Origin: Actinomycetota bacterium
Lineage (GTDB): Bacteria > Actinomycetota > Geothermincolia > Fen-727 > Anoxymicrobiaceae
NCBI GenBank assembly: GCA_018896525.1
Contig: JAHIMR010000040.1
Location: 11,492-75,491 of the forward strand
Length of the DNA: 64,000 bases
Reading direction: 5' to 3'
The translations under genes were made by a program, and so were the position numbers. The notes under the pieces are model-generated. The model was not told where the DNA came from and did no database searches. It worked only from the letters and a program-made list of their open reading frames with translations. Shown here one piece after another: positions 1 to 64,000 of this stretch. Every line of letters begins with the position of its first letter. Position 1 is the stretch's first letter.

Positions 1-60
1 GCGGTGGAGGGGCTGACCCAACGTGGCGGCGGAGCGGCCGGACCGCGGGAGGACCCGCTC

Positions 61-91
61 CGGTGACACTCGCCGTCACCGTGCCTTTTCC
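61..91 (+). terminator. Stem-loop (CGGTGAC / GTCACCG, 7 bp) followed by TGCCTTTTCC, 70 nt upstream of leuS. It is a terminator, or a T-box-type attenuator whose 5' leader is cut off by the window edge.
   Basis: The inverted repeat and U-tract are read directly. Gram-positive aminoacyl-tRNA synthetase genes commonly carry T-box leaders that end in such a terminator, but no clean T-box consensus is visible in nt 1-60. Confidence 0.35.
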
Positions 92-163
92 ACTCACCGG
101 GAGCAGTGGAGGTAGAGGGCGTCAACTGTGATATTATCCTTTGCCATGTGGAGGTGAGCGGAT

Positions 164-2638
164 TTGACACCGGAGTACGATCACCGGGCGATAGAAGAGA
201 AGTGGATGGAGCGCTGGGAGGAAGAGGGTGCCTACCTGGCGGCCCCGGACCCCGACCGGCCCAAGAAGTACGTGCTGGTGATGTACCCGTACCCCAGCGG
301 GCCCGCCCACATGGGGCACGTGGCAAACTACTCACTGGGCGATGTACTGGTGAGATACTACCGGCGAATCGGGTTCAATGTGCTCAACCCGATGGGCTAC
401 GACGCGTTCGGACTGCCGGCCGAGAACGCGGCGATATCGGAGGGGTCGCATCCCGCGACCTGGACCCGAAACAATATCGAGCTTATCAGCCGTGACTTGA
501 AGAGACTGGGCTACGCCTATGACTGGTCCCGTGAGATATCCACCTGCGACCCCGAGTATTACCGCTGGACCCAGTGGTTTTTCCTCAAGATGTACCAGTT
601 GGGGCTTGCCTACAAGGGGGACGCGGAGGCCAACTGGTGCCCATCCTGCGGAACCGTACTGGCAAACGAGCAGGTGCTTTCCGACGGGTCGTGCGAGCGG
701 TGCGGGACCAACGTGGTTTCCAGGTGGTTGAACCAGTGGTTCTTCAAGATAACCCATTACGCCGACGCCCTGCTGGAGGACATGGAACTGCTGGAGGAGT
801 GGCCGGAGCGCGTTCTCACCATGCAGCGAAACTGGATAGGAAAGTCTCACGGGGCGGAGGTTGATTTCACGCTGGAATCAACCGGCGAAACAATACGTGT
901 CTACACCACCAGGCCCGACACCCTCTACGGCGTGACGTTCTTCCTGCTGGCCCCGGAGCATCCACTGGTAGACAAGCTGGCCGCGGGCGACGCCGAACTC
1001 GAGAGTGAGGTGGCGGAGTTCCGTGAGAGGGTGGGCGGTGTCTCATCTTTCGAGAGGACCGCTCTTGAAGCCGAGAAGGACGGGGTGTTCCTTGGGGATT
1101 ACGTAATAAACCCGGTCAATGGCGAGAGTGTCCCGGTCTATACCGCCAACTTCGTGCTCATCGAGTACGGCACCGGGGCGGTCATGGCCGTGCCCGCGCA
1201 CGACCAGCGTGACTTCGAGTTCGCCCGGAAGTTTGACATCCCCATCGAGGTCGTGATCCAGCCACCGGACGGCGATCTGAACTCCGAGGCGATGACCGAG
1301 GCGTACGAGGACCCCGGGACAATGGTTAACTCCGGAGAGTTCGATGGTTTGCCCAGCGTCCTGGGGATAGAAGATGTGTGCGATCTCCTGGAGTCCAACG
1401 GGTGGGGAGAAAGAGCGGTGAACTACCGCCTGCGTGACTGGTTGGTGTCGCGCCAGAGGTACTGGGGGGCGCCGATCCCAATAATCTACTGCGACTCCTG
1501 CGGGACGGTGCCGGTGCCCGAGGATGACCTCCCGGTCCTGCTGCCCGAGGACCTGGACGTCCGAAACGACGGAAGGTCACCCCTGCCCCTGGAGAAGTCG
1601 TTCTTTGAGGTGGCGTGCCCGCGCTGCGGGGAGGATGCCAGGCGCGAGACCGACACCATGGACACCTTCGTTGATTCGTCCTGGTATTACTTCCGGTTCG
1701 TAAGCCCCCAGGACAGGGAAGGACCGTTCGATACAGGTGACGCGGAGTACTGGATGCCCGTGGACCAGTATATCGGCGGTATTGAGCACGCGATACTGCA
1801 CCTGTTGTACTCGCGCTTCTTCACCAAGGTCATCTACGACCTCGGGCTCATCGATTTCAAGGAGCCGTTCTCCCGGCTTCTCTGTCAGGGAATGATAATC
1901 CTGGACGGCGCCAAGATGAGCAAGTCAAAGGGTAACGTGGTTACCCCCGGTGAGTACATCGACCGGCTGGGCGCCGACACCCTTCGGCTATACATCCTTT
2001 TCCTGGGGCCGCCGGAGCTGAGCAAAGAATGGAGTGACCAGGGGGTTGAGGGCGCGCGCAAGTTCCTGTCCAGGGTATGGAGGATGGTCCATGAGCGGTA
2101 CCTCACCCCGATGGAAAACGGAGAGTTCGGCCGCGGAGCCGATGAGCACCGGGGCCGAGCCATGCGGAGTATTACCCATTGCACGATAAAGAACGTGACC
2201 GCGGACATAGAGGAGTTTGCGTTCAACACCGCTGTGAGCTTCATCATGGAACTGGTAAACGGTGTCTACCGGTACACATCCGGTGGAGATGTGGACCGCG
2301 AGGTGCTGGTCGAGTCGGTTGAGGCGGTGGTCAACCTGCTGGCGCCGTTCACCCCGTTCATCTGCGAGGAGTTGTGGCAGGCAATGGGTAAGCAGGGGAG
2401 CGTACACCAGCAGCCATGGCCGTCGTTCGACGAGGAACTGGCCCGGCCCGAGAAGATAACGCTGGTGGTGCAGGTCAACGGTAGAGTAAGGGAACGGATC
2501 ATCGTTCCCTCCGACATCTCCGATGAAGAGATGAAGGCAATGGCGCTCGAGTGCGAGAATGCCCGCAAGTTCATCGGCGAGAAAGAGATCCGCAAAGTCA
2601 TCATCGTACCCGGCAAGCTCGTCAACATCGTCGTCTAA
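164..2638 (+). CDS. leuS: Leucyl-tRNA synthetase (class I).
   Basis: The 824-aa product has a PYPSGPAHMGH (HIGH-type) motif, a KMSKS motif and CP1 zinc cysteines (CPSCGT...CERCG). There is a TTG start with GGAGGTGA 6 nt upstream. Confidence 0.95.
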   Translation: MTPEYDHRAIEEKWMERWEEEGAYLAAPDPDRPKKYVLVMYPYPSGPAHMGHVANYSLGDVLVRYYRRIGFNVLNPMGYDAFGLPAENAAISEGSHPATWTRNNIELISRDLKRLGYAYDWSREISTCDPEYYRWTQWFFLKMYQLGLAYKGDAEANWCPSCGTVLANEQVLSDGSCERCGTNVVSRWLNQWFFKITHYADALLEDMELLEEWPERVLTMQRNWIGKSHGAEVDFTLESTGETIRVYTTRPDTLYGVTFFLLAPEHPLVDKLAAGDAELESEVAEFRERVGGVSSFERTALEAEKDGVFLGDYVINPVNGESVPVYTANFVLIEYGTGAVMAVPAHDQRDFEFARKFDIPIEVVIQPPDGDLNSEAMTEAYEDPGTMVNSGEFDGLPSVLGIEDVCDLLESNGWGERAVNYRLRDWLVSRQRYWGAPIPIIYCDSCGTVPVPEDDLPVLLPEDLDVRNDGRSPLPLEKSFFEVACPRCGEDARRETDTMDTFVDSSWYYFRFVSPQDREGPFDTGDAEYWMPVDQYIGGIEHAILHLLYSRFFTKVIYDLGLIDFKEPFSRLLCQGMIILDGAKMSKSKGNVVTPGEYIDRLGADTLRLYILFLGPPELSKEWSDQGVEGARKFLSRVWRMVHERYLTPMENGEFGRGADEHRGRAMRSITHCTIKNVTADIEEFAFNTAVSFIMELVNGVYRYTSGGDVDREVLVESVEAVVNLLAPFTPFICEELWQAMGKQGSVHQQPWPSFDEELARPEKITLVVQVNGRVRERIIVPSDISDEEMKAMALECENARKFIGEKEIRKVIIVPGKLVNIVV

Positions 2639-2719
2639 ACACGCAACATTGTACCCGGTACAAAACGCAACATTCCTGCCAATTCCTGGTAAAGCGCAAA
2701 AGGTGACAGGCACCACAGG

Positions 2720-2748
2720 TTGATGTGCTTGTACTGCTGTGATATTCT
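2720..2748 (+). promoter_or_regulatory. Sigma-70-like promoter, TTGATG-17 nt-TATTCT, ending 9 nt before the comEA ATG. This suggests a leaderless or near-leaderless comEA transcript.
   Basis: Hexamers and spacer are read directly. No Shine-Dalgarno sits between the -10 and the ATG at 2758. Confidence 0.4.
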
Positions 2749-2757
2749 GATTAAGCA

Positions 2758-3393
2758 ATGCAGGCAAAAGACAGGTTCAAGGAGAAGGTAAGCGAAACGG
2801 CAAAGGCCGTCGTTGAGGCCGCGCGGGAGCTTACCGGTTTTCAGACCACGGTGATATTGGTGCTTCTGCTGCTGCTTGCGGCAGGTGGTGTTGTATCATA
2901 CGTCCGGTCGCGGCCGAGGCCGGTGGAGGTCAGAGAGACCGACCCCGAAGAGAGTGAGTCGGAACGACTGCTGACGGTTCACGTGGCGGGAGCGGTGATG
3001 GCTCCCGGTCTATACCGCCTGAAGGAAGGGTCCAGGGTTTCAGACGCGCTGGCGGAGGCGGAGGGACCGGCGCCTGACGCTTTGCTGGATGATCTCAACC
3101 TCGCGGCCAGGGTCAAGGACGGAGAAAAGGTCATGGTGCCCCGGGCAGCGGGAACGGCCTCCGACGGTACTGCCCAGGCGCAGGAGGACACCGGCACACC
3201 GGTGACGATAAACATCAATACCGCCACCGCGGACCAGCTCGAGGAACTGCCGGGCATCGGGCCTTCGCTGGCACAGAGAATAGTCGATTATCGCCGCAAG
3301 AACGGCGCGTTCTCGTCGATAGACGAACTGGACAACGTCGAGGGGATAGGTTCAGGAAAGCTGGAGAGCATCCGGGACCTGGTTACGATCTAG
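2758..3393 (+). CDS. comEA: Competence protein ComEA (membrane anchor, SLBB domain, C-terminal helix-hairpin-helix DNA-binding domain).
   Basis: N-terminal TM segment VILVLLLLLAAGGVV. The C-terminus INTATADQLEELPGIGPSLAQRIVDYRRKNGAFSSIDELDNVEGIG is a canonical tandem HhH. Confidence 0.85.
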   Translation: MQAKDRFKEKVSETAKAVVEAARELTGFQTTVILVLLLLLAAGGVVSYVRSRPRPVEVRETDPEESESERLLTVHVAGAVMAPGLYRLKEGSRVSDALAEAEGPAPDALLDDLNLAARVKDGEKVMVPRAAGTASDGTAQAQEDTGTPVTININTATADQLEELPGIGPSLAQRIVDYRRKNGAFSSIDELDNVEGIGSGKLESIRDLVTI

Positions 3394-3395
3394 AT

Positions 3396-3518
3396 GCCCC
3401 GCTCCATAAATACGCTCTCGGTGCTCTACCGTATCCATGGAACGGGGCACTGGGTCGCGCGCCTTGCCGGAGCGGCGCCACGCTCTCGGTGCTTAACCGT
3501 ATCTATGGAACGAGGCAC
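3396..3518. repeat. MITE/REP-like palindromic element (family A). A short form with the left TIR joined directly to the right TIR, plus one extra right arm.
   Basis: TGCCCCGCTCCATAAATACG ... CGTATCCATGGAACGGGGCAC followed by ...CGTATCTATGGAACGAGGCAC. The same termini occur at 12 other loci. Confidence 0.9.
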
Positions 3519-3521
3519 TAA

Positions 3522-5810
3522 GTGCCACGAACTGAGTCGCGCTCCACACTGTACCTGACCTGCCTGGGCGCCGCCGTCGCGGGCATCCTTCTGGGCAGGT
3601 ACTCACCCCCGCTGGCCGTTATAGCATTTCTGGCGACGATTGCGGGAGTGGTTGGGGGTGCCTGTCTGGTGTTCCCGGGGGTCTGGAAGGCGGTAGTCAT
3701 TCCCAGTGCTTTCATGGCGCTGGGCATATTGCTCATGTTTCTCGTCGTCGCGGGCATCCGGGGTGGAATACTCCCCCGCCTTGCCTCTGAAGGCCCCACG
3801 ACGACCATAACCGGCAGGGTCGTGTCGGCCCCGGCATCGAGCGGCGGCGGCACATATTTCTTCGTGGAGACCACGGAGGTGCGTGCAGAGGGGCGTCGCT
3901 GGAGGACCAGTGAGAGGGTGCTGGTCCGCATCGACGGTGATGCTTGCGAAGACGCCGTTTTCTCCGGGGTCACGGTGGAGGTCAAAGGGCGAATGTACGA
4001 CAGTGACGCCACAGGCTGGCTCCTGGATAAGGGCGCCGCGACAGTCATCGAACCCGAACCCGGAGGCCTCAAACCGCTCGGGGGGGCGGATCCGGTATCC
4101 CGGCTGGTGCACACGGTACGTGAATGGATGACGGCATCGTATGGTCGCCTGTTCTCCAGGTGCGTGTCCGGCTTCGTCGAAGGTGTGACACTGGGCAGGA
4201 AAGATGACCTGGACCCGGGTATCTCGAGTGATCTTCGCGCCTGCGGGCTTTCTCATATCGTCGCGGTATCAGGGTTGCACGTGGCGGCGGTGGTGGCACT
4301 GGTCCTGGCGGCCGCGTCGGCGATAGGGACGGGAAAGCGAACACGGCTGATGATGGCCTGCGCGGCCGCGTTACTGGTGGTAGGAATGTCCGGCTTTCGG
4401 CCTTCCGCATTAAGGGCGTCGGTGATGGCCGGTCTGGGCTTCGGCGGTATGCTCCTCGGGAGGAAGAACGACCCGTTAAGCGGCCTCTGCCTGGCCGGGT
4501 TCCTGCTCCTGTTCGCCAACCCGAGGGCGCTGTTCGACCCGGGATTCGGGTTCTCGTTTGCCGCCACCGGGGGAATCGTGGTTGTAATCCGCGGCTGTGA
4601 ACGAGAAGGACGCTGGAGGATGCTTGCTGTGGCGTGCGCCGGTGCACAACTGGGGATAATCCCGATGATGCTGGCGAGGGGTGAAGGCGTGCCGGTGACG
4701 GCCATTGCGGCGAACCTTGCGGTACTCCCCCTTGTAGGTCCTCTACTGGTGACAACATGGGGCTCCTGCCTGCTCGGGGCGCTGTCGCCAACGGCCGGCA
4801 AGTTGCTGGCGATTGTGCCCGAGGCGCTGTCACGCCTGATTATTTCTATTGCCGGGTTTCTGTCGGACGTTCCCGGCACAGGGGTTGGCGGCGTCGTGTC
4901 CGTCGTGGCTCTTATCGTCTATATCTGGGGGCTGGTGGCGCTGGTGCTCAGGGCCAGGGAGCGCAGAAGTGTGTTCCGTCCCCTGGTGGCGGTAACCTGC
5001 TCGATCTTGATTGCTATGGCCCCGGTGTTCATCACCGTCACAGTACGGAGCCCGAACAGCATCATAATCATGGACGTCGGGCAGGGTGACGCGATACTGA
5101 TAAGGGACAGCTCAGGGGCGGTCGTGCTTATAGATGGAGGCCCGGATGAGCACCAGGTAGCCGCCAAGCTGAGGTCGCGGGGGGTGCGCAAGATAGACGT
5201 GGTGGTATCCAGCCATCCCCATGCCGATCACATCACCGGACTGGTGGAGGTCCTGGAGGAGTTCCCGGTAGGGCTCCTGCTCGACTCGGGGATGCCTGCC
5301 GAGACATCCGCCTACCGGGAACTGCAGGAAGCCGCCCGGATGAACGGGGTGTCCCGACGGATAGCCCGTGAGGGCCAGGTGATCGAGGTCTCATCACGCC
5401 TGCGGCTCGAGGTCATCTTCGAGCCGGAGCTCTCGCCCGACAGGGAGAACCCTAACAACTGCTCGGTGGTGGTCATGGTTCACCTGGACGGCGCGAAAGC
5501 GCTTATGGCCGCGGACCTGGAGAAGGACGGCCAGCGCGTCATGCTGGGCTTCCACCCCGACCTGTCATGCGACATCCTTAAAGTTCCCCACCAGGGCGCC
5601 TGGGACGCGGCTCTGCCCGAACTGGTCCAATCCACCGACCCGGCGCTGGGCATAGTTTCGGTGGGGGAGGACAACACCTACGGCCACCCGTCAGAGCGGC
5701 ATCTGGAGATGCTGGAGGAGAGAGGCGTCAGGGTTCTGCGGACCGACCTGATGGGCGACATAGAGATATCAGTGGACAGTGGTAGAATCGGGGTGTCCAC
5801 AGGGAGGTGA
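3522..5810 (+). CDS. comEC: DNA internalisation competence protein ComEC/Rec2 (polytopic membrane domain plus C-terminal metallo-beta-lactamase domain).
   Basis: 762 aa with many TM helices, a competence domain and an MBL signature (VVSSHPHADHITG ... VPHQG). The GTG start lies inside the end of the upstream repeat, so the start codon is uncertain. Confidence 0.85.
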   Translation: MPRTESRSTLYLTCLGAAVAGILLGRYSPPLAVIAFLATIAGVVGGACLVFPGVWKAVVIPSAFMALGILLMFLVVAGIRGGILPRLASEGPTTTITGRVVSAPASSGGGTYFFVETTEVRAEGRRWRTSERVLVRIDGDACEDAVFSGVTVEVKGRMYDSDATGWLLDKGAATVIEPEPGGLKPLGGADPVSRLVHTVREWMTASYGRLFSRCVSGFVEGVTLGRKDDLDPGISSDLRACGLSHIVAVSGLHVAAVVALVLAAASAIGTGKRTRLMMACAAALLVVGMSGFRPSALRASVMAGLGFGGMLLGRKNDPLSGLCLAGFLLLFANPRALFDPGFGFSFAATGGIVVVIRGCEREGRWRMLAVACAGAQLGIIPMMLARGEGVPVTAIAANLAVLPLVGPLLVTTWGSCLLGALSPTAGKLLAIVPEALSRLIISIAGFLSDVPGTGVGGVVSVVALIVYIWGLVALVLRARERRSVFRPLVAVTCSILIAMAPVFITVTVRSPNSIIIMDVGQGDAILIRDSSGAVVLIDGGPDEHQVAAKLRSRGVRKIDVVVSSHPHADHITGLVEVLEEFPVGLLLDSGMPAETSAYRELQEAARMNGVSRRIAREGQVIEVSSRLRLEVIFEPELSPDRENPNNCSVVVMVHLDGAKALMAADLEKDGQRVMLGFHPDLSCDILKVPHQGAWDAALPELVQSTDPALGIVSVGEDNTYGHPSERHLEMLEERGVRVLRTDLMGDIEISVDSGRIGVSTGR

Positions 5811-5813
5811 ACG

Positions 5814-6851
5814 ATGGCCGGAAAGCGTGTCGAGGGCATAGATGACCTGAAGAGCGTGTATTACATGCACGGCGACGAGGAACTTCTGATGAAGGAGTCG
5901 CTGGGGAGGCTTCGCAATCTATTCGCGGAGGAGGCGGACGCGGACTTCAACCTCGATATCTTGAACGCCGTGGAAGTCGGGGTCGAGCGGGTTATCGACT
6001 CCGCCCGGACGCTGCCCCTGATGGCGACGCGGCGACTGGTGATAGTGCGGAATGTGGACAAGCTGTCAAAGAAGGACCAGGAAAAACTGGTATCGTACCT
6101 GGACAGCCCCAACCCCGAGACCACGATGGTCCTTATCTCGCGCTTCCCGGAGCCCGGTGCGCCGAAAGACGCCAGGGCCAGGGGCGTCGAGAAATCCGCT
6201 CTTTTCAAGAAGGTAAAGGACACCGGCGAGGTCCTGAAGTTCTCGATGGGGAGGCAGGGGCGCCAGCGAAAGATCGCGGAATGGGTGGATGAGGAGTTCA
6301 GCAAGCGAGGCAAGCGGATAGAGAAGCCAGCGAGGGACCTTCTCCTGGAGATGGTCGGCAGGGAGCTTAGTGACCTGGAGGACGCGGTCGAGCGCATATG
6401 CCTGTTCGCGGCCGACGCAGACGTCATCAGCGCTGAAGTGGTGAGCAGGGTTGTTGTCCCCTCAGGGGAACAGGGAATATTCGAGCTCATCGATGCAGTG
6501 GCCGAACGGCGCAGGGATATCTCGCTGTACATGCTCAACAGGCTGATACGCCAGGGAGAAAGCCCCCAGAGGATATTCGGCCTGCTCCTGCGGCAGTTCC
6601 GCCTGATTGCCAGGGTCAAGGTGCTCGCCACCGAGCGTGACAGCGGGGCCATCGCTTCCGAACTGGGTATCCCGCCTTTCGTGGTGGGCAAGTGCATAAG
6701 GCAGTCCAAGAAGTTCTCGACCGATTCGCTCCGCAAACTGTTCTCCGAGTTCAAAACGGCCCAGTTGAACCTTTATTCCACCGGGTACCTGGAGGAAAAG
6801 GAGTACCGTACTGCGGTGCTGGAGAGTTTAATATTCAAGATAATCGGGTAG
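5814..6851 (+). CDS. holA: DNA polymerase III delta subunit.
   Basis: 345 aa with clamp-loader delta architecture. It sits directly after comEC, as in Firmicutes and Actinobacteria. RBS GGGAGGTGAACG precedes the ATG. Confidence 0.8.
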   Translation: MAGKRVEGIDDLKSVYYMHGDEELLMKESLGRLRNLFAEEADADFNLDILNAVEVGVERVIDSARTLPLMATRRLVIVRNVDKLSKKDQEKLVSYLDSPNPETTMVLISRFPEPGAPKDARARGVEKSALFKKVKDTGEVLKFSMGRQGRQRKIAEWVDEEFSKRGKRIEKPARDLLLEMVGRELSDLEDAVERICLFAADADVISAEVVSRVVVPSGEQGIFELIDAVAERRRDISLYMLNRLIRQGESPQRIFGLLLRQFRLIARVKVLATERDSGAIASELGIPPFVVGKCIRQSKKFSTDSLRKLFSEFKTAQLNLYSTGYLEEKEYRTAVLESLIFKIIG

Positions 6852-6860
6852 CCGACGGCG

Positions 6861-7124
6861 CTACTTCATATCGTTCAGAACATACGACATACGGGATTTC
6901 TTGTTGGCGGCCTTGTTCTTGTGGATGACTCCCTTGGAAGCGGCCTTGTCGAGTAAACGGGAGGCACTGGCGTATCTCTCTCGCGCTTCCTCGATATCTT
7001 CTGACTTTACGGCCTTTTCGAACCGATGGATACTGCTTTTCAAGGCGCTCCTAACCGACCGATTGCGCTTCCGTTGCTTCTCGGATATTCTCAATCTCTT
7101 TACCTGCGACTTGATCTGGGGCAT
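6861..7124 (-). CDS. rpsT: 30S ribosomal protein S20.
   Basis: The C-terminal 87 aa of the 309-aa ORF read MPQIKSQVKRLRISEKQRKRNRSVRSALKSSIHRFEKAVKSEDIEEARERYASASRLLDKAASKGVIHKNKAANKKSRMSYVLNDMK, a typical bS20. The ATG was verified at 7122-7124 on the - strand. The upstream part of that ORF is non-coding. Confidence 0.9.
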   Translation of the reverse strand: MPQIKSQVKRLRISEKQRKRNRSVRSALKSSIHRFEKAVKSEDIEEARERYASASRLLDKAASKGVIHKNKAANKKSRMSYVLNDMK

Positions 7125-7197
7125 TATCACTTCCTTTTCTTGAGGGATTCTAGCACAGCGGTTATTTGATGTCGAACCTATTTTGTTTGGCGTTGTC

Positions 7198-7378
7198 GTG
7201 TGTAAGACGGGGGACAGGCCCGCTGATGCATAACGAGCATCGCTTGAGTGGTATAAACAACGACACCAGCTTGGGCCAGTCCCCGTTTGATTGACGGGGG
7301 ACAGGCCCGCCGTTGCATTATGGAGAGCGGTTTGGGTGGAGAGACGAACGCAACACCTGAGCCAGGCACCGTTTGGGT
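7198..7378. repeat. Mosaic repeat family B, copy 4. It has a tandem duplication of GACGGGGGACAGGCCCGC-YGWTGCATWA modules, then a GTTGCATTATGGAGAGCGGTTTGGGTGGAG...AACGCAACACCTGAGCCAGGCACC module.
   Basis: Shares 20-60-nt blocks with 54146-54410, 58809-58990 and 59625-59830 (e.g. CGTTGCATTA-GGAGA-CGGTTTG-GTGGAG, AACGCAACACCTGAGCCAGGCACC, TTGGGCCAG-CCCCGTTTG). It lies in the divergent rpsT / lepA intergenic region. Confidence 0.8.
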
Positions 7379-7382
7379 GGCG

Positions 7383-9239
7383 ATGGGGAGCGGCGGTGTT
7401 CCATCTGCTATGATACTTAGCCGGGAGGTGTACGCACTGGATTCGAGGAATATCAGGAACTTCTGCATAATCGCGCATATCGATCACGGGAAATCTACGC
7501 TGGCGGACCGGCTGATGGAGCAAACAGGTGCTATAGAGCCGGGTAGCGAGAACCCCCAGTTCCTGGACCGGATGGAGCTGGAGAGGGAGCGGGGGATAAC
7601 CATCAAGGCCCAGGCGGTCAGGCTTTCCTACCGGCGAGGGGAGACCGACTACGAGCTCAACCTCATCGACACTCCCGGCCACGTTGACTTCACCTACGAG
7701 GTATCCAGGACGCTTGCCGCCTGCGAGGGAGCGATACTGCTGGTGGACGCGGCACAGGGGGTGGAGGCGCAGACTATTGGAAACCTGCATCTGGCCGTAG
7801 ACAACGACCTGGTTGTCGTACCGGTAGTCAACAAGATCGATCTGTCCACCGCTGAGCCGGAGCGAGTCCGAGACGAGGTCATCGAGATACTTGGGGTGAG
7901 CCCGGAAGAAGTGCTCTTCTGCTCGGCGAAGACGGGAGAGGGCATTCGCGAGATGCTGGAGGCGGTAGCAGACAGGATCCCGCCACCCACCGGCTCTCCG
8001 GATGATGTGCTGAGGGCGCTGGTGTTCGATTCGTCGTATGACCCCTACAGGGGTGTCGTTTCCTTCATTCGGGTAGTGTCGGGCGTACTGTCCATGGGGA
8101 TGGACGTGAAGATGATGGGGGAGGGGAGCAGGGTCCAGGTGGAATCTCTTGGCTACCTTACCCCGGAGATGTATCCCGCCGACACTCTGGAGGCGGGTGA
8201 GGTCGGATTCGTCGCGACCGGGACCAAGGACGTATACAGGCTGGGCGTGGGTGATACCCTGACTTCTTTCACCGGCGGCGCCGAGTCACCGTTGCCCGGG
8301 TACAAGAGGCCCAAGCCGGTAGTGTTCGCCGGACTCTACCCGGTTGACAACAATGACCATGAGCAGCTCCGCAACGCGCTTGCCAGGCTCAGACTGAACG
8401 ATTCCGCCATCGATTACGAGCCGGAGAGCTCTCAAGCGCTGGGGTTCGGCTTCAGGTGCGGCTTTCTCGGGTTGCTTCACATGGACATCGTAAGGGAGAG
8501 ACTGGAGCGAGAGTACGACCTCGACCTCATAGTGACCGCGCCTAATGTGGTGTACCGGGTGACCGATAAGAAGAGCGACGTCTTCATGGTCAACAACCCC
8601 TCGGAGATGCCTCCCGCCAACCAGGTGTCAAAGGTGGAGGAGCCATACGTGTCGCTCCTCATAATCACGCCGGGGGATATGGTGGGGCCGGTGATGGACC
8701 TGTGCCAGCGCAGGCGCTGCACCTACAAGGACATGGTCTATATCTCCAGCAACAGGGTTGAGCTCTCTTACCACATGCCCCTGGCGGAGATGGTGATCGG
8801 ATTCTACGACCAGCTCAAGAGTAGCTCCCGCGGCTATGCGTCACTTGACTACGAACTGGAGGAGTTTCGTGAAGGCCCGCTTGTGAAGCTCGAGATACTG
8901 GTGCACGGGGAGGTCGTTGACGCCTTCTCCAGCATCGTACCGAGAGAGAGCGCGCCGAGAAGAGGGCGAGAGCTCGCGAAAGTACTGAAGGAAAAGATTC
9001 CCAGGCAGCTGTTCGAGTTAGCCATACAAGCGTCGGTGGGGGGACGGATCGTCGCCAGGGAAACGGTTCCCGCCAGGAAGAAGGACGTGACCTCAAAATG
9101 TTACGGCGGAGACATAACCCGCAAGCGCAAGCTATGGGAAAAGCAAAAGGCGGGAAAGAAAAGGATGAAGATGGTCGGCAGGGTGGAGATACCTCAGGAA
9201 GCGTTCGTGGCGATGATCACCACCGAAGATGGTTCATAA
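7383..9239 (+). CDS. lepA: Elongation factor 4 (LepA).
   Basis: RNFCIIAHIDHGKSTLADRL (G1), DTPGHVDF (G3), NKIDL (G4) and a LepA-specific C-terminal domain. The start is ambiguous: ATG 7383 (after GGGTGG), ATG 7410, or the ORF-track TTG at 7287, which lies inside the repeat. Confidence 0.9.
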   Translation: MGSGGVPSAMILSREVYALDSRNIRNFCIIAHIDHGKSTLADRLMEQTGAIEPGSENPQFLDRMELERERGITIKAQAVRLSYRRGETDYELNLIDTPGHVDFTYEVSRTLAACEGAILLVDAAQGVEAQTIGNLHLAVDNDLVVVPVVNKIDLSTAEPERVRDEVIEILGVSPEEVLFCSAKTGEGIREMLEAVADRIPPPTGSPDDVLRALVFDSSYDPYRGVVSFIRVVSGVLSMGMDVKMMGEGSRVQVESLGYLTPEMYPADTLEAGEVGFVATGTKDVYRLGVGDTLTSFTGGAESPLPGYKRPKPVVFAGLYPVDNNDHEQLRNALARLRLNDSAIDYEPESSQALGFGFRCGFLGLLHMDIVRERLEREYDLDLIVTAPNVVYRVTDKKSDVFMVNNPSEMPPANQVSKVEEPYVSLLIITPGDMVGPVMDLCQRRRCTYKDMVYISSNRVELSYHMPLAEMVIGFYDQLKSSSRGYASLDYELEEFREGPLVKLEILVHGEVVDAFSSIVPRESAPRRGRELAKVLKEKIPRQLFELAIQASVGGRIVARETVPARKKDVTSKCYGGDITRKRKLWEKQKAGKKRMKMVGRVEIPQEAFVAMITTEDGS

Positions 9240-9277
9240 TAACGCTACCAGGGGCCGCAAGGCCGAAAGCGAGCTTG

Positions 9278-9304
9278 TTAGCACTCTTTGCGGGTGAGTG
9301 CTAA
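9278..9304 (+). promoter_or_regulatory. CIRCE operator (HrcA binding site), TTAGCACTC-N9-GAGTGCTAA, a perfect match to the consensus. It overlaps a TAAAAT -10-like hexamer.
   Basis: Read directly at 9278-9286 and 9296-9304, 26 nt upstream of the hrcA ATG. Confidence 0.9.
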
Positions 9305-9329
9305 AATTGAGGCGAGGAACAGGATTGAA

Positions 9330-10367
9330 ATGGTTAGAGAGATAGACGATCGAAAAAAGAAGATACTGCGGGCGGTGGTCCAGGGGTTCATACTTACCGG
9401 CAATCCGGTAGGCTCGAAGTCGGCCGCAAAGGCATCAGGGCTCCGCATCAGTCCGGCGACAGTCAGGAACGAGATGGCTGTCCTGGAGAAACTGGGATTG
9501 CTGGAGCAGCCGTACACGTCCGCCGGACGGGTGCCTACAGACCTGGCGTACCGGTACTACGTGGATATGCTTATGGAACAGCAGAAGCCTTCCGGCAGAG
9601 ACGCCGAGGCGGTCGAGAAGCTGTTCGCGGTGAAGACGCGGGAGGTGGAGGGGTTCTTCAGGGAAGCGTCTCTGATCCTGTCGAACCTGACCCACGCCAC
9701 AGCGATGGTGTTCGCGCCGTTAGGCACGGCCGACAAGGTCAGGCATATTGACCTGGTCCGCATGAATGGACCCGGGGTGATGGTAATTATAATAACCGAC
9801 CGGGGACAGGTCGGAAGGCGCCTGTTAGGCCTGGCGAACCCGGTAGAGGACGATACATTGGATAGGGTATGCGATTACCTTGACCGGTCGCTGTCCGGCG
9901 TGGGGCTGGACGCGATCGACGCCAAGGCCTTGATCGAGCGGTTCCGGTTTGGAAAGGCCGGCGTAGATCTATTGAGCGGCGCTCTCGAAGCGGTACGCGA
10001 GTACCTGGGCACTGTCGAGGAGCGCGTCTACGTGGGGGGCACCGCCAACATAGTGAGGGAGATGGATTCCGCGGGAACCGAATGGGTCCAGTTGCTGCTA
10101 GAGTCAATGGAGAAGCAGTACTTCATCCTGGACCTTTTAAAGGACCTCGTCAGCGGGGAGCGTCTGACGGTCCGGATAGGTGAGGAAAACCGCCTGAGAG
10201 AGCTCAGGAAATGCAGTTTCGTCGGCACCAGTTACCCTGCCGGCCGGGGGCTGTTCGGTTCGCTCGGAGTAGTAGGCCCCACTTGCATGGACTATGCCCG
10301 AACGATTGGGATGGTTGAGCTGATGGCCGATAGCCTGGGTCAGAGGCTCTGGGGGCCGGTGGATTAA
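9330..10367 (+). CDS. hrcA: Heat-inducible transcription repressor HrcA.
   Basis: N-terminal winged-helix region (RKKKILRAVVQGFILTGNPVGSKSAAKASGLRISPATVRNEMAVLEKLGLL), about 345 aa, autoregulated via the upstream CIRCE. The start was moved to ATG 9330, with GAGGCGAGG as RBS. Confidence 0.9.
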   Translation: MVREIDDRKKKILRAVVQGFILTGNPVGSKSAAKASGLRISPATVRNEMAVLEKLGLLEQPYTSAGRVPTDLAYRYYVDMLMEQQKPSGRDAEAVEKLFAVKTREVEGFFREASLILSNLTHATAMVFAPLGTADKVRHIDLVRMNGPGVMVIIITDRGQVGRRLLGLANPVEDDTLDRVCDYLDRSLSGVGLDAIDAKALIERFRFGKAGVDLLSGALEAVREYLGTVEERVYVGGTANIVREMDSAGTEWVQLLLESMEKQYFILDLLKDLVSGERLTVRIGEENRLRELRKCSFVGTSYPAGRGLFGSLGVVGPTCMDYARTIGMVELMADSLGQRLWGPVD

Positions 10368-10529
10368 GTGCCTAGCTCCATAAATACGCTGGCATTCGAA
10401 CCCCGCTGCATCCACACCGGCTGCGTTCCGCTCCCTAGAAGTACTACAGGAGTACGTCTAGGTCGCGCGCCTTGCCGGAGTGGCGCTTCGACGCTCTCGG
10501 TGCTTAACCGTATCTATGGAACGAGGCAC
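10368..10529. repeat. MITE/REP-like element family A, full-length copy (left arm, centre GTACTACAGGAGTAC, right arm).
   Basis: 21-bp TIRs GTGCC(T/C)(A/C)GCTCCATAAATACG ... CGTATCTATGGAACGAGGCAC. It fills the entire hrcA-dnaJ intergenic region. Confidence 0.9.
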
Positions 10530-10550
10530 AAGGAAGTAATAAGAGGATGA

Positions 10551-11645
10551 ATGCGTAACGATATAGACAGGGACCTCTACGAAATACTCGGGGTTGAACG
10601 ATCGGCTTCGCTTTCCGATATAAAAAGCTGCTACCGCGACAAGGCGCGACAGTGTCACCCCGACGTTTCCCATAACGATCCTGACGGTGAGCGGAAGTTC
10701 AAGGAGTTGACGTTCGCCTACGAGGTGCTGTCCGACGCGGAGAAGCGGAGCAACTACGACCGTTGGGGCCTTGAAGGCCTCAAGACCGGCGCTGGAGTGG
10801 ACTTCGATGGGTTCAGTTCAATCTCCGATCTGTTCGACATGTTCTTCGGTGGGGGGTTCGCCGAACCTTTTGGCCGCCGGCGGCGGCAGGATAGAGCACA
10901 GTCCCGGGGGCGGAACACGGAGACCTTGCTGAGCGTAACCCTTGCGGAGGTTGGCCTGGGTGTCGACAAGGATATCGAGATAAGAAAGAGGATGACCTGC
11001 GACGGGTGCGACGGCACAGGACTGTCGCCCGGCACGCACGCGAGCAGGTGCTCCGCCTGCGGGGGGTCGGGACAGGTGCGCAGCACCCAGAGAAGCGTGT
11101 TTGGCACATTTATCCGCGCCGGCGTCTGCCCCGACTGCGGCGGTGCCGGTGAGGTCATCAACAAGCCGTGCCCCGAATGTGATGGGGCCGGTCTGGTCTG
11201 GGACACCGAGCGCCTGAAGGTCAAAGTGCCCCCTGGGGTAGAGAACGGGGACACGATACGCCTGCGGGGCAAGGGGGAGAGTGGAGCCCGCGGTGCCGGG
11301 GCCGGAGACCTGTACGTGAGGATCAACGTCGAGCCGCACCAGGCGTTCATCAGGAACGGCAGGAACCTGAACATCACCGTCAAGATCGGCATGGATGAAG
11401 CGGCCCTGGGCACCGAGATTGAACTGCCCTCGCTTGACGGCGGTTTCAAGCTCAAGGTTCCGCCGGGAACCCAGCCGGGGGATGTTCTCAAGGAAAAAGG
11501 CAAAGGCCTGCCGCCGCGTTACGGTGGACGCAGGGGGGACATACTGGCAGGCGTCGAAGTCACGATACCGAAAAGACTCTCCGGCAAAGAGAAGGAACTG
11601 CTAGAGTCTTTCGCCGAGATGCGAAAGGGGAAGGCGGGGAAGTGA
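10551..11645 (+). CDS. dnaJ: Chaperone DnaJ (J-domain, G/F region, four CxxCxGxG zinc-finger repeats, C-terminal domains).
   Basis: HPD motif (RQCHPDVSH). CDGCDGTG, CSACGGSG, CPDCGGAG and CPECDGAG repeats. RBS AAGAGG 4-5 nt upstream. Directly follows hrcA (actinobacterial hrcA-dnaJ2 arrangement). Confidence 0.92.
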   Translation: MRNDIDRDLYEILGVERSASLSDIKSCYRDKARQCHPDVSHNDPDGERKFKELTFAYEVLSDAEKRSNYDRWGLEGLKTGAGVDFDGFSSISDLFDMFFGGGFAEPFGRRRRQDRAQSRGRNTETLLSVTLAEVGLGVDKDIEIRKRMTCDGCDGTGLSPGTHASRCSACGGSGQVRSTQRSVFGTFIRAGVCPDCGGAGEVINKPCPECDGAGLVWDTERLKVKVPPGVENGDTIRLRGKGESGARGAGAGDLYVRINVEPHQAFIRNGRNLNITVKIGMDEAALGTEIELPSLDGGFKLKVPPGTQPGDVLKEKGKGLPPRYGGRRGDILAGVEVTIPKRLSGKEKELLESFAEMRKGKAGK

Positions 11646-11713
11646 AACGCCCGGCTCGCCCATTCGGCAGGTTACCCGGGGGGCACCGGCAAGATATCAT
11701 ATGCCCTTTCTAG

Positions 11714-11768
11714 TGCCCCGTCTCACAAATACGCTGGCATTCGAACGCCGCTGCATCCACACCGGCTA
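11714..11768. repeat. Family A element, isolated left arm only.
   Basis: GTGCCCCGTCTCACAAATACGCTGGCATTCGAACGCCGCTGCATCCACACCGGCT with no partner arm. Confidence 0.8.
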
Positions 11769-11804
11769 TCAGTACAAACTGCCTTTCTCCCGGAAGGTTG
11801 ACCG

Positions 11805-13052
11805 GTGAAAGAGCGCACCTATCGCGTCATTACACTGGGCTGCCGGGTCAACCGCTCCGATTCGCTGGAGATAGAAAAGGAGCTTTCAAGGCGTTCCTTT
11901 GAGCGGTCGCCCCCGGGGGAGCCGCCGGATCTCTGGGTGGTAAACACCTGCGCGGTTACCGTGGAGGGTATGAGGAAGTCGCGCAAGGCGGTGAGGAAGT
12001 GCCTGCGGGCCGGGGGGGAAGTGGTAGTGACCGGCTGCGCGGTTGCCTTTGACCCGGGGGCGTTCGAGGAAATGGGCGTAAGCGTGCTGGTGGGGAACGA
12101 GCAAAAAGGGAGCCTGGCAGGGATCGCCTGCGGGCCGGCACTCGGTCCCGACCCGGTGGCGCCGGGCCAGCCGGAACTGACGCGCGTCCCGATCAAGGTG
12201 CAGGACGGGTGCCGGAGGTACTGTACCTACTGTATCGTGCCGTACCTCAGGGGCCGCCCTTACTGCCGGGATGTTGAATCGGTTGTTGCCGATGTGCGCT
12301 ATTACAGAGACGCCGGGGCGGGTGAGGTGATACTTTGTGGGATCGACCTGGGGAGTTATAGAGACCCATCCACCAAAGAGGGATTGGAACTCCTGGCATT
12401 GAAAGCGGCCGAGGAGGCCGGTGATATGTGGGTGCGCTTGAGCTCGTTGGACCTGACGGACGTAAGCGAGCGGCTGATTTCCATGCTGGGTGAGGGTGAA
12501 AACCTGTGCGGGCATCTGCACATCCCCCTGCAGAGCGCTGACCGCGGGGTGCTTGGCGACATGGGGCGTGGGTACGGGCCGGAGGAGTTTCGAAGAAAGG
12601 TGGACGAGATAAGGCGCAAGGTGCCGGACGTCATCGTTACCACCGATGTCATGGTGGGGTTCCCTACCGAGGACGAGCGTGCTTTTGAGAACACCCGGTC
12701 CTTCCTCGAGGAGATGTCTTTCTCGCGGGTCCACGTGTTCAGGTACTCGCCGAGGCCCGGGACGGCGGCGTTCTCACTGGGGGACCCCGTGGGTCCGACG
12801 GAAAAGCGGGAAAGGGCCACGGAGCTTCGTCGTATCGCGAGAGAGACCGCGAAGAGGTTTCACGAGAGCCTCATTGGTCGTATAATCGCAGTATTGATAG
12901 AGGCGGAGATGGAGACCGAGCCGGGCATGGTGTTCGGACGAACGCAGGGTTTTGCCGGGATAATAGCGCCGGGGGACGGTGGCATGGTGGGGAGGAAGGT
13001 ACTCATGCGGGTTACATCCGCCGGGCCGCGGTGGATTCGAGGCGAGCCATAA
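11805..13052 (+). CDS. mtaB: MiaB-like tRNA methylthiotransferase, MtaB/YqeV type (MTTase N domain, radical-SAM core, TRAM domain).
   Basis: 415 aa with an N-terminal cysteine triad (LGCRVN ... NTCAV ... GCAV), radical-SAM CRRYCTYCIVP and a C-terminal TRAM domain. Sits after dnaJ as yqeV does in Firmicutes. Confidence 0.8.
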   Translation: MKERTYRVITLGCRVNRSDSLEIEKELSRRSFERSPPGEPPDLWVVNTCAVTVEGMRKSRKAVRKCLRAGGEVVVTGCAVAFDPGAFEEMGVSVLVGNEQKGSLAGIACGPALGPDPVAPGQPELTRVPIKVQDGCRRYCTYCIVPYLRGRPYCRDVESVVADVRYYRDAGAGEVILCGIDLGSYRDPSTKEGLELLALKAAEEAGDMWVRLSSLDLTDVSERLISMLGEGENLCGHLHIPLQSADRGVLGDMGRGYGPEEFRRKVDEIRRKVPDVIVTTDVMVGFPTEDERAFENTRSFLEEMSFSRVHVFRYSPRPGTAAFSLGDPVGPTEKRERATELRRIARETAKRFHESLIGRIIAVLIEAEMETEPGMVFGRTQGFAGIIAPGDGGMVGRKVLMRVTSAGPRWIRGEP

Positions 13053-13141
13053 GTACGGTTGCGCACCGAGAGCGTGGCGCCGCTCCGGCAAGGCGCGTGA
13101 CTCAGTGCCCCGTTCCATGGATACGGTTAAGCACCGAGAGC
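13053..13141. repeat. Family A element, right-arm type in reverse orientation.
   Basis: ...GCACCGAGAGCGTGGCGCCGCTCCGGCAAGGCGCGTGACTCAGTGCCCCGTTCCATGGATACGGTTAAGCACCGAGAGCGC. Confidence 0.8.
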
Positions 13142-13183
13142 GCATTTTGTGGAGCGGGGTACTAAAACAGAGAGGGAAGGTGA

Positions 13184-13534
13184 GTGAGGTTGGAGAACTG
13201 TATATTCTGCAAGATAGCCAACAAAGAGATCGGCAGCGAGATAGTGGACGAACGACCCACGGCCATCGCATTCAAGGATATCAATCCCAAGGCGCCGGTG
13301 CATATACTGATTATACCCAAGGAGCACGTAGTATCGCTGGATGAACTGGGAAAGAACGGGTGTGACGTGTTGAGAGACGTCTTCTCGCTCATAAGCGACA
13401 TCGCGGTGAGTGAAGGCGTCGCTCAATCAGGGTATCGCGTGGTTGTGAACATCGGAGAGGAGGCGGGCCAGGAGGTCGACCACCTGCACTTCCATCTTCT
13501 CGGTGGACGGTTTATGGCGTGGCCTCCCAGCTAA
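13184..13534 (+). CDS. HIT-family nucleotide hydrolase (Hint-like).
   Basis: CIFCKI zinc motif, histidine triad HLHFHLL, 116 aa. Confidence 0.85.
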   Translation: MRLENCIFCKIANKEIGSEIVDERPTAIAFKDINPKAPVHILIIPKEHVVSLDELGKNGCDVLRDVFSLISDIAVSEGVAQSGYRVVVNIGEEAGQEVDHLHFHLLGGRFMAWPPS

Positions 13535-13584
13535 ATCATGCATGTTTTACCCGGTCAAGGGAGAAACGGGAGGGCTTGTTGGAA

Positions 13585-14031
13585 ATGAACACCAAGGAGA
13601 GGTTACGGCTCGATATGAAAGAGTCATTGAAGGCCGGCGAAAAGCTCAGGCTTTCGACGATCAGGATTATGTTATCGGAGATAGGGAACGCCGAGATAGC
13701 GAAACGGGATGAGCTCTCCGAGGAGGAGATGGTCACAGTTGTGACCCGGGAGGCCAAGAGGAGGAAGGAAGCCATTGAGGAGTATGGGAAGGCGGGGCGA
13801 CAGGACCTGGTGGACAAGGAATCGTTCGAGTACTCCGTCATCGAGTCTTACCTGCCCAGGCAGCTGGAGGAGACCGAGATACGAAGGATGATCGAAGAGG
13901 CCGTTGAGGAGACAGGAGCGTCTTCACCGGGTGACCTGGGGAAGGTGATGTCTGCCGTGATGCCCCGCCTCAAGGGCAAGGCGGACGGCAGGACGGTGAA
14001 CCTGATGGCCCGAGAGATACTTGGAGAGTAA
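13585..14031 (+). CDS. yqeY: GatB/YqeY-domain protein.
   Basis: About 148 aa, all-helical and charged, matching the YqeY family. The start was moved to ATG 13585 (the ORF-track start at 13519 overlaps the HIT gene). Confidence 0.7.
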   Translation: MNTKERLRLDMKESLKAGEKLRLSTIRIMLSEIGNAEIAKRDELSEEEMVTVVTREAKRRKEAIEEYGKAGRQDLVDKESFEYSVIESYLPRQLEETEIRRMIEEAVEETGASSPGDLGKVMSAVMPRLKGKADGRTVNLMAREILGE

Positions 14032-14194
14032 GTGCTCCATTCCACAAACACGCTGGCATTCGAACGCCGCTGCATCCACACCGGCCGCGTTCCGCTCCTC
14101 AGACGTACTACAGGAGTACGTCTCAGTCGCGCGCCTTGCCGGAGCGGCGCATCGACGCTCTCGGTGCTTAACCGTGTTTACGGAACGGAGCAAC
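14031..14194. repeat. Family A element, full length, degenerate termini.
   Basis: GTGCTCCATTCCACAAACACGCTGGCATTCGAACGCCGCTGCATCCACACCGG ... CGTACTACAGGAGTACGTC ... GGTGCTTAACCGTGTTTACGGAACGGAGCAAC. Confidence 0.9.
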
Positions 14195-14233
14195 AAGTGA
14201 TATTTCCGTCCCGGCTCCAGGGAGGTATTCCTG

Positions 14234-15232
14234 TTGAGCTCTGACTTCACCGAAGTCAAGATCGTGGTGCCCGGCAACCAGCCGATGGTTTCCCTTCTCG
14301 GCCGCGAGGACAGGTTCCTCCGGATGGTGGAGAAGGCGTTTAACTGCCGGATAATCGCCCGTGGCAACGAGATAGATATCCGGGGCAGGACCGGGGAGAC
14401 CGAGGTCTGCACCCGGCTGTTCGAGGAGCTCATCGAGTTCCTGGAGGAGGGCCTGGTCATAACGCCTGAGAACCTCGCCCAGACCATCGACATGATCAGG
14501 AACGGGAAAGACATAAAGCCCACCGAGGTATTCAAGGAAGCGGTGTTCTCCGGGCGTGGCAAGGTCATAAGGCCCAAGACCGTGGGGCAGAAGCGCTATG
14601 TGGACATGATCCGTAACTCCACCATAGTGTTCAGCATAGGTCCCGCCGGTACCGGGAAGACGTACCTTGCGCTTGCATACGCGGTCCAGTGCCTGCTCGA
14701 CCGGAGGGTGAACAGGCTGATACTGACCCGGCCGGCGGTGGAGGCCGGTGAGAAACTGGGGTTCCTTCCGGGTGATATATACCAGAAAGTCGACCCGTAC
14801 CTCAGGCCGTTGTACGACGCTCTCTACGAGATGCTGGGCGCGAGTAAGTTTCACCAGATGATGGACCAGGGCATCATAGAGGTTGCCCCGCTTGCTTTCA
14901 TGCGAGGCAGGACGCTGAACGACTCCTTCATAATACTGGACGAGGCACAGAACACCAGCCCGGAGCAGATGAAGATGTTCCTGACCCGGCTGGGCTTCGG
15001 CAGCCGGGCGGTGATAACCGGTGACGTGACACAGGTCGATCTCCCCAAGGATCTGAGTTCCGGACTGATGGTAGTGCAGGAGATCCTCTCAGGCATTGAT
15101 GGAATTTCGTTCGTATACCTTGACGCAAGCGACGTCGTGCGGCACAAGATCGTCCAGCAGATAGTTGAGGCGTACAGGGAGTTCGAAGCTCCGTCCAAAG
15201 AGGGAAGCACCGGTGGCAATGAAGACCTATAA
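14234..15232 (+). CDS. phoH: PhoH-like ATPase with N-terminal KH domain.
   Basis: Walker A GPAGTGKT, Walker B ILDEAQN, 332 aa. Confidence 0.9.
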   Translation: MSSDFTEVKIVVPGNQPMVSLLGREDRFLRMVEKAFNCRIIARGNEIDIRGRTGETEVCTRLFEELIEFLEEGLVITPENLAQTIDMIRNGKDIKPTEVFKEAVFSGRGKVIRPKTVGQKRYVDMIRNSTIVFSIGPAGTGKTYLALAYAVQCLLDRRVNRLILTRPAVEAGEKLGFLPGDIYQKVDPYLRPLYDALYEMLGASKFHQMMDQGIIEVAPLAFMRGRTLNDSFIILDEAQNTSPEQMKMFLTRLGFGSRAVITGDVTQVDLPKDLSSGLMVVQEILSGIDGISFVYLDASDVVRHKIVQQIVEAYREFEAPSKEGSTGGNEDL

Positions 15233-17390
15233 GAAATATCTCAACATGGTGGACCGGTTGAGGTCCCGCCTCCGGACGACTTCGGTATCCTCCAGGCGGA
15301 GAGTGGTGGCTGGCTGCGTTTTCCTGTTCGTGGCGGCGTTGATCTCGGTGGAGATATCTCCCTTCGGGTACAGGATCCTGGCGGGTAAACCGAGCCCCCG
15401 CGACGTGGTGGCGCCGAGGACCGTTCAGTACATCGACGAGGTAAAGACCGAGGAGCAGAGGAAAGCCGCGGCTGAGGCGGTGCAGGACGTATTTATTCGC
15501 GATAACAATGTGGCCGGGCAGGTGGAGAAGAACCTGGAGGAGTTCTTCGCGGCGGTCGAAATGGTCGACGCAATGAACGGTACTCTCCAGGAAAAAGTCG
15601 ACCGGCTGGTCGGCATGTTCCCCGGAGGGATCTACGCCTTCGAAGCCGAGGATATTCTTTCAATGCAGGTTCAACAGCGCCACAGCGTTCAGGACGCTTC
15701 ACTGGAAGTCACCAGGCGCGTCATGGAAGAACGAGTTACCAGCGACACTATTAGTGAAGCGGTACTGAAGGCGGAGGCGATCGCCGCCGAGATCTCGACT
15801 GATCCGCGTGTTCAAAGCCTGGCGGCGCGGATAGCCGCCTCTTATGTCCAACCGAACTCGGTCATAGACGAGAAGGAGACTGAGAAGAGGAGGGAGGCGG
15901 CCCGCGAGGCGGTAACCACGGTTATCACAACCCGGCTGGAGGGAGAGGTGATACTGGCGAAAGACGATATGGTGACCGCGGAGCAGGTGACGGTGCTCAA
16001 GAGCCTCGGCTTCAAGAAACCTACGTTTACCCCGGTCAATCTGCTTTACTTCGGGGTGTTTGTTCTTCTGCTTATGGGGGCCGTCAGCATGTACCTGGAG
16101 AAGAACAAGCGGGTGATCTACGATAGCCCCGGACTCCTGGCGTTGCTGGGGGCGTTGGTGATCGTATACACCATGCTGGCCAAGATCATCGCCATCGCCG
16201 CCGGATACCTGTCACCCTCCTGGGGATACCTCATGCCTATCGCGGCTGTGGCACTAATCATAGCGGTCCTGATGGACACATCCGTCGCGATAGTAATAGT
16301 CGTCGCATGCTCGCTGATAACCGGGGTGGTGTCCGGAGGCAACTTCTCGCTGGCGGCATTTGCCCTGATTGGCGGGTTCTTCCCGGCGCTGATGGTTTCC
16401 CGCAGATCCAGCCGCCACGAGCTCAGACGGGCTGGCGTTTACATCTCCCTGTGGTTAGCCGCGGCGGCGATCGGAACAACCGCCATAACCCAGCTCCGCC
16501 AGAGCGCGCTGCTGAACGCCGGCATAGGCTTCGCCAACGGTTTCCTTTGCACGATAGTGGCGATAGGCATGCTACCGTTCCTGGAGACGACGTTCAGGGT
16601 AACAACCAACACCTGGCTTCTCGACCTGGCGTCCCCCGAGCAGGAACTGCTCAAGGAGCTGTCGATGAAGGCGCCGGGTACCTACTCCCACAGCGTTATG
16701 GTCGCCAACCTGGCCGAGGCGGCGGCGAGGGAGATCGGCAGCGACCCGATGCCGGCGCGGATAGCCGCCTACTACCATGATGTGGGGAAGCTCAAGAGGC
16801 CGCAGTTTTTCATTGAGAACCAACCCGAGAACAGCAGCCCTCACGATAACATAACTCCCAACCTGAGCGCCCTGGTAATAACCGCTCACGTCAAGGACGG
16901 GGTGGAGATGGTGAGAAGACACCACCTGCCACCGGATATCGTGGATGTCATAGAGCAGCATCACGGGACCAGCGTGGTCAGCTTCTTCTACGACCGCGCG
17001 ATGAAGTCGGCTGACGGCGAGACGGTAGACATCGACAGGTTCCGGTACCATTTCCCGAAGCCGCGGAGCAAGACGGCCGGCATCCTGTTACTGTCCGATT
17101 CTGTCGAGGCGACCGCGCGCACGTTGAACCGCCCTTCGGCGGGGGCTATGAGGCAGATGGTCAACCGTATAGTGGACGCGAAGATAAGCGACGGGCAGTT
17201 GGACGAGTCGGGCATCACGTTCAGTGATATCAGCAAGATCAAGGCCGTGTTCTCCAGTATCCTGATAAGCGCTTATCATCCCAGGATTGAGTATCCTGTA
17301 GCAGAGTTTAATTCGGGGGGTGGCAAGAAAGGTGCTCGTAAGAGTAACGGCGGAGGTCCCGGTAGGAAAGAGAAAACTGCACTTCCTTAG
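15219..17390 (+). CDS. 7TM-receptor-linked HD-domain phosphohydrolase (YqfF family).
   Basis: Extracellular N-domain, 7 TM helices, cytoplasmic HD domain (HSVMVANLAE ... YYHDVGKL ... EQHHG). The start is probably ATG 15219, overlapping the phoH stop. Confidence 0.85.
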   Translation: MKTYKKYLNMVDRLRSRLRTTSVSSRRRVVAGCVFLFVAALISVEISPFGYRILAGKPSPRDVVAPRTVQYIDEVKTEEQRKAAAEAVQDVFIRDNNVAGQVEKNLEEFFAAVEMVDAMNGTLQEKVDRLVGMFPGGIYAFEAEDILSMQVQQRHSVQDASLEVTRRVMEERVTSDTISEAVLKAEAIAAEISTDPRVQSLAARIAASYVQPNSVIDEKETEKRREAAREAVTTVITTRLEGEVILAKDDMVTAEQVTVLKSLGFKKPTFTPVNLLYFGVFVLLLMGAVSMYLEKNKRVIYDSPGLLALLGALVIVYTMLAKIIAIAAGYLSPSWGYLMPIAAVALIIAVLMDTSVAIVIVVACSLITGVVSGGNFSLAAFALIGGFFPALMVSRRSSRHELRRAGVYISLWLAAAAIGTTAITQLRQSALLNAGIGFANGFLCTIVAIGMLPFLETTFRVTTNTWLLDLASPEQELLKELSMKAPGTYSHSVMVANLAEAAAREIGSDPMPARIAAYYHDVGKLKRPQFFIENQPENSSPHDNITPNLSALVITAHVKDGVEMVRRHHLPPDIVDVIEQHHGTSVVSFFYDRAMKSADGETVDIDRFRYHFPKPRSKTAGILLLSDSVEATARTLNRPSAGAMRQMVNRIVDAKISDGQLDESGITFSDISKIKAVFSSILISAYHPRIEYPVAEFNSGGGKKGARKSNGGGPGRKEKTALP

Positions 17391-17814
17391 GAGGTCGCTG
17401 GGTAAAATGCTGGGTAGCCTCGCTTCGGGACGGGACCTGGAGCTGAGCGTCATGATGGTCGGCGACGAGACAATGAGGCGACTCAATCTCGAGTATCTTG
17501 GCAGGAATGAGCCCACCGATGTCATGGCTTTCCCCCAGGCGGCTCCCGAAGAGATAGGCAATTACGCCCCCGGCGCAGGTCAGCCGGAACTGCTGGGTGA
17601 CATCGTCATCTGCGTCCCGACAGCCCGGCAGCAGGCGCGGGAGAGGGGGGAGCCTCTTATCCGGGAGCTCGAGCTTCTTGCCGCTCACGGATTGCTGCAC
17701 CTGTTCGGCTACGGCGACTCGACCCCTGACGAGAAGCGGGTGATGTACGCTATGGAGTCGAAGCTGCTTGGTCGAAGAACAGCACGGACGAGTGATAGGA
17801 GAATAATCCGATGA
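17320..17814 (+). CDS. ybeY: rRNA maturation endoribonuclease YbeY.
   Basis: H3xH4xH motif AHGLLHLFGYGD. Overlaps the end of the 7TM-HD gene. The start may instead be ATG 17407. Confidence 0.88.
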   Translation: MARKVLVRVTAEVPVGKRKLHFLRRSLGKMLGSLASGRDLELSVMMVGDETMRRLNLEYLGRNEPTDVMAFPQAAPEEIGNYAPGAGQPELLGDIVICVPTARQQARERGEPLIRELELLAAHGLLHLFGYGDSTPDEKRVMYAMESKLLGRRTARTSDRRIIR

Positions 17815-19103
17815 CAGTTGTCCTGGTGGTGATATCGCTGGTAATCCTCCTGGTGATAGCCGCGTTCCTTGCGGCATCGGAGACCTCGCTCATGCGTGTC
17901 AGCCGCATAAGGGTAAGGTACCTGGCTGAGAACGATGTCCCCAGGGCCGATAAGCTGGAGGAGTTGATAGAGAACCCTGGATACTTCCTGCCTTCACTGC
18001 TCTTGATGATCCTGTTGGTCCAGCTCACCACCGCGTCGCTGTCCACCTGGCTGTTGACCCGCTTGACGAACAACGCCGGCATCGGTGTTGCCGCCGGGAC
18101 GGCGGTAGCCACCGGTTTCATGTTCATCTTCGGGGAACTGATCCCCAAGGCCTCCGCCAGCCACGATTCGGAGAGGGTGGCGTTGCGTATCACCCGGCCC
18201 GTAGCGCTCCTCAGCAGAGTGATGCGCCCGGTGGCGGTGCTGTTCGAGTTTATCGCCAACGGGATGCTTCGGTTGTTCCGCGAAAAAGATCTTACAACCG
18301 AGATGATAGTAACCGACGAGGGAGAGATAATGGCGATGGTGAGCGCCGCCGAAGAGCACGACGTGATCGAAGAGGAAGAAAGGGAGATGATCCACTCGGT
18401 CTTTGAGTTCGGGGACACCATCACCAGGGAGGTCATGGTCCCCCGGCCGGACATGGTGACGCTGCCGCACGGGGCGACCGTGATAGATGCGCTGACCTTG
18501 GCAATCAAGCATGGGTTCTCGAGGATTCCGGTGCGGGGCAGGAACCTGGACGACATCGTGGGGGTTCTCTATGCCAAAGACCTGATGAAGTACCTCCAGA
18601 AGGGGAACCTGGGGCACGACATCAAGGATGTCGTGAGGGACGCCTACGTAATTCCGGAGACCAAGAGCCTGAGCGACCTGCTCCGGGAGTTGCGGAAGCG
18701 CAAGGTGCACATGGCGATTGTGGTGGATGAACACGGAACCGTCGCCGGACTGGTTACGATCGAGGACCTTCTGGAGGAGATCGTGGGAGAGATATTCGAC
18801 GAGTTCGACATGGAGATCAACCTCGTAGACCAGGTTGCCAGCAACCGTTACAGGGTTGACGCCAGGGTAACCATCGACGATGTCAACGAAAAGCTTAACA
18901 TCAAACTGCCCGAGGAAGGCGACGTGGACACGGTGGGTGGCCTGGTCTTAAAAGTCCTGGGTCATCTACCTGTGCCTGGAGAGGCGTTCGTATATAACGG
19001 TATCGCGATAAAGGTGGAAAAGCTCAAAACAAACAGGATATCAAGTGTAACGATGGAGTTGGTTGACGTAGGCGACGTGGACGTGAACAATCGGGACGGT
19101 TGA
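17811..19103 (+). CDS. corC: CorC/HlyC-family transporter-associated protein (DUF21 membrane domain, CBS pair, CorC_HlyC domain).
   Basis: 430 aa with 4 N-terminal TM helices, a CBS pair and a C-terminal transporter-associated domain. Has an ATGA overlap with ybeY. Confidence 0.85.
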   Translation: MTVVLVVISLVILLVIAAFLAASETSLMRVSRIRVRYLAENDVPRADKLEELIENPGYFLPSLLLMILLVQLTTASLSTWLLTRLTNNAGIGVAAGTAVATGFMFIFGELIPKASASHDSERVALRITRPVALLSRVMRPVAVLFEFIANGMLRLFREKDLTTEMIVTDEGEIMAMVSAAEEHDVIEEEEREMIHSVFEFGDTITREVMVPRPDMVTLPHGATVIDALTLAIKHGFSRIPVRGRNLDDIVGVLYAKDLMKYLQKGNLGHDIKDVVRDAYVIPETKSLSDLLRELRKRKVHMAIVVDEHGTVAGLVTIEDLLEEIVGEIFDEFDMEINLVDQVASNRYRVDARVTIDDVNEKLNIKLPEEGDVDTVGGLVLKVLGHLPVPGEAFVYNGIAIKVEKLKTNRISSVTMELVDVGDVDVNNRDG

Positions 19104-19915
19104 TGCTTGAGTCAGTATGCCGAAACGGCATTCACCTCATAGAGGCCCCGTCACTGGAGATAGAGCTCGGGGTGCGCGCCGTGTTTACCTGCAGGGACGG
19201 AGGGGTCAGCCGGGGTCCGTTTTCCAGCCTCAACCTCTCGTACAACGTCGGAGACAGCAGAAGCGACGTGACCTCCAACCGCAATCATCTGCAGGAAGCA
19301 ATGGGTATCGCGCTTTCCAACTGGGTTTTTTGCCGGCAGGTTCACGGTGTCACCGCGACCGTTGTCGGGCCGCTGCAGGTCGGTCGCGGGTCAACCGATT
19401 TCTCGTCCGCGATACCGCGTTGCGACAGCCTTGTTACCCGACTGGAGCGGGTACCCCTGGCCGTGCTGACTGCCGACTGTGCCCCGGTGATCATGGTAGC
19501 CCCGGGAGGAAACGCGGTATCGGTGGCCCACGTGGGCTGGAGGGGCGCCCTGGCAGGTGTGGTTACGGTGGCACTGGACAAGCTTACCGGGATCGTTTGC
19601 TGCCCTCCGGGGGGTGTTATCGCCCTGATAGGGCCTCACATCGGGCCTTGCTGCCTGGAGGTCGGTGAAGAGGTCGCGGAGCGTTTTGAACTCCGGTTCG
19701 GCGACGAGGTGATTGTCGGCAGGCCTCCCGCGGTGGCGGTTGACCTCGGCGCCGCATGCAGGCGGGAGCTCGAGGCGGCAGGCGTAATGAGCGGTAACAT
19801 CTTCGACACGGATATTTGCACCAGATGTGATGGCAGCTACTTCTCATATCGAGGCTATTCGGGAACAACAGGAAGGCAGGCGGGATTGGTGGCGATAACG
19901 CGCTACCCCGGTTGA
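19100..19915 (+). CDS. pgeF: PgeF/YfiH-family purine nucleoside phosphorylase (laccase-domain protein, DUF152).
   Basis: 271 aa containing VHG...TADC...HVGWRG... with conserved Cys and His. It starts the pgeF-yggS-sepF-divIVA cell-division cluster. Confidence 0.8.
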   Translation: MMLESVCRNGIHLIEAPSLEIELGVRAVFTCRDGGVSRGPFSSLNLSYNVGDSRSDVTSNRNHLQEAMGIALSNWVFCRQVHGVTATVVGPLQVGRGSTDFSSAIPRCDSLVTRLERVPLAVLTADCAPVIMVAPGGNAVSVAHVGWRGALAGVVTVALDKLTGIVCCPPGGVIALIGPHIGPCCLEVGEEVAERFELRFGDEVIVGRPPAVAVDLGAACRRELEAAGVMSGNIFDTDICTRCDGSYFSYRGYSGTTGRQAGLVAITRYPG

Positions 19916-20053
19916 ATCAACCTCCCCGGGTACACCTCCTGCGAACTCTTGAGGGGACCAGGTTCTCAACCTCCCTGGAGGGCGGCTGGGCAGGTTCCCT
20001 CGAGATGGCCATCAGGTAAGCAGTGGTAACGAACGAACGGGGAAGGAAGCGGT

Positions 20054-20335
20054 ATGCCGGAAGTAGTAAGGGCTCATGTCGTGGTGAACGGGAATGTCCA
20101 GGGGGTGTTCTTCAGGTCGGACACCATGGAGAAGGCGATTTCACTGGGACTCGCGGGCTGGGTCAGGAACCTGCCGGGCGGGGAGGTGGAAGCGATTTTC
20201 GAAGGCGAACGGGCGGTGGTTGAACAGGCGGTGCAATGGTGTCATCGGGGCCCGCCGCACGCTGTCGTGCAATCGGTTGATGTGGGCTGGGAAGAACCGG
20301 AAGGTGAGAGAGGTTTCAAGCTTCGTTACGTGTAA
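20054..20335 (+). CDS. acyP: Acylphosphatase.
   Basis: 93 aa; VNGNVQGVFFR plus GWVRNLPGGEVE is the acylphosphatase signature. Confidence 0.85.
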   Translation: MPEVVRAHVVVNGNVQGVFFRSDTMEKAISLGLAGWVRNLPGGEVEAIFEGERAVVEQAVQWCHRGPPHAVVQSVDVGWEEPEGERGFKLRYV

Positions 20336-20364
20336 ATATTGCTAAAACGGAAATACCGACGCGT

Positions 20365-20473
20365 ATGGTGGACAATAGTGGATTTGAACCACCGACTCCA
20401 GGCACGCGGAAATCAGGGTTCAAATACACTCGGATGTAATGATAAACAAACGGTCCGCGAGCAAACGCACAGA
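20365..20473 (+). ncRNA. Conserved ~110-nt structured element (copy 1): 9-bp stem ATTTGAACC / GGTTCAAAT closing a 26-nt loop, then a conserved tail ...CGAGCAAACGCACAGAAGCAA. It is 68 nt upstream of yggS.
   Basis: A second copy at 39775-39885 has the same stem with a compensatory C:G to T:A change and an identical 26-nt loop length. The GGTTCAAAT(CC) T-loop-like sequence does not extend to a full tRNA. Confidence 0.45.
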
Positions 20474-20540
20474 AGCAAATGAAACGATACACATCTACGC
20501 CGGCGGGTCAAAGGAATAACGCGGAAATTGGGCGAATGAT

Positions 20541-21230
20541 ATGGATAAGGAAATAGAAGAGAACGTCAGGTCGGTTCTGGGGCGCATGAGGGCGTCTTCT
20601 GTTGCGGGTGGAAGGAACCCCGACGACACGAAATTGTTGGTGGCGGTCAAGAACAGGCGGCCGGAACTGATAGAGGAAGTGTTGAGCGCCGGGGTGAAAC
20701 TGGTCGGCGAGAACAGGGTTCAGGAGATGCTGGCCAAGATGGAGTCGGTTGATGGTGATGTTGAGTGGAACTTCATAGGGCATCTACAGCGAAACAAGGT
20801 GAAGCAGGTCGTGGGCGTGGTAAGTCTGATACATTCGGTGGACAGCCGGCGGCTGGCGTTGGAGATAGACAGGAGGGCGGAACAATCGGGGGTTGTCCAG
20901 CCGCTGCTGTTGCAGGTAAACGTGGCGGGGGAGGAGAGTAAGTACGGGCTCGAGCCCAAGGGCGTCAAGCAGTTACTCGAGGACCTTGCTGATTGTGAGG
21001 GAATCGAGGTTCTAGGGCTTTCGACGATAGCGCCGTTGGTCAAGGATCCGCAGGAAGTCAGGTGGGTGTTCAGGGAACTGCGAGAACTCGGGAAGCGGCT
21101 TGAAGGAGCGGTTGAGGGGTTTGTTTGTCGGGAGTTATCGATGGGCATGACGAATGATTTCGAGGTGGCCATCGAGGAGGGGTCAACAATCGTAAGGGTT
21201 GGGACCGCGGTGTTCGGGCCGGTCCAGTAA
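20541..21230 (+). CDS. yggS: YggS-family pyridoxal-phosphate homeostasis protein (alanine racemase N-terminal-like fold).
   Basis: 229 aa containing LLVAVKNR (the PLP-binding Lys region). Confidence 0.85.
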   Translation: MDKEIEENVRSVLGRMRASSVAGGRNPDDTKLLVAVKNRRPELIEEVLSAGVKLVGENRVQEMLAKMESVDGDVEWNFIGHLQRNKVKQVVGVVSLIHSVDSRRLALEIDRRAEQSGVVQPLLLQVNVAGEESKYGLEPKGVKQLLEDLADCEGIEVLGLSTIAPLVKDPQEVRWVFRELRELGKRLEGAVEGFVCRELSMGMTNDFEVAIEEGSTIVRVGTAVFGPVQ

Positions 21231-21286
21231 GTAATGTCGGCCATTGATGCTTGAATGTTGGATGTCTATGCAAGGAGGTCGTTGAG

Positions 21287-21736
21287 ATGCCCGGTTTCTG
21301 GGGCAGGGTCGCCGAGTGGCTTGGTCTGAAAGAGCCGGATGAGTTCGGCGAGATGAGGGACCGTGAACAAGCGGTCGATGAGATATCGGACAAGGTGCCG
21401 CGCGGCAAGCGCGCCAGTCCGGGTAGCGGCAGAATACTGCATCCGGTACCGGAGACGCCTGCCCGGGTGCACGTCATAGAGCCCAAGAGCTTTAACGATG
21501 CCGAGCAGATAGGCGGCAAGTTCAAGAGCGATACACCGGTGATAGTCAACCTTCAGAGCATAGACCGTGACCTTGCCAAGAGATTGATTGATTTTGTCAG
21601 TGGGCTTACTTACGGCCTTGACGGCGGTATTCAGCGCGTTGCGGAGATGGTGTTCCTGCTCACGCCGGCTGATGTTGAGGTGTCCGCCGAAGACCGGAAG
21701 TGGATGCGCGAGAAGGGGTTTTTCAACCAGTTCTAG
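21287..21736 (+). CDS. sepF: Cell division protein SepF.
   Basis: C-terminal PVIVNLQSIDRDLAKRLIDFVSGLTYGLDGGIQRVAEMVFLLTP is the SepF domain. Start ATG 21287, preceded by AGGAGG. Confidence 0.88.
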   Translation: MPGFWGRVAEWLGLKEPDEFGEMRDREQAVDEISDKVPRGKRASPGSGRILHPVPETPARVHVIEPKSFNDAEQIGGKFKSDTPVIVNLQSIDRDLAKRLIDFVSGLTYGLDGGIQRVAEMVFLLTPADVEVSAEDRKWMREKGFFNQF

Positions 21737-21751
21737 CCAACGGAGTTCGAA

Positions 21752-22555
21752 TTGTACAGGGTATCGTTGATAGGTGCGGGCAACATGGGCAATGCGATGC
21801 TCAAAGGATGGCTGGAGTCCGGTACGTTAGAACCGGTTGATGTAATCGTTAGAGACCGGGAACGAGCCAGGGGTGAGTTACTGTCCGATCGATACGGTGT
21901 CGCGCTGGCCGAAGACAACCTGGAAGCTGCCGGTGACTCGGAGATAGTGGTGATCGCGGTAAAACCACAGGATAGCGGTGAAGTTCTTGAAGATATCTCC
22001 CGGACGGACCTGGAAGGAAAAGCAATCATTTCGATCGTTGCCGGGTTAACGCTCGATTCGATAAGGGCCGCTGTGGGAAGTGGACCTTCACTGATAAGGG
22101 TCATGCCTAACATGGCTGCTCTGGTTCGAGCGGCGATGTCCGTTTTCGCGATTGACACGGGGAACGGGGAGTTGGACCGTGAGATGGTCTTCGATCTGCT
22201 GGGAGCCATTGGGGAAGTGATGGAGGTGGAGGAGAGTTTCATGGACCTGGCCACGGCCCTCAGCGGAAGTGGTCCGGCTTACTTCTTTCTTCTTGTCGAG
22301 GCCATTGAGCAGGCGGGGATAGATGAAGGCATGCCCCCTGATATATCCAGGAAGCTGGCGAGGGAGACGCTCTGGGGTGCCGCCAAGGTGTTGAAAGAAA
22401 CCGACAGTGAATCCGCTGCGTTAAGGGAGTCGGTATCATCACCAGGCGGAGCCACGCTCGCAGCTCTGAAGGTACTGATGGACGGAGGTTTTGAGCGCAT
22501 GGTCGGTGATGCGGTAAGCGCGGCACGACTCAGGGCCGGTGAGCTGGCAAGGTAG
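21752..22555 (+). CDS. proC: Pyrroline-5-carboxylate reductase.
   Basis: Rossmann motif IGAGNMGNAM and a P5CR C-terminal dimerisation domain; 267 aa. Confidence 0.85.
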   Translation: MYRVSLIGAGNMGNAMLKGWLESGTLEPVDVIVRDRERARGELLSDRYGVALAEDNLEAAGDSEIVVIAVKPQDSGEVLEDISRTDLEGKAIISIVAGLTLDSIRAAVGSGPSLIRVMPNMAALVRAAMSVFAIDTGNGELDREMVFDLLGAIGEVMEVEESFMDLATALSGSGPAYFFLLVEAIEQAGIDEGMPPDISRKLARETLWGAAKVLKETDSESAALRESVSSPGGATLAALKVLMDGGFERMVGDAVSAARLRAGELAR

Positions 22556-22582
22556 GACTTCGAGTAATGGAGGTTTTGGCTA

Positions 22583-23704
22583 ATGGCGTTAACTCCGCTG
22601 GATATTCATCACAAGGAGTTCAAGCCCGCACGGTTCGGCGGGTATAAAGAGGAGGAGGTAGACTCGTTCCTCGACCAGATAGCCGATGAACTCGAGAAGT
22701 TCATCCAGGAAAACGTGGATCTCAAGCAGCAGATAGAGCATTCCAAGAAGAGGTTGTCCGAGTTCGAGGAGATGCAGACGTCTCTTCAGAGCGCATTGCT
22801 GGCGGCGACGAAGTCTGCCGAGGCGGTCAAGGAACAGGCGAAGCAGGAATCAGAGATGATGTTGAGCCAGGCCCGTGAGACAGCCGACTCCATAACCAGA
22901 AGCTCGCGTGAGGAAGCCGATTCCGAAATAAGAAGCGCTCAGGAGCAGGCCAGGCAGATGTTGCTAAGGGCCCAGGGCGAAAGGCAGAAGCTGGAAAAAA
23001 GCCTGGACCGGCTGAAAGAGGTGAAGCGCAGCTACATCCAGTCGATCCGTGATCTTGCCGATGCGCATATGAAGAGGATCTCGGAGATCGAGTCGGATGA
23101 AGACGTGGCTGCCTTTGATGAGATCCCGGAGCCCGAACCTGTTGAGAAAATCGCAGCCAGGCCGCAGGTGCCCGTGGAGAAGCCTTCAGTAGAAAAGACT
23201 CCAGCGGAGGTGCCCCCAGTCGAAAGTCATCAAATAGAAGTGCCCCCTGTAATAGACCAGCAGCCGGGAACTGCGGGCGCAAAGGCGGCACCGGTTGAAC
23301 CTCCTGTTACTCCACCCGCTGAGCCGCCGGCAAAAGCGAAAGTGAAACCGGCTTCCAGAGCGGTTGAGGCCACTGACAGGCCTGAAGTGGTTGACGCTTC
23401 CAGCACCAATGTCCAGAAGACGGGAACGGAGATGAGCGCAGCGCCACCGGCCGTGGATGCCGGTGCGCCCCCCGAAGTGGCCGGGAGACCCTCTATGAAG
23501 AATGGGGCTACCGCCGTTTCGGTCAAGGAGGAACCTGAGGTCAAGCCGCCACCGAGTTCGAACCTTGTTGAAGAGGTATTGTCCATGGAGGGAGACGAGG
23601 GCATCTTCGGGGATTTCACCGAGGACGGAAACGGTGCGGAAGCGGAAAACAAGCGCAAGAGGAACCGTAAAGAGAAGGGTGACAAGCACTTCTTCTGGGA
23701 GTAG
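22583..23704 (+). CDS. divIVA: DivIVA (Wag31-like) cell-division protein with a long Pro/Ala/Glu-rich C-terminal extension.
   Basis: N-terminus MALTPLDIHHKEFKPARFGGYKEEEVDSFLDQIADELE is the DivIVA lipid-binding domain, followed by a coiled coil. 373 aa. Confidence 0.9.
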   Translation: MALTPLDIHHKEFKPARFGGYKEEEVDSFLDQIADELEKFIQENVDLKQQIEHSKKRLSEFEEMQTSLQSALLAATKSAEAVKEQAKQESEMMLSQARETADSITRSSREEADSEIRSAQEQARQMLLRAQGERQKLEKSLDRLKEVKRSYIQSIRDLADAHMKRISEIESDEDVAAFDEIPEPEPVEKIAARPQVPVEKPSVEKTPAEVPPVESHQIEVPPVIDQQPGTAGAKAAPVEPPVTPPAEPPAKAKVKPASRAVEATDRPEVVDASSTNVQKTGTEMSAAPPAVDAGAPPEVAGRPSMKNGATAVSVKEEPEVKPPPSSNLVEEVLSMEGDEGIFGDFTEDGNGAEAENKRKRNRKEKGDKHFFWE

Positions 23705-23716
23705 TCCGGTCCGTTA

Positions 23717-23879
23717 GTGTTCCGTCCCATGGGTAGCTTTACGCACCGAGAGCGTCGATGCGCCACTCCGGCAAGGCGCGTGACCGAGGCTGTACTCACG
23801 TAGTACGCCGAGGGAGCGGAACGCAGCCGGTGTGGATGCAGCGGGGTTCGAATGCCAAGATATCTGTGGGACGGAGCAC
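23717..23879. repeat. Family A element, full length, reverse orientation.
   Basis: GTGTTCCGTCCCATGGGTAGCTTTACGCACCGAGAGCGTCGATGCGCC ... ATATCTGTGGGACGGAGCAC. Confidence 0.9.
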
Positions 23880-23953
23880 TAGACTGTTTAGAAAGCGACG
23901 GACGTTCGGGCAGGTAAGGTCAATCGGGCGTATTCGAGGTTTTGAGGAACTCG

Positions 23954-24195
23954 TGAGCAGGCGTGAAACCCATACTGGAGAACTGTTGACCACGAAGTCT
24001 TCACGCCCCAGGGTTGACAGGGTTGAGGATGGCTCGTACAAGGTTTGCGTTTCAAGTGCTCCCGAAAGAGGCAAGGCCAACAGAGAGCTATTGACAGTGT
24101 TGGCGAGTCACCTTGGAGTAAAGAAGAGCGAAATCAGTATTGTGCGTGGAGAAAAGTCAAGAAACAAGCTTATAAGGGTCGAGTATGAAGCGTAA
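23954..24195 (+). CDS. DUF167/YggU-family small protein.
   Basis: PERGKANRELLTVLASHL ... IVRGEKSRNKLIRV matches the YggU signature. GTG start at 23954 with GAGGAACTC upstream. The upstream part of the ORF-track ORF (from 23758) lies inside the repeat and is not coding. Confidence 0.65.
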
Positions 24196-24235
24196 TATGC
24201 TTGTATTGCTTAACGGTCGGTGTTAGACTGGTACC

Positions 24236-24805
24236 GTGATGAACGACAAACGCGAGCCGATGGTAAGGTTATTTACGGGGATACCATTGAGCGACTCAGC
24301 GCGTGAACACGTTGCCAGGACAGTGGACGGGGTTTCGGGGGAGTTGCCCGGGGTTCGGTGGGTAGCGGAAGGAAACTGGCACGTTACGTTGAAGTTCCTT
24401 GGGCCGTGCGAGCAATCCCGCATGGACGAGATTTGCTCCATGATGCTGAAGACCGCGCCGCTGTTGCCTTTCAGGATTGAGATAGGTGGTATTGGGGCAT
24501 TTCCGTCGAATAGATCGGCCAGGGTCATATGGGTGGGAGCCGACGATATTGACGGAAGGGCACAGGAGGTCCACCGGGTCCTTGACAGGGCTGCGGTGAG
24601 GTACGGGATCGCCAGGGAAAAGCGCAGGTACAGCCCGCACGTTACGGTTGGGAGAGCGCGGAAAAAGCCGGTACTGATACCGGTGGAAATAGCGGAGAGA
24701 TACCGCGACACGATAACGATGGATGTTGACCATGTGCTGCTGCTTGAGAGTGAACTGACGAGAAGCGGGGCGGTATATTCTGTAGTAGAGAAGGTCGGTG
24801 GATAG
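24236..24805 (+). CDS. thpR: RNA 2',3'-cyclic phosphodiesterase / 2'-5' RNA ligase (2H phosphoesterase).
   Basis: Two H-x-T-x motifs (HVTLKFLG and HVTVGRA); 189 aa. Confidence 0.85.
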   Translation: MMNDKREPMVRLFTGIPLSDSAREHVARTVDGVSGELPGVRWVAEGNWHVTLKFLGPCEQSRMDEICSMMLKTAPLLPFRIEIGGIGAFPSNRSARVIWVGADDIDGRAQEVHRVLDRAAVRYGIAREKRRYSPHVTVGRARKKPVLIPVEIAERYRDTITMDVDHVLLLESELTRSGAVYSVVEKVGG

Positions 24806-24954
24806 CGGTGATATCAGCCGGCACGGAGAGGCGACCGGATCTTGTAGGGTTTGCGACGGCGCTGGGTGGTTTTACGTGTCATTCTTGTCATATATGAATA
24901 GCGCAATGGTAGGTAATCACCGGAAGAGCCGGGCATCCGGAGAATAACGAGAGG

Positions 24955-26055
24955 GTGAGAGGTTTGGACAAGGAAAAGTCGCTTGATATGGCACTCATGC
25001 AGATTGAGCGCCAGTTCGGCCGGGGCTCAATCATGAGGCTGGGAGCGGAGGCGGACCGAATGTCGGTCGAAGTCATCCCCACCGGCTCGCTGGCGCTTGA
25101 CATCGCACTCGGAGTTGGAGGAGTGCCCAGGGGCAGGGTAATAGAGATCTTCGGCCCGGAGTCCAGCGGCAAAACGACGGTTGCGCTGCATATCCTGGCG
25201 GAAGCACAGAAGAAAGGCGGCGTGGGAGCGTTCATAGACGTCGAGAACGCAATGGACCCCCAGTACTCGAAAAGGATAGGGGTTGACATAGACGAGTTGC
25301 TGATAAGTCAGCCCGACACCGGGGAGCAGGCCCTCGAGATAGCTGAACTCCTGATACAGAGCGCGTCGGTTGACGTAGTGGTGATAGACTCTGTCGCTGC
25401 GTTGGTCCCCAGGGCGGAGCTCGAAGGGGACATAGGTGATACACACGTTGGTCTGCAGGCGCGCCTGATGTCGCAGGCGCTTCGAAAATTATCGAAATCG
25501 ATAAGCAGGTCTCGAACCGTCACCATATTCATCAACCAGTTGAGGGAGAAAATAGGGGTCATGTTCGGCAATCCAGAGGTGACCCCCGGCGGAAGGGCGC
25601 TTAAATTCTACTCGTCGGTGAGAATAGACCTGCGCAAGATCGAAACCCTCAAGAAAGGCACCGATATGATCGGCAACCGAGTCAGGGCGCGGATTGTAAA
25701 GAACAAGGTAGCTCCACCATTTCGTAGCGCCGAATTCGACATAATGTACGGTGAGGGGGTATCCATCGAGGGGGACATCCTCGACCTCGGTGTCGCAGAG
25801 GGAGTTATCAAGAAAAGCGGCTCCTGGTATGTATACGACGAAGACCAACTGGGTCAGGGGCGTGAGAACTCAAAGGCTTTCCTTGCCGAGCATCCCGAGA
25901 TATCCGGACGAGTGGAGGAGATTATCAGGGAGAAGTCCGGGCTTGTCCGGAAGAGTGTTGAGGCGGGATCAGGCGAGGATGGCAAGGCCGAAGTGAAGAA
26001 ACCTGAAGGCGATAAGAAAAGCGGGAAAGAAAAGGGCGGTGCCGCGAAGAAGTAG
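24955..26055 (+). CDS. recA: Recombinase RecA.
   Basis: GPESSGKTT Walker A and the L1/L2 loops. The lysine-rich C-terminal tail is unusually long. The start may be TTG 24964 ([15 protein letters not shown]...). Confidence 0.95.
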
Positions 26056-26065
26056 CATGGGGAAT

Positions 26066-26460
26066 AAGTCCCCCGCTCCACAGATACGCTGGCATTCGAA
26101 CGCCGCTCCCGTCCACTCCGGCTGCGTTCCGCTCCCTCGGCGTACTAGAGAAGTACGGATAAGTCCCCCGCTACACAGATACGCTGGCATTCGAACGCCG
26201 CTGCATCCACTCCGGCTGCGTTCCGCTCCCTCGGCGTACTAGAGAAGTACGTCTCGGTCGCGCGCCTTGCCGGAGCGACGCTTCGACGCTCTCGGTGCTT
26301 AACCGTATCTATGGAACGGGGCACTGAGTCGCGCGCCTTGCCGGAGCGGCGCCACGCTCTCGGTACGTAACCGTATTTATGGAACGGGGCACTGAGTCGC
26401 GCGCCTTGACGGAGCGATGCCACGCTCTCGGTACGTAACCGTATTTATGGAACGGGGGAC
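26066..26460. repeat. Family A nested array: 2 tandem left arms, 1 centre, 3 tandem right arms (about 395 bp).
   Basis: Left arm twice (…CCCCCGCT(C/A)CACAGATACGCTGGCATTCGAACGCCGCT…CTCCGGCTGCGTTCCGCTCCCTCGGCGTACTAGAGAAGTACG…). Right arm three times (GTCGCGCGCCTTGCCGGAGCG..GC..CGCTCTCGGT.C.TAACCGTATTTATGGAACGGGG.AC). It fills the recA-recX gap. Confidence 0.9.
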
Positions 26461-26463
26461 TAA

Positions 26464-26943
26464 GACATCGATGACAAGGCGCTTCAACGGGCATTAAGAT
26501 TCATCGATTACAGGCCGCGGTCGGCGGGAGAAACCCGGGACAGGCTAAGCAGGTGGGGATACACCGGCGATGTGATCGATGAGGTAATAGCTTACCTCCA
26601 GTCGAAAGGGATTATTGATGACCTGCTGTTCACAGAACTGTTCATGGAGGAGATGCTGCGGAAAGGCTTCGGTTGCCGCCGTGTTCGTAGTGGGCTTAAA
26701 AAGAAAAAACTGGATATCGAACTGGTAGAGGAGGCAATGTCCGGTTACCCGCTGAACCAGGAGGCTGAAAGGGCGCGGACGATAGCGGCAGTCAGGGTCT
26801 CGCGGATGGCGAACGAGGAACCGGCCAAAAGAAAGACAAAGATCATGCATTACCTGATAAGGCAAGGCTATTCGCCGGAGGTGGCAGACGAGGTCAGTCG
26901 CTCTGTTGTCATTGACACTCAAACGGGGCGAGAATACAATTAA
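26464..26943 (+). CDS. recX: RecX regulatory protein; the 5' end abuts the repeat array and there is no canonical start codon.
   Basis: The open frame from 26464 reads DIDDKALQRALRFIDYRPRSAGETRDRLSRWGYTGDVIDEVIAYLQSKGIIDD..., typical RecX helical repeats. The first ATG/GTG/TTG in frame is GTG 26572, which would remove the first conserved helix. A TAA at 26461 sits directly after the last repeat unit. Confidence 0.7.
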   Translation, partial: DIDDKALQRALRFIDYRPRSAGETRDRLSRWGYTGDVIDEVIAYLQSKGIIDDLLFTELFMEEMLRKGFGCRRVRSGLKKKKLDIELVEEAMSGYPLNQEAERARTIAAVRVSRMANEEPAKRKTKIMHYLIRQGYSPEVADEVSRSVVIDTQTGREYN

Positions 26944-27077
26944 GTCAGTAACGAGTTGCGTTAGGATACCAACTAATTGCCTAATGAGGTATGTCAGGGT
27001 TAGTGGACGGTCAAAGACAGGTTGTACCTGAGCGTTTGAATAGCTCAGGGTAGTTGAGAAGTTCATTGGTATTCTTG

Positions 27078-27105
27078 CGCCGAGCGTTGCTCGGCGTGTT
27101 TTATT
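27078..27105 (+). terminator. Rho-independent terminator after recX (GCGCCGAG-CGTTG-CTCGGCG plus TGTTTTATT).
   Basis: 7-8-bp GC stem and a U-tract, read directly. Confidence 0.7.
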
Positions 27106-27123
27106 AATAAGGGGGTTACTTAA

Positions 27124-28656
27124 ATGATCTACGCTATTATCGTAACCGTTGGGTTGGCGGCGGGCTTCGTCACCGGATTCTTCATTCGCAGGTACATCGG
27201 AAACTCACGGGTGGCAAACGCCGAAACGACGGCCACTCGATTGGTTTCCGACGCCAAGAGAGAGTCGGAGAACCTGAAACGTGAAGCTCAACTTGAGGCA
27301 AAAGACAGCATTCACACGATGAGGGGTGATGCGGAGCGCGAAATAATGAGCAGGCGAAGTGAACTGCAGAAGTTGGAGCGCAGGTTAAACAAGCGTGAGG
27401 AGAACGTCGAAGGGGAAGAAGCGGATACCAGGAACAGGATGAAGAAAATCGTTTCCAGGGAGGAGCACCTCAAATCGCAGGAGTCCAAGTTGGCCAGGGC
27501 AGCCTCCGAGCAGAAGCGCCTGGTTGAGAAAGTGGCGATGATGTCCACGCAGGAAGCGAAGGAGTACCTGCTGGAAACCGTGAGAAGCGATGTCAGGAGT
27601 GAGAGCGCCCTGTTCATAAAGGAAGAGGAAGGAAGGGTTCGTGAAGAGGCCGACAAGAGGGCGAGAAAGATAATCTCGTTGGCGATTCAGAGGTGCGCGT
27701 CGGAACATGTGGCGGAAACAACGGTATCCGTCGTAATGCTTCCCAATGACGAGATGAAAGGCAGGATAATCGGACGGGAAGGGCGAAACATACGCACCTT
27801 CGAGAACCTGACCGGCATAAACCTGATAATTGACGACACCCCTGAAGCGGTCATACTGTCGAGCTTTGATCCCGTCCGTCGTGAGATCGCCAGGATATCA
27901 CTGGAGAAGTTGATAAGTGACGGCAGGATACAGCCGGCACGTATAGAGGAGATGTACGAGAAGGCCAAGGCGGAGGTGGAGAACGAGATAAGGGAGGCTG
28001 GTGAAGAGGCGGTCTTCGAGGTTGGGATACATAACCTCAACAAGGAGTTGGTACGGGCGCTGGGCAGGTTGAAGTTCAGGACCTCCTACGGACAGAACGT
28101 CCTCATGCACTCCCTGGAGGTTTCCAGGCTCGCCGGGATAATGGCCTCGGAACTTGGGCTGGAACCGCGCGTATCAAAGCGTGCCGGCCTGCTACACGAT
28201 ATCGGGAAGGCCATAGACCACGAGGTGGAAGGATCACACGCGCTCATCGGCGCGGAACTGGCAAAAAGGCTGGGAGAGAGTGAAATCATATGCCAGGCCA
28301 TAGAGGCCCATCACGGCGAGGTGGACGTAAAGACCATCGAGGATGTGTTGATACAGGCGGGCGACGCAATATCAGCGGCCAGGCCGGGGGCAAGGCGAGA
28401 GACACTCGATAATTATATCAAGAGGTTGGAGAAGCTTGAGGCCCTGGCCGATTCGTTTGATGGCGTGGACAGGTCTTACGCGATGCAGGCCGGACGCGAG
28501 ATACGGGTAGTGGTACAGGCGGATTCGGTCGATGACGTGATGAGCGCGTCGCTGGCGCGAGACATCGCCAGAGAGATCGAGGATCAACTGGACTACCCTG
28601 GACAGATAAAGATAACGGTCATCAGAGAGACCCGAGTTGTCGAGTATGCCAAGTAG
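27124..28656 (+). CDS. rny: Ribonuclease Y (N-terminal TM anchor, coiled coil, KH domain, HD domain).
   Basis: MIYAIIVTVGLAAGFVTGFFI TM helix; KH motif IGREGRNIRTFENLTGINLIIDDTPEAVILSSFD; HD motif HSLEV...LLHDIGKA. 510 aa; GGGGG RBS. Confidence 0.92.
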   Translation: MIYAIIVTVGLAAGFVTGFFIRRYIGNSRVANAETTATRLVSDAKRESENLKREAQLEAKDSIHTMRGDAEREIMSRRSELQKLERRLNKREENVEGEEADTRNRMKKIVSREEHLKSQESKLARAASEQKRLVEKVAMMSTQEAKEYLLETVRSDVRSESALFIKEEEGRVREEADKRARKIISLAIQRCASEHVAETTVSVVMLPNDEMKGRIIGREGRNIRTFENLTGINLIIDDTPEAVILSSFDPVRREIARISLEKLISDGRIQPARIEEMYEKAKAEVENEIREAGEEAVFEVGIHNLNKELVRALGRLKFRTSYGQNVLMHSLEVSRLAGIMASELGLEPRVSKRAGLLHDIGKAIDHEVEGSHALIGAELAKRLGESEIICQAIEAHHGEVDVKTIEDVLIQAGDAISAARPGARRETLDNYIKRLEKLEALADSFDGVDRSYAMQAGREIRVVVQADSVDDVMSASLARDIAREIEDQLDYPGQIKITVIRETRVVEYAK

Positions 28657-28668
28657 AGATGGCTACTT

Positions 28669-28831
28669 AGTACCCCGCTCCATAGATACGCTGGCATTCG
28701 AACGCCGCTGCATCCACACCGGCTGCGTTCCGCTCCCTCGACGTACTCCAGGAGTACGACTCGGTCACGCGCCTTGCCGGAGCGGCGCTTCGACGCTCTC
28801 GGTGCTTAACCGTATCTATGGAACGAGGCAC
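28669..28831. repeat. Family A element, full length.
   Basis: TACCCCGCTCCATAGATACGCTGGCATTCGAACGCCGCTGCATCCACACCGGCTGCGTTCCGCTCCCTCGACGTACTCCAGGAGTACGACTCGGTCACGCGCCTTGCCGGAGCGGCGCTTCGACGCTCTCGGTGCTTAACCGTATCTATGGAACGAGGCAC. Confidence 0.9.
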
Positions 28832-28890
28832 TTGAATTCGCGACGCACACCTGCGGGTCATGAGTCAAGCCGGACGAACTCGAGTAAACG

Positions 28891-29997
28891 ATGACAGGTC
28901 ATGAGAAAATCCCTCCCGGGGAAAATGAGCTGGTTGATTTCGTATCCAGCATCACTGACCAGGCGCTCCTGCGAATCGAGGAGAAGCTGCCGCACGGCTA
29001 TGTCCGTCTGAAGGTTGCGGAGGCGGAGAGGCGCCAGGCACAGCATGATATCCGCTCAGTGGAAGACATAGTGATTGAACTGGTCAGGAACTCCCGTGAC
29101 GCCGGGGCGAGGATAGTGCTGGTCGGGTTCCAGAAGGAGCAGGGTCGTTACCGCAGGATAACTGTTGTGGATGATGGGTGCGGCATACCGGAAGAGATGC
29201 ACGGGATTATCTTTGAGCCCCGTGTCACCTCCAAGGGCGATGAGTTCAACGTGGACCGGTACGGTGTGCATGGGCGGGGCATGGCGTTGTTCTCAATCGA
29301 GTCACGCGCTATCGACGCGCGGGTATGTTCGTCTGTACCCGAACAGGGAACCGCTATCGTGCTCTCGGTTGACACGATGTCGGTGCCCGAGCGTTCGGAC
29401 CAGGCCACGGTCCCCAGGCTCGACGAAGTGGATGGCAAGGATGAGGTGGGGGGAGGGCCCCACAATGTGCACAGGGCGCTCCTGGAGATGTCGGTCGATT
29501 ATCCGAAGATGCGTTTCTATCTGGGGTCATTTGCCGAAGTGATAGCCACACTTGGATCGCTTGCCGGGGACGGAGAGGAGTATGAGGGCGTACTCTGGCA
29601 GGGACTTTCGGACGTGAATGACGCCAGGCGATTAATGGATATTGCCCAGCCGTTGGGGCTCCCGATATCGGAGAGGAACGCTTATCGGGTACTGGGCGGG
29701 AAGATCGCGCCGCTTGGGACGGTCTATGACATGGCGGTGAAAAACCGGCAAGCCGCCACGGTTGCCGAAAAGCCTGCGACTCCATCGGCGCGTCACCGGG
29801 AACCCCGGAAGAGAAATCCCCTGCGGAGGATCAGGCCTGATGACCTGGCCGAGATCGGAAGTGAAGCCGGTCGGGTCGCCGAGCGGGTGTTGGGCAGGTA
29901 TTATCTGAAATCCTACGGAACTCCCCAGGTTCGGAGGGGGAGGGGCAAGCTCACCATATCGATCTATGTCAACGGAGAAGACGGTGAAGATCAATAA
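28891..29997 (+). CDS. Orphan GHKL/GHL-type ATPase resembling the MutL N-terminal ATPase domain (HATPase_c_3-like), with an uncharacterised ~200-aa C-terminal domain.
   Basis: ELVRNSRDAGA (compare MutL ELVENSLDAGA, N-box), VVDDGCGIPEE (compare MutL DNGCGI, G1), PRVTSK (compare MutL ATSK, motif III), GVHGRGMALFSI (compare MutL GFRGEALASI, G2). There is no MutL C-terminal dimerisation/endonuclease domain and no H-box as in histidine kinases. Confidence 0.6.
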   Translation: MTGHEKIPPGENELVDFVSSITDQALLRIEEKLPHGYVRLKVAEAERRQAQHDIRSVEDIVIELVRNSRDAGARIVLVGFQKEQGRYRRITVVDDGCGIPEEMHGIIFEPRVTSKGDEFNVDRYGVHGRGMALFSIESRAIDARVCSSVPEQGTAIVLSVDTMSVPERSDQATVPRLDEVDGKDEVGGGPHNVHRALLEMSVDYPKMRFYLGSFAEVIATLGSLAGDGEEYEGVLWQGLSDVNDARRLMDIAQPLGLPISERNAYRVLGGKIAPLGTVYDMAVKNRQAATVAEKPATPSARHREPRKRNPLRRIRPDDLAEIGSEAGRVAERVLGRYYLKSYGTPQVRRGRGKLTISIYVNGEDGEDQ

Positions 29998-30929
29998 TGT
30001 CGGGGTCAGGCCTTAGGCGAAGAACGGTGCTTCAAATCATCATCGCGCTACTGGTGTTGCTTGCGGCATCGGGGATTGCCGAGTATTTTCTGCACAGGGC
30101 CCGGTCGAACGCCGCTAGCGTGAAGGAATACCACGAGGTCGTAGCAAGTGACTGGGGCAAGACCGTCGAGCGCTCGGAGAGCGTAAACACGGCCCTCACC
30201 GGAGTGGTTTCACCAGCTGATCTCGGGAGCGTGGCGAGCGCCGCGGGGCTTATGAGGGGAGAGCTCCAGGGGATTCTGGACGCGCGTGAGAAAAACCCGC
30301 CTCCGTCGGGCGAACGAAACCTCGCCGGAGCGGAGACGGAGTGCTTGACCTCACTGGACCGTTACCTTGAGATGGTTGAAGAGCTTGCTACGGGTGGTGA
30401 TGAGGAGAGCATTGTGGAGGACCGGGCACTGTTGGAAAGCCGCGCGGCTCAGGCGCTTTCAAAGGTCAACGACTTCCTCTTCAACGCGGAGTTCACCGGA
30501 GACCAGATATCAGGTGAATTCTTCAGGGCGGGTGAATCCCTGGCAAACGCGTTCGCCCCGCCAGAGTGGCAGAGCGCTGAAGAAGAGGTGGCGTACGGGA
30601 TAGTCAACAGTTTCATGGACGCGGACATCAAGGAGTTTAACCCGGACGTGCTCTGGTCACTATCTTCGAGCAAGCGTATCGAGGGCCTGAGGTTAATGGG
30701 AGTCACAAGGGAGAACTTCGCCGAGGGCTGGATTGACGCCCGGGGCGAGGAGAAGCATCCGGTGGATTTCCACGTCAGCAGGCGCGGCATCGTGTTTACT
30801 CCATCCACCGTTGAGTTGGAGGTAGTCGTATACCTGGAGCGCGGTGCCCCCTGGAGAGAAACCGTTCGCCTGGTGAGGGAAGCTGATGGATGGAAAGTGG
30901 AAGGATATCCGTTTGTGGGCTGGCTGTAG
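29997..30929 (+). CDS. Membrane-anchored (single N-terminal TM) extracytoplasmic protein of unknown function, co-operonic with the GHKL ATPase (ATGA-type overlap).
   Basis: MSGSGLRRRTVLQIIIALLVLLAASGIAEYF signal anchor, a helical region, then a beta-rich C-terminus. No recognisable motif. Confidence 0.5.
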   Translation: MSGSGLRRRTVLQIIIALLVLLAASGIAEYFLHRARSNAASVKEYHEVVASDWGKTVERSESVNTALTGVVSPADLGSVASAAGLMRGELQGILDAREKNPPPSGERNLAGAETECLTSLDRYLEMVEELATGGDEESIVEDRALLESRAAQALSKVNDFLFNAEFTGDQISGEFFRAGESLANAFAPPEWQSAEEEVAYGIVNSFMDADIKEFNPDVLWSLSSSKRIEGLRLMGVTRENFAEGWIDARGEEKHPVDFHVSRRGIVFTPSTVELEVVVYLERGAPWRETVRLVREADGWKVEGYPFVGWL

Positions 30930-31255
30930 TGCCCCGTCTCACAAATACAATGGCATTCGAACGCCGCTGCATCCACACCGGCTGCGTTCCGCTCCCTCGA
31001 AGTACTAAGGAAGTACGTATGAGTACCCCGCTCCATAGATACGCTGGCATTCGAACGCCGATGCATCCACACCGGCTGCGTTCCGCTCCCTCGAAGTACT
31101 ACAGAAGTACGTCTCGGTCACGCGCCTTGCCGGAGCGGCGCATCGACGCTCTCGGTGCTGAACCGTATCTATGGAGCGAGGCACTGAGTCACGCGCCTTG
31201 CCGGAGCGGCGCACCGACGCTCTCGGTGCGTCACCGTACTTATGAGACGGGACAC
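30929..31255. repeat. Family A array: left arm, left arm plus centre plus 2 right arms.
   Basis: GTGCCCCGTCTCACAAATACAATGGCATTCGAACGCCGCTGCATCCACACCGGCTGCGTTCCGCTCCCTCGAAGTACT... repeated, ending ...CGGTGCGTCACCGTACTTATGAGACGGGACAC. Confidence 0.9.
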
Positions 31256-31370
31256 TAGTGTTTGTGATAGACAGGGACGATGTTTTAAAATGGACTGATT
31301 ATCGCCGAAGAGCGCGGTGAGTGACTCAAGCGATTCCAGCGGATAGAGGTTTGCGAGGGGGAACGGGTAG

Positions 31371-31748
31371 ATGGCACTTACGATACTTCAAATAGTGGGA
31401 GCGGTGGCGGTCGTTATCCTGGTACTGCTCATGATCCCGATCATGCTGAGGCTCCGAAGAACCATTGGCGAGGTTGGCGAGATCGTGGCGGACAGCCGCC
31501 CTCAGGCGATTACGCTGCTGAAGAAGGCTCAGTCGACCCTGGACAGTGTGAACCGGGAACTGGAGAGCATTGAGGAGATCACCGAGGAAACCCAGGTACT
31601 GATGGAGAAGGCGGGAGACGCATCGGCGGCGGTCGAGAAGGCGATCAAGTCCCCGCTGTCACGGATGGGGTTGATAACCGCAGGGGTGGCCGCGGCGGGT
31701 TTTGCCGCGAAAAGGCGGTTGTCCAGGGACCTCTCCGCTAAACGGTAA
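31371..31748 (+). CDS. DUF948-like small membrane protein (N-terminal TM plus coiled coil).
   Basis: ILQIVGAVAVVILVLLMIPIMLRL TM helix, then a charged coiled coil. 125 aa. Confidence 0.6.
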   Translation: MALTILQIVGAVAVVILVLLMIPIMLRLRRTIGEVGEIVADSRPQAITLLKKAQSTLDSVNRELESIEEITEETQVLMEKAGDASAAVEKAIKSPLSRMGLITAGVAAAGFAAKRRLSRDLSAKR

Positions 31749-33094
31749 TGACCGGCCATGCTTCAGGTGGACGGCCCACCTCTTACTTTATTCGCACTTT
31801 CGGCTGCCAGATGAACATGCACGATACCGAGCACCTGGAGGGAGTCCTTGAGGATTCCGGGTGCATCCTCGCCGTGGACATAACGCAGGCCGATGTAGTG
31901 ATCTTCAACACCTGCATGGTCCGGAAGAGCGCTGAGGATAAGGCGTGGGGCCAGATTAGAGCAACAGCGTCCCGGAACCAGTCGGCCGTGATCGCGGTTT
32001 GCGGCTGTATGGCCGAGAGATACGGGGTCGAGATAATGAGTCGTTGCCCGGGGGTCAACCTCGTGTTCGGGCTGGATTCCTTCGATAGGCTGGCCGATTT
32101 GCTGGAGAGGTGTGATGGGAGGCTCTGCGACCTTGGGAGTATCGATGACGCCTCCATAGATCGATTGCCGTCAAAGAGGTCAAGCCCTTCCGCCGCCTGG
32201 ATCCCGGTGAGCCACGGTTGTGACCGCTTCTGCTCCTACTGCATCGTTCCCCTGGTCAGGGGGAGAGAGAGGAGCAGGCCGTTTGATGAGATTACAGAGG
32301 AGGTCCGTCGCCTGGCTGATGACGGCGTCCTGGAGGTCACGTTGCTGGGACAGAACGTCAACTCCTACGGAAGAGAGCTGGACGGGGCCTCCTTCGCCGG
32401 ATTACTGGAGGCGGTGGCAAACCAACCCGGGATCCGGCGGGTGAAGTTCGAGACCTCGCATCCCGGCGACCTGTCCGACTCGATTTTGAGGGTCATGTCC
32501 GAGACCGCGGAGGTGTGCGAGTACCTTCACATCCCTGTCCAATCGGGCTCGAACAGCATTCTCGAGGCGATGGGGAGAGGTTATGACCGGGATTACTACC
32601 TTCAGCGAGTTGAACGCGCACGTGAACTCATGCCCGGAGTGGTTGTTTCGACTGACATAATGGTAGGTTTTCCCGGTGAAACCGACGATGATTTCGAGAA
32701 CACCATGGACCTTGTTCGGGCGGTGGGATTCGATGCCGCCTTTATGTTCATATACTCTCGCCGTGAGGGCACCGCAGCCGCGGCGATGGAAAACGAGGTG
32801 TCACAGTCGGTCTTAAAGGAGCGATTCGAGGCCCTTAGCCGCCTGCAGAGCCGTCTAACGGGGAGTTCCCTGAGCAACCTGGTGGGGAGCACGGTGGAAC
32901 TGCTGGTGGAATGCGAGGCCAGGAGTGGTGAATACGTGGTGGGAAGAACACGCGGAAACCAGGTCGTGCTGCTGCCGGCCGAAGATGCGCCGCTTCATTC
33001 ACTTGTTGAAGCGTCGGTAACGAGCGCCGGTGGCCACGCCGCCAGGGGACGGGTGGACAAGGTGATAAGGGAGCCGGGTCGTAGCACCTGGTAG
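31748..33094 (+). CDS. miaB: tRNA-2-methylthio-N6-dimethylallyladenosine synthase MiaB.
   Basis: YFIRTFGCQMNMHDTE (MTTase N-terminal), radical-SAM CDRFCSYCIVP, C-terminal TRAM. 448 aa. TAATG overlap with the upstream gene. Confidence 0.9.
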   Translation: MTGHASGGRPTSYFIRTFGCQMNMHDTEHLEGVLEDSGCILAVDITQADVVIFNTCMVRKSAEDKAWGQIRATASRNQSAVIAVCGCMAERYGVEIMSRCPGVNLVFGLDSFDRLADLLERCDGRLCDLGSIDDASIDRLPSKRSSPSAAWIPVSHGCDRFCSYCIVPLVRGRERSRPFDEITEEVRRLADDGVLEVTLLGQNVNSYGRELDGASFAGLLEAVANQPGIRRVKFETSHPGDLSDSILRVMSETAEVCEYLHIPVQSGSNSILEAMGRGYDRDYYLQRVERARELMPGVVVSTDIMVGFPGETDDDFENTMDLVRAVGFDAAFMFIYSRREGTAAAAMENEVSQSVLKERFEALSRLQSRLTGSSLSNLVGSTVELLVECEARSGEYVVGRTRGNQVVLLPAEDAPLHSLVEASVTSAGGHAARGRVDKVIREPGRSTW

Positions 33095-33115
33095 CGCAGC
33101 AAGGAGGAGGAACTG

Positions 33116-33646
33116 ATGAGTCTGTTCACCGGGGAAAGCGCGTTGCTAGTCGTCGACATGATAAACGATTTCGTCAGGCCTGACGGCGCGTTGCCGGTAC
33201 CGGCGGCAATGGGGATAGTGCCTTACGTCGCCTCCCTGGCAGATGAGGCGCGCAGGCTGGGAATCCCGGTGGTTTACGTCGACGATTCCCACGATCCCGA
33301 CGACAAGGAGTTCGAGGATTGGCCCGTCCACGCGGTCGAGGGAACCGATGGCGCCCGGGTGGTCGATAAGCTCGAGCCGAATGAGGGAGACCACGTGGTC
33401 ACCTGCAAGTGCTACTCAGGCTTCTTCGGGACCAAACTGGACGAACTCCTGGGTGAACTCGGTGTCGAGCACGTCGTGGTGACGGGGACGGTCACGAATA
33501 TCTGTGTGTACGCCACATGCCTGGACGCCTATATGCGGGGGTACAGGATAACGGTCCCCAGAAACGGTGTCGCGGGATTGAACGAAGAGGAGCATGAGTT
33601 CGCGTTGAGACAGATCGAGCAGGTCCTGTTCGGAGAAGTGATTTAA
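33116..33646 (+). CDS. pncA: Nicotinamidase/pyrazinamidase (isochorismatase-fold cysteine hydrolase).
   Basis: Catalytic-triad context VVDMINDF (Asp), ...CKC...K, TNICV (Cys). 176 aa. Perfect AAGGAGGAGG RBS. Confidence 0.8.
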   Translation: MSLFTGESALLVVDMINDFVRPDGALPVPAAMGIVPYVASLADEARRLGIPVVYVDDSHDPDDKEFEDWPVHAVEGTDGARVVDKLEPNEGDHVVTCKCYSGFFGTKLDELLGELGVEHVVVTGTVTNICVYATCLDAYMRGYRITVPRNGVAGLNEEEHEFALRQIEQVLFGEVI

Positions 33647-33667
33647 GGACGCAGGAGAGGAGCATTC

Positions 33668-34831
33668 ATGGGTTTTCAAACCGCTTCCGATGACTGTATC
33701 AAGAAAGGCCGGGTCACCGATGTCTACTTCGAGCGTGTGGCCAGGTCGCTGGAAGGCCGGGGGATAAACCCGCTGGTTTCGATGGAGGTGCGGGCGACCG
33801 ACCTGCCCGGTGACTGGGAGTGGGCCATATTCGCCGGCCTCGCCGAGGTGCTCGAGCTTGCTCAAGAACTTCCCGTCTCGCTGAGGGCGCTGGAAGAAGG
33901 TGACATCTTCCATGCGGGCGAACCGGTCCTCCAGGTATCCGGTAAGTACCTCGATTTCGGTGTCTACGAAACGGCCATACTGGGGCTGATCTGTCAGGCG
34001 TCGGGGATAGCCACCAGCGCCGCGCGCTGCAAGCACGCCGCCGGAGAGCGGACGGTCATCAGCTTCGGAGCCAGAAGAATGCATCCCGCGCTCGCACCGA
34101 TGATTGAGCGTAACGCTTTCGTAGGCGGTTGCGACGGAGTCGCGGTGGTGGAGAGCGCCGTTCGCATAGGGGAGGAGCCTTCCGGAACAATGTCCCATAC
34201 GCTGATACTCTGCGCTCGTGACGAGAGGGTCGCTTTCGAGGCGTTTGACGAGTCCATGGGCCCCGACGTAAAGAGGATAGCCCTGGTTGACACGTTTCAG
34301 GACGAGAAGTTCGGTGCGCTTTTCGCCGCCGAGGTGCTGGGGGAGAAACTGTTCGCGGTCAGGCTGGATACGCCGGGTTCCAGGCGGGGTGACTTCCCGC
34401 GGATCATGGAGGAGGTGCGTTGGGAACTGGACATACGCGGATTTGAGGACGTGAAGCTGTTCATCTCCGGCGGAATTGACGAGTACAAGATCCTCGACTA
34501 CAACCGGTGCGCCGACGCCTACGGGGTGGGTACCCACATCAGCAACTCGCCGGTTGTGAACTACTCCATGGACATCGTGGAGATCGATGGTGTGCCGATG
34601 GCCAAACGGGGCAAGAAATCCGGGCTGAAGCAACTATGGTCCTGTCCCTCCTGTGGAGCCCGGATACAAACGCTATCCTCCAGCGACAGGCCGGAGTGCC
34701 GGGAATGCGGGGAGGAGATGAAGGCGATGCTTTCCGAAAAACTCGATAGTGGCGATAGACTCTCCGGCGATCTGACACCACGGCAGATAAGGTCGCGTGT
34801 TCTCGAGGGCCTGAGCACGGTTCGGTTGTGA
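33668..34831 (+). CDS. pncB: Nicotinate phosphoribosyltransferase (type II PRTase fold) with a C-terminal C4 zinc ribbon.
   Basis: 387 aa with a NAPRTase-like core. C-terminus CPSCGARIQ...CRECGEEM. Adjacent to pncA, so a NAD salvage pair. Confidence 0.75.
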   Translation: MGFQTASDDCIKKGRVTDVYFERVARSLEGRGINPLVSMEVRATDLPGDWEWAIFAGLAEVLELAQELPVSLRALEEGDIFHAGEPVLQVSGKYLDFGVYETAILGLICQASGIATSAARCKHAAGERTVISFGARRMHPALAPMIERNAFVGGCDGVAVVESAVRIGEEPSGTMSHTLILCARDERVAFEAFDESMGPDVKRIALVDTFQDEKFGALFAAEVLGEKLFAVRLDTPGSRRGDFPRIMEEVRWELDIRGFEDVKLFISGGIDEYKILDYNRCADAYGVGTHISNSPVVNYSMDIVEIDGVPMAKRGKKSGLKQLWSCPSCGARIQTLSSSDRPECRECGEEMKAMLSEKLDSGDRLSGDLTPRQIRSRVLEGLSTVRL

Positions 34832-35679
34832 AAACGGGGGCGGGATCGGCAGTCCTGGACGGAAAAACGTGGCGTTTCATCGTGGACCGCGGTCTACGGG
34901 GATGCTCCAACATGGCCCGTGACGAGGCGCTTGCTGCCGGAGTCGCCGGGGGCGCCCCCCCGGCGCTCAGGGTATACAGGTTCGAACCGCCAGCGATAAG
35001 CATCGGGAGGTTCCAGGAGATTGGGCGGGAGATTGATCCGGAAACCTGTCGCGAGGAAGGTGTGGAGGTGGTCCGGAGGCCAACCGGAGGGTTGGCCATT
35101 CTCCACGCCGATGATTTCACCTACAGCGTAACGATACCTTCGGGCGACGTCGGCCTGGCCGCGAAGGAACTGTGCTTTAAAGGTGTGGCGGCCGGGATAC
35201 TCGAGTCGCTTCGAGAACTCGGCGTATCCGCCCGGCTGTCCAGGCACTCAGACAACGGTGAAGCGGCTTCCATCTGGTGCCTTCAGAGCGCGTTCGGGGT
35301 TGACCTCGAAGTGGACGGAAGAAAGATTTGCGGAAGCGCTCAAAGGGTGTCCCCCCGGGCGATACTGCAGCACGGCACGCTTTTCTTGAAAGACAACCAT
35401 AGACTCGCGGATAGAATCACCAGGGGCGGTTCTCTTGCCGGTGAACGCACCGGGCCGCTGTTCGTTACGCTCACCGAAGCGTGTGGCAGAGAGATCACCT
35501 GGGAGGAAGTGAAAGCCGCGTTCCAGGCGGGGTTCGCCGGTGCCCTTGGCATAACTCTCGAGGCCGGTGCCCTGTGTGAAGAGGAGGAGGCGATGGCACG
35601 GCGCCTGCTGGTGAACAAATATGGGAGTGAGTCGTGGACCGGCGGTGGGGGAGAGGACGCCGGCCTCCCGGCTTTGTGA
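34828..35679 (+). CDS. Lipoate-protein ligase / octanoyltransferase family protein (BPL/LPL catalytic domain).
   Basis: RVYRFEPPAISIGRFQ ... RRPTGGLAILH ... KICGSAQR is the LplA/LipM-type catalytic core. 283 aa from the GTG; the start may be ATG 34912. Confidence 0.7.
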   Translation: MKTGAGSAVLDGKTWRFIVDRGLRGCSNMARDEALAAGVAGGAPPALRVYRFEPPAISIGRFQEIGREIDPETCREEGVEVVRRPTGGLAILHADDFTYSVTIPSGDVGLAAKELCFKGVAAGILESLRELGVSARLSRHSDNGEAASIWCLQSAFGVDLEVDGRKICGSAQRVSPRAILQHGTLFLKDNHRLADRITRGGSLAGERTGPLFVTLTEACGREITWEEVKAAFQAGFAGALGITLEAGALCEEEEAMARRLLVNKYGSESWTGGGGEDAGLPAL

Positions 35680-35716
35680 TATTATCTAGGTAGATGGTAT
35701 TAATGGGGAGGTTGCG

Positions 35717-35944
35717 ATGACTGATAAAGACGTAGAACGGAACGTAAGGTCTTCGACACCGGAAGGCATACGGACACCGACCGAGCGCCACGTGCATGGC
35801 ATAGGGGAGAAGCACAGTATCTCGTTCGGTGAGAAATCACAGGCCTCCAAGACCAGGGAGAGCCTCCTCGAGAAGTTCCGAAAGAGAGAGAAAAAGAGGA
35901 GAGGCGCGATAAGCAAGGAAGAGTCTGGAGAGGCCGGTGAGTAG
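35717..35944 (+). CDS. Small, highly charged (K/R/E-rich) hypothetical protein.
   Basis: 75-aa ORF in the garA-upstream position. No motif; coding status uncertain. Confidence 0.3.
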   Translation: MTDKDVERNVRSSTPEGIRTPTERHVHGIGEKHSISFGEKSQASKTRESLLEKFRKREKKRRGAISKEESGEAGE

Positions 35945-36140
35945 TGAGGATACCATGCCGGATGTCGGTGTTTCTCCCGGCAGGGTAATCATTGAACTAA
36001 GTGAGTTATCGTCAAAGAAAAGGAACGTGGTTCTCGGACTCGTAAAGGACATGGGATTCACGCCGGAGGAGATTAGGGAAGTGGTGGTCCGATTGCCCGA
36101 CCACGATATCGGTAGCGCAGACGGAGTAACGGCGCTGTAG
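35937..36140 (+). CDS. Small hypothetical protein (67 aa) overlapping the previous ORF by 8 nt.
   Basis: ORF only; weak evidence. Confidence 0.25.
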   Translation: MSSEDTMPDVGVSPGRVIIELSELSSKKRNVVLGLVKDMGFTPEEIREVVVRLPDHDIGSADGVTAL

Positions 36141-36151
36141 GGGTTGGTAAG

Positions 36152-36619
36152 GTGTTCTGTCCCGCGTGTGGCAAGAATAATCCTGAGGATAGCGCGTACT
36201 GTTCTCAGTGTGGCGCCTATCTCGTATCGCGAGATCACGAAGGTGATACGACAATCACGCTGACACCGGTGGAAGCGGATATGGAGCAGGAGGAGGATAT
36301 CCAGGTTCCCGATGAGGAGCTATCCGCCGGTGCGGCTATGCTGGTTGTCAAGAGGGGACCTCGCGCCGGAACGCGTTTCGTCCTTACCAGGGATGTCACA
36401 GGCGCCGGCCGTCACCCCGAAAGCGATATCTTCCTGGACGACATAACGGTGTCCCGTCGCCACGCCGAGATCCACAGGAGCGGTTCAGCGTTTCGTATCA
36501 AAGACATGAAGAGCCTTAACGGTACGTACGTCAATAAATTGAGAGTTGAGGAAGCGGACCTGGCGGGTGGCGACGAGATACAGATTGGCAAATTCCGGCT
36601 TATCTTTTTCTGTAAATAG
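36152..36619 (+). CDS. garA: GarA/OdhI-like FHA-domain regulator with an added N-terminal C4 zinc ribbon.
   Basis: LVVKRGPRAGTRFVLTRDVTGAGRHPESDIFLDDITVSRRHAEIHRSGSAFRIKDMKSLNGTYVNKLRVEEADLAGGDEIQIGKFRLIF is near-identical in pattern to the mycobacterial GarA FHA domain. N-terminus CPACG...CSQCG. Thr-rich GDTTITLTP resembles the GarA phospho-acceptor ETTS motif. Confidence 0.8.
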   Translation: MFCPACGKNNPEDSAYCSQCGAYLVSRDHEGDTTITLTPVEADMEQEEDIQVPDEELSAGAAMLVVKRGPRAGTRFVLTRDVTGAGRHPESDIFLDDITVSRRHAEIHRSGSAFRIKDMKSLNGTYVNKLRVEEADLAGGDEIQIGKFRLIFFCK

Positions 36620-36708
36620 CAGGCAAAATATTCACATTCGACCTCCCTTTCTCTCGTATTTAATGTTAAGGTTAGAGTATACGTTAAGAGTTAGAGGTGG
36701 TTGTGTGT

Positions 36709-37545
36709 ATGGCTTCTGAGGAAAAGAAGTACGGAATAGGAGAGGTCCAGGAGCTCCTGAAAGAGGAGTTCTCCGATATCACCATCAGTAAAATCCGGTT
36801 TCTGGAGAAGGAAGGGCTGGTTTCTCCAGAGAGGACACCGAGCGGTTATCGTAAGTTCACAAAGGCGAACATCAAGCTGTTGAGCTATGTACTTCGACTT
36901 CAGCGTGAGGAGTATTTGCCGCTCTCGGTCATAAAGCGGAAGATACAAGACCTCGAATCGGGGAAGGTCAGGGCGGGAGACCTCAACGTGATGGCCGGCG
37001 GTGTGCCGTCAATTGAGGGAGAGGTGTCGGTATCTGTCGATCTGGCGCCGTCCAAGCTTGGCCTGTCGCCGGAAACGCTCAACGAACTGATTGACTTCGA
37101 TATCGTCCATGTTACCGACGGGCCGGAAGGAAAGTACTTCGCCCCTGAAGACATGAAGGTGCTGGGCATCGCCCGGGAGTTCTCCCGCTATGGTATAGAG
37201 CCACGACACCTGCGTATGTTTTCCCAGTTCGTGGGACGTGAGGCTGCGTTGGTAGAGCAGATAGTAATGCCCCAGCTCCAGCGAAAGGACCCCAACACAA
37301 GACGTAACGCCATCAAGGACATGGAAAACCTGATGTCGCTCTGCCAGATGCTGACCCAGGCCCTACTAAACCAGGCGTTATCCAAATACCTGCCACGACA
37401 CGCACAACTGGACATTCCGGACGAGGAGTCTCCAGAAAGGGAGAGCGAGCATGCTGGGGAACCAGGTGAAATAGAGGCCACTCCTGCTCAGGACTTCCCG
37501 AAACAGGTCGGCCCCCCGGACCGGGAGATGTTTCCCGACCGGTAG
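36709..37545 (+). CDS. MerR-family transcriptional regulator with a long C-terminal extension (Rv1828-like position next to garA).
   Basis: HTH YGIGEVQELLKEEFSDITISKIRFLEKEGLVSPERTPSGYRKF. Start ATG 36709 with AGAGGTGG RBS. Confidence 0.8.
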   Translation: MASEEKKYGIGEVQELLKEEFSDITISKIRFLEKEGLVSPERTPSGYRKFTKANIKLLSYVLRLQREEYLPLSVIKRKIQDLESGKVRAGDLNVMAGGVPSIEGEVSVSVDLAPSKLGLSPETLNELIDFDIVHVTDGPEGKYFAPEDMKVLGIAREFSRYGIEPRHLRMFSQFVGREAALVEQIVMPQLQRKDPNTRRNAIKDMENLMSLCQMLTQALLNQALSKYLPRHAQLDIPDEESPERESEHAGEPGEIEATPAQDFPKQVGPPDREMFPDR

Positions 37546-37608
37546 TACCGAGTCGTTCTCTCCTGTATTATACTAACCAGTGTCCGAATATGCCTTTCAT
37601 GTTCATAA

Positions 37609-37772
37609 GTGCCCCGTTCCATGAATACGGTTAAGCACCGAGAGCGTCGAAGCGCCACTCCGGCAAGGCGCGCGACCGAGTCGTACTCCTGGAGTACGTC
37701 GAGGGAGCGGAACGCAGTCGGTGTGGACGGGAGCGGCGTTCGAATGCCAGCGTATTTATGGAGCGGGGCACT
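37609..37772. repeat. Family A element, full length, reverse orientation.
   Basis: GTGCCCCGTTCCATGAATACGGTTAAGCACCGAGAGCGTCGAAGCGCC ... GTATTTATGGAGCGGGGCAC. Confidence 0.9.
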
Positions 37773-37904
37773 AAGAGCGAGCGTGAAGGACCAGATGACC
37801 GATAGTGATTTATCGAACAAACGAATAGGAAGCGTGGAATGCCCCAGAAGCGCGATTGCTGCGGTGGGAGGGGTATTGTCTTGATCTAGTGTCGGGAAAG
37901 GGCG

Positions 37905-37936
37905 CTGTGAAACCCCCTTCCTGGGGGTTTTTTCAC
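37905..37936 (+). terminator. Strong hairpin AAACCCCC-TTCCT-GGGGGTTT followed by TTTT, 40 nt upstream of the mgtE start. Terminator or attenuator of a ~190-nt mgtE leader.
   Basis: 8-bp stem, 5-nt loop and U-tract, read directly. mgtE genes are frequently controlled by Mg-sensing leaders, but no M-box consensus was recognised by eye. Confidence 0.5.
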
Positions 37937-37975
37937 GCCCTGAAACGAGGGCCTGACGTGCGGTACCTGAGCCTC

Positions 37976-39763
37976 ATGCTGGGAAAAGTAATAAAGGACA
38001 GTAACGGCAGTACGGTTGGCCGCCTGGAGGATATGGCTGTCATGGCCGGCGCCAGGTTTCCACTTGTCAGGGGACTGGTGGCCATGTCGGGGCGTAGCAG
38101 GAGCAGGCAGTGTTTCTTCATTCCCTGGGCCGACGTGGAGGGTTGGAGCCGTGAGGGCTTTGTTGTGGACCATATCGATGAATCCAGGGAAGCCGAACCC
38201 GGGGACATTCTCATGTCCAGGGACCTGCTGGACAGGCAGATCGTGGACATGGACGGCTACAAGATAGTACGGGTCAACGATATACGCATGGCTAGGGTGG
38301 GAGATGGGCTACGCGTACTGGGGGCTGACGTGGGGTTTCTGTCTATCCTGCGCAGGCTGGCACCGGGGCGCGTTTTCGATCGGCTGCTGGGTTTCTACGG
38401 GGGGGTGCCGCGCGAGAGGATTGTTCCCTGGAACCTGATGTCCCCGGTAGACCCGATCCCTTACGATGTGCGGCTGAAGATAGGGTACCGTGAATTCCTG
38501 GCGGTACACCCTTCGGATGTCGCTGACATAATCGAGCAACTGGACGTGGGAAAGCGGGCCAAGGTCCTCGCGCTTCTGGACGACCCAAAGGCGGCCGAGG
38601 TGCTGACACAGATCCTCCCCGGAGTACGTTCCTCGGTTGCCCGGGAGATGGGAGAGAGAAGGCTCTCAGGCCTGCTGGAGATAATGCCGCCGGACGAGGC
38701 CGCGGACATACTGGGCACGTTGCCCCGGGAGAAGGCGCGATCGCTGCTATCCCTTATGGGGATTGAAGAGGCCTCGGTAGTCACCTTGCTGCTCGGATTC
38801 GATCCGTTTACCGCCGGCGGCAGGATGACTACAGAGTTCGTGTCGATATCGAACAGTATGAAGGCGGAAGAGACTCTCACCTACCTGCGGAAGGTGGGGA
38901 CCGAGGCGGAGACCATCTACTACATCTACGTGGTCGACGGTGACGGGCATCTCTCCGGGGTGCTCTCGCTCAGGGACCTCTTGCGCGCCGCCCCTGACGA
39001 AGTTGTGAGCGATATCATGCTGCGTGACGTGATCACGGCACAGGTCCTTGAGGACCAGGAGTTGGTGGCCGAGAGACTCTCGCATTACAACCTGCTGGCT
39101 ATTCCGGTGGTGGACGATGAACATGTGCTGCAGGGCATCGTTACCGTCGATGACGCGATTGACGTGATGCTGGAGGAGGCGACCGAGGATATTGCCGAAC
39201 TCTCAGGTGTGTCACCGGAGGACGAGATGACCATCATGGGAGACGCGCTGGACCCTCGTCGCTGGGCAGGCACGATGCTGACGTTACTGGGGGGATTGCT
39301 GGGCACCGCCTTGTTCGGCGCCTTCAGGAACTCGTTCGCCGCAGCCCTGGCACTGGTCTACTTCGTTCCCCTCGCGCTGCGAGCCGCTCACGACGCCTCG
39401 ATATGGTCGTTGGCGGTGGCCGTGCGCGAACTCGGCTACGGGGAGTTCAGGATGCCGGTATCGGGAAGGATACTGCTCAGGGAGTATGCATTCTCGCTGG
39501 CCGCGGCACTCCTGATAAGCGTCCTCAGTTTCCTGGCGGGACTGGTTTTCACGGAGTCGTACGGCACGGCGCTGGCTGGTGCGGCGGGCCTTTTCGTGGG
39601 AGTCTTACTGGCGGGGGTGCTGGGGCTTGTCCTTCCGATGGCCCTGAAACGCATCAGGCCGGACCCGGCGGTGGGAGGGCGGCTTCTTGGGGTCATGGTG
39701 ATGACGGTATCCATAATCTCGTTTCTGACGGTCAGCGGGTTGATCGTCAGGTCTATGGGCTGA
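37976..39763 (+). CDS. mgtE: Magnesium transporter MgtE with an N-terminal PRC-barrel domain (PRC, MgtE_N, CBS pair, MgtE TM domain).
   Basis: MgtE_N (DVADIIEQLDVGKRAKVLALLDDPKAAEVL), a CBS pair and a 5-TM C-terminal domain. The start was moved to ATG 37976; the ORF track begins at 37856, inside the leader. Confidence 0.8.
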   Translation: MLGKVIKDSNGSTVGRLEDMAVMAGARFPLVRGLVAMSGRSRSRQCFFIPWADVEGWSREGFVVDHIDESREAEPGDILMSRDLLDRQIVDMDGYKIVRVNDIRMARVGDGLRVLGADVGFLSILRRLAPGRVFDRLLGFYGGVPRERIVPWNLMSPVDPIPYDVRLKIGYREFLAVHPSDVADIIEQLDVGKRAKVLALLDDPKAAEVLTQILPGVRSSVAREMGERRLSGLLEIMPPDEAADILGTLPREKARSLLSLMGIEEASVVTLLLGFDPFTAGGRMTTEFVSISNSMKAEETLTYLRKVGTEAETIYYIYVVDGDGHLSGVLSLRDLLRAAPDEVVSDIMLRDVITAQVLEDQELVAERLSHYNLLAIPVVDDEHVLQGIVTVDDAIDVMLEEATEDIAELSGVSPEDEMTIMGDALDPRRWAGTMLTLLGGLLGTALFGAFRNSFAAALALVYFVPLALRAAHDASIWSLAVAVRELGYGEFRMPVSGRILLREYAFSLAAALLISVLSFLAGLVFTESYGTALAGAAGLFVGVLLAGVLGLVLPMALKRIRPDPAVGGRLLGVMVMTVSIISFLTVSGLIVRSMG

Positions 39764-39774
39764 GAACAGTCCTC

Positions 39775-39885
39775 GACGGTGGACCCGGCTGGATTTGAAC
39801 TACTTACTAAAGACCAGCGATAATCAAAGTTCAAATACAGCCGGGCGAAACGATGTACAAGCGTTCCACGAGCAAACGCACACAA
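39775..39885 (+). ncRNA. Conserved ~110-nt structured element (copy 2): stem ATTTGAACT / AGTTCAAAT, 26-nt loop, tail ...CGAGCAAACGCACACAAGCAA. It is 38 nt upstream of the Nramp gene.
   Basis: See copy 1 at 20365-20473. The covarying base pair is nt 39801 paired with 39828. Confidence 0.45.
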
Positions 39886-39922
39886 GCAAGCGGTATTGGA
39901 ACATCTAAGCTGGTGAATAACG

Positions 39923-41161
39923 GTGAAAAAGAGAAAATGTATCAAGCGGGAAGCGCTGATGTACGCCGCGGTGGCCGGGCCCGGTATCGTCACCGCGCTG
40001 GCGGGCAACGGCGCGAGCGGGATAACCACCTACTCGGTGATCGGCTCCAGGTTTGGCCTTTCCCTGGTCTGGCTGCTCACCATATGCACGGTCAGTCTCG
40101 CGGTCTTCCAGGAGATGTCGGCGCGCATGGGCGCTGTCACCGGCAAGGGGCTTGCTTCCCTCATCAGGGAGCGTTTTGGGCTTCGTCTCACATTCTTTGC
40201 GATGATGGTCCTGCTGGTGGCCAACGTCGCCATAACCATCGCGGAGTTCGCCGGAGTAGCCGCCAGCCTCGAGCTTTTCGGTTTGAGCAAGTACATCACC
40301 GTTCCCGCGATCGCCATCTTTATCTGGGTGGTGGTTACCAAAGGCTCCTTCAGCAGAGTGGAGAAGGTTTTTCTCGCCATCTGCCTTATCCAGGTCTCCT
40401 ACCTGATTTCCGGCTTCATGGTAAAGCCCGATTGGGGACAGGTTGCCCTGGCGATGGTGAAACCGGAGGTAAGCACGAATCCGGCGTTCGTGCTCGCCGC
40501 GATCGCCATCGTGGGAACCACCGTGGCGCCGTGGATGCAGTTCTTTGTGCAGTCGAACGTGGTGGACAAGGGAATCGATATGGCGGAGTACAAGTACGAG
40601 AGGATGGACGTGATAACCGGGTCGATCCTCTCGAACGTGATATCCCTGTTCATCATCATATGCACCGCGTTTACTCTCTTTCCCGTCCAGGTGGTGGAGA
40701 CGGCCGAGCAGGCCGCCGTGGCATTGAGTCCCCTGGCCGGGTCTGGCGCCAAATGGCTTTTCGGATTCGGGCTTTTCGGCGCCTCCATGCTTGCCGCCAG
40801 CGTCGTTCCGCTTTCAACCTCCTACGCGGTGTGCGAGGCTTTCGGCTGGGAGAGCGGTATAGGGAGAAAGCTTTCCGAGGCCCCCATCTTCTTCGGCATA
40901 TACTCGCTGTCCATACTGCTGGGTGTCGTCGTGGTGCTTATTCCCGGCGTTTCGCTGGTGAGGATAATGTTGTTGGCCCAGGAACTCAATGGTATACTCT
41001 TGCCGGTTATCTTGATTTTCATGCTGACAATCGTCAACGATCCGCAGATAATGGGGGAGCACGTTAACGGACCGGCGGCCAACGCGATCGCCTGGATCAC
41101 CGCTTGCGGGGCATTCGTCCTGGGACTGGTGCTGTTTGTAACCGGAATGTTCGCGCTCTAA
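39923..41161 (+). CDS. mntH: Nramp-family divalent metal (Mn2+/Fe2+) transporter.
   Basis: AGPGIVTALAGNGASG (Nramp DPGN-like signature region), 11-12 TM helices, 412 aa. Confidence 0.85.
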   Translation: MKKRKCIKREALMYAAVAGPGIVTALAGNGASGITTYSVIGSRFGLSLVWLLTICTVSLAVFQEMSARMGAVTGKGLASLIRERFGLRLTFFAMMVLLVANVAITIAEFAGVAASLELFGLSKYITVPAIAIFIWVVVTKGSFSRVEKVFLAICLIQVSYLISGFMVKPDWGQVALAMVKPEVSTNPAFVLAAIAIVGTTVAPWMQFFVQSNVVDKGIDMAEYKYERMDVITGSILSNVISLFIIICTAFTLFPVQVVETAEQAAVALSPLAGSGAKWLFGFGLFGASMLAASVVPLSTSYAVCEAFGWESGIGRKLSEAPIFFGIYSLSILLGVVVVLIPGVSLVRIMLLAQELNGILLPVILIFMLTIVNDPQIMGEHVNGPAANAIAWITACGAFVLGLVLFVTGMFAL

Positions 41162-41162
41162 T

Positions 41163-41319
41163 GCCACGCTCCATAAATACACTGGCATTCGAACGCCGCT
41201 GCATCCACACCGGCCGCGTTCCGCTCCCTCGGCGTACTACAGGAGTACGACTCGGTCGCGCGCCTTGCCGGAGCGGCGTCACGCTCTCGGTGCTTAACCG
41301 TATCTATGGAACGAGGCAG
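41163..41319. repeat. Family A element, full length. Its right terminus GGAACGAGGCAG supplies the Shine-Dalgarno for the next gene.
   Basis: TGCCACGCTCCATAAATACACTGGCATTCGAACGCC ... CGTACTACAGGAGTACGACTCGGTCGCGCGCC ... CGTATCTATGGAACGAGGCAG, then TAACTA and the ATG at 41326. Confidence 0.9.
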
Positions 41320-41325
41320 TAACTA

Positions 41326-42645
41326 ATGAAGAGAGTCTACAAGAAGAACCATCACCCGAAAGATCCCCGTGCCGTTCTCGAGGGCGCGTCCACGTTCCTT
41401 TCCAGGAACTGGAGAAAGACTCTGGCCGGCATCGCTGCCGCTCTTGTCATGCTGCTACTGGTGTCCAGCCTGTTGGTACTGGCTGATGCACATATCTGGC
41501 CGCCGGTGGCTCAAGAGGTCGAAGAGATGGAAACACCCGGTGGCACCCCACCCCCCCCTCCTGTTGTTCAAGCGGTCGCCGCCGTTCTCATTGACCAGGA
41601 AAGCGGCATGGTTCTCTACGAGAAGAACGCTCAACTGAGGTTGCCCATTGCCAGTACCACCAAGATGATGACCGCCCTCGTGGTCCGTGAGCAACTGGAC
41701 CTGGATGACCAGGTCACCATAACCCCTGCCGCGGCAAGCGTCGGCGAGCAGGAGATATGGTTGAGTCCCGGAGAGGTCCTGACCGTTGAGGAACTCCTGT
41801 GGGCTTTGATGGTCCAGTCGGCCAACGACGCGGCGTACGCGCTGGCGGAGTATGCCACCGGTGGCGTGGAGTCGTTCGCCCGCCTGATGAACAAGAAGGC
41901 ACAGTCGATAGGGGCCGTTGATTCCAATTTCACTAACCCTCACGGACTCGACATGGCAGACCATTTCTCAACCGCCTACGACCTGGCCTTGATCGGAAGG
42001 GAACTAATGGCGGACCCCGTGCTGGCAGAGATGGCCGGCTGCAAGCAGTACGACCTGCGATGGACGGACCACCCCTCTCCACGAACGTGCTTGAGCCATA
42101 ACGAGCTATTGGGCACCTACCCGGGGGTCACCGGTATAAAGACCGGGTATACGGCAGCCGCGGGAAGTTGCCTTGTCGCCTCCGCCACCAGGGATTCCAA
42201 GTCACTGGTAGCGGTGGCACTCAACAGTGAGTACCGGGAAAGCGACCTGGTGAGCATGCTCGACTACGGGTTCACCGCCACCGCCCGGGTTGTGCTGGTG
42301 GAAAACGAGGAGGACCTTGGAAGAACCAGGGTGTCGGCGTACCCGCGCCGCTACGTCACCGCCATACCCCGGGAGGAACTCGCGGTCCTCTCAATCGTTG
42401 GGTCGGGGAACAGGTTTGAGGTAAAGACCGCGATCGAAAGAGAGGCGGATTCAAAGGTCGAGAAAGGTGACACCCTGGGGAAGGTACTGTGCAGCGCGGA
42501 GAGCCGGCCGCTGTATGAGGTGGACGCGGTGGCGGAGTCCTCCGCCGAAAGCCCAAAAGCCGCGGAGGGCATAATATGGTTCATGTGGTACGTACTGTGC
42601 TGGGCCGGCCGCATCGTTACGGCGCCGGTCATGGTATGGCTGTAA
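41326..42645 (+). CDS. D-alanyl-D-alanine carboxypeptidase (peptidase S11, PBP5/6-like) with N-terminal membrane anchor and Pro-rich linker.
   Basis: SxxK = ASTTK, SxN = SAND, KTG = KTGYT. 439 aa. Confidence 0.85.
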   Translation: MKRVYKKNHHPKDPRAVLEGASTFLSRNWRKTLAGIAAALVMLLLVSSLLVLADAHIWPPVAQEVEEMETPGGTPPPPPVVQAVAAVLIDQESGMVLYEKNAQLRLPIASTTKMMTALVVREQLDLDDQVTITPAAASVGEQEIWLSPGEVLTVEELLWALMVQSANDAAYALAEYATGGVESFARLMNKKAQSIGAVDSNFTNPHGLDMADHFSTAYDLALIGRELMADPVLAEMAGCKQYDLRWTDHPSPRTCLSHNELLGTYPGVTGIKTGYTAAAGSCLVASATRDSKSLVAVALNSEYRESDLVSMLDYGFTATARVVLVENEEDLGRTRVSAYPRRYVTAIPREELAVLSIVGSGNRFEVKTAIEREADSKVEKGDTLGKVLCSAESRPLYEVDAVAESSAESPKAAEGIIWFMWYVLCWAGRIVTAPVMVWL

Positions 42646-42732
42646 GCCACGGCGAGCCACTCACTCCTGGCGCGGTTCCGCTTGGATTAAGTTTGATTGT
42701 CAAAGGAGTATAATAAAACCGGTGATGAAAAA

Positions 42733-43203
42733 ATGATTCCAATGACTATTGTGGGCGTGAGGGTAGAGCTGCCGGCGAACCAGCCGATAGTGCTTTTGCG
42801 TGAGATCGGCGGAGAACGCTTCCTGCCGATATGGATAGGGTCTTCTGAGGCGACCGCGATCGCCTTCGCCCTGCAGGAAGTTCCAACCGCAAGGCCGATG
42901 ACTCATGATCTTTTCAAGGACGTGCTGGAAGAACTGACAGTCGAGGTAAAGCAGATACTGATAAATGACCTCATAGACGGGACGTTCTACGCGATAATAA
43001 CCATGGTCCGGAACGGATCCCGGCACGAGGTGAGCGCCCGGCCGTCTGACGCCATAGCCCTGGCGGTCAGGATGGACGTTCCCATCTACGCCGATGAGAA
43101 CGTCCTGGACCAGGCAAGCATTGTCATAGAAGCCCCCGAAGAGGAGGAGGTCGAAAGGTTCCGCGATTTCCTCGACCACGTTGAGCCGAAAGATTTCCTT
43201 TGA
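42733..43203 (+). CDS. Bifunctional nuclease family protein (DUF151, Rv1829-like).
   Basis: IPMTIVGVRVELPANQPIVLLREIGGERFLPIWIGSSEATAIAFAL ... ARPSDAIALAVRMDVPIY, about 156 aa. ATG 42733 preferred over the ORF-track TTG at 42697. Confidence 0.75.
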   Translation: MIPMTIVGVRVELPANQPIVLLREIGGERFLPIWIGSSEATAIAFALQEVPTARPMTHDLFKDVLEELTVEVKQILINDLIDGTFYAIITMVRNGSRHEVSARPSDAIALAVRMDVPIYADENVLDQASIVIEAPEEEEVERFRDFLDHVEPKDFL

Positions 43204-43263
43204 GAACCGCGCGTCCCGGGCCAACCCCTCTCGTAACCGCGCCGCGGCCATGATCGCAACTAG

Positions 43264-43587
43264 TGCCCCGTCTCATAGAATACAATGGCATTCGAACGCC
43301 GCTGCATCCACACCGGCTGCGTTCCGCTCCCTCGAAGTACTACAGGAGTACGTTCTAGTGCCCCGCTCCATGGATACGCTGGCATTCGAACGCCGCCGCA
43401 TCCACACCGGCCGCGTTCCGCTCCCTCGACGTACTACAGGAGTACGTCTCAGTCGCGCGCCTTGCCGGAGCGGCGCTTCGACGCTCTCGGTGCTTAACCG
43501 TATCCATGGAACGGGGCACTTGGTCGCGCGCCTTGCCGGAGCGGCGCCACGCTCTCGGTGCGTCACCGTATTTATGAGACGGGACAC
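43264..43587. repeat. Family A array: left arm, then a full element, then an extra right arm (about 325 bp).
   Basis: GTGCCCCGTCTCATAGAATACAATGGCATTCGAACGCCGCTGCATCCACACCGGCTGCGTTCCGCTCCCTCGAAGTACTACAGGAGTACG + GTGCCCCGCTCCATGGATACG...CCATGGAACGGGGCAC + ...CGTATTTATGAGACGGGACAC. Confidence 0.9.
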
Positions 43588-43623
43588 TGGATCCCCGGGG
43601 CAATCACGGCGGAGAACGGTAAC

Positions 43624-44649
43624 GTGAAAAAGGTCAGAAAGAAGAACCCGTACTGGCATATCAGGACCGCCTTACTGGCATTTGTGGCTTTGAACGCCGT
43701 GGGGACGATGGGCTACATGCTCATCGAGCATATGGGTTTCCTGGACTCCCTGTACATGACGATCATCACCGTTTCCACCGTAGGGTATCGTGAGATAGCG
43801 GTTCTCACCAGGAGCGGCGAGATATTCACAATGGTCATAATCATCGGCGGCCTTGCCAGCGTCGTCTATGTGACCACCAGCATAGTGGAGTTGCTGATAG
43901 AAGGCAGGCTCATGGACATGATGGGGAGGCGAAAGGTGTTGCGAGAGCTTCAGGAGATCACCGGGCATTACATAGTGTGTGGTTACGGGAGGGTCGGCAG
44001 GCAGATCGCCAAGGAGTGCAAGGCCCAGGGGACGGGGGTTGTCGTTATAGAGGCGGAACGGGAGGTGTTGGAAGCGGGCCGCAATGACGGCTTCATAATG
44101 GTCAAGGGAAACGCGACCGAGGAGCGGGTCTTGAGGGAGGCCGGCATTGAGCGCTCGTCCGGCCTGGTGACCGCGCTGTCCTCCGACGCGGACAACCTCT
44201 TCGTCACAATGACCGCAAGAATAGTGCGCCCCGACATCTTTATCGTGGGGCGATGTAACTCGGATGAAACCGAATCAAAGCTTTACCGGGCAGGGGCCGA
44301 CAGGGCGATATCCCCGCACAACGTGGGGGGGAGACATATGGCGGCCCTTCTGCTCAATCCCCTGGTATGCGACTTCATAGACGTGGTTACCCACGGAGAA
44401 CTGATCGAACTCACTCTAACCGCCGTTCAAGTCGAACAGGAAGCCGCGGTGGTAGGCAGATCTATCAAGGACATCCTGGTCGGGGAACTGAAAGGCGTCG
44501 CAATATTAGGTCTCAAGAGGCCAAAACGTGACTTTGAGCCTAATCCCCGTGGGATTACCGTTATTGATGCCGGGGATAGCCTCATAGTAACGGGCGATCC
44601 GGATCGTGTTGAAATACTGGAGAACGCGTGCAAGAGCAGGCACCGATGA
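43624..44649 (+). CDS. Two-TM potassium-channel-like protein with cytoplasmic RCK (TrkA-N plus TrkA-C) domains.
   Basis: Pore region LYMTIITVSTVGYRE (filter-like TVGY). Rossmann GYGRVGRQIA; C-terminal TrkA-C. GTG 43624 chosen because the ORF-track start lies inside the repeat. Confidence 0.7.
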   Translation: MKKVRKKNPYWHIRTALLAFVALNAVGTMGYMLIEHMGFLDSLYMTIITVSTVGYREIAVLTRSGEIFTMVIIIGGLASVVYVTTSIVELLIEGRLMDMMGRRKVLRELQEITGHYIVCGYGRVGRQIAKECKAQGTGVVVIEAEREVLEAGRNDGFIMVKGNATEERVLREAGIERSSGLVTALSSDADNLFVTMTARIVRPDIFIVGRCNSDETESKLYRAGADRAISPHNVGGRHMAALLLNPLVCDFIDVVTHGELIELTLTAVQVEQEAAVVGRSIKDILVGELKGVAILGLKRPKRDFEPNPRGITVIDAGDSLIVTGDPDRVEILENACKSRHR

Positions 44650-44818
44650 CAAAAACCTCATAACACTCATAATATTACTTATTCAACGATATTAACATAA
44701 GTTATCAATAGTTGATTTTTCTTATCAGAAGTGTTAAGTTATATAAGCTTATAGCACGATATCTACTATAGGGTTTAGTAGTTGCAGTGACCGTATGCTA
44801 TCGCTCAAGGTTTAGGGT

Positions 44819-45811
44819 ATGAAGAGAAAGATCTGTCTATCGCGAATACTCCTGGCGGTGCCTGTCATTGCCGTCATGACGCTCTTGATCACGTTCTCAA
44901 GCGCCGTTTTCGCGCAGTACGTGCCTGATAGTGCACTGCCCAAGCAGGAGCAGGCAAGGAGTATCGAGAGGGATATTGCCTTACTCGAGCAGAAGCTCAC
45001 CAAGGCGAACTACGACAAGGTCGTGATGTCCAGGAGGCTCGAGGAAGTCGAAAAGCAAATACTTGACTGCTACATGGTTATTGACGCGACGGAAGCGGAA
45101 CTCGCCCGATTGAGGAAAAACCTTAACAGTGAACTGAGGTATCTATACATCGATGGACGCAGGGATACGATTGTGCACCTTATCAACTCGAGCGACGTCA
45201 CGGATTTCATGATCCACTTCGACCACATGGTGGACGTGGCTTCCAGTGAAGCCGAAGTGCTCGAAAAGATAAAGGCCAAGAAGAAGCGGATAAAGCAGTA
45301 CCAGGATAACCTGATAGATTACAAAAGCGAGGCGGCCGCCGTTTTGCGCAACAGCGAAACCGAGCAACTGGAGTTCCAGGTAGCGCAGAAGAAAAAGGAA
45401 CTCGCCGATGTAACCAGCTCAATAATTGCCATGCAACTGCCGACCACACAGGCTCCAGCACCCGCCGCCTTCAGCCCGTCAGCCGTCTACTCCGAGCCGG
45501 ACGACAGCGGGTTCGTCATGACAGGGCAGGTCTTCTCCGGTTATTCCAGCTGGTACGGAAACCAGTTTCACGGCAGGACGACCGCGAGCGGTGAGGTGTT
45601 CGACCAGTATGCCTTCACCTGTGCCCATAAGCAGTTGCCATTCGGCACATGGTTGCGAGTGACGTTCCGCGACAGAACGGTTATAGTCAAAGTCAACGAC
45701 AGGGGACCGTTTATCAAGGGCAGAATGCTGGACCTCTCACGTGGGGCGGCCGAGGCGATCGGCCTCAGTGGCGTTCAGTGGGTGGATTGCGAGATCGTGG
45801 TACCAAAGTGA
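44819..45811 (+). CDS. Secreted coiled-coil protein with a C-terminal RlpA-like double-psi beta-barrel domain (septal lytic transglycosylase family).
   Basis: Signal peptide MKRKICLSRILLAVPVIAVMTLLITFSSAVFA. C-terminus SWYGNQFHGRTTASGEVFDQYAFTCAHKQLPFGTWLRVTF...VNDRGPF. Preceded by an AT-rich (~30% GC) 170-bp region. Confidence 0.75.
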   Translation: MKRKICLSRILLAVPVIAVMTLLITFSSAVFAQYVPDSALPKQEQARSIERDIALLEQKLTKANYDKVVMSRRLEEVEKQILDCYMVIDATEAELARLRKNLNSELRYLYIDGRRDTIVHLINSSDVTDFMIHFDHMVDVASSEAEVLEKIKAKKKRIKQYQDNLIDYKSEAAAVLRNSETEQLEFQVAQKKKELADVTSSIIAMQLPTTQAPAPAAFSPSAVYSEPDDSGFVMTGQVFSGYSSWYGNQFHGRTTASGEVFDQYAFTCAHKQLPFGTWLRVTFRDRTVIVKVNDRGPFIKGRMLDLSRGAAEAIGLSGVQWVDCEIVVPK

Positions 45812-45839
45812 CCCAGGGCCCGTCTCTATCCACTTTCGA

Positions 45840-46550
45840 ATGAGGTTAATGGTGAGAGAGGTTTTCCCCGGCGTATACATGATGAAAAGGACATGGGGAT
45901 CCAATGTATATGTGCTGCCGGGCGACAACCCCGTTATGATTGACGCCGGCTTCCCGGTTGACCGTAGACGGATAGCGAGGCGTCTGGCCGGCTTCCCTTC
46001 CGATAAAAGATGGCTGCTGGTGGCTACCCACTATCATCTCGATCATACAGGGTCGATGAAGTGGATTTCCGAGTCGTTCGAAACCACGATAGCCGCACAT
46101 GCCGGGGACGCGCCGGTCATGGAAGGCTCCATGCCTTACGATATATTCAAGCTGAACCTTCCACAGACCGTCTACTACAAGACGCTCTCCCCGTTATTCA
46201 GGTACCAGTACGTAAGTGTCGACCGGAAGCTCGAGGAAGGGGATGTGCTGGACACCCTGGGGGGGCTGGAGGTCATACACATTCCCGGACACACCCGTGG
46301 AAGTATCGCCCTTTACCAGGAGAACCGGGGCATCCTCTTTTCCGGCGACACGGTGAGGAACGAGAACGGCGTCTTGGAGGGCCCTCCCCCCCAGTTCAGC
46401 ATCGCGCCGGTGGAGTCGTTCACCAACATCAGGGAAAAGTTGCTGAACCTGGACTTCGAGGTGCTGTTGCCGGGGCACGGTGACCCTATCATCGGCGGTG
46501 CCCGGGACGAGGTGCACAGGATGATGTCGCGCCGCGGCGGAACGGAGTGA
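45840..46550 (+). CDS. MBL-fold metallo-hydrolase.
   Basis: HYHLDHTGS and HIPGHTRGS are the beta-lactamase-fold metal-binding motifs. The start was moved to ATG 45840. Confidence 0.8.
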   Translation: MRLMVREVFPGVYMMKRTWGSNVYVLPGDNPVMIDAGFPVDRRRIARRLAGFPSDKRWLLVATHYHLDHTGSMKWISESFETTIAAHAGDAPVMEGSMPYDIFKLNLPQTVYYKTLSPLFRYQYVSVDRKLEEGDVLDTLGGLEVIHIPGHTRGSIALYQENRGILFSGDTVRNENGVLEGPPPQFSIAPVESFTNIREKLLNLDFEVLLPGHGDPIIGGARDEVHRMMSRRGGTE

Positions 46551-46554
46551 ACTG

Positions 46555-47907
46555 ATGGACGAAAGATGGGACCTTGTTGTGGCTGGGGCGGGGCCCGCCG
46601 GCTGCTCGCTTGCGGCCATGACCGCGCTCGAAGGGGCCACTGTGCTGCTCCTGGAGAAAGAGGACCAGCCGGGCCTCGGCCGCGACTGGATAGTCGATGT
46701 AGAGAGCACCGCTTTCGAGGAAGCGGGCGTCCCACCTCCAGACCCGGAGGCGTCCTGGCACCAGGCCGGGGGGCAGGTGATGATGTCACCCACCGGCGGC
46801 ACAACGATAGACCTGCTGCCACCCCCGGTGCTCCCGGTGCGAAACGGCGCCTACATCAGACAACTGGCCGGGTGGGCAGCCGAATCGGGAGCGGAGGTCC
46901 GAACCGGATGCCGGGTTCTCGGGCCGGTACTCCAGGGAGAGGCGGTCGCCGGGGTGCGGGTGGCACAGCCCGGTGGGGGAGAGGTGATCATAAGGTCGAA
47001 CCTGGTAGCCGATTGCACGGGAATCACGGGCGCCCTCAGGCGTGGAGCGCCTCCGGACTGGGACCTTGGAGGCGAAATCGACTCCAGGGATATAGTCCAG
47101 GCCAGGCGGGAGGTACGGAGAATCGACCCGGACGCCGCGGCCCACTGGGTCGAGCGAGGGGACATACCGGATAACGTGCGGGTGGACAAGACCGGTGTCA
47201 TGGCGGCGTACTCCGTCGAGGCGTGCCACCTGGACATTGACGCCGGTTACATCGATATCCTGGTGGGCGGAAAGCTGGGAGGCAGGTTTCCCACCGCCGA
47301 CGAGTGGTTCGCGCGGGTCGTGCGCAGGTGGCCGTTCGTGGGCGAGAAGATCTTCGGGGACGGCGGAATCATCCCGGTGAGGAGGACCTGGAACTCTCTG
47401 GTGGGGGACGGCATGCTGCTCCTGGGTGACAGTGCCTGCCAGGTAATCCCCATGCACGGCTCAGGAACCGCCTCCGCCCTCCTGGCGGCGAAACTGGCCA
47501 CCTCGGCGGTCATCCATGCACTGGATGAGAAACGGTACGATCGACGGGCCCTCTGGGAGTACTGCCGTGCTTTCCAGAGCGGCCGCGGTTCAATACTGGC
47601 GTTCTTCTTCGTGGTACAGCGGCACATCGATCGCCTCACCGGCGACGACATAGACGCTCTGATCAACAGGGGCATGATTACCGCGGAGGATTTCTACAAC
47701 GGCCTGGTTCCACTGCCCTTGTCCTATGACCCCCTGACCCTGGCAAAGAAGGTGGCCAGGGGCGTCGCGATTCTTCCGCTCCTCACCGGGTTCGGCCTGT
47801 CAGGTCTGAAGGCGGAAAGGATGATGAAGCATTACCAGGAGTTCCCGTCCGCTTACGACCGCCGGGAACTGGACCGGTGGATATCAGGCCTGCCGCGGGT
47901 ATCGTAG
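46555..47907 (+). CDS. FAD-dependent oxidoreductase (geranylgeranyl-reductase-like).
   Basis: N-terminus DLVVAGAGPAGCSLA is the dinucleotide-binding motif. 450 aa. Confidence 0.65.
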   Translation: MDERWDLVVAGAGPAGCSLAAMTALEGATVLLLEKEDQPGLGRDWIVDVESTAFEEAGVPPPDPEASWHQAGGQVMMSPTGGTTIDLLPPPVLPVRNGAYIRQLAGWAAESGAEVRTGCRVLGPVLQGEAVAGVRVAQPGGGEVIIRSNLVADCTGITGALRRGAPPDWDLGGEIDSRDIVQARREVRRIDPDAAAHWVERGDIPDNVRVDKTGVMAAYSVEACHLDIDAGYIDILVGGKLGGRFPTADEWFARVVRRWPFVGEKIFGDGGIIPVRRTWNSLVGDGMLLLGDSACQVIPMHGSGTASALLAAKLATSAVIHALDEKRYDRRALWEYCRAFQSGRGSILAFFFVVQRHIDRLTGDDIDALINRGMITAEDFYNGLVPLPLSYDPLTLAKKVARGVAILPLLTGFGLSGLKAERMMKHYQEFPSAYDRRELDRWISGLPRVS

Positions 47908-47910
47908 CGG

Positions 47911-48612
47911 CTACTCGCGCCTGGCGGCTATCCCCCCTACCGCCGCTACCAATCCTAGAGCGGCTCCCGCGAGCCCTACGTAGAGGCCTGAACCAACATT
48001 GGATAAAGACAGGGTGTTAACCACGTCGGCGATGTCTATCACGAATATCGCTCCGGTTATTATTGTGACTATCAGGCCCACCACGAACGGCCACCGGGCC
48101 TTCCCGATAAGCCCTACCAGGAAGAACGCGCCGGCTATGACCGCAAAGAAGAGGGTTATCTTTCCGTCTCCCTCCATCCCGCCTTTACTCGCGTAGAACG
48201 CCTGTGCCCATGGTAGAAACGATCCGATCATCACTATCATCATCGCCGCCAGACCGACACCGCCCCATATCTGCGCGCCGGAAGACGTTGTTGCACCCGA
48301 GCGCGCCGCCCGCTGTACGGGGTAACGAGCCGCCGCCGGCATCCCCGGTTGCTGGGTCATCCCCGGTGGGGGAGACATTGGCGGCGGTGCCGCTCCAGGA
48401 AGAGGGGCTGTCGGTGGTGGCGCCACTCCGGGTGGAGGTGCCACCGGGACGACCGCCGGAGGAGCCTGGGCGGCCGGCGCGGACGGCGGCGGCGTTCCCG
48501 TCGGTGACGGTGGGGGAACGGCGGGGGCCTCCAGTGGGCTCCCGCAGAACTGACAGAACTTCGCCTCAGCCGTTTCTCTGCCGCAACTCTTGCATGTGGC
48601 CACTTTCATCAC
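47911..48612 (-). CDS. Membrane protein: N-terminal C4 zinc ribbon, ~80-aa Pro/Ala-rich linker, 4-TM domain paralogous to the gene upstream of it.
   Basis: CKSCG...CQFCG. The TM core GDGKITLFFAVIAGAFFLVGLIGKARWPFVVGLIV aligns with GDGKILLALGATCFIFLVLGAWRGKRAFFGIVFL of the 48632-49111 product. Confidence 0.6.
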   Translation of the reverse strand: MMKVATCKSCGRETAEAKFCQFCGSPLEAPAVPPPSPTGTPPPSAPAAQAPPAVVPVAPPPGVAPPPTAPLPGAAPPPMSPPPGMTQQPGMPAAARYPVQRAARSGATTSSGAQIWGGVGLAAMMIVMIGSFLPWAQAFYASKGGMEGDGKITLFFAVIAGAFFLVGLIGKARWPFVVGLIVTIITGAIFVIDIADVVNTLSLSNVGSGLYVGLAGAALGLVAAVGGIAARRE

Positions 48613-48631
48613 CTCGCATATCTAGACGACT

Positions 48632-49111
48632 TCAGGTTTCCTTCCGCGCTTCCGGCTCACTCTTGAGTAACGAGTAGCCGCACTGACCGGCGAGCATTCC
48701 GGCGACGCTGGCAAGAAGCGCTATATAGAGGCCGGTTCCGGGGCCGGTTATACCCGGTCGGGTCAGAAGAAAGATTATCTCGTAAGAGGACAGGAGGAGC
48801 GCCACCACCGAGCAGAGGAACACTATCCCGAAAAAAGCTCTCTTGCCCCGCCACGCTCCCAGAACCAGGAATATGAAACAGGTCGCCCCCAGCGCCAGCA
48901 GTATCTTGCCGTCACCGGAAACCAGGTTGGCGTAATGCCAGCCCGACTCGGTGTAGAGCCCGAGCACGGAGTCGGAGCGCCAGGTGAGGAAGCACCCCAG
49001 GATCATCATGGATACCGCCAGCACAATCCCCAGTGCGGTGGTGACGAGGGTGGCGACCTTGACCTTTGTTTCCACCCTGCCTTCCATCGTCCGGGACTCT
49101 TCTCTATTCAT
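48632..49111 (-). CDS. 4-TM membrane protein, paralogue of the TM domain of the 47911-48612 product.
   Basis: See the paralogue alignment above. 159 aa. Start overlaps the stop of the upstream methyltransferase gene. Confidence 0.6.
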   Translation of the reverse strand: MNREESRTMEGRVETKVKVATLVTTALGIVLAVSMMILGCFLTWRSDSVLGLYTESGWHYANLVSGDGKILLALGATCFIFLVLGAWRGKRAFFGIVFLCSVVALLLSSYEIIFLLTRPGITGPGTGLYIALLASVAGMLAGQCGYSLLKSEPEARKET

Positions 49112-49920
49112 CGACTACCTCTACTCAACAGCCCGTTCCTGAACGCCTTTACGTATCCCCTGCAGTACCGGTCGGATCCGGCGACCGCCTCCGCCGCGTA
49201 TATGGTGGATACCAGTTCTCTGTCCATGGGGTCCATCAGCAACGCGTCGAGGCCCATGAATACCGCCGCCGCCAGCATCGACCGGTTCACCAGCGAGCGC
49301 ATCGGCAGGCCGAAAGACACGTTGCTCAGGCCCAGGACCGTCTTCACCTCCGGAAACTCGTCCCTGATGAGGGAAAGGGCTTCCAGCGTGACCCGGCCCT
49401 GCCCGGAGTCGGCGCTTATCGGGAGCGCCAGCGGGTCCAGGAACACGCTCTCTTCGGGTACGCCGAACTCACGGGCCGCGCCCAGTATCCCGCGGCACAC
49501 CTCCAGGCGTCCCGCCGGCGTCTCCGGAATGCCCGACTCGTCCATCGCCAGGGCGACGACCCGGCATCCGTGACGGGCAACAAGGGGAAGCACTCCCTCG
49601 AGCCGCGCCCGCTCCCCGTTCACCGAGTTGATGAAAAGACCCTCACGGCCGTACAGCTCCAGGCACCGCTCGAGGACCTCCGGGTCGGAGGAGTCCAGCG
49701 CCAGCGGCTTGCCCGTGGCTTCCTTCACTACTTCCACCGCCCACTCCATGGATTCGAGCTCACTCGCTCCTGAGCCGGTGCCGACATTCACGTCTATGTA
49801 ATCCGCCCCCGCCTCCGCCTGCGAAGACGCGAGGCCGGCCAGGAAGCCGTTGTCACGCCGGACGATGGCGTCTCCCACCTCGTCGATACTACCGTTTATC
49901 TTTTCTCCGATGATAATCAT
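49108..49920 (-). CDS. Pterin-binding methyltransferase of the AcsE/MtrH/MetH-pterin-domain family (methyl-tetrahydrofolate:corrinoid-type methyltransferase).
   Basis: MIIIGEKING at the N-terminus and TVLGLSNVSFGLPMRSLVNRSMLAAAVFMGLDALLMDP. Both closely resemble the MeTr/AcsE signature (IIGERING, GLSNVS.....R.L.NR.FL..A...GLDAAI.D). It is not DHPS-like. Confidence 0.75.
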   Translation of the reverse strand: MIIIGEKINGSIDEVGDAIVRRDNGFLAGLASSQAEAGADYIDVNVGTGSGASELESMEWAVEVVKEATGKPLALDSSDPEVLERCLELYGREGLFINSVNGERARLEGVLPLVARHGCRVVALAMDESGIPETPAGRLEVCRGILGAAREFGVPEESVFLDPLALPISADSGQGRVTLEALSLIRDEFPEVKTVLGLSNVSFGLPMRSLVNRSMLAAAVFMGLDALLMDPMDRELVSTIYAAEAVAGSDRYCRGYVKAFRNGLLSRGSR

Positions 49921-50024
49921 TTCCGCTCCCGGAAAAACGGCCTTTCACTGCCCTTATGCTAACAGATACCCGGAACTGTCACAGTTCCCGTCCTGGTCTC
50001 CGAGCAACAACGGGCGGCCTATAG

Positions 50025-50350
50025 TGCCCCGTCTCACAAATACAATGGCATTCGAACGCCGCTGCATCCACACCGGCTGCGTTCCGCTCCCTCGAAGTAC
50101 TACAGGAGTACGTTTTAGTACCCCGCTCCATAAATACGCCGGCATTCGAACGCCGCTGCATCCACTCCGGCTGCGTTCCGCTCCCTCGAAGTACTCCAGA
50201 AGTACGTCTCGGTCGCGCGCCTTGCCGGAGCGGCGCTTCGACGCTCTCGGTGCTCAACCGTATCTATGGAACGGGGCACTGAGTCGCGCGCCTTGCCGGA
50301 GCGGCGCTTCGACGCTCTCGGTGCATCACAGTACTTATGAGACGGGACAC
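50025..50350. repeat. Family A array: left arm, then a full element, then an extra right arm.
   Basis: GTGCCCCGTCTCACAAATACAATGGC... + GTACCCCGCTCCATAAATACGCC... + ...GGTGCATCACAGTACTTATGAGACGGGACAC. Confidence 0.9.
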
Positions 50351-50456
50351 TGGTGATTTCCAACGAGGTCACAGTAGAATATAATCTCAGTGTATGTGAA
50401 CGTGATGCCCGTGTCTCCAGCGTAAAGGCGGGCAGCAAGCAAGGAAGGTGGTTGCG

Positions 50457-52064
50457 ATGTCGTTCATGGAGAAGTTCAAGGTAATCCTCGACCCCCGGCT
50501 GACGATGGCCAACTTCTGGGACATAACCACCAATGTATATGGTGACGCGGTAGTGGCCTACCTGGAGGAACCGCTGGAGTACCGGTGCATGCCCAAGGAC
50601 TTCATAACCTACCGGGATAACCTCGTCCTGGTGAACAAGATGGGGCACGTGCTCAAAGGACTGGGAGTGAAGCGGGGTGACCGGGTGGTTATACCGATGG
50701 GCAACAGGGTCGAGCTGCTGACCCTGTGCTTCGCCTGCTTCAAGATAGGGGCGATAGCGGTTCCTCTCAACTATATGCTGAAGGGCACGGAGATAAAGTA
50801 CATAGCGGAGAACTGTGGGGCCAGAGTACTGATCACCGACAGCGATGTCTTTGTGCCTAACATCAAGGAGAAGGAAGCTATACCCAGCATAGAGACCTGG
50901 GTGATGGCCGGCTCCCGGGAGTCCTGCCTTCCCGGGTTCGTTTCACTGGACGAGGCGTTGGATAACGCGTCTGATGAACTGGAGCCGGCGATCATGCACA
51001 AAGACGAGACGGTCGCGGTATTCTACACCTCGGGCACCACCGGTTACCCCAAGGGCGCCATGTTGACCGGTAAGAACCTGCTCACCACCCAGAGAATAAC
51101 CGCGGCCATACTGCCGGTGGGCCCCGGGGACGAGGGGGTATCGGCGCTTCCCTCGGCGCACCTGATGGGCTTCGCGGTATCGCTTCTGAGCTTCATGATC
51201 GGCGCTTCCGGCTACTTCATGAGGTACTTTCAGCCAAAGAGAATCCTGGAGACGATACAGGAACGGAAATCCTCCATATTCGTGGGGGTGCCCGCGATGT
51301 ACTCCATCCTGCTTCACAGCGACCCCGAGAAGTACGATCTGTCGTCGATCAAGATCTGGGCCAGCGGCGCCGACGCGATGCCGTTGGAGCACATCAAGAA
51401 GTTCATGAGTTTCGGGGGTGTCTTCTTCGAGGCTTACGGCCAGGTGGAGACGAGCCCGATAACCTCCATCAAGGTCTCCACCAAGTACTTCACGTTCAAG
51501 CAGGGGTGCGTGGGAATACCGGTCTTCCCGGTACGGGTCCAGATATGGGACGAGAACCTCAACCGGGTTCCCGTCAGCGAGCCCGGCGAGCTGGTTGTGC
51601 GCGGTCCCAACGTCCTCAAGGGTTACTGGAACGATTCAGAGCGGAACGAGGACGCGTTCAGGGGCGGCTGGTTCCACACCGGGGACATGGCCAGGCGGGA
51701 GAAGACAGGCCTGCTCTACTTCATGGACAGGAAGAAGGACGTGGTGAAGGCAGGTGGCTACTCGGTGTTCTCCCGTGAGGTCGAGGAGGAGATAAGGTCG
51801 CATCCCAAGGTCGATGACGTTGCCATCGTTGGTCTGCCTCACCCCACCAAGGTGGAGGTGGTGGCGGCGGTGTGCACCCTTGATCCAGGGGAAGAACTGA
51901 GCAACGAGGAACTGATGGCATGGTGCCGTGAACACATAGCCCAGTACAAGGCACCCCGGTACATTGATATCAGGAGCGAGATGCCTTACGGAATGACGCT
52001 CAAGGTCTTGAAAAGGGTCTTGAGGGAAGAGTTGACGGAGAAAACCGACGTTGAGGAGCTCTAA
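50457..52064 (+). CDS. AMP-dependent acyl-CoA synthetase/ligase.
   Basis: AMP-binding motif FYTSGTTGYPKGAML and a C-terminal lid. ATG 50457 is preceded by AAGGAAGG. Confidence 0.85.
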   Translation: MSFMEKFKVILDPRLTMANFWDITTNVYGDAVVAYLEEPLEYRCMPKDFITYRDNLVLVNKMGHVLKGLGVKRGDRVVIPMGNRVELLTLCFACFKIGAIAVPLNYMLKGTEIKYIAENCGARVLITDSDVFVPNIKEKEAIPSIETWVMAGSRESCLPGFVSLDEALDNASDELEPAIMHKDETVAVFYTSGTTGYPKGAMLTGKNLLTTQRITAAILPVGPGDEGVSALPSAHLMGFAVSLLSFMIGASGYFMRYFQPKRILETIQERKSSIFVGVPAMYSILLHSDPEKYDLSSIKIWASGADAMPLEHIKKFMSFGGVFFEAYGQVETSPITSIKVSTKYFTFKQGCVGIPVFPVRVQIWDENLNRVPVSEPGELVVRGPNVLKGYWNDSERNEDAFRGGWFHTGDMARREKTGLLYFMDRKKDVVKAGGYSVFSREVEEEIRSHPKVDDVAIVGLPHPTKVEVVAAVCTLDPGEELSNEELMAWCREHIAQYKAPRYIDIRSEMPYGMTLKVLKRVLREELTEKTDVEEL

Positions 52065-52091
52065 GCCGCCTTAAAACTGGAGGGGGAGAGG

Positions 52092-52643
52092 TTGAAGAAA
52101 AAAGCGTACGTACTCATAAATGTTCTGGCGGGAGAACTCGATGGTGTGATGAGGAAACTCTCCTCAATGCCGAACGTGCTGTCGGTCGAGGGCGTGTCAG
52201 GCCACTGTGACGTGGTGGCGATCATAACCGGTCCGGACCTGGAGACGCTCCAGGACAGTATCCTGTCCACCGTGCGAGGCGTTGATGGGATCCGGTCCAC
52301 CGAGACCTGGATCGTGATGGTCCCCCAGCCGGACACCTGGACCCCCGAGGAGCTGAAGCGCTACGTGGCGGACTGCGGTAAAAACGAGCTGCTGGCGATC
52401 AGGACCCTGCTGGATAAAGGCCGCGGGATGATGATCCAGGAGTTAATCGATGAACTCGCGGAACGCCTCGGCGACGAGAACTACGATGCCCATAATCTCA
52501 CCGTCACCCTGACCGATATGACCCGCCGCGCACAGAGCCAGTACCGGCGGGAGAGCATCATCGAGTTCGACCAGGACATGGGTTACTTCCTGAACGAGCA
52601 TTACCTGGAGATGCTTGAGGATGTCCTCGCCGGGAACTCCTGA
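52092..52643 (+). CDS. Lrp/AsnC ligand-binding (RAM) domain fused to an unknown ~100-aa C-terminal domain; no HTH.
   Basis: N-terminal 75 aa AYVLINVLAGELDGVMRKLSSMPNVLSVEGVSGHCDVVAIITGPDLETLQDSILSTVRGVDGIRSTETWIVM matches the stand-alone Lrp C-terminal domain pattern. The rest is unassigned. Confidence 0.6.
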   Translation: MKKKAYVLINVLAGELDGVMRKLSSMPNVLSVEGVSGHCDVVAIITGPDLETLQDSILSTVRGVDGIRSTETWIVMVPQPDTWTPEELKRYVADCGKNELLAIRTLLDKGRGMMIQELIDELAERLGDENYDAHNLTVTLTDMTRRAQSQYRRESIIEFDQDMGYFLNEHYLEMLEDVLAGNS

Positions 52644-52718
52644 GTTCGAACGGGAACGGTAACACCACCGGCGCGGTAGGGTAGGGGAGAAGTCAGCGGC
52701 TCGTTGCAGGCGGCAGTC

Positions 52719-53732
52719 TTACTCAAGCGCTTGCCAGTTCCCGAGTTCGATTGCCTCGAGGTTTCTTACGCGTTCATCAATGGAGTGTCCCTCTTCATAG
52801 TGAACCACTAACTCCCCGCCGGGTTTCCGTATCTTTCCCCGTTCCTCTTTTCGTGCTGACTCAGGACCTGAATAGACCCTGCCACCAAGGAGGTTAGCGC
52901 TGTCCAGCTTGATCAGCGCGTTCTTGAGAGCGGCCGGGTTCCCGGTTATTTTCGACGCTATTGAATCGGTCAGTAACTCGTTGTGGAAACGTATCTGCCT
53001 CGACTTCCTCACCAGGAAAAAAACAATCACGACGAAGCAGAGGTAGTTGATGAACATAAGCAGGAACGAAAGCATGCCCATTCCAGCCTCAATCGTGAGG
53101 AACATCCCGAAGAAGGCAACCGCGATTGCCGGGAAAGCTAAAAGCCAAAGGTTATCCTGGTAACCGCGCCATGTAAGAAGATCGCCTGTAACCATGTGAG
53201 ACAGTCGTTCGGCCATTAGCGCGTCCGCTTCTTCGACGGAAATCGGCACCCACAGCACCTCCCGTGTAACCGCTACCACCGGCTTGTCTCGCGCTTTCAT
53301 GAACGCGAAGGCGGCAACGCCTTTGATATCCAGAACCATGAGTTCCGGTGGGCGAACCCCCAGGGCAATGCTCGCCCCTTCCAGGCCATTCCTGAACTTC
53401 CTCAACCACTCCTTATCCCCGATGTTAAGATTGCTTTTTACGATTAGAGGCACTCTCGATCGGGCTTTCTTGAGAACCTGGAGAACAACAAAAACAGTCG
53501 GCGTTCCAAACCCAAGGACGAATATTATCAAGGAAGCCCTCAGTTCGGCCGGTCCAAACCGGGACCGAACGAATTCGTCAGTTGACGAAGTACCGGTGCG
53601 ATACGCCCACAGGCATAACGCGATAGACGAAACCAGCGAAAACGCAAGTACTGCTACTATGAGTGACTTGAGCAGGAATACCTTTCTCTTGTGACGCGTG
53701 ATGCTTGCTATGACCTCGGGCTCAAGGTTCAC
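52719..53732 (-). CDS. Polytopic membrane protein of unknown function.
   Basis: 337 aa with at least 6 TM segments. No catalytic motif recognised. Confidence 0.5.
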   Translation of the reverse strand: MNLEPEVIASITRHKRKVFLLKSLIVAVLAFSLVSSIALCLWAYRTGTSSTDEFVRSRFGPAELRASLIIFVLGFGTPTVFVVLQVLKKARSRVPLIVKSNLNIGDKEWLRKFRNGLEGASIALGVRPPELMVLDIKGVAAFAFMKARDKPVVAVTREVLWVPISVEEADALMAERLSHMVTGDLLTWRGYQDNLWLLAFPAIAVAFFGMFLTIEAGMGMLSFLLMFINYLCFVVIVFFLVRKSRQIRFHNELLTDSIASKITGNPAALKNALIKLDSANLLGGRVYSGPESARKEERGKIRKPGGELVVHYEEGHSIDERVRNLEAIELGNWQALE

Positions 53733-54145
53733 GTTTACATCTCCCGGATTTTATTGGTACCGAAGTTCTTATAAGCCCCCGTATGCTTTCCCCTATACTA
53801 TGTGGAAAGCCCGCTGGTTGGCGAACATGCTGTTGAGTCAAGAAGACGTCCAGTACGCGCATAGCCACTAGCCGGGGTAGGGGAGGGGACGCTTTATCGT
53901 TCATCGACAGTTGTCTCGCTCAAGCGTATTCGTCCAGGACCGCGACTTCGATGTTTTCTTCTTACCGCGTTCCCTCCAGTAAGCCACCCCAGGCATTCTC
54001 AGAAACGCAAGATGGTACCCGGTACAAACGCAAGTTGTTTAGACGTAAAGTACTTGCAGAAGGGGCCAGGCCCCAAACGGAAGGTTGGGGGAGAAGTCTC
54101 CCTCGTAGCGCCGGCATCTTGCCGGCATCGCCTTTTGCAAGGTGT

Positions 54146-54410
54146 GACGCACTGGTGCCTGTCACCAGTGCGTCATTTTGTGGATATTGTTAATTATTGA
54201 GGGAGGAGTACCGCCCCTGGGCTGTTGCATAATGGGGCTTGGGTTTGGGTGGATGTTGCAACGGCACCAGCCCGGGGATGGCGTTCTTGTCTGACCGCCG
54301 CTTGTCTGAGATGAGGGGTCAGGCCTTCTAGCCGGAACGTTTACTCCAGGCCACCGCTTGAAGGCGCTGACCCCACCGGTTGGATTGGGCCAGACCCCGT
54401 TTGGGTGGGG
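54146..54410 (+). repeat. Repeat family B, copy 1. It begins with a perfect 12-bp hairpin GACGCACTGGTG-CCTGT-CACCAGTGCGTC plus ATTTTGTGG (terminator-like), then GAGGGAGG, GTTGCAT, GGGGATGGCG-TTCTTGTCTGACCGCCGCTTGT, GGGGTCAGG, GACCCCACC and TTGGGCCAGACCCCGTTTGGGTGG modules.
   Basis: About 180 nt align with copy 2 at 58809-58990 in the same orientation. Sub-blocks are shared with 7198-7378 and 59625-59830. Confidence 0.85.
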
Positions 54411-54678
54411 TAGTTGGTCTATTATAACAAGTTTACATAATATATATTATAGGACATTAGGATATACGTGAGTTTTGTACGTCTTCCAGCAGATTTGAGT
54501 TATCATATAAGAGCAGTAAAGATGGTTGAACGCGAATTGAATGCTAAAGAGTCAACGACCTCGGTGTTGTTGTTTTGGGTATTACTGAAGGGAAAACCAG
54601 CCGACTGATGTATCTGTCTTATGAGTCCGCCGCGCGGGTATTGATTGGAACCATGACGGGCAACGCCCGGGATACAGC

Positions 54679-57066
54679 ATGAAGATCAAGAAGCCCGAGA
54701 TGAATACGATGCGCCTCAAGCTTGTGCGTGAGATACTGAACGCCAAGGTGAGATTCATGGCTATCACCCTGGTGGTGGTAATCGGGGTGGCGATATTCAT
54801 CGCTTCATCGATGTCCTACCGTAACCTTGACACCTCCTACGAGTACACCTACGACCAGTTGAACTTCGCCGACTTCAGGGTCAAGGCCGACGATATACCC
54901 GGATACGTTGTGGAAAAGGCCGGGAAGGTGCCCGGCGTAACGATGGTCACCCCCAGGGCCAGGGCGGACAAACCGTTCATCATGACCGGAGGCAAGCACC
55001 TGGTGGGGCGGGTGACCGGCCTTCCATACGAGCAGCCGTTCGTCGACGACCTCATCATCAAGGAAGGAAGGTACTTCGAGCCTGGCGACTCGATGGTATG
55101 CATCGCCGAGTCGCATTTCGCCGGCTACTACGACGTTCACCCCGGGGACACAATCTACTACGACAGGAACGGCGCCGAGATTCCGGTGGAGATAATCGGC
55201 GTAGCCGGGAACCCCGAGTACCTGGTGCTTGCCGGCGAGAAAGGCGACTTCAGCCCCATACTGTCGGCTTCCGCCATGGCAATCCTGTGGATGCCCATCA
55301 GGGACGTACAGGAGATGACCCAGCTGCCCGACAGCTACAACCAGTTGCTGTTCAAGGTGGACAACCCCGAAAACATGGAACCGCAGATAGCCGCGGTTGA
55401 AGAGATAATGAAGTACACCGGCATCCAGAACATCATTACCCAGGACGAGCACCAGGGCAACGTGATGATGAAGGCGGACCTGGAGAGCTTCAAGAGCTTC
55501 GCCCTGTTTTTCCCACTCATGTTCCTTTTAATCGCCTGCTTCAGCATCTATATCCTATTGAGCAGGCTGGTCTACACCCAGAGGCCGTTCGTGGGCGTGA
55601 TGCGGGCTATCGGGTACACTAAGAAGCAGATATTGTTTCACTACCTGTCGTTCGCGCTGGTCATAGGGGTCCTGGGGGCATTTGTAGGCGCGGCCCTGGG
55701 GTACGTGTTGTCCTCCCTTATCACCAGCGTATACGCCGGTACCATGGGCATCCCGATGACAAAGATCAAGACGTACTGGTCGGTGATCTTCCAGGGGATG
55801 ACGCTCTCTATGGTGTTCTGCGCCATCGCCGGCATCATGCCGGCGATCCGCTCGGCCCGTCTGGACCCGTCCAAGGCGATGCGGGGAGAGACACTGGAGG
55901 TTGCCTACCGCCGCCCGCTGCTGGAGCGCGTCTTTCCCCCGATGTCACGTCTCCCTTTGTTCCTCAAGGTCCCGTTCAGGAACATGTCCCGGAACCGGCG
56001 GCGCACCGCGTTCACCATCATCGGGCTGGTGTTCTCGGTGATGATAGTGCTGGTGTTCCTGGCGACACTGGACACCGCCGCCGGCACCCTGGAGCGGGGT
56101 TTTCATTATAACAACCGATTCGACATGGTGGTCATGTTCCTGGGAGGGCGCGACGAAGCCCTCATCACCAAGATAAGGCGGGTTCACGGGGTTACCGACG
56201 TGGAGCCAACGTTGGGTTATAACTGCACCGTGGCCTGGGACGGCGACTCCGCCGAGACGGTAATGATGGGGATAATTCCCAGTACCCGGATGAAGTACTT
56301 CTATACCTCCGATGGGCAGCAGGTCAAGTTGACCGGGCGCCACGTCCTGATGAACCAGTGGTTCAACATGCAGAAGGGCCTGGAGGTGGGTGACACCGTC
56401 AACATCTCGACCGAGTATCGCGACAAGGACTTCATAGTGGGCGAGTTCATAGAGGAACCGATGGGAAACCTCATCTACATCCCGGCAGGCGAGGCCCGGG
56501 AGTTACTTGCCTACGGGATGGGCAGCAGGGGCGCTTTCTACGTAAAGACGAAACCGGGCGCCTATACGGAGGTCCGGAACGAGCTGCAGGAGTTCCCCGG
56601 CATGGCGGCGATAATCGACCTGGAGGAGATAAAGCGGGAGATAGAGTCGTACATGTCCCTTCTCTACATTATCGTGTACGTGATGCTGGCGTTCGCCCTG
56701 GTGATGGCGTTCACCCTTACCTTCAACACCGTAACCATCAACATACTGGAGCGGGAGCGGGAGATAGCCACGATCCGTACGATCGGTACCGAGTCGTGGA
56801 AGATATCGGCGATGACCACCATGGAGAACGTTATCTTCGGCCTCCTGTCCATAATCCCCGGGATAATCCTGGGGGTTATGGTGGGACGGTACGCCATGAG
56901 CCTGCAGCAGACCGACTACTTCTCGATGACCCTGGAGGTGTCCGCGAGAAGTTACATCCTGGTCTCGGTGGGCATCATCGTCATCCTGATACTCTGCCAG
57001 ATACCCTCGCTTCAGTACGTAAAACGGGTGCATCTCGCGGAGGCCACCAAGGAGAGGGGCGGTTAG
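54679..57066 (+). CDS. FtsX-family (MacB/LolCE-like) ABC-transporter permease with two 4-TM FtsX modules and two large extracytoplasmic domains; no ATPase gene adjacent.
   Basis: 795 aa. Two repeats of an extracellular domain followed by 3 TM helices, ending LSLQYV...; typical DUF214/FtsX topology. Confidence 0.75.
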   Translation: MKIKKPEMNTMRLKLVREILNAKVRFMAITLVVVIGVAIFIASSMSYRNLDTSYEYTYDQLNFADFRVKADDIPGYVVEKAGKVPGVTMVTPRARADKPFIMTGGKHLVGRVTGLPYEQPFVDDLIIKEGRYFEPGDSMVCIAESHFAGYYDVHPGDTIYYDRNGAEIPVEIIGVAGNPEYLVLAGEKGDFSPILSASAMAILWMPIRDVQEMTQLPDSYNQLLFKVDNPENMEPQIAAVEEIMKYTGIQNIITQDEHQGNVMMKADLESFKSFALFFPLMFLLIACFSIYILLSRLVYTQRPFVGVMRAIGYTKKQILFHYLSFALVIGVLGAFVGAALGYVLSSLITSVYAGTMGIPMTKIKTYWSVIFQGMTLSMVFCAIAGIMPAIRSARLDPSKAMRGETLEVAYRRPLLERVFPPMSRLPLFLKVPFRNMSRNRRRTAFTIIGLVFSVMIVLVFLATLDTAAGTLERGFHYNNRFDMVVMFLGGRDEALITKIRRVHGVTDVEPTLGYNCTVAWDGDSAETVMMGIIPSTRMKYFYTSDGQQVKLTGRHVLMNQWFNMQKGLEVGDTVNISTEYRDKDFIVGEFIEEPMGNLIYIPAGEARELLAYGMGSRGAFYVKTKPGAYTEVRNELQEFPGMAAIIDLEEIKREIESYMSLLYIIVYVMLAFALVMAFTLTFNTVTINILEREREIATIRTIGTESWKISAMTTMENVIFGLLSIIPGIILGVMVGRYAMSLQQTDYFSMTLEVSARSYILVSVGIIVILILCQIPSLQYVKRVHLAEATKERGG

Positions 57067-57148
57067 CCCTCTCCCCTACCCCGGAAAGCGACTACCGGTT
57101 GTTTCCCGTTCTGCTATACTCACCGGAAAGTTATAAAGTAGGAAGAGC

Positions 57149-58810
57149 ATGCAGGGAAAAAACCGAAGCATAAGAGTGCGGGGCGGACGCGCGTCATGTC
57201 TGATCATCGCTTTTGTGATTACGATTTCGCTTGTATCTCTCCCCGCGCACTCAATGGATAACCCGGATGTCAGTTTCTACCTCTCATCGAACAACGATGA
57301 CCCTCATGTGGTTGACGTGATGTTGAGCTTTAAGCTCGACAGTGGAGAATCCGCCATCTTAGAGCCACCCGACCAGTGCAACGTCAACGACGGGAGCGGT
57401 GACGTTCTCACGGTGGACGTTCCGCTGGAGCAAAACCCTGAGTTTGTAGTCGAGGCTTTAGAGTCCCCGGATATCAGTTGGAGGGTTACCGCCGTGAACT
57501 CAGGCGTGGTTTCATTGCCTTACCACGTCCGTTACTCGACCACGAAAGCCCCGCAGAGCACCGTAGAGGGCCCTGGAGCACCGGTCCGTCAAAGGTGTAT
57601 AGCCGAGGCCGACCTCAAGGCTTTCATCGGCTCAGATCTCTTTATCTGCCCTCGTAGCAGTGAAGACGGCTCGCTCCTGGGAAAAGAGTACTCTGTTGAG
57701 ATTACCCTGGAGTCCGGGGAGAAGGCGCTTGTCCCCTGGGAAAACGATGGCGACGACGGGTCTTTCATTATCAAGGGGGCAATACCTCTTCTCGAGAACA
57801 TTGTCTGCTGGGGCCGCCTCGACATAAGGACGCTCAAGAAGGAAAAACCGGAGATAGTAGCCGGGTTCTCCGAAGAGTATAAGAAGCTCACTGATGACCA
57901 GAAGGAGGCCTACGGCGAGAACCTCGTTTCCCTGTACGACAAGCTGGCTGATGTCCTTGGCCAGCGGCCTGAGCTCGAGCGCCTTACAGTACTTTTCGAC
58001 GGGGCGGGGCGTTTCGGGCTCACGGAGCCGGACTCCATGACGATGTTTGGTTCGATGGCGGTCTTTCACGGTGGCAGCAAGCTCGAGGGCAAAGCAGCCG
58101 CCGTCGCGGCCAGGGGGCTCTTCGGGCTATGGAACCGGTGGGCGTTCGTGCCCGCTCCTGAGAGCGAGGCCGGCTGGTTCCAGCAGGGGGTACCCTGGTT
58201 CTACCCGTACCGGTGCGCGGGACAGGCCGGCCTCCTGGACGCCGGGATGGCGTTCGAGGAGTTCTCCATGGTCCACGCCGCCTACCTTTCGAACCCACTG
58301 TCGCTCTCCACTTCCCTGGTCGAGGCGGAGAACGAGGCGAACAGCGACGGCCTCGTTGCCGGCAAGGGAGCCGCGCTCTGCGCCGCGATCGCCCGCAGGC
58401 TTTTCGATGAGTCCAACGGCAAGAAGGACATCGAATGGTTGCTGGGCGAGATATCCGAAAGGTTCGACCACTTCCAGGGCAAAGAGTACGAACTGGTGGA
58501 TATCACCGAGCTATGCGAGGAGGCCACCGGCAGTAGCTGGGACCGTTTCTTCACTGAACGAGTGAGAGGCGAGGATGTCATTGGTGCCAATGAGTTCTCC
58601 ACCACCGACCTGTTCGGCACGACCACGATCGCCGGCACGCAGGTTGAACTCAACGAGGAAGGGTCAGGCAATAGCTGGATGTTCCTCCTGGTCGCGGTTG
58701 CGGTCATACTTCTGATACCGATTATCTTCAGCACCTACGTCAAGCGCTCGATCAGGCTGGATGTCCAGATGCCCGGGATACTCCTGAACGATGACGACGG
58801 GGATGAATGA
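57149..58810 (+). CDS. Exported protein of unknown function with an N-terminal signal anchor and a C-terminal TM anchor.
   Basis: N-terminus CLIIAFVITISLVSLPAHS and C-terminus WMFLLVAVAVILLIPIIFSTYVKRS. 553 aa, no recognisable catalytic motif. Confidence 0.55.
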   Translation: MQGKNRSIRVRGGRASCLIIAFVITISLVSLPAHSMDNPDVSFYLSSNNDDPHVVDVMLSFKLDSGESAILEPPDQCNVNDGSGDVLTVDVPLEQNPEFVVEALESPDISWRVTAVNSGVVSLPYHVRYSTTKAPQSTVEGPGAPVRQRCIAEADLKAFIGSDLFICPRSSEDGSLLGKEYSVEITLESGEKALVPWENDGDDGSFIIKGAIPLLENIVCWGRLDIRTLKKEKPEIVAGFSEEYKKLTDDQKEAYGENLVSLYDKLADVLGQRPELERLTVLFDGAGRFGLTEPDSMTMFGSMAVFHGGSKLEGKAAAVAARGLFGLWNRWAFVPAPESEAGWFQQGVPWFYPYRCAGQAGLLDAGMAFEEFSMVHAAYLSNPLSLSTSLVEAENEANSDGLVAGKGAALCAAIARRLFDESNGKKDIEWLLGEISERFDHFQGKEYELVDITELCEEATGSSWDRFFTERVRGEDVIGANEFSTTDLFGTTTIAGTQVELNEEGSGNSWMFLLVAVAVILLIPIIFSTYVKRSIRLDVQMPGILLNDDDGDE

Positions 58811-58990
58811 CGCACTGGTGCCTGGCACCAGTGCGTCATTTTGTGGCTTTTGTTTATTTGTGAGGGAGGGGTTTCGCCCCGGGGATGGCGGTTCTTGTCT
58901 GACCGCCGCTTGTGTGACAGAAAGGGGTCAGGTGTACTAACCCCAACGCTGGTGGGTTTGCCAGTCCCCTAACACCTGACCCCACCAATT
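58809..58990 (+). repeat. Repeat family B, copy 2. The hairpin GACGCACTGGTG-CCTGG-CACCAGTGCGTC plus ATTTTGTGG overlaps the TGA stop of the 553-aa gene and acts as its intrinsic terminator. It is followed by ~150 nt homologous to copy 1, minus a 50-nt GTTGCAT module.
   Basis: Direct alignment with 54146-54410. Confidence 0.85.
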
Positions 58991-58994
58991 AACC

Positions 58995-59600
58995 TTAGAT
59001 CGCACCAATCAGCCTTACTATCTCCTGGGCTCCCATGCGGAGGTTGAAAGCATCGAGGTGATGCTCGCAGTTGGAGTCGAACAGCACCTGGGCACGGGCT
59101 TCGAACTCATCGTCCGACCCCCAGAGGATGAAGCATACCGGCACCAGCGGGAAAAGAGCGAAAGAGCAGGCCGCGTCACCGTAACGCTCGACCGTGCCAC
59201 CAATCGTTTTGGCCGATGTGATCAGATTGCCGGTGCCGGACCCGAAAGCCCGGGCCAGCGGGGCCTCGACGGTTCGCGCCACAACCGGCTCGTAGAAGCG
59301 TCCGCCCGGGAGGTCCCGGTAAGCCACCCAAGACCCCGACGGCGGCGTTCCATCAGAGTTACACAGATAGAGCAGGGTAAGCAGCTTCAACGTGAAGCTG
59401 TCGAGCTCCGGGGCGGCCTCCACCGATATCCCCGGGAACGTGATCGATATCTCCCCCCCCAGGACCGGCACCAGCAGAGTCCCCACCCCGGGCCCCTCCC
59501 CCACCGGTACCCATGTCGCCCCCGTCCTGCTAGCTATCTCCTCCGGATCGGAGTCCCGGAGCTTGTCCAGCGGTTCATCAAACGGGGAAACGCCTTTCAT
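58995..59600 (-). CDS. Conserved hypothetical protein at the end of the nrdD-grx-dut operon.
   Basis: About 200 aa from ATG 59600 (MKGVSPFDEPLDKL...). The ORF-track N-terminal 30 aa lie inside repeat copy 3 and were discounted. Confidence 0.5.
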   Translation of the reverse strand: MKGVSPFDEPLDKLRDSDPEEIASRTGATWVPVGEGPGVGTLLVPVLGGEISITFPGISVEAAPELDSFTLKLLTLLYLCNSDGTPPSGSWVAYRDLPGGRFYEPVVARTVEAPLARAFGSGTGNLITSAKTIGGTVERYGDAACSFALFPLVPVCFILWGSDDEFEARAQVLFDSNCEHHLDAFNLRMGAQEIVRLIGAI

Positions 59601-59624
59601 TTTAACCACTGCTTGCTTGGCGTG

Positions 59625-59830
59625 GGTGGGGTCTCGCCCTGGGGCTGTTGCATAGTGGGGTGTTGGTTTGGGTAAAGTGTCCAACGGCAACAGCCCGGGG
59701 ATGGCGGGTTTTGTCTTGCGTTATCGCGTATAGACGTGGTGCCAGGCACCTGCGTTGCATTAAGGAGAACGGTTTGTGTGGAGGTTTCAACGGCAACACC
59801 TGAGCCAGGCACCTTCGGGTGGCCTTTAGG
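59625..59830. repeat. Repeat family B, copy 3 (GTTGCAT module X, then GGGGATGGCGGG, then GGTGCCAGGCACC palindrome, then module Y GTTGCATTAAGGAGAACGGTTTGTGTGGAGG...AACGGCAACACCTGAGCCAGGCACC).
   Basis: Module X matches 54218-54270. Module Y matches 7309-7372 at about 80% identity. Confidence 0.8.
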
Positions 59831-60224
59831 TTCCGGTGGAGCCGAAGCCGCCGGACCCACGCTCTGTTTCATCCAGAGTGTCGACCTGTACGAAATCGGC
59901 GTGCTCCACCTTCTGGAAAACGAGCTGGCAGATCTTGTCACCCTCGCGAACGTGGAAAGGCTCCCTGGGGTCCAGGTTGATTAGCACCACCTTTATCTCC
60001 CCGCGATAATGCGAGTCGATAAGCCCCGGCGTGTTCACTATACTAACGCCGTTCCTGATGGCCAGGCCGCTGCGCGGTTGCACGAACCCGGCGTAACCTG
60101 GTGGTATGGACACCGCTATTCCGGTTGGAACGATGGCCCGGCCACCCGGCTCGAGCACCATGTCCGCACGGCTTGTGAGGTCACAACCGGCATCACCGCC
60201 GTGAGCGTACTCCGGCACGCCCAC
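59826..60224 (-). CDS. dut: dUTP diphosphatase; the true N-terminus lies upstream of the first canonical start codon.
   Basis: AHGGDAGCDL...RSGLAIRNGVSIVNTPGLIDSHYRGEIKVVLINL are dUTPase motifs 1-3. The in-frame upstream translation ...LKGSLLLSLKVAFIKVDPDV|GVPEYAH matches the conserved dUTPase N-terminal beta-strand. There is no ATG/GTG/TTG upstream of the GTG at 60224; CTG codons sit at 60251 and 60272 (overlapping the grx TGA). Confidence 0.8.
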   Translation of the reverse strand: MGVPEYAHGGDAGCDLTSRADMVLEPGGRAIVPTGIAVSIPPGYAGFVQPRSGLAIRNGVSIVNTPGLIDSHYRGEIKVVLINLDPREPFHVREGDKICQLVFQKVEHADFVQVDTLDETERGSGGFGSTGT

Positions 60225-60277
60225 ATCCGGATCGACCTTGATGAAAGCTACCTTGAGAGACAGTAGAAGGCTTCCTT

Positions 60278-60520
60278 TCAGCCGGCGTGATTGGCGATCT
60301 CGGTGGGCCTTGGGACATGACAGCGCCAGGACTGCATGACCGCTCCGTCATCGTCCACCAGCACCATCGATGGCGTACACAGCACACTGTGGAACGCCGC
60401 CTCTGCCAGGCCATCAGCCTTGTCCATGTTGAACATCTTGCTGAACGTGAACTGTCTCGCCACCTCCTTCGCCGCCGGGCAGTTAGGACAATCTTCCTTC
60501 ACGAACACCTTGAGTACCAT
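60278..60520 (-). CDS. Glutaredoxin-like / NrdH-like small redoxin (thioredoxin fold, CPNC active site).
   Basis: MVLKVFVKEDCPNCPAAKEV..., 80 aa. Lies between nrdD and dut. Confidence 0.7.
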   Translation of the reverse strand: MVLKVFVKEDCPNCPAAKEVARQFTFSKMFNMDKADGLAEAAFHSVLCTPSMVLVDDDGAVMQSWRCHVPRPTEIANHAG

Positions 60521-63500
60521 CCAGCTTCCCCCCTATAAGTGACGTACGCTTCCGCTCATTGAGCTCACCCAATTTTCCCTTGTTCCATGTCGATATCTTG
60601 GAGTAATACCCGACAATGCGGGTTACGCCGTAGGTGTCCTTAGACCCGCAAAGGGGACACTCCTCGGACAGGCCCCGGCTGGTTCTGCTGCACGCGTTAC
60701 ACACGGTGAACTCGGGGCTGAAAGCTATCTGTGCCGCGTTTGTTTCCTCGAACGTTTTCACCACGAACTTCCGTATCGACGCCGGCGGTGGCTCGTGCTC
60801 ACCAAGCCAGATATGGATAATCGCGCCGGCCTTGATGAGCGGGTGGAAAAGGCTCTGTTTCTTGACCCTGTCGATGTAATCGATGGGCGCGTCGTAAGCC
60901 ATGTGCACGCTGTTAGTGTAGTAGTAGTTGTCAATCTCGATGTCCCCCTTGACCACCTCCCGGGCCTGGCTGGGGAAGTACTTCATATCCAGCTTCGCCA
61001 GCCGGTATCCGCTTGACTCCGCGGGGGACTCCTCCAGCACCATGCTGATTCCGTACTTCTCCGAAAGCCGCTCGCAGACCAGGCTCATGTGGGCCACCAC
61101 CTTGAGCCCGAACCTCAGGGAATCACTGGACTGGTGCAACTGCTCGCCGGTGTGGTGCTGAACCATCTCGTTCAGTCCCAGGAGGCCGACCAGGTATGTC
61201 AGCCGGTTAAGCCGCAGGTACGTCTCTCCATCGTGCTCCATGGTGAGAAGCGAAACAGGCCCGTCGCGCCCAAGCTCCATCAGACTGAGGATGAACTTCT
61301 TCTTCTGCAGATGCGCCCTCGCCACCATCTCCATGGTCTTCTCGATCTCGCTGAACAGCATCTCCTCGCTGCCGTGCGCGCGGTAAGCTATGCGGGGCAG
61401 GTTCAGGGTGATGTTTTGCATGGCGGTGAATCGCATCTTCTCGGGGGTGAGCGCCTCCTGGAGGTCCACCTCGTCAAGCCTGAGCTTCAGCCGGCAGCAC
61501 TGTGATACCGTGATCTCGTCTCCCCGGTCATATACAAAGTAGGTGATTCCCTGCTTACTGGCTACCTCACAGGCCAGGTCCAGGAACTCCTCCCAGCCCT
61601 CGGTCTTGAAGAAGTCGTCGTTTATGTGGAGGAGCGGCTTGGGGAACACAAACGTCTTCCCCATGGCGTCCCCCTCCATATAGATCTCGAAAAGGGCCTT
61701 CAGGAACGACTGTGCTTCCTTCTCGTATTCACTGTAGGGCTTGCCCGTCGGCTCCCCGCCGGGGCCTATCGCCGGCGCGTCCTTGAGGTGCCTGGGTACG
61801 TTCCAGTAGAGGTTGAAATCAGTGAACACGACCTGGCTGTTATGCGCGAAAATGCCCTCTGCGGTCAGGAAGTTCTCGGTTTTTTCAACGCCTATATCGT
61901 ATACGAATTCATCGTTTTCAATAGGTTCAATCCCTGTGACAGTAGCTGGCAGCAGGTTGGTCGCCCTCTCCAGCGAATCCCTCAGCGCGGCCATCTCCTG
62001 GTTCTGGTGCAGCGCCAACCCCAGCCCGTGCTTGAGCATATTCAAGTTACTGTCAAGCTGGCGTGAATCGAAGAACGATTGTGAGTGGTTAATCCCCGAT
62101 CCGGGATTGATAGCCCGGGGGATCGAGAGGGCATCCATGACCTCTTTCATCTCCACTTGCTCATGGCAAGTACCCTTCAGCACTTCGTCGGTCCTTATGT
62201 GGGTGCTGTGAACGGGGACCTCGCCCCGTTCCAACTGCCGTAGTAGCCCGTATGAAGTCGAGTAGCACAGCTCCTTGTTGCCGAGGACGTACTCCTTGCA
62301 GACACCAACTAAATCCTCGTCATGAAGGTTCTTGAGCAACTCCATGTCGACTGTGGATAGTCGCCTGGAAACCTCGGCGCTCAGTTCCTTTATCGTTTGC
62401 GGAGATACCTTGTTCAGCGCCTTGACCGATATCCTATCGCCGAAAACGGACTTAACCTGCTCTCTTATGTGATGATATGAATAGCCTTTCTGGTCGTAGC
62501 GCTTCCCCGGTTTTCTGATAGCCGCTAGCCTCTTACCTTCCTTTTCCCGGTGCACGAACCTCACCTTGTCCATGGCCGTCTTTCCGATAGTTATGACGTG
62601 TCGCGTCTTGGTCTCCGCTACCGCGACCCCCTTGATCTCGAGGTCGTTCTCGATCTCTTCCTTCCTCATGCTGGGCATGCATCCCAGCTGGCTGAACATC
62701 AGCCAGACGTGAGACGCCAGCGTTTCCGAAACCGTCGAGCATCCAATCCTGTTGCCGGAGACCCATCCATCACCGGACAGGTAAGCGGAAAGGAACTCGA
62801 CCGCCCTCCCGCCATCACCCAGTAGTATCTCCGCGGGGACTCGCTTGTTCTCGGCGCGTTTTCCGCAAAGAGCCTCAAACAGCGCTACATGCGTCTTCCC
62901 CCCGAAGAAGCAGCTTCCGTCCCGGTGGTGGCAGGGAACTCCGAACACCGCCCGAACGCAATCCTCGACGTCCCGGGCCGTTTGCTCGTGGAATATCGCC
63001 AGCTGAACCTGGGACCCAAGGCTACCTTCAGCCACGTAGTAACCAATGAGGCGGGTTAACTCGGGTGTGATCTTCAATAAACGGTCAACGCCAAGCTTGC
63101 TCCTGGCCTTCTCGACCACAAAAACCAGCCCGTCCTCAAGAGCGACCTCCCGCCGGTCCAGTAGCGCGAGTACGTCTATCTCCTCCCGGCCAAGGTCGAT
63201 GCCTATGTTGTTGGGCACCAGGACCACGTCGGGATTCTCCTTTGGTTGCGCTTTCACTATCCGTCCATCCTCGTCAAACTTGAAAAGGGAGTGGTTGTCG
63301 GTCACCTTGACGTTCTGCCCCTGCGAGGTCTTCAGGTTGACTATCCGGTGGTTATTCTCATGGCGAATAGCGGCGTAAATCCTCGACAGGCATGTTTGCC
63401 CCGTATCGTGGTCGAAACTGAACGCGTAGTACCGGTCATCCTCAACCGGAGCGGTGGCTTCCCCCTCCCGCTGGATGAAGGAATCGGCGAACTCCCCGAT

Positions 63501-64000
63501 CTCAACCAGCTTTACTTGGTTTTCCTGCTTGTCGTAGATGAATACTCTCTCGTCCCTCCGAAGCGAGCCCCTGGCGCCGGCGAGCTGGTTGAATTCGAAG
63601 ATGAGCATCTCCGCCAGTTGCCGGATCCTCTTATAGGGCAGCCCCACCAGGAATGGGGCGAAGAACACGTTAACCGCCTCCCAACCGATTGCTCCCGCGT
63701 AATATGATTGCAGTGTGGAGGCCATCTTGACCATGTGGCCAATCAGCACATCCGGGTGGCGTGCCGGGCTTGATGTGCTGGTGATGTTGGGCAGGCGCAA
63801 CCCGAACTTCTTGACGTACTCCAGGCTGTGCCCTCCGCAATATGGCCGGACACAGAACCCCAGGTCATGCAGGTGTATGTCGCCCTCATAGTGGGCACGG
63901 GCTATATCATCGGAGAATATCCGCTGAAGCGCGTACTGCTTGAGTACCGTCTCGGCTATTGTCAGGTTTATCGACTCGGGATTATGGGTGGTGTTGCTGT
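60483..64000 (-). CDS. nrdD: Anaerobic ribonucleoside-triphosphate reductase NrdD (class III, glycyl-radical enzyme) interrupted by an intein. The 5' end runs off the window.
   Basis: The reading frame is open to nt 64000 (upstream translation ...HYEGDIHLHDLGFCVRPYCGGHSLEYVKKFGL...). C-terminus C4 zinc site CNACS...CPLCG and glycyl-radical motif TRIVGYYSK. The extein total is about 600 aa, which fits NrdD. Confidence 0.85.
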   Translation of the reverse strand, partial: SNTTHNPESINLTIAETVLKQYALQRIFSDDIARAHYEGDIHLHDLGFCVRPYCGGHSLEYVKKFGLRLPNITSTSSPARHPDVLIGHMVKMASTLQSYYAGAIGWEAVNVFFAPFLVGLPYKRIRQLAEMLIFEFNQLAGARGSLRRDERVFIYDKQENQVKLVEIGEFADSFIQREGEATAPVEDDRYYAFSFDHDTGQTCLSRIYAAIRHENNHRIVNLKTSQGQNVKVTDNHSLFKFDEDGRIVKAQPKENPDVVLVPNNIGIDLGREEIDVLALLDRREVALEDGLVFVVEKARSKLGVDRLLKITPELTRLIGYYVAEGSLGSQVQLAIFHEQTARDVEDCVRAVFGVPCHHRDGSCFFGGKTHVALFEALCGKRAENKRVPAEILLGDGGRAVEFLSAYLSGDGWVSGNRIGCSTVSETLASHVWLMFSQLGCMPSMRKEEIENDLEIKGVAVAETKTRHVITIGKTAMDKVRFVHREKEGKRLAAIRKPGKRYDQKGYSYHHIREQVKSVFGDRISVKALNKVSPQTIKELSAEVSRRLSTVDMELLKNLHDEDLVGVCKEYVLGNKELCYSTSYGLLRQLERGEVPVHSTHIRTDEVLKGTCHEQVEMKEVMDALSIPRAINPGSGINHSQSFFDSRQLDSNLNMLKHGLGLALHQNQEMAALRDSLERATNLLPATVTGIEPIENDEFVYDIGVEKTENFLTAEGIFAHNSQVVFTDFNLYWNVPRHLKDAPAIGPGGEPTGKPYSEYEKEAQSFLKALFEIYMEGDAMGKTFVFPKPLLHINDDFFKTEGWEEFLDLACEVASKQGITYFVYDRGDEITVSQCCRLKLRLDEVDLQEALTPEKMRFTAMQNITLNLPRIAYRAHGSEEMLFSEIEKTMEMVARAHLQKKKFILSLMELGRDGPVSLLTMEHDGETYLRLNRLTYLVGLLGLNEMVQHHTGEQLHQSSDSLRFGLKVVAHMSLVCERLSEKYGISMVLEESPAESSGYRLAKLDMKYFPSQAREVVKGDIEIDNYYYTNSVHMAYDAPIDYIDRVKKQSLFHPLIKAGAIIHIWLGEHEPPPASIRKFVVKTFEETNAAQIAFSPEFTVCNACSRTSRGLSEECPLCGSKDTYGVTRIVGYYSKISTWNKGKLGELNERKRTSLIGGKLDGTQGVREGRLS
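61839..63566 (-). mobile_element. Intein (576 aa) with a LAGLIDADG homing-endonuclease domain, inserted in nrdD. The N-terminal nucleophile is Ser and the C-terminus is ...FAHN followed by Ser +1.
   Basis: Block A SLRRDERVFIYDKQENQVKLVEIGEF; block B VKVTDNHSLF; LAGLIDADG 1 LIGYYVAEGSLG; LAGLIDADG 2 LSAYLSGDGWVS; blocks F/G VYDIGVEKTENFLTAEGIFAHN|S. Boundaries inferred from these motifs. Confidence 0.8.

Follow-up and report, generated by a model that had tools for sequence, protein, structure and literature searches.

A widespread family of bacterial MITEs with an atypical, conserved RNA-like core

INTRODUCTION

The ERIC (IRU) and YPAL sequences of Enterobacteriaceae such as Yersinia and E. 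coli are imperfect palindromes of 127 to 170 bp that occur in multiple copies between genes, often at gene 3' ends, and they are classed as MITEs that yield long RNA hairpins able to alter mRNA decay (PMC3184786, PMC10969869). The element that we describe here resembles ERIC and the Correia elements in its TA flanks and in its long predicted RNA hairpin, but ERIC and YPAL do not extend beyond a single bacterial family or order whereas the element occurs in at least four phyla. Insertion of ERIC and YPAL is TA flanked and their interior is conserved between genera; we know of no transposase for them, nor of any report on ERIC that quantifies a strand-specific excess of G-U pairs or describes a core conserved above the terminal repeats. 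The Correia elements of Neisseria (NEMIS, CREE) are MITEs of about 100 to 160 bp that are cotranscribed with their neighbors and whose terminal-repeat hairpin is cut by RNase III (PMC10969869). Their genomic density is similar to that of the element, but in Correia elements, a genus-specific family, conservation and function reside in the terminal repeats, whereas the element has a variable terminal stem and a conserved interior. Correia elements also duplicate a TA, and we are aware of no sequence similarity between the element and ERIC, YPAL, or Correia.

Two other kinds of repeats deserve comparison. REPs are hairpins of 20 to 40 nt with a conserved 5' tetranucleotide, without terminal inverted repeats and without target duplication (PMC3184786). 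Like REPs and BIMEs, the element is an abundant, GC-rich intergenic palindrome that also forms clusters or arrays, but it forms one hairpin of 165 nt and bears terminal repeats and TA-centered duplications; it has no strand bias, and no RAYT was found among the 30 window ORFs scanned. Chunjie of Geobacter and Nezha of cyanobacteria, both recognized via filled and empty sites, are MITEs of 130 to 235 bp with terminal repeats of ∼21 bp and very stable predicted RNA hairpins of about −98 to −130 kcal/mol (PMC3184786). Chunjie is A+T rich with 9-bp duplications, whereas the element is GC rich with TA-centered duplications of 2 to 4 bp; Nezha has ends in common with the known IS ISNpu3, whereas no parent IS was found for the element; and both occur only in a few related species, in contrast to the distribution of the element over several phyla. 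We regard the element as a new MITE family of wide distribution, with a core that is conserved, RNA-like, and atypical; the comparison with ERIC, YPAL, and Correia was made on their described features.

RESULTS

The window analyzed here is a 64,000-nt stretch of DNA (GCA_018896525.1, JAHIMR010000040.1, 11492-75491). It comes from an uncultured member of the Actinomycetota with affinity to Ca. Geothermincolia. A first-pass annotation had claimed a dense repeat family at 13 intergenic loci, and half-element profiles recovered exactly these 13 loci, between 3394 and 50351, as copies of a ∼165-nt hairpin element; in the window, the 21-nt terminal repeat consensus matched 25 times at up to 3 mismatches and the center motif 16 times, with 0 matches expected for either. 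Together, the loci amount to 2,690 bp, which is 5.7% of the stretch from 3394 to 50351. Full copies measure 162 to 168 nt, with a mean identity of 88% across those aligned (n = 10), whereas composites reach 398 nt; the family is GC rich, and the ORF listing places no gene within the copies. The ends consist of a 19- to 21-bp inverted repeat that forms the outer stem, and the center, first described as a perfect palindrome, is a 7-bp stem with a 5-nt loop. Orientation varies among the loci, as had been noted; the counts are 10 versus 3. Strands are given below for the strand that folds, which is the reverse complement of the orientation used in the first-pass annotation.

Single full elements lie on the − strand at 10366-10531 (hrcA/dnaJ gap, beginning right after the hrcA TAA stop codon), 14029-14193 (upstream of phoH, beginning at the TAA stop codon of the upstream gene), 28667-28833 (downstream of rny), and 41159-41320 (with a 3-nt deletion and beginning at the TAA stop codon of the upstream gene), and on the + strand at 23715-23882 (downstream of divIVA) and 37607-37774 (ftsR/mgtE gap, flanks TAA/TAA). 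Nested double elements occupy three loci, all on the − strand. At 30927-31257, the center hairpin of the outer copy is immediately preceded by an inner full copy (31021-31185); the locus at 43261-43588 has the same architecture (84% identity over 300 nt), and that at 50022-50351, between divergent genes, is 93% identical to 30927-31257 over 300 nt. The recA-recX gap carries, on the − strand, an array (26065-26462) of two 3' halves, each with a center hairpin, and three 5' halves, with TAA...TAA flanking the array as a whole; the array itself had been correctly recognized, although with one center instead of two. The remaining loci are remnants. A composite at 3394-3520 (− strand) occupies the comEA-comEC gap, adjoins the comEA TAG stop codon, and combines a "mini" copy of ∼57 nt (3394-3450), in which the terminal repeat is fused straight to the opposite end, with a truncated 5'-half unit (3453-3520). 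A solo fragment in the dnaJ/mtaB gap (11710-11767, − strand) consists of the outermost 58 nt of the folded strand's 3' half, and the + strand locus at 13044-13165 joins a truncated 5' half (13044-13102) to a mini copy (13104-13165), such ∼60-nt deletion copies being present within two loci. The neighbors are housekeeping genes (comEA/comEC, hrcA/dnaJ/mtaB, divIVA, recA/recX, rny, ftsR/mgtE, and others), and the proposal that every copy sits between such genes is correct for 12 loci; the sole overlap with coding sequence is at 13044-13165, where the degenerate outer stem covers the last codons of mtaB and its stop codon (13050-13052).

The copies are mobile. In a sister species, whose RNase Y is 85% identical to that of the window, five syntenic sites are short and element free (divIVA-thpR, recA-recX, rny and its next gene, the gap leading to the DUF948 gene, and ftsR-mgtE), the recA-recX gap measuring 93 nt as opposed to 517 nt in the window. 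Reciprocally, a copy lies upstream of acylphosphatase in the sister species but not in the window; a relative at 77% has zero copies over the 21.6 kb examined. Contigs break at element copies, and more copies are present on other contigs of the same organism and of other organisms, so that the family is not confined to the window. These filled and empty sites, together with the nested copies, bear out the multicopy, intergenic, palindromic, and mobile MITE of the first-pass annotation. Indeed, among the traits by which MITEs are defined, the element has a short length (below ∼400 bp) without a transposase gene, terminal inverted repeats, a dispersed multicopy occurrence with filled and empty orthologous sites, and a target-site duplication of 2, 3, or 4 bp, the identity of the flanks owing much to target preference alone.

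The flanks of the copies are TA centered (TA, TNA, or YTAR). The inner copy at 31021-31185 is flanked by TCA/TCA; TAG...TAG flanks its outer copy, and the sister species shows only one TAG at this site; further copies are flanked by TAA/TAA or TTA/TTA. The clean empty-site comparison for the duplication is a single one. In a soil subfamily, whose adjoining gene most resembles those of Vicinamibacterales, the two YTAR flanks are the same in 9 of 14 copies, and shuffles reach at most 8 (n = 500). Insertion orientation is random: relative to codirectional flanking genes, 16 copies are sense and 18 antisense, and relative to GC skew, the count is 32 versus 30. Since copies are equally often antisense to their neighbors, a role in cis selected by the host is less likely for most of them. 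Because of the filled and empty sites, the TA-centered flanks, and the random orientation, the data agree with a MITE that a DDE transposase mobilizes in trans and not with the REP/BIME-RAYT scheme. Neither the window nor ∼1 Mb of retrieved loci yielded a transposase with matching ends, and no protein family recurs beside the copies in these loci other than metabolic paralogs.

Far from being lineage specific, as first supposed, the ∼125-nt interior of the element is common to Actinomycetota, Acidobacteriota, Gemmatimonadota, and Desulfobacterota (GTDB representative genomes) and is present on at least 119 contigs from metagenomes. The conservation of this interior greatly exceeds that of the terminal inverted repeats: in the half that did not serve as the search pattern, conservation reaches 90% or more in 27 of 49 and 38 of 50 columns, compared with just 2 to 9 of the 23 columns of the outer stem. 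Covariance models of Rfam 15 gave no match over the whole window at gathering thresholds, and relaxed searches (E ≤ 10 for one copy, E ≤ 1 for nine diverse loci) gave chance microRNA hits only; the element was unmatched in PLSDB and IMG/VR, and a literature text search found no description of it, in line with the earlier statement that no such family is described for this gene neighborhood.

As anticipated, the full element folds into a long imperfect hairpin. The copy used for single-sequence folds (28667-28833) reaches −99.2 kcal/mol on the − strand versus −69.9 kcal/mol on the + strand, and the consensus reaches −88 kcal/mol on the folded strand versus −51 kcal/mol on the opposite strand. 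The folded strand forms a nearly continuous irregular hairpin whose internal loops (CCGA/GAA and, in GGAUGC, a bulged A) are fixed, and its interior combines conserved G-U pairs with a variable apical stem-loop. The arms pair mutually along ∼75 positions, and a hairpin of its own with covariation support is absent in either arm; they are thus the two strands of one 165-nt hairpin and not the Y and Z units of REP type for which they had been taken. Over 89 diverse copies, 95.9% of the cells are paired (95.4% for the 21 pairs of the outer helix), versus 82% in shuffled alignments and 30 to 42% with the partners slid. Changes on both sides of a pair affect 525 cells versus 130 in shuffles, and the observed values are reached by 0 of 500 shuffles on any of five measures. 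The strand asymmetry extends to wobble mismatches, since on the folded strand G-U occupies 413 cells and A-C 36 (29 versus 4 pair positions), and columns 57-138 form a G-U pair in 80 of the 89 copies. The excess of G-U over A-C on one strand suggests that selection acts on that strand only, RNA being the simplest interpretation, and, based on the folding and covariation that we computed, the conserved interior probably acts as RNA rather than being mere filler. The strand-specific pairing and the conservation of the interior above the terminal repeats had escaped the first-pass annotation.

An ordinary MITE acting as DNA only is an unlikely reading of these data. The arms would then be complementary through shared binding of transposase or host factors or through gene conversion, the interior would consist of protein sites on double-stranded DNA, and no RNA would be involved. 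Inverted repeats do coevolve without RNA, the element has no recognizable promoter, and its terminal repeats, TA-centered flanks, random orientation, and filled and empty sites are classic MITE traits; yet this explanation offers no reason why G-U should be 11 times commoner than A-C or why G-U pairs such as 57-138 should be fixed across phyla, and compensatory changes are also found in internal helices 3, 5, and 7, away from the ends.

DISCUSSION

We consider it likely that the copies are ∼165-bp noncoding DNA transposons that are moved by a transposase encoded elsewhere and that have a conserved, strand-folding interior, the selected form of which is most likely RNA. A transposase encoded elsewhere in the genome, which we infer to be a DDE enzyme of the IS630/Tc1-mariner or IS5/PIF-Harbinger kind, would cut and paste the element into TA-containing targets, very often the TAA or TAG stop codon of a gene, with duplication of 2 to 4 bp (TA, TNA, or YTAR). 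The terminal inverted repeat serves as a variable "chassis" that carries the strongly conserved interior. No promoter or terminator is recognizable in the element, so any RNA must arise by read-through, and the putative RNA form would be produced whenever transcription runs through a suitably oriented copy. Such an RNA may constitute a double-stranded module recognized by a protein, with a role in the control of processing or stability or in the control of the partner transposase.

A bolder proposal, which we put forward only tentatively and hold to be rather doubtful, is that the ∼125-nt interior represents a new, widespread class of structured noncoding RNA that spreads between phyla on interchangeable MITE chassis and that is needed for propagation. 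If so, the RNA might be a cofactor or regulator of the transposase, for example, or a self-processing RNA. A requirement in propagation would account both for a core that is more conserved than the terminal repeats and for the selection of one strand's pairing wherever copies land.

The selected strand might instead be single-stranded DNA, its hairpin being recognized by an HUH enzyme or a tyrosine recombinase as for IS200/IS605 ends, REP-RAYT systems, or integron attC sites. This explanation, which covers the REP/BIME-RAYT logic of the first-pass annotation, appears improbable to us. It accommodates the strand-specific folding, the very high density, and the intergenic location, and since DNA hairpins tolerate G-T pairs, folding of the same strand as DNA would also yield an asymmetry of G-T over A-C. 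However, single-strand transposons such as IS608 and ISDra2 have a strong bias to the lagging-strand template, whereas the element has no bias relative to GC skew or to genes. Furthermore, its full-length terminal inverted repeats and flanking duplications are absent from IS200/IS605, REPs, and attC, its arms are not self-palindromic REP units, and no IS200-like tnpA was found among the 30 window ORFs scanned with NCBIfam or Pfam (17 to 38 kb of the window are also covered by the Pfam labels of an identical locus). Of note, IS200/IS605-derived elements (PATEs) were considered as well and rejected, given the terminal repeats, the duplications, and the 32:30 orientation relative to GC skew.

Our preferred model of a DNA transposon with an RNA-like interior can further be compared with a SINE-like retroelement, in which the folded RNA would be the transposition intermediate and reverse transcriptase would be encoded elsewhere. 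This is very improbable. Selection in master lineages would favor the fold of one strand regardless of where copies are located, and one of the copies contains a group II intron that encodes a reverse transcriptase and lies on the same strand, but the intron is a plain insertion with the expected GTGCG start. Short sequence-specific flanks and precise terminal inverted repeats denote DDE cut-and-paste and not target-primed reverse transcription; the element has both, and it has neither an internal promoter nor a 3' tail. Finally, stationary noncoding RNA genes or cis-regulatory leaders duplicated with their neighbors, although consistent with a conserved structure with covariation and an always intergenic position, are scarcely credible in view of the empty syntenic sites in the sister species, the copies nested inside copies, the unrelated neighboring genes, the random orientation, and the contig breaks at the element.

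The element and its copies in the window

The element considered here is a hairpin of ∼165 nt whose outer stem is formed by terminal inverted repeats of 19 to 21 bp. The 21-nt consensus of these repeats has 25 matches with at most 3 mismatches in the window, against 0 expected from 100 dinucleotide-preserving shuffles, and the centre motif has 16 matches against 0 expected; a repeat search of the window recovered the same families. Profile searches with the two element halves yield exactly 13 loci in the interval 3394-50351, so the multicopy family of 13 loci claimed by the first-pass annotation is borne out. Ten full copies align with a mean column identity of 88% to a consensus of 167 nt, in agreement with the earlier description except in two details: the centre, taken to be a perfect palindrome, consists of a 7-bp stem with a 5-nt loop, and the recA-recX array contains two centre hairpins and not one. 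Nested double elements occur at loci 30927, 43261, and 50022, and deletion minis of ∼60 nt are found inside loci 3394 and 13104.

The genes flanking the copies are housekeeping genes (leuS, comEA, comEC, holA, lepA, hrcA, dnaJ, mtaB, phoH, divIVA, thpR, recA, recX, rny, ftsR, and mgtE). That every copy sits in a gap between such genes is correct for the intergenic copies, that is, for all those of the window except the one at 13044-13165, the degenerate end of which extends over the final codons and the stop of mtaB. The stop codon (13050-13052) lies inside the degenerate terminal repeat, and the element supplies the last codons of mtaB.

Mobility and target sites

The RNase Y protein and gene order of the window are also found in the NCBI MAGs GCA_018896075.1 and GCA_018898375.1 and on contigs of ENA ERZ27247108 and JGI 3300013391, and the names of the MAGs carrying this locus suggest a deep groundwater habitat. 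The nearest named relatives are Candidatus Anoxymicrobiaceae (77%), which belongs to the class Ca. Geothermincolia (Actinomycetota), and Ca. Solincola (65%), and they place the host among the uncultured Actinomycetota. In a sister species with an RNase Y 85% identical (loci L029-L031), gene order is kept and the gaps are short: 93 nt versus 517 nt in the window between recA and recX, 64 nt versus 234 nt between rny and the next gene, and 133 nt versus 441 nt for the gene before DUF948. The element is present in 0 of the 5 syntenic sites compared in this species, and reciprocally, a sister-species copy lies directly upstream of the acylphosphatase start codon, a position free of the element in the window. 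In the more distant 77% relative, 21.6 kb of sequence contain no copy.

The site before DUF948 is a single TAG in the sister species, namely, the stop of the upstream gene, and reads TAG-element-TAG in the window. The nested inner copy at 31021-31185 has TCA on both sides; TAA/TAA or TTA/TTA border other copies, and many have CTA on one side and TAG on the other. Copies from soils, which we refer to as the soil subfamily, carry CTAG, TTAG, or TTAA at both ends, and their two flanks are identical in 9 of 14 copies, above every one of 500 shuffles. By the same shuffles, much of the flank identity in the main subfamily is explained by target preference alone, and the duplication may therefore be 2, 3, or 4 bp long. 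For five of the 13 window insertions, the TA target is the TAA or TAG with which the upstream gene ends, and the element abuts it (3391-3393, 10365-10367, 14029-14031, 30927-30929, and 41159-41161). The element can also integrate into other copies, at a TNA immediately preceding the centre hairpin, which yields nested doubles and arrays. Our results establish a mobile repeat that is non-coding, forms a hairpin, and uses TA-centred targets, for which MITE was the right designation.

TA duplications are a hallmark of IS630/Tc1-mariner elements, and TNA and YTAR duplications are a hallmark of the IS5/PIF-Harbinger group; judging from the type of duplication, the mobiliser likely belongs to one of these two groups. 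The copies are oriented 10 versus 3 in the window. Over all loci, the folded strand, defined as that with the stronger predicted hairpin, is sense to co-directional neighbours in 16 cases and antisense in 18, coincides with the G-rich strand in 32 cases and with the C-rich strand in 30, and copies are found 17 times between convergent genes versus 5 times between divergent ones. Such random orientation fits double-strand cut-and-paste transposition and not the lagging-strand bias of single-strand transposons. The proposed kinship with REP/BIME sequences moved by RAYT transposases fails on the features by which reviews define REPs and MITEs (unit structure, terminal repeats, duplications, and strand bias; PMC3184786), since the unit structure differs, terminal repeats and duplications are present, and strand bias is absent. 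No transposase was detected among 30 scanned ORFs of the window or adjoining copies in ∼1 Mb of other loci, and none of the extra occurrences of any copy's terminal 16-mer adjoins one. Apparent lone half-elements, considered as autonomous copies, proved to be divergent full copies, nested-hairpin copies, deletion minis, and a single copy interrupted by a group II intron.

A conserved core with strand-specific pairing

Bacterial MITEs are usually regarded as decayed insertion sequences in which the terminal repeats matter and the interior drifts freely. The present element shows the opposite pattern, as between lineages the outer stem of 19 to 21 bp and the apical hairpin vary in sequence yet remain paired, whereas the interior (a core of ∼125 nt) is nearly invariant. 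In the half lying outside the search pattern, 27/49 and 38/50 columns are at least 90% conserved, compared with 2 to 9 of 23 in the outer stem. Across 45 pairs in 89 diverse copies, 95.9% of cells are paired, versus 82.0% after shuffling and 30 to 42% when partners are slid, and 525 cells are changed on both sides, versus 130 and 54 to 102, respectively; the observed values were reached by 0 of 500 shuffles on any of five measures. Further RNA-like traits are the insertions of ∼80 nt that variants at other loci carry at set positions in the 3' half (L036, L110, and L141; L061 and L072) and the embedding of the core in a longer repeat in an Acidobacteriota MAG.

The long imperfect hairpin anticipated by the first-pass annotation is indeed predicted, with folding energies of -99.2 kcal/mol (z = -9.2) for one strand of a single copy against -69.9 kcal/mol for its complement, and of -88 versus -51 kcal/mol for the consensus. 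Relative to the orientation initially described, it is the reverse-complement strand that folds more stably. On this strand, single-transition mismatches are G-U in 413 cells and A-C in 36 (29 versus 4 pair positions), columns 57-138 form G-U in 80 of 89 copies, and several G-U pairs are near-fixed. Co-evolution of transposase-binding ends, or gene conversion between the arms, would keep the palindrome but provides no reason for the asymmetry between G-U and A-C, for which selection on a folded single strand does account. Given random insertion orientation together with selection on one folded strand, RNA is the simplest candidate for the folded species. Furthermore, since the fixed G-U pairs are inherited by all copies whatever their orientation, selection must act on the lineages that spawn new copies, and the putative RNA may serve the element itself. 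A search of the elements for a terminator role revealed no terminator-like site, nor was any promoter-like site found within them; two copies have promoter-like sites immediately beyond their ends, and for the one at 31262-31291 the empty sister site has the matching sequence as well.

Distribution and identity

With a 23-base core motif and one genome per species, full elements were found in four phyla (three Actinomycetota MAGs and one MAG each of Gemmatimonadota, Acidobacteriota, and Deferrimicrobiaceae [Desulfobacterota]), and an independent motif from the other half identified at least 119 metagenome contigs from soils, sediments, and groundwater. Copies are thus not confined to the window, and the suggestion of a lineage-specific family is not supported, as the core spans four phyla. 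The best relatives of a gene adjoining a soil-subfamily copy are Vicinamibacterales (Acidobacteriota; 77 to 78%). In the Acidobacteriota MAG CAVVTR01, the same core lies inside a 348-bp repeat with a longer stem and different terminal repeats, CTAGGAGGC..TTGCAC (L015, 347-694 and 5832-6100; L022, 2979-3326). These cores have no TA flanks, and one of the copies has lost its central part. Their sequences suggest that the core can travel on different carrier elements. Conservation of the core above the terminal repeats, presence in several phyla, and strand-specific, RNA-like covariation are all atypical for a MITE.

Rfam 15 contains no match to the element at gathering/curated or permissive thresholds, none was obtained among plasmids (PLSDB) or viral contigs (IMG/VR), and a literature search with strings of the core sequence retrieved no paper containing them. 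The family appears to be undescribed. A relation of the ends, TTAGTGC...GCACTAA, to CIRCE, the HrcA operator, which they resemble, is rejected, since the CIRCE half-site is TTAGCAC and the copies are dispersed. A small peptide starting at the conserved ATG of GGATGCA is rejected, as there is no ribosome-binding site and substitutions track base pairing, not codons. A tRNA-like T-arm in the GGCGUUCGAAUGCC stretch is likewise dismissed, since compensatory changes accompany its pairing to the opposite arm and the soil subfamily has GUCGAAU, not UUCGAAU. Recurrent neighbour proteins (acyl-CoA dehydrogenases, CCG/Fe-S proteins, and thiolases) are metabolic paralogues rather than partners. The Chunjie MITE, compared by its description in a review, differs in being A+T-rich with 9-bp repeats (PMC3184786).

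Our working hypothesis is that a DDE transposase moves the element in trans and that the core would act as an RNA made by read-through. Such an RNA would be a long irregular double strand with fixed internal loops, of the type bound by RNA-binding proteins, among them those of the RNase III type. Correia hairpins are RNase III substrates, and ERIC elements alter mRNA decay (PMC10969869, PMC3184786). The interior is near-constant in Actinomycetota, Acidobacteriota, Gemmatimonadota, and Desulfobacterota of deep groundwater, sediments, and soils; should selection act on an RNA, the element would represent an abundant undescribed RNA class and a tractable case for the ERIC-like puzzle of intergenic repeats conserved far beyond host genes. 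The element amounts to 2,690 bp, 5.7% of 3394-50351, or about 6% of this housekeeping region, and it breaks metagenome assemblies in carrier lineages. Since it often supplies or abuts stop codons, it also matters for the annotation of these uncultured groups.

Other repeats and intervening sequences

In soil metagenome contig Ga0307305_10016231 (L046, 597-2553), a group II intron splits a soil-subfamily element directly 3' of the central hairpin, in the orientation of the folded strand. The intron begins with GTGCG, and its ORF (1071-2393) encodes a reverse transcriptase/maturase of 440 aa that has a YADD motif; the element hairpin may be the homing site of the intron. GC-rich hairpin repeats of ∼35 nt, GGGGxCCCCAxCGCGGCxGCCGCGxTGGGG, are inserted at various points in soil-subfamily elements (L093, L117, L147, L041, and L046) and form a second, REP-like nested repeat layer.

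Two intergenic copies of ∼112 nt, 74% identical, lie on the minus strand at 20369-20456 and about 39790-39889. The former terminates in a T-arm, acceptor 3' strand, and CCA like those of a tRNA (GGAGTCGGTGGTTCAAATCCACTATTGTCCACCA), and the latter aligns to it with changes. The score against the Rfam tRNA model is only 17.5 bits (gathering score, 29), and ARAGORN called neither a tRNA nor a tmRNA in the window. Remnants derived from a tRNA, duplicated attachment sites, and a small RNA resembling a tRNA are all possible explanations. A second modular repeat family, unrelated to the element and without an Rfam match, occurs at 54145-54318, 58808-58926, and 59624-59706. It comprises a terminator-like hairpin, GACGCACTGGTGCC...GGCACCAGTGCGTC, followed by a T-run, with conserved blocks 3' of the hairpin (GAGGGAGGGGT.TCGCCC ... 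CGGGGATGGCGGTTCTTGTCTGACCGCCGCTTGT), and a 43-nt middle block is absent from one copy. The anaerobic ribonucleotide reductase gene nrdD (60483-63800, minus strand) contains an intein that carries a LAGLIDADG-like domain, as called with Pfam NRDD, Intein_splicing, and LAGLIDADG_3. Finally, a 35-nt direct repeat, CGTGTGTAAGACGGGGGACAGGCCCGCTGATGCAT, is found upstream of lepA at 7197-7231 and 7284-7318, the two units being 83% identical and 87 nt apart.

What the first reader, a model, noticed from the sequence alone, without database searches (positions are those of the whole stretch)
28891..30929. Orphan MutL-N-terminal-like GHKL ATPase in a two-gene operon with a membrane-anchored protein, boxed in by MITE clusters: candidate uncharacterised system
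- The 368-aa protein carries the complete GHL-type Bergerat-fold motif set, with wording very close to MutL: ELVRNSRDAGA, DDGCGIPEE, PRVTSK, GRGMALFSI.
- It lacks the MutL C-terminal dimerisation/endonuclease domain and has a novel ~200-aa tail instead.
- Its gene overlaps the start of a 310-aa protein with a single N-terminal TM anchor and an extracytoplasmic domain of unknown fold.
- The pair sits between rny and miaB, where Firmicutes carry ymdB. It is flanked by family A elements on both sides (28669-28831 and 30929-31255).
- Actinobacteria-like genomes lack canonical MutS/MutL (they use NucS), so a stand-alone MutL-like ATPase is unexpected.
- GHKL/HATPase_c_3 modules paired with membrane or effector partners are a recurring theme in phage-defence and signalling systems.
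Basis: partly seen in the sequence, partly recalled or inferred. Interest (0 to 1): 0.65.

Follow-up and report, generated by a model that had tools for sequence, protein, structure and literature searches.

The report
Conserved MutL-like ATPase beside RNase Y
The gene encodes a stand-alone ATPase with a MutL-like ATP-binding domain and an unmatched tail, an uncharacterised core gene fixed just downstream of the RNase Y gene in a whole branch of Actinomycetota, not a mobile or defence module.

Summary
The 368-aa and 310-aa ORFs, the MutL-like motifs, the 1-nt overlap, the N-terminal membrane anchor and the flanking 164-nt repeats are all present.

- **ATP-binding domain:** it is closer to MutL than to histidine kinases (family profile against PDB: MutL 1.3e-10, best kinase 5.7e-4).
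- **Not a MutL:** there is no transducer domain and no C-terminal domain. An invariant Arg replaces the second acidic catalytic residue. The 200-aa tail matches nothing in Pfam or PDB.
- **Conserved position:** in all 87 related loci examined (Geothermincolia and Coriobacteriia, including Collinsella, Olsenella and Eggerthella) the gene lies directly after rny. In 73 of 84 loci scored, spoVS follows it. In B. subtilis ymdB lies next to rny; that ymdB–spoVS order is general in Firmicutes is from my own knowledge.
- **Membrane protein:** it occurs only in the window's own clade, where it takes the place of spoVS.
- **Repeats:** they sit at 12 or more intergenic sites in the window. A 95%-identical relative lacks them at both sites flanking the pair.
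- **Mobility and defence:** no PADLOC match, no phage hit, no true plasmid hit.

Best reading: a vertically inherited, ATP-driven dimerising switch co-expressed with RNase Y. The partner and the function are inferred, not shown. Coriobacteriia are reported to lack both MutS-MutL and NucS, so a DNA-repair role remains possible.

The parts
28891..29997 (+). Gene for a 368-aa stand-alone GHL-type (MutL-like) ATPase, a member of an uncharacterised family of uniform length (about 340-400 aa)
   Evidence: ORF. Pfam HATPase_c and HATPase_c_3. More than 2400 homologues by word search. 217 clusters at 50% identity with E<=1e-30. AlphaFold model with mean pLDDT 85.7.
28978..29046 (+). aa 30-52, the most conserved stretch of the protein (IEE.L.HG.VRLKV.EAERRQA.HD). 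The model shows a beta-hairpin plus a helix ahead of the ATP-binding fold. Inferred to be a dimerisation strap, as in MutL and GyrB.
   Evidence: Invariant columns E30, E31, G36, V38, L40, E44, A45, R47-A50 and D53. Block conservation is 0.80-0.91. The strap role is inference.
29047..29385 (+). Bergerat-fold ATP-binding domain, aa 53-165. Motif I is E63-L-V-R66-N67-S-R-D70-A, motif II D94-D-G-C-G98, motif III R111-V-T-S-K115, motif IV G125-V-H-G-R-G130-M-A-L.
   Evidence: ExxRN is found in 87 of 87 loci and RVTSK in 85 of 87.
29386..29994 (+). Family-specific tail, aa 166-368. It comprises an acidic helical middle domain (including LGLPISERNAYRVL, aa 254-267), a variable basic linker (about aa 293-312) and a terminal helix plus beta-hairpin (aa 316-362).
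   Evidence: No Pfam match. No PDB sequence match. The tail-only model has pLDDT 84.8 and no Foldseek match (best E 0.65). The tail is found only in this architecture.
29997..30929 (+). Gene for a 310-aa protein with an N-terminal membrane anchor. It is clade-specific (Anoxymicrobiaceae-like) and occupies the place of spoVS. It is not a conserved partner of the ATPase.
   Evidence: It is found only in L001-L003, L005 and L082-L084. The 64-kb window holds no spoVS.
27124..28656 (+). rny (RNase Y, 510 aa), the invariant upstream neighbour and the likely operon partner of the ATPase
   Evidence: rny directly precedes the ATPase on the same strand in 84 of 84 loci scored. In Collinsella aerofaciens RefSeq the two genes are 1 nt apart.
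28669..28832 (.). 164-nt MITE-like repeat with 22-nt inverted ends, inserted between rny and the ATPase gene. It is incidental and recent.
   Evidence: It is absent at this site in L082, which is 95% identical. It folds as a long hairpin.
30928..31256 (.). Compound array of the same repeat (half, full, half) between the membrane-protein gene and the DUF948 gene. It is incidental and recent.
   Evidence: It is absent at this site in L082.

Best explanation
The 368-aa protein belongs to an undescribed, vertically inherited family of stand-alone GHL-type ATPases, that is, ATPases with a MutL-like Bergerat fold. In the Actinomycetota loci examined (Geothermincolia and Coriobacteriia), all of which carry rny, the gene is fixed directly downstream of rny. 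It is usually followed by spoVS, which encodes an Alba-fold protein.

**Proposed mechanism (inferred):** like other GHL ATPases, the protein is a dimeric ATP-operated switch.
- ATP binds the Bergerat fold, where the catalytic residues E63, N67 and D94 and the Gly-rich lid are all invariant.
- ATP binding closes the N-terminal domains through the very conserved strap at aa 30-52.
- The small C-terminal helix/beta-hairpin module, behind a flexible basic linker, holds the dimer together.
- The acidic middle domain docks a partner. The most likely partner is RNase Y, with which the gene is co-transcribed and often translationally coupled, and in most lineages also SpoVS.
- The protein would then act as a MutL-style matchmaker in RNA processing or decay.

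**What is shown and what is inferred:** the family, its motifs, its new tail, its fixed position and its vertical inheritance are shown. ATPase activity, dimerisation and the RNase Y partnership are inferred.

The 310-aa membrane protein is a clade-specific gene that took the place of spoVS. The MITEs are recent, unrelated insertions.
For: - **ATP-binding domain:** the motifs are invariant across 70 aligned sequences and across 87 loci.
- **MutL-like, not kinase-like:**. The canonical catalytic Glu, which histidine kinases typically replace (PMC13614785), is retained as E63.
- **Uniform stand-alone architecture:** there are no domain fusions.
- **Position:** rny comes immediately before the gene in 84 of 84 loci. 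The median distance from the rny stop to the first aligned residue is 58.5 nt, and it is 13 nt or less in most Collinsella loci. RefSeq places the two genes 1 nt apart in C. aerofaciens.
- **spoVS follows** in 73 of 84 loci.
- **RNA-related neighbours:** a PHP protein related to pAp phosphatase and RNase RNM, miaB and miaA.
- **Vertical inheritance:** identity of the ATPase tracks identity of rny, recA and miaB (Spearman rho 0.44-0.50).
- **Positional precedent:** B. subtilis has ymdB next to rny with polar transcription (PMC3542257). The ATPase therefore sits in the position of a known RNase Y operon partner.
- **No sign of mobility or defence**.
Against:
- Conserved gene order in this ancient recA-rny-spoVS-miaB block may reflect inheritance alone.
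- The window's own clade has lost spoVS from the locus but keeps the ATPase, so SpoVS is not an obligatory neighbour.
- The second acidic catalytic residue of MutL, GyrB and MORC is an invariant Arg here, so ATP turnover may be slow or work differently.
- The middle domain is acidic (mean net charge -7.6). This argues against direct nucleic-acid binding by the HTH-looking segment.
- The 80 genome loci were chosen by two peptide patterns and by best similarity. 'All relatives' therefore means all those sampled.
Confidence: 0.45

Rival explanations
1. DNA-repair factor. The protein is a MutL-derived ATPase that takes part in an undescribed mismatch or recombination-repair pathway in lineages that lack both MutS-MutL and NucS.
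For: - MutL is the closest known relative of the ATP-binding domain.
- All analysed Coriobacteriia lack both NucS and MutS-MutL (PMC5290159).
- The gene lies in the recA-recX block, with lexA nearby in Coriobacteriia.
- miaB and miaA are adjacent in Collinsella and have no mutS or mutL between them in L086 and L087. That Firmicutes carry mutS-mutL between miaB and miaA is from my own knowledge.
Against: - No endonuclease, transducer or clamp-binding module was detected.
- No mismatch-sensor gene is linked to it.
- The tight linkage is to rny, not to recA or recX.
- The middle domain is acidic.
- No LexA-box-like site lies upstream in the window, though this is a weak test.
- Whether Geothermincolia lack MutS-MutL was not tested.
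Confidence: 0.12
2. Nucleoid or other cellular role unrelated to RNase Y. One example is a MORC-like or Hsp90-like ATP clamp acting with SpoVS or other clients. Adjacency to rny would then be only inherited gene order.
For: - Pfam HATPase_c_3, the MutL/MORC type, scores above threshold.
- A sacsin-type (Hsp90-like) NCBIfam match appears for the Collinsella orthologue.
- spoVS (Alba superfamily; PMC11621453) is adjacent in 73 of 84 loci.
- The whole recA-to-lexA block is syntenic over long distances.
Against: - The very short or absent rny-ATPase spacer in many species suggests co-translation.
- No MORC S5 domain and no Hsp90 middle domain was found.
- spoVS is dispensable at the locus in the window's clade.
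Confidence: 0.15
3. Protein kinase or anti-sigma-type regulator. The protein would be a GHKL Ser/His kinase like SpoIIAB, RsbW or a histidine-kinase catalytic domain. Some pipelines annotate it this way.
For: - Pfam HATPase_c is the top Pfam match (38.6 bits).
- Several sources name homologues 'sensor histidine kinase' or 'anti-sigma regulatory factor'.
- Foldseek lists histidine-kinase catalytic domains with E-values near those of MutL.
Against: - No DHp/HisKA domain or H-box was found, and no anti-sigma-type Pfam family matched.
- The loci hold no STAS protein, sigma factor or response regulator.
- Profile ranking favours MutL by about six orders of magnitude.
- The MutL-specific RVTSK motif is conserved.
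Confidence: 0.07
4. One reading: a two-gene defence or signalling module (ATPase plus membrane-anchored effector), possibly mobile and delimited by MITEs.
For: - The two ORFs overlap by 1 nt in the window and in its closest relatives.
- GHKL modules do occur in defence systems (general knowledge).
Against: - The pairing is limited to one clade. Elsewhere spoVS follows the ATPase.
- The overlap is lost in L001 and L005.
- Most of the membrane protein is predicted to lie outside the cell, leaving about 10 cytoplasmic residues to contact the ATPase.
- There is no PADLOC match and no phage or true plasmid copy.
- The MITEs are absent at both sites in a 95%-identical relative.
Confidence: 0.03

Closest known systems
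MutL / MLH / PMS N-terminal ATPase domain (GHL subgroup of GHKL ATPases)
   Same: The Bergerat-fold motifs I-IV are nearly the same in wording: ELVxNSxDAGA, DDGxGI, RxTSK and GxxGxGxAL. MutL is the best match by NCBIfam, by PDB sequence profile (1.3e-10) and by Foldseek. The canonical catalytic Glu is retained. The overall layout is also similar: an ATPase module, a flexible linker and a small C-terminal module.
   Different: There is no transducer (DNA_mis_repair/S5) domain and no MutL_C dimerisation/endonuclease domain. The second acidic residue (aqMutL E32) is an invariant Arg. The score is far below the family cutoffs (41.5 against 180 bits). The protein is about 360 aa rather than about 600. 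It is linked to rny and spoVS, not to mutS.
MORC / paraMORC and Topo VI-B type GHKL ATPases (Pfam HATPase_c_3)
   Same: HATPase_c_3 scores above its gathering score. These are ATP-clamp-type ATPases. Foldseek aligns Topo VI-B over about 400 columns.
   Different: The Topo VI-B superposition is poor (rmsd over 20 A, TM about 0.3). No S5/transducer or H2TH domain is recognisable. The gene is not in a restriction-modification or defence context.
YmdB, the metallophosphoesterase encoded next to rny in Bacillus subtilis
   Same: It occupies the same genomic position, immediately downstream of rny (PMC3542257). That spoVS follows ymdB in Firmicutes is from my own knowledge.
   Different: The fold and the chemistry are unrelated: a GHKL ATPase against a calcineurin-like phosphoesterase. 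It is a positional analogue only.
Histidine-kinase catalytic domains and anti-sigma kinases (SpoIIAB, RsbW)
   Same: They share the generic GHKL fold. There is a Pfam HATPase_c match, and Foldseek E-values are similar to those for MutL.
   Different: There is no DHp/H-box, no partner-switching genes and no response regulator nearby. The MutL-type motif III is present. The sequence-profile match is much weaker than for MutL.

Membership tests
GHKL (Bergerat-fold) ATPase superfamily | N box (E/N/D), G1 box (DxGxG) and a G2 Gly-rich lid within an alpha/beta sandwich | tested here: met
   E63, N67, D70, D94, G96, G98, G125, G128 and G130 are invariant. Pfam HATPase_c scores 38.6 bits (cutoff 26.4) and HATPase_c_3 scores 34.7 (cutoff 25). 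The model matches MutL, Topo VI-B and histidine-kinase ATP-binding domains.
MutL family | MutL-type motifs I-IV in the ATP-binding domain, including motif III (R/H)xTSK | tested here: met
   ELVRNSRDAGA, DDGCGI, PRVTSK and GVHGRGMAL are present. RVTSK is found in 85 of 87 loci. The family profile gives aqMutL 1.3e-10.
MutL family | Second acidic catalytic residue next to the Mg-binding Asn (aqMutL E32), conserved in MutL, GyrB and MORC (PMC13614785) | tested here: not met
   The aligned position is R66, which is invariant: ExxRN in 87 of 87 loci.
MutL family | Transducer domain (DNA_mis_repair, ribosomal S5 domain 2 fold) after the ATP-binding fold | tested here: not met
   No Pfam match on aa 165-368 in four family members. 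Matches to MutL cover only about 140-150 columns or profile positions 52-156. The tail-only model has no PDB match.
MutL family | C-terminal dimerisation (and endonuclease) domain MutL_C, and a full-length score above the curated cutoff | tested here: not met
   No MutL_C match. TIGR00585 scores 41.5 bits against a cutoff of 180.
MORC / paraMORC ATPases | HATPase_c_3 ATP-binding domain followed by an S5-fold domain, often in restriction-modification or defence neighbourhoods | tested here: not met
   HATPase_c_3 is met. No S5 domain is found, and the context is core housekeeping with no PADLOC match.
Histidine kinase / anti-sigma Ser kinase | DHp (HisKA) domain with a phospho-accepting His, or a partner-switching neighbourhood (STAS anti-anti-sigma, sigma factor) | tested here: not met
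   No HisKA or HATPase_c_2 match. The neighbours are recA, recX, rny, spoVS and miaB.
Known anti-phage defence systems (PADLOC-DB) | Match to a defence-system protein model, a variable island context, or presence on mobile elements | tested here: not met
   The only PADLOC match has E 0.077 and is irrelevant. There are no phage hits, and the one 'plasmid' hit is a chromosome-like 900-kb replicon. The position is fixed in 84 of 84 loci.
ATP-dependent dimerising GHL clamp (working mode, not a family) | ATP hydrolysis and nucleotide-driven N-terminal dimerisation | not testable with these tools
   Only the catalytic residues and a conserved N-terminal strap can be seen. Biochemistry or multimer prediction is needed.

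The most novel reading that the evidence does not exclude
The family is the ATPase core of an undescribed nucleic-acid surveillance pathway in a bacterial class reported to lack both MutS-MutL and NucS (Coriobacteriia) and in Geothermincolia. One possibility is a third, MutL-derived route to mismatch or replication-error repair. The other is the first GHL-type ATPase that works on RNA together with RNase Y and an Alba-fold protein.
Probability: 0.12. Interest if true: 0.85.

Novelty: new variant of a known kind. Interest (0 to 1): 0.5.

Why it matters
- **Medical relevance:** Coriobacteriia include abundant human gut, oral and vaginal bacteria such as Collinsella, Eggerthella and Olsenella.
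- **Open repair question:** a 2017 survey found that Coriobacteriia have neither of the two known mismatch-repair systems. The question of how they repair mismatches has not been answered in the literature searched here.
- **Open RNase Y question:** RNase Y is the central mRNA-decay enzyme of Gram-positive bacteria, and its accessory factors are only partly understood.
- **What this finding adds:** a conserved MutL-like ATPase of unknown function, apparently co-expressed with RNase Y and found at this locus in every one of the 87 related loci examined, gives one concrete gene to test against both questions.
- **Annotation:** the gene is currently labelled 'ATP-binding protein', 'sensor histidine kinase' or 'anti-sigma factor'. 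The evidence here supports only the first of these labels.

Tried and rejected
- **Tail searches:** Pfam on the tails of four members, a tail profile against PDB sequences and Foldseek of a tail-only model all found nothing significant.
- **HTH idea:** the segment LGLPISERNAYRVL, with invariant S260, R262 and R266, looks like a helix-turn-helix by eye. No tool confirmed this, and the domain is acidic, so I do not claim DNA binding.
- **Domain fusions:** the longer family members showed no extra domains. The tail never occurs in another architecture.
- **Names for divergent members:** cluster look-up gave almost no taxonomy.
- **LexA-box scan:** GAAC-N4-GTTC gave one chance-level hit far from recA and rny. 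This is uninformative.
- **Rfam:** no match anywhere in the window.
- **mutS, mutL or nucS in the window:** none was found among the large ORFs. A 64-kb window cannot show that a genome lacks them.
- **Second structure job:** both prediction jobs went to the ATPase, so the 310-aa membrane protein has no model.
- **Literature:** searches for a description of this family, or of a link between RNase Y and Coriobacteriia, found nothing.
Full report
**1. What is in the sequence.** The region holds two same-strand ORFs, 28891-29997 (368 aa) and 29997-30929 (310 aa). The stop codon of the first and the start codon of the second share one base, TAATG. The order on the plus strand is thpR, recA, recX, rny (27124-28656), the ATPase gene, the 310-aa gene, a DUF948 gene (31371-31748), miaB (31748-33094), then isochorismatase, NAPRT and lipoate-ligase genes. 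They lie on invariant columns of a 70-sequence family alignment.

**2. The ATP-binding domain.**
- Pfam gives HATPase_c (38.6 bits) and HATPase_c_3 (34.7 bits) on aa 53-161, and nothing else.
- In NCBIfam the five best models are all MutL. The best is TIGR00585 at E 8e-11, but at 41.5 bits against a cutoff of 180. Histidine kinases start at 3.5e-6.
- A profile of the family against all PDB sequences ranks eleven MutL/MLH1 chains first, with Aquifex MutL at 1.3e-10. The first histidine kinase, CckA, is at 5.7e-4. All matches cover only profile positions 52-156.
- No anti-sigma-type family appears.
The ATP-binding domain is MutL-like.
- The canonical catalytic Glu, which histidine kinases typically replace (PMC13614785), is retained as invariant E63.
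- The second acidic residue is different. That paper shows it to be conserved and catalytically relevant in MutL, GyrB and MORC (aqMutL E32). Here it is an Arg (R66) in 87 of 87 loci. This sets the family apart from MutL, GyrB and MORC.

**3. The rest of the protein.**
- An AlphaFold model built on the 70-sequence alignment is confident (mean pLDDT 85.7, pTM 0.72).
- Foldseek against PDB matches only the ATP-binding fold. Hits are MutL LN40 (4e-5), Topo VI-B and histidine kinases, with whole-query TM scores of 0.2-0.3.
- The tails of four family members have no Pfam match even at E 10.
- A tail profile finds nothing in PDB sequences.
- A separate tail model (pLDDT 84.8) has no Foldseek match (best E 0.65).
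- The tail occurs only in this architecture, and longer family members carry no extra domains.
- The protein is therefore not a MutL. It has no transducer domain and no C-terminal dimerisation/endonuclease domain.
- The layout is as follows:
  - a highly conserved strap at aa 30-52, the best-conserved part of the protein;
  - the Bergerat fold;
  - an acidic helical middle domain with mean net charge -7.6;
  - a short, variable basic linker;
  - a terminal helix plus beta-hairpin.
- The segment LGLPISERNAYRVL looks like a helix-turn-helix, but nothing confirmed that.

**4. Distribution and context.**
- The family is compact and uniform. A profile search of 1.84 billion representatives gives 217 clusters at E<=1e-30 and 326 at E<=1e-10. 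Nearly all are 340-400 aa.
The 80 best are Candidatus Anoxymicrobiaceae and other Geothermincolia, plus Coriobacteriia including Collinsella, Olsenella, Atopobium, Eggerthella, Parolsenella and Thermophilibacter (taxonomy).
- In every locus the gene lies directly after rny and, wherever the locus extends far enough, before miaB. Across 84 loci the median distance from the rny stop to the first aligned ATPase residue is 58.5 nt. In most Collinsella loci it is 13 nt or less.
- RefSeq annotates the two genes 1 nt apart in C. aerofaciens. There the order is cinA, recA, recX, rny, 'ATP-binding protein', spoVS, miaB, miaA, hflX, lexA.
- In 73 of 84 loci the next gene is spoVS (Pfam E 1e-34 to 1e-39). 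SpoVS belongs to the Alba superfamily (PMC11621453).
- Further downstream, environmental Coriobacteriia carry a PHP protein related to pAp phosphatase and RNase RNM. Geothermincolia carry DUF948 and a TIM-barrel protein.
- A GNAT acetyltransferase is inserted between rny and the ATPase gene in a few lineages.
- Identity of the ATPase tracks identity of rny, recA and miaB (rho 0.44-0.50). This fits vertical inheritance.
- In B. subtilis the gene next to rny is ymdB, with polar transcription (PMC3542257). The ATPase therefore occupies the position of a known RNase Y operon partner. That the rny-ymdB-spoVS order is general in Firmicutes is from my own knowledge.

**5. The 310-aa protein.**
- It has few detectable homologues. 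A word search found 8, and four genome loci add homologues at 32-38% identity.
- All of them lie in the window's own clade, at the same position after the ATPase gene. These loci have no spoVS there, and the 64-kb window has none at all.
- The 1-nt overlap is kept only in the closest relatives. The gap is 28-43 nt in L001 and L005.
- The basic N-terminus before the hydrophobic stretch suggests that the N-terminus is inside and the bulk of the protein outside.
- Some members give weak sub-threshold matches to DUF4878 and DUF3828 at the C-terminus (5 of 11 members, best E 3e-4).
- It is a clade-specific neighbour, not a conserved partner.

**6. The repeats.**
- The 164-nt element with 22-nt inverted ends gives 24 blastn segments at 12 or more intergenic sites in the window. 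One of these lies between recA and recX.
- A metagenomic relative, L082, is about 95% identical in DNA across 13 kb and lacks the element at both sites flanking the pair. There the spacers are 63 nt and 117 nt, against 234 nt and 441 nt in the window.
- The 'boxing' is thus recent and incidental.

**7. Defence or mobility.** There is no PADLOC match and no phage hit. The single plasmid-collection hit is a 900-kb Collinsella replicon that carries recA, rny and lexA. The defence and mobile-module reading is not supported.

**8. Mechanism.**
- What is shown: a conserved, vertically inherited, stand-alone GHL ATPase with a complete catalytic set apart from R66, a new tail and a fixed position after rny.
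- What is inferred: it works as an ATP-operated dimerising switch, as other GHL ATPases do. Its partner is most likely RNase Y, with SpoVS in most lineages. This rests on apparent co-transcription, frequent near-zero spacers and the RNA-related neighbourhood.
- I put about 0.45 on this overall. I put about 0.85 on the 'core family fixed next to rny' part and about 0.35 on the RNase Y partnership itself.
- The main rivals are these:
  - an unrelated clamp or chaperone role, with gene order merely inherited (0.15);
  - a DNA-repair role (0.12);
  - a kinase or anti-sigma-type regulator (0.07);
- The repair rival deserves attention. All analysed Coriobacteriia are reported to lack both NucS and MutS-MutL (PMC5290159). 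In addition, miaB and miaA are adjacent in Collinsella and have no mutS or mutL between them in L086 and L087; that Firmicutes carry mutS-mutL there is from my own knowledge.
- Against the repair rival, the protein has no nuclease or sensor module, and its tightest link is to rny.

**9. Novelty and score.** No curated family, solved structure or paper describing this protein was found. It is a new variant of a known kind: a GHL ATPase with an unmatched tail, a diagnostic Arg in motif I and a fixed association with rny and spoVS. It is not a categorically new system, and its function remains untested. Interest is 0.5. The gene is ordinary in the sense of being a housekeeping gene. It is nevertheless a concrete, testable candidate bearing on two open questions, RNase Y accessory factors and mismatch repair in Coriobacteriia.

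Noticed in passing
window 3412-3519, 10367-10529, 11712-11767, 13047-13142, 14041-14187, 23723-23880, 26067-26461, 28669-28832, 30928-31256, 37608-37772, 41164-41318, 43262-43588, 50023-50351: A 164-nt MITE-like repeat with 22-nt inverted ends occupies 12 or more intergenic sites in 64 kb. Four sites carry the same compound arrangement: half (1-90), full copy, half (96-164), with one more half at 26067-26461. Rfam has no match. A 95%-identical relative has only one copy in the shared 13 kb.
   Followed up: partly
window 60483-63800 (-): The anaerobic ribonucleotide reductase NrdD ORF (1105 aa) is interrupted by an intein with a LAGLIDADG homing-endonuclease domain.
   Followed up: no
window 26912-26940 and 27076-27098: A near-consensus promoter-like site (11 of 12) lies inside the 3' end of recX. 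A GC-rich hairpin with a T-run lies just upstream of the rny start (27124). Together they could form a leader or attenuator for the rny operon.
   Followed up: no
L007 5431-5961; L027 5414-5932; L087 9491-9973: In some Coriobacteriia a GNAT acetyltransferase gene of about 160-176 aa is inserted between rny and the ATPase gene.
   Followed up: partly
L008 7465-8295; L034 7596-8423; L081 3542-4369; L087 11490-12308: In environmental Coriobacteriia, spoVS is followed by a PHP-domain protein related to 3',5'-nucleoside bisphosphate phosphatase and RNase RNM (206 and 156 bits, below cutoffs). It is a phosphoesterase in the neighbourhood where B. subtilis has the phosphoesterase YmdB.
   Followed up: partly
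L085 (NZ_OY725717.1, Collinsella aerofaciens 'plasmid 6', 899,693 bp): A record typed as a plasmid carries rimO, pgsA, cinA, recA, recX, rny, miaB, miaA, hflX and lexA. It looks like a chromosome or chromosome fragment rather than a plasmid.
   Followed up: no
window 31371-31748 and 31748-33094: The DUF948 (membrane-anchored, 125 aa) gene overlaps the miaB start by one base. This pairing recurs in the window's clade and in Geothermincolia-type loci, but not in Coriobacteriia.
   Followed up: no
window 39853-41067 (+) and 57149-58810 (+): Two large ORFs (404 aa and 553 aa) have no Pfam match at E<=1e-5.
   Followed up: no
L004, L023, L025, L042, L043, L049: Loci labelled Acidimicrobiales, Aeromicrobium, Bacteroidaceae or Eubacteriales have the same recA-rny-ATPase-spoVS-miaB order and the same identity levels as the Coriobacteriia loci. 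Their taxonomic labels are probably binning or naming errors.
   Followed up: no

What the first reader, a model, noticed from the sequence alone, without database searches (positions are those of the whole stretch)
47911..49920. Stand-alone AcsE/MtrH-like pterin-binding methyltransferase in an operon with two paralogous 4-TM proteins, one carrying a zinc ribbon and a Pro-rich stalk
- The 270-aa protein has the IIGEKING and GLSNVSFGLP signatures of methyl-THF:corrinoid methyltransferases.
- No corrinoid protein, acs/cdh gene or metH module lies nearby.
- Instead it is translationally coupled to two small membrane proteins with homologous 4-TM cores. The second has an N-terminal C4 zinc ribbon and an 80-residue PPxP-rich linker.
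- In methanogens MtrH is the methyl-pterin-binding subunit of a membrane complex. A minimal bacterial pterin-methyltransferase plus membrane-partner module is not a described arrangement.
- It could represent a membrane-tethered methyl-transfer or folate-handling system.
Basis: partly seen in the sequence, partly recalled or inferred. Interest (0 to 1): 0.55.

Follow-up and report, generated by a model that had tools for sequence, protein, structure and literature searches.

The report
Orphan corrinoid-type methyltransferase beside membrane genes
An ordinary cytoplasmic methyl-folate/corrinoid methyltransferase gene sits in front of two small, lineage-specific membrane-protein genes in an uncultured actinobacterium, but relatives keep the membrane genes after losing the enzyme, so a dedicated membrane methyl-transfer machine is unlikely.

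Summary
Three tightly packed minus-strand genes encode:
- a 270-aa pterin-binding methyltransferase (MT);
- a 159-aa 4-TM protein (TM1);
- a 233-aa paralogue (TM2) with an N-terminal CxxC…CxxC ribbon and a linker that is 35% proline.

No corrinoid, acs/cdh or metH gene lies anywhere in the 64-kb window.

The MT passes the NCBIfam methyl-THF:corrinoid methyltransferase model and keeps all pterin-site residues. It is not FolP, MtrH or canonical AcsE. Its best solved relative is the MT II of the Desulfitobacterium O-demethylase. Outside this clade, 52 of 78 homologue loci carry a B12-binding corrinoid protein within 3 kb, and none has a TM1/TM2 homologue.

TM1/TM2 form a tiny, unnamed family confined to one uncultured Actinomycetota clade, always in the same syntenic housekeeping block. 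Eleven lineages have MT-TM1. Four keep TM1 without the MT, which implies at least three independent losses. TM1's invariant residues lie in loops predicted to face outside the cell.

Most likely this is an orphan MT II-type enzyme serving a corrinoid protein encoded elsewhere, co-transcribed with unrelated membrane genes. The membrane-complex idea is not excluded, but it is weakly supported. Interest is low.

The parts
49108..49920 (-). MT: 270-aa pterin-binding methyl-THF/methylcorrinoid methyltransferase (MT II / AcsE-type TIM barrel). GenBank names it 'dihydropteroate synthase'.
   Evidence: Pfam PF00809 E 1.9e-22. NCBIfam PRK07535 288.7 bits against cut-off 259; CODH_ACS_meth 121 against 370; no FolP model hit. 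PDB 4O0Q/4O1E/4O1F E 1.7e-61; MeTr 2E7F E 2.6e-48. D76, N98, D162, N200 and the Arg matching MeTr R207 are conserved in 10 clade orthologues. GenBank name.
48632..49111 (-). TM1: 159-aa four-helix integral membrane protein of an unnamed, clade-restricted family. Its start overlaps the MT stop (ATGA).
   Evidence: No Pfam or NCBIfam family. 13 clusters in 5.8 billion proteins. 14 representatives at E<=1e-10 among 1.84 billion. AF2 pLDDT 74.5 with four helices. No significant PDB fold match. Invariant W44, D47, G57, D67, G68, G120, P124, G125.
47911..48612 (-). TM2: 233-aa paralogue of TM1 with N-terminal additions. Stop codon at 47911-47913.
   Evidence: hhalign against the TM1 family: probability 98.5%, E 3.8e-15. 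Orthologues in L001, L004, L009, L011 and others.
48529..48600 (-). TM2 residues 5-28: CxxC-x9-CxxC zinc ribbon, predicted cytoplasmic.
   Evidence: Weak Pfam DUF7575, Zn_Ribbon_1 and DZR hits, all below cut-off. The four Cys are invariant in 5 orthologues. The same ribbon occurs in remote family members P0151, P0153, P0155, P0157, P0159 and P0168.
48283..48528 (-). TM2 residues 29-110: Pro/Ala-rich low-complexity linker, variable in length between orthologues.
   Evidence: 35% Pro and 22% Ala. The linker is shortened or absent in L011 and L009.
47914..48282 (-). TM2 residues 111-233: 4-TM core homologous to TM1, sharing the motifs GSFLPW, DGKIT and GxGLY.
49921..50447 (.). Divergent intergenic region between the MT operon and the AMP-binding gene. 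It is filled with 2 x 94-nt and 2 x 70-nt tandem copies of a dispersed intergenic repeat. No riboswitch.

Best explanation
The MT is a soluble, cytoplasmic methyl-THF/methylcorrinoid methyltransferase. This is the MT II type that, in three-component corrinoid systems, passes a methyl group between a cobalamin-binding carrier protein and tetrahydrofolate. In this actinobacterial clade its gene is 'orphaned' from its corrinoid protein and substrate-specific MT I, which are encoded elsewhere in the genome.

TM1 and TM2 are paralogous, clade-specific small membrane proteins of unrelated and still unknown function. They are permanent residents of this chromosomal position. The MT gene lies upstream of them and shares their transcript, but there is no obligate functional coupling.

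Shown: family membership of the MT, an intact pterin site, TM paralogy, the distribution of the TM family, and MT loss with TM1 retained.

Inferred: the corrinoid partner elsewhere in the genome, co-transcription, and functional independence.
For: MT identity:
- It passes the PRK07535 cut-off. There is no FolP or MtrH hit.
- The best solved relative is the D. hafniense structure 4O0Q/4O1E/4O1F. PMC13222342 uses 4O1E and 4O1F as the CH3-H4F and H4F templates for an MT II.
- Pterin-site residues are conserved in 10 orthologues.
- In an NJ tree the clade is sister to Desulfobacterales MTs that sit in MT-MttB-CoP operons, far from Moorella AcsE.

Corrinoid link:
- 52 of 78 non-clade homologue loci have a B12-binding protein within 3 kb, 24 of them directly adjacent.
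- In clade member L004, a CoP-TetR-URO-D cluster lies 4 kb from the MT.
- The same cluster in two other Actinomycetota MAGs (L111, L112) has no pterin MT of its own within 8 kb.
- MT II genes away from their MT I/CP genes are an accepted situation (PMC13222342 methods). The general MT1/CP/MT2 scheme is in PMC8630106.

Independence of the TM genes:
- TM1 occurs only in one syntenic block of one clade.
- There are 11 MT-TM1 lineages and 4 TM1-only lineages.
- An AMP-binding pseudogene scar lies next to TM1 in L009 and L103.
- The MT-less lineages are not monophyletic.
- TM2 is absent from the MT-containing lineages L105 and L106/107.
- No TM1/TM2 homologue lies near any of the 78 outside MTs.
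- The positive-inside count (11 K/R inside, 2 outside) places 10 of TM1's 18 invariant residues in external loops.
Against: - Within the clade no MT was seen without TM1 downstream, although one locus (L013) is cut at the MT.
- The MT-TM1 spacing stays tight (overlap to about 30 nt in most lineages, about 100 nt in L092), even where MT identity has fallen to 56-63%.
- TM2 has a cytoplasmic zinc ribbon on a long linker that could recruit a soluble partner.
- I could not show that the window's own genome encodes a corrinoid protein. The attempt through the protein search and accession numbers was inconclusive.
- 10 of 11 MT-containing lineages have no CoP within the 5-10 kb seen.
Confidence: 0.6

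Rival explanations
1. Functional membrane module. The MT docks on TM1/TM2, for example through TM2's cytoplasmic zinc ribbon and Pro-rich stalk. This would give a membrane-tethered methyl-transfer or folate-handling unit specific to this clade.
For: - The MT stop overlaps the TM1 start.
- MT-TM1 order and tight spacing are kept in 11 lineages down to 56% MT identity.
- No corrinoid gene is nearby in 10 of 11 lineages.
- TM2's ribbon and linker are predicted to be cytoplasmic.
Against: - TM1 persists without the MT in 4 lineages, at least 3 independent events.
- TM2 is missing from 2 MT-containing lineages.
- The whole block is syntenic, so adjacency is largely inherited.
- TM1's conserved residues face outward.
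- The MT has no extra domain relative to soluble homologues: 264-270 aa in the clade against 262 aa for MeTr.
- The same 4-TM core is fused to unrelated N-terminal modules elsewhere.
- None of the 78 outside homologues has such a partner.
Confidence: 0.1
2. The MT is the organism's AcsE. It would be the methyl-THF:CFeSP methyltransferase of a Wood-Ljungdahl pathway whose acs/cdh cluster lies elsewhere in the genome.
For: - Strong match to MeTr structures (E 2.6e-48).
- The PRK07535 name covers the corrinoid/iron-sulfur protein methyltransferase.
- Some anaerobic Actinomycetota carry the Wood-Ljungdahl pathway (PMC7325909).
- There is a weak CdhD-like Pfam hit.
Against: - The NCBIfam CODH_ACS_meth model scores 121 bits against a cut-off of 370.
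- HMMER scores are higher to the O-demethylase MT II than to MeTr (211 against 168 bits).
- In the tree the clade sits with CoP/MttB-linked MTs, with MeTr on a long separate branch.
- In the described Wood-Ljungdahl Actinobacteria, acsE lies inside the acs operon (PMC7325909).
- The MT was lost at least 3 times in the clade, which is odd for a core pathway gene.
Confidence: 0.15
3. Split methionine synthase. The MT would be the methyl-THF-binding module of a multi-polypeptide MetH.
For: Domain-level match to MetH residues 344-585 (TIGR02082, 105.7 bits) and to MetH structures (E about 1e-23).
Against: - These matches are much weaker than those to MT II and AcsE.
- No homocysteine S-methyltransferase or B12 module is found in the window.
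- The MT is dispensable in several clade members.
Confidence: 0.04
4. The protein is dihydropteroate synthase (FolP), as GenBank names it.
For: The GenBank product name and shared Pfam PF00809 superfamily membership.
Against: - No FolP/DHPS NCBIfam model hits at E<=0.01, while the methyltransferase model passes its cut-off.
- No true DHPS structure appears at E<=1e-3. The only entry named 'DHPS' is 4O0Q, whose companion entries 4O1E and 4O1F hold methyl-THF and THF (PMC13222342).
- The N200 (GLSNVS) methyl-transfer motif is conserved.
Confidence: 0.01

Closest known systems
MT II (methylcorrinoid:tetrahydrofolate methyltransferase) of bacterial three-component corrinoid methyltransferase systems. 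Examples: D. hafniense O-demethylase MT II (PDB 4O0Q/4O1E/4O1F); MtvA, OdmD, MtqA, CdmA, MtgA.
   Same: - Same Pfam and NCBIfam family.
- Same length, a single TIM-barrel domain.
- Best sequence match among solved structures.
- Conserved pterin-site residues.
- The nearest outside homologues sit in MT-MttB-CoP or CoP-URO-D operons.
   Different: - There is no corrinoid protein, MT I or activase within the 64-kb window.
- The gene is instead followed by two small membrane-protein genes.
- Activity is untested.
AcsE / MeTr (methyl-THF:corrinoid iron-sulfur protein methyltransferase of the Wood-Ljungdahl pathway, Moorella thermoacetica, PDB 1F6Y/2E7F)
   Same: Homologous over the full length (about 39% identity). 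It has the same active-site residues D75, N96, D160, N199 and R207.
   Different: - It fails the NCBIfam AcsE model (121 against 370 bits).
- It is not in an acs/cdh cluster.
- It branches with CoP-linked MTs, away from MeTr.
MtrH subunit of the methanogen membrane-bound Mtr complex
   Same: Only the general chemistry (methyl-pterin:corrinoid transfer) and the idea of an association with membrane subunits.
   Different: - There is no PF02007 match.
- There are no MtrA-G homologues.
- TM1 and TM2 carry no corrinoid-binding feature.
- This is a different protein family.
Uncharacterised 'zinc ribbon - Pro-rich linker - multi-TM' small membrane proteins common in Actinomycetota and Chloroflexota
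   Same: TM2 has exactly this architecture. Remote members of the same 4-TM family carry zinc-ribbon, GPGWW-repeat or other small N-terminal modules.
   Different: The 4-TM core family here has no Pfam model. It is very small: 42 representatives at E<=1e-3 among 1.84 billion.

Membership tests
Pterin-binding methyl-THF:corrinoid methyltransferases (Pfam PF00809; NCBIfam NF005719/PRK07535) | Scores above the curated family cut-offs over the full length | tested here: met
   PF00809 80.6 bits against 25.5. PRK07535 288.7 against 259, residues 1-265 of 270.
Pterin-binding methyl-THF:corrinoid methyltransferases (Pfam PF00809; NCBIfam NF005719/PRK07535) | Pterin-site residues equivalent to MeTr D75, N96, D160, N199 and R207. 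Their role is recalled from the MeTr structural literature. | tested here: met
   Window D76, N98, D162, N200 and the matching Arg. All are invariant in 10 clade orthologues.
Pterin-binding methyl-THF:corrinoid methyltransferases (Pfam PF00809; NCBIfam NF005719/PRK07535) | Catalyses methyl transfer between methyl-THF and a Co(I)/CH3-Co(III) corrinoid | not testable with these tools
   Needs an enzyme assay.
MT II of three-component corrinoid methyltransferase systems | Closest characterised or solved relatives are MT II enzymes | tested here: met
   4O0Q/4O1E/4O1F is the top hit at E 1.7e-61. The clade is sister to MttB/CoP-linked MTs.
MT II of three-component corrinoid methyltransferase systems | Encoded with, or in the same genome as, a B12-binding corrinoid protein, an MT I and an activase | tested here: inconclusive
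   None in the 64-kb window. CoP plus URO-D lie 4 kb away in clade member L004.
AcsE (NCBIfam NF040758 CODH_ACS_meth) | Scores above the model cut-off | tested here: not met
   121 bits against a cut-off of 370.
AcsE (NCBIfam NF040758 CODH_ACS_meth) | Located in an acs/cdh gene cluster with CFeSP genes | tested here: not met
   No acs/cdh genes in the window or in the flanks of any clade locus.
Dihydropteroate synthase (FolP) | Matches a FolP/DHPS equivalog model or true DHPS structures | tested here: not met
   No FolP model at E<=0.01. No genuine DHPS chain at E<=1e-3.
MtrH / Mtr membrane complex | PF02007 MtrH domain together with MtrA-G membrane subunits | tested here: not met
   No PF02007 hit. 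TM1 and TM2 match no Pfam family.
Methionine synthase MetH | Full-length equivalog score with Hcy-binding, B12 and AdoMet modules | tested here: not met
   TIGR02082 scores 105.7 against 1010.85, covering the pterin module only.
TM1/TM2 4-TM family (unnamed) | Shared four-helix core with the motifs GSFLxW, (G)DGKI and GxGLY | tested here: met
   Alignments A1 and A2 with hhalign probability 98.5%. AF2 four-helix model.

The most novel reading that the evidence does not exclude
In this uncultured Actinomycetota clade, an MT II-type methyltransferase has been recruited to work at the membrane with TM1/TM2, for example docked through TM2's cytoplasmic zinc ribbon. It might also act together with the neighbouring geranylgeranyl-reductase-like flavoprotein, whose presence tracks that of the MT. 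This would be a methyl-transfer module with no separate corrinoid carrier nearby.
Probability: 0.08. Interest if true: 0.55.

Novelty: new member of a known kind. Interest (0 to 1): 0.2.

Why it matters
If the plain reading is right, the practical value is small:
- It corrects a 'dihydropteroate synthase' mis-annotation in GenBank.
- It flags an MT II gene that points to corrinoid-dependent methyl-group metabolism in an uncultured anaerobic actinobacterial lineage.
- It defines a tiny, unnamed 4-TM protein family.

Only if the MT really works with the membrane proteins would this be a new arrangement for corrinoid/folate methyl transfer in bacteria. The evidence gathered here argues against that.

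Tried and rejected
- Rfam at gathering thresholds over the whole window, and at E<=1 over the MT upstream region: no cobalamin or THF riboswitch.
- tRNA scan: none.
- Pfam at E<=10 on 11 TM1 family members: only noise, such as DUF6609 and MotA_ExbB at E>=0.01.
- Foldseek of the TM1 model against PDB: no hit at E<=0.001, only generic four-helix bundles such as claudins and maquettes.
- The afdb50 fold library was unavailable.
- Showing a corrinoid protein in the same MAG by searching with the L004 CoP and comparing GenBank accession ranges: the hits came from other MAGs, so this was inconclusive.
- Literature on DUF3786, a conserved neighbour: nothing useful.
- I could not assign the clade to a named class, and I did not verify the link to the Wood-Ljungdahl Actinobacteria of PMC7325909.
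- A complex prediction of MT+TM1+TM2 was not possible with the single-chain tool, so I did not attempt it.
- Promoter and terminator scans were at chance level.
Full report
**1. What is there**

Three closely packed ORFs lie on the minus strand.
- MT: 49108-49920, 270 aa.
- TM1: 48632-49111, 159 aa.
- TM2: 47911-48612, 233 aa.

The MT stop and the TM1 start overlap as ATGA. TM1 and TM2 are 19 nt apart, with a GAGGTG before the TM2 start.

The MT begins MIIIGEKING and carries GLSNVSFGLP at residues 197-206.

Hydropathy gives four TM segments in TM2 and three strong plus one weaker segment in TM1. An AF2 model of TM1 built from an 11-sequence alignment is a four-helix bundle with mean pLDDT 74.5 and pTM 0.70.

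TM2 residues 5-28 hold CxxC-x9-CxxC. The Pfam zinc-ribbon hits are below cut-off, but the four cysteines are invariant in five orthologues. Residues 29-110 are 35% Pro and 22% Ala.

TM1 and TM2 are true paralogues. BLASTP gives E 0.002. hhalign of the two family alignments gives probability 98.5% and E 3.8e-15 over 142 columns.

**2. The surroundings**

The window comes from an uncultured Actinomycetota MAG. The MT is identical to GenBank MBU4174784.1 and three other records, all named 'dihydropteroate synthase'. TM1 is identical to 'hypothetical protein KKB90_09255'.

The 64 kb is a housekeeping stretch:
- leuS, comEC, holA, lepA, hrcA, dnaJ;
- two MiaB-like radical SAM genes;
- sepF, divIVA, proC, recA, rny, lipoate ligase;
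- MgtE, Nramp, a D-Ala-D-Ala carboxypeptidase, a TrkA-type K+ channel, a DPBB lytic transglycosylase;
- an MBL-fold hydrolase and a geranylgeranyl-reductase-like flavoprotein;
- then TM2-TM1-MT;
- then a divergent AMP-binding acyl-CoA ligase, an AsnC-type regulator, MacB/FtsX, DUF3786, dUTPase and an intein-containing NrdD.

No B12-binding, acs/cdh, metH or second pterin-MT gene is present. This rests on phmmer with a corrinoid-protein seed and a URO-D seed. There is no Rfam hit at all, and none at E<=1 in the MT upstream region.

**3. What the MT is**

- It passes the NCBIfam model for methyl-THF:corrinoid/iron-sulfur protein methyltransferase: 288.7 bits against a cut-off of 259.
- It fails the dedicated AcsE model (121 against 370) and matches only the pterin module of MetH.
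- No FolP model hits, and Pfam MtrH does not hit.
- Among solved structures the best match is the D. hafniense entry set 4O0Q/4O1E/4O1F (E 1.7e-61, 211 bits). Moorella and Carboxydothermus MeTr/AcsE follow at 152-168 bits.
- 4O1E and 4O1F are the CH3-H4F and H4F complexes that PMC13222342 uses as MT II templates. The depositors' molecule name 'DHPS' is therefore an annotation carry-over.
- The residues matching MeTr D75, N96, D160, N199 and R207 are invariant in ten clade orthologues.
- In an NJ tree of 90 sequences the actinobacterial MTs are monophyletic. They sit next to Desulfobacterales MTs whose neighbours are an MttB-family methyltransferase and a corrinoid protein. MeTr lies on a long separate branch.

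**4. Gene-neighbourhood survey centred on the MT**

A scan of GTDB species genomes returned 80 loci. Only two belong to the same Actinomycetota clade.

Of the other 78:
- 52 have a B12-binding corrinoid protein within 3 kb, almost always on the same strand;
- 24 of these have it directly adjacent;
- further neighbours are MttB, URO-D-family MT I, DUF1638 and MTHFR;
- none has a TM1 or TM2 homologue or a small 4-TM gene downstream.

Some outside homologues are also 'orphans' in unrelated contexts, such as L072 and L077. A stand-alone MT gene is therefore not unusual in itself.

**5. Gene-neighbourhood survey centred on TM1**

The TM1 family is tiny.
- 13 clusters among 5.8 billion proteins.
- 14 representatives at E<=1e-10, and 42 at E<=1e-3, among 1.84 billion.
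- The weaker hits share the 4-TM core but carry assorted N-terminal modules: zinc ribbon plus Pro-rich linker, GPGWW repeats and others.

Every TM1 locus recovered lies in the same syntenic block: AsnC / AMP-binding, then divergently [MT] TM1 [TM2], then convergently [FAD reductase], MBL, DPBB and TrkA. These loci come, and were mapped.

Eleven lineages have MT-TM1:
- the window;
- L095/96;
- L001-3/L097;
- L004-6;
- L098/99;
- L100;
- L101/102;
- L011/12;
- L092;
- L105;
- L106/107.

TM2 is missing from L105 and from L106/107.

Four lineages have TM1 without the MT:
- L007/8: AsnC | TM1 | MBL.
- L009/10 and L103/104: a C-terminal AMP-binding pseudogene remnant | TM1 TM2 | MBL.
- L093/94: an intact AMP-binding gene | TM1 | MBL.

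A concatenated AsnC+TM1+MBL NJ tree places the MT-less lineages in three separate positions. This implies at least three independent losses of the MT with TM1 kept. The tree is crude (NJ, 573 columns, no support values), so the exact count is provisional.

**6. Topology argument**

The positive-inside rule gives 11 K/R in the N-terminus, loop 2 and the C-terminus. Loops 1 and 3 hold only 2 (from the sequence). TM1 is therefore N-in, C-in.

Ten of TM1's 18 invariant residues fall in the two predicted external loops: W44, D47, L50, L52, G57, D67, G68, G120, P124 and G125. None falls in a cytoplasmic loop.

This is an inference. It places TM1's conserved surface on the opposite side of the membrane from a cytoplasmic enzyme. 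TM2's ribbon and linker are predicted to be cytoplasmic, and this is the one feature that could still serve the docking idea.

**7. Where the corrinoid partner may be**

In clade member L004, a cluster of TauE | CoP, TetR, an URO-D-family MT I with an N-terminal HMG-CoA_red_N-like domain, and a PFL-like glycyl radical enzyme lies 4 kb from the MT.

The same cluster occurs in two other Actinomycetota MAGs. There it continues with an epimerase, an SDR, acetoacetate decarboxylase and an acyl-CoA dehydrogenase, and it has no pterin MT of its own within 8 kb.

This fits an MT II encoded elsewhere. I could not show that the window's own genome carries this cluster.

**8. Verdict**

The anatomy is real. 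The enzyme is a new member of a well-known family. The MT-TM1-TM2 arrangement is a clade-specific gene order inside a broadly syntenic block.

- It is not FolP.
- The membrane genes are conserved neighbours in relatives.

The reciprocal test fails, because the membrane genes persist repeatedly without the enzyme. Nothing outside the clade supports a functional link.

I assign about 0.6 to the 'orphan MT II plus unrelated membrane genes' reading and about 0.15 to an AcsE role. The membrane module gets about 0.1 as a rival, or 0.08 in its fullest form.

Noticed in passing
window 3438, 11712, 13104, 23867, 26312, 26380, 30928, 31243, 37608, 43262, 43507, 43575, 50023, 50267, 50338: A dispersed intergenic repeat family. 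The core AGTGCCCCGTCTCA gives 15 hits at <=2 mismatches against 0.6 expected. Copies often form inverted pairs 250-330 nt apart. Between the MT and the AMP-binding gene it forms 2 x 94-nt and 2 x 70-nt tandem copies. It looks REP- or MITE-like and has no Rfam match. It probably creates spurious ORFs (49979-50257, 30890-31258, 26145-26423) and an over-extended start for the 43558 ORF.
   Followed up: partly
window 46555-47907 (+) and loci L004, L011, L096, L098, L101, L105, L106 against L007, L009, L093, L103: The geranylgeranyl-reductase-like flavoprotein convergent with TM2 is intact in 8 of 11 MT-containing lineages, a remnant in 2 (L001, L100) and absent in 1 (L092). It is absent from all 4 MT-less lineages (three independent positions in the tree), even though TM1 lies between the two genes. 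Uncorrected Fisher p is about 0.03. This could be a functional link or parallel streamlining.
   Followed up: partly
L004 1-5338; L111 7169-16624; L112 7172-16624: A conserved Actinomycetota cluster: TauE | corrinoid protein, (TetR), URO-D-family methyltransferase fused to an HMG-CoA_red_N-like domain, PFL-like glycyl radical enzyme, epimerase, SDR, acetoacetate decarboxylase, acyl-CoA dehydrogenase. No pterin MT II lies in the cluster. It is a corrinoid methyltransferase coupled to a glycyl radical enzyme, with unknown substrate.
   Followed up: no
window 60483-63800 (-): The anaerobic ribonucleotide reductase NrdD (1105 aa) is interrupted by an intein with a LAGLIDADG homing-endonuclease domain.
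   Followed up: no
window 49108-49920 (-): The identical protein is deposited four times in GenBank as 'dihydropteroate synthase'. PDB 4O0Q carries the same misleading molecule name. Both are annotation carry-overs from the Pfam pterin-binding superfamily.
   Followed up: yes
L009 5595-5875; L103 1082-1264; L100 3833-4042; L001 10056-10214: Pseudogene remnants of the AMP-binding ligase and of the FAD reductase occur in several relatives. This block undergoes frequent deletion while AsnC, TM1 and MBL are always retained.
   Followed up: partly
window 45741-46550 (+): The mechanical MBL-hydrolase ORF overlaps the preceding DPBB gene by about 70 nt. Orthologues align only from residue 35-40, so the true start is probably near 45850.
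   Followed up: no
window 58995-59690 (-): A DUF3786 protein is a conserved member of the same syntenic block (also in L007 and L011). Its function is unknown and no informative literature was found.
   Followed up: partly
window 36152-36619 (+): A second zinc-ribbon protein in the window: an N-terminal Zn_Ribbon_1 (E 5e-7) fused to an FHA domain.
   Followed up: no
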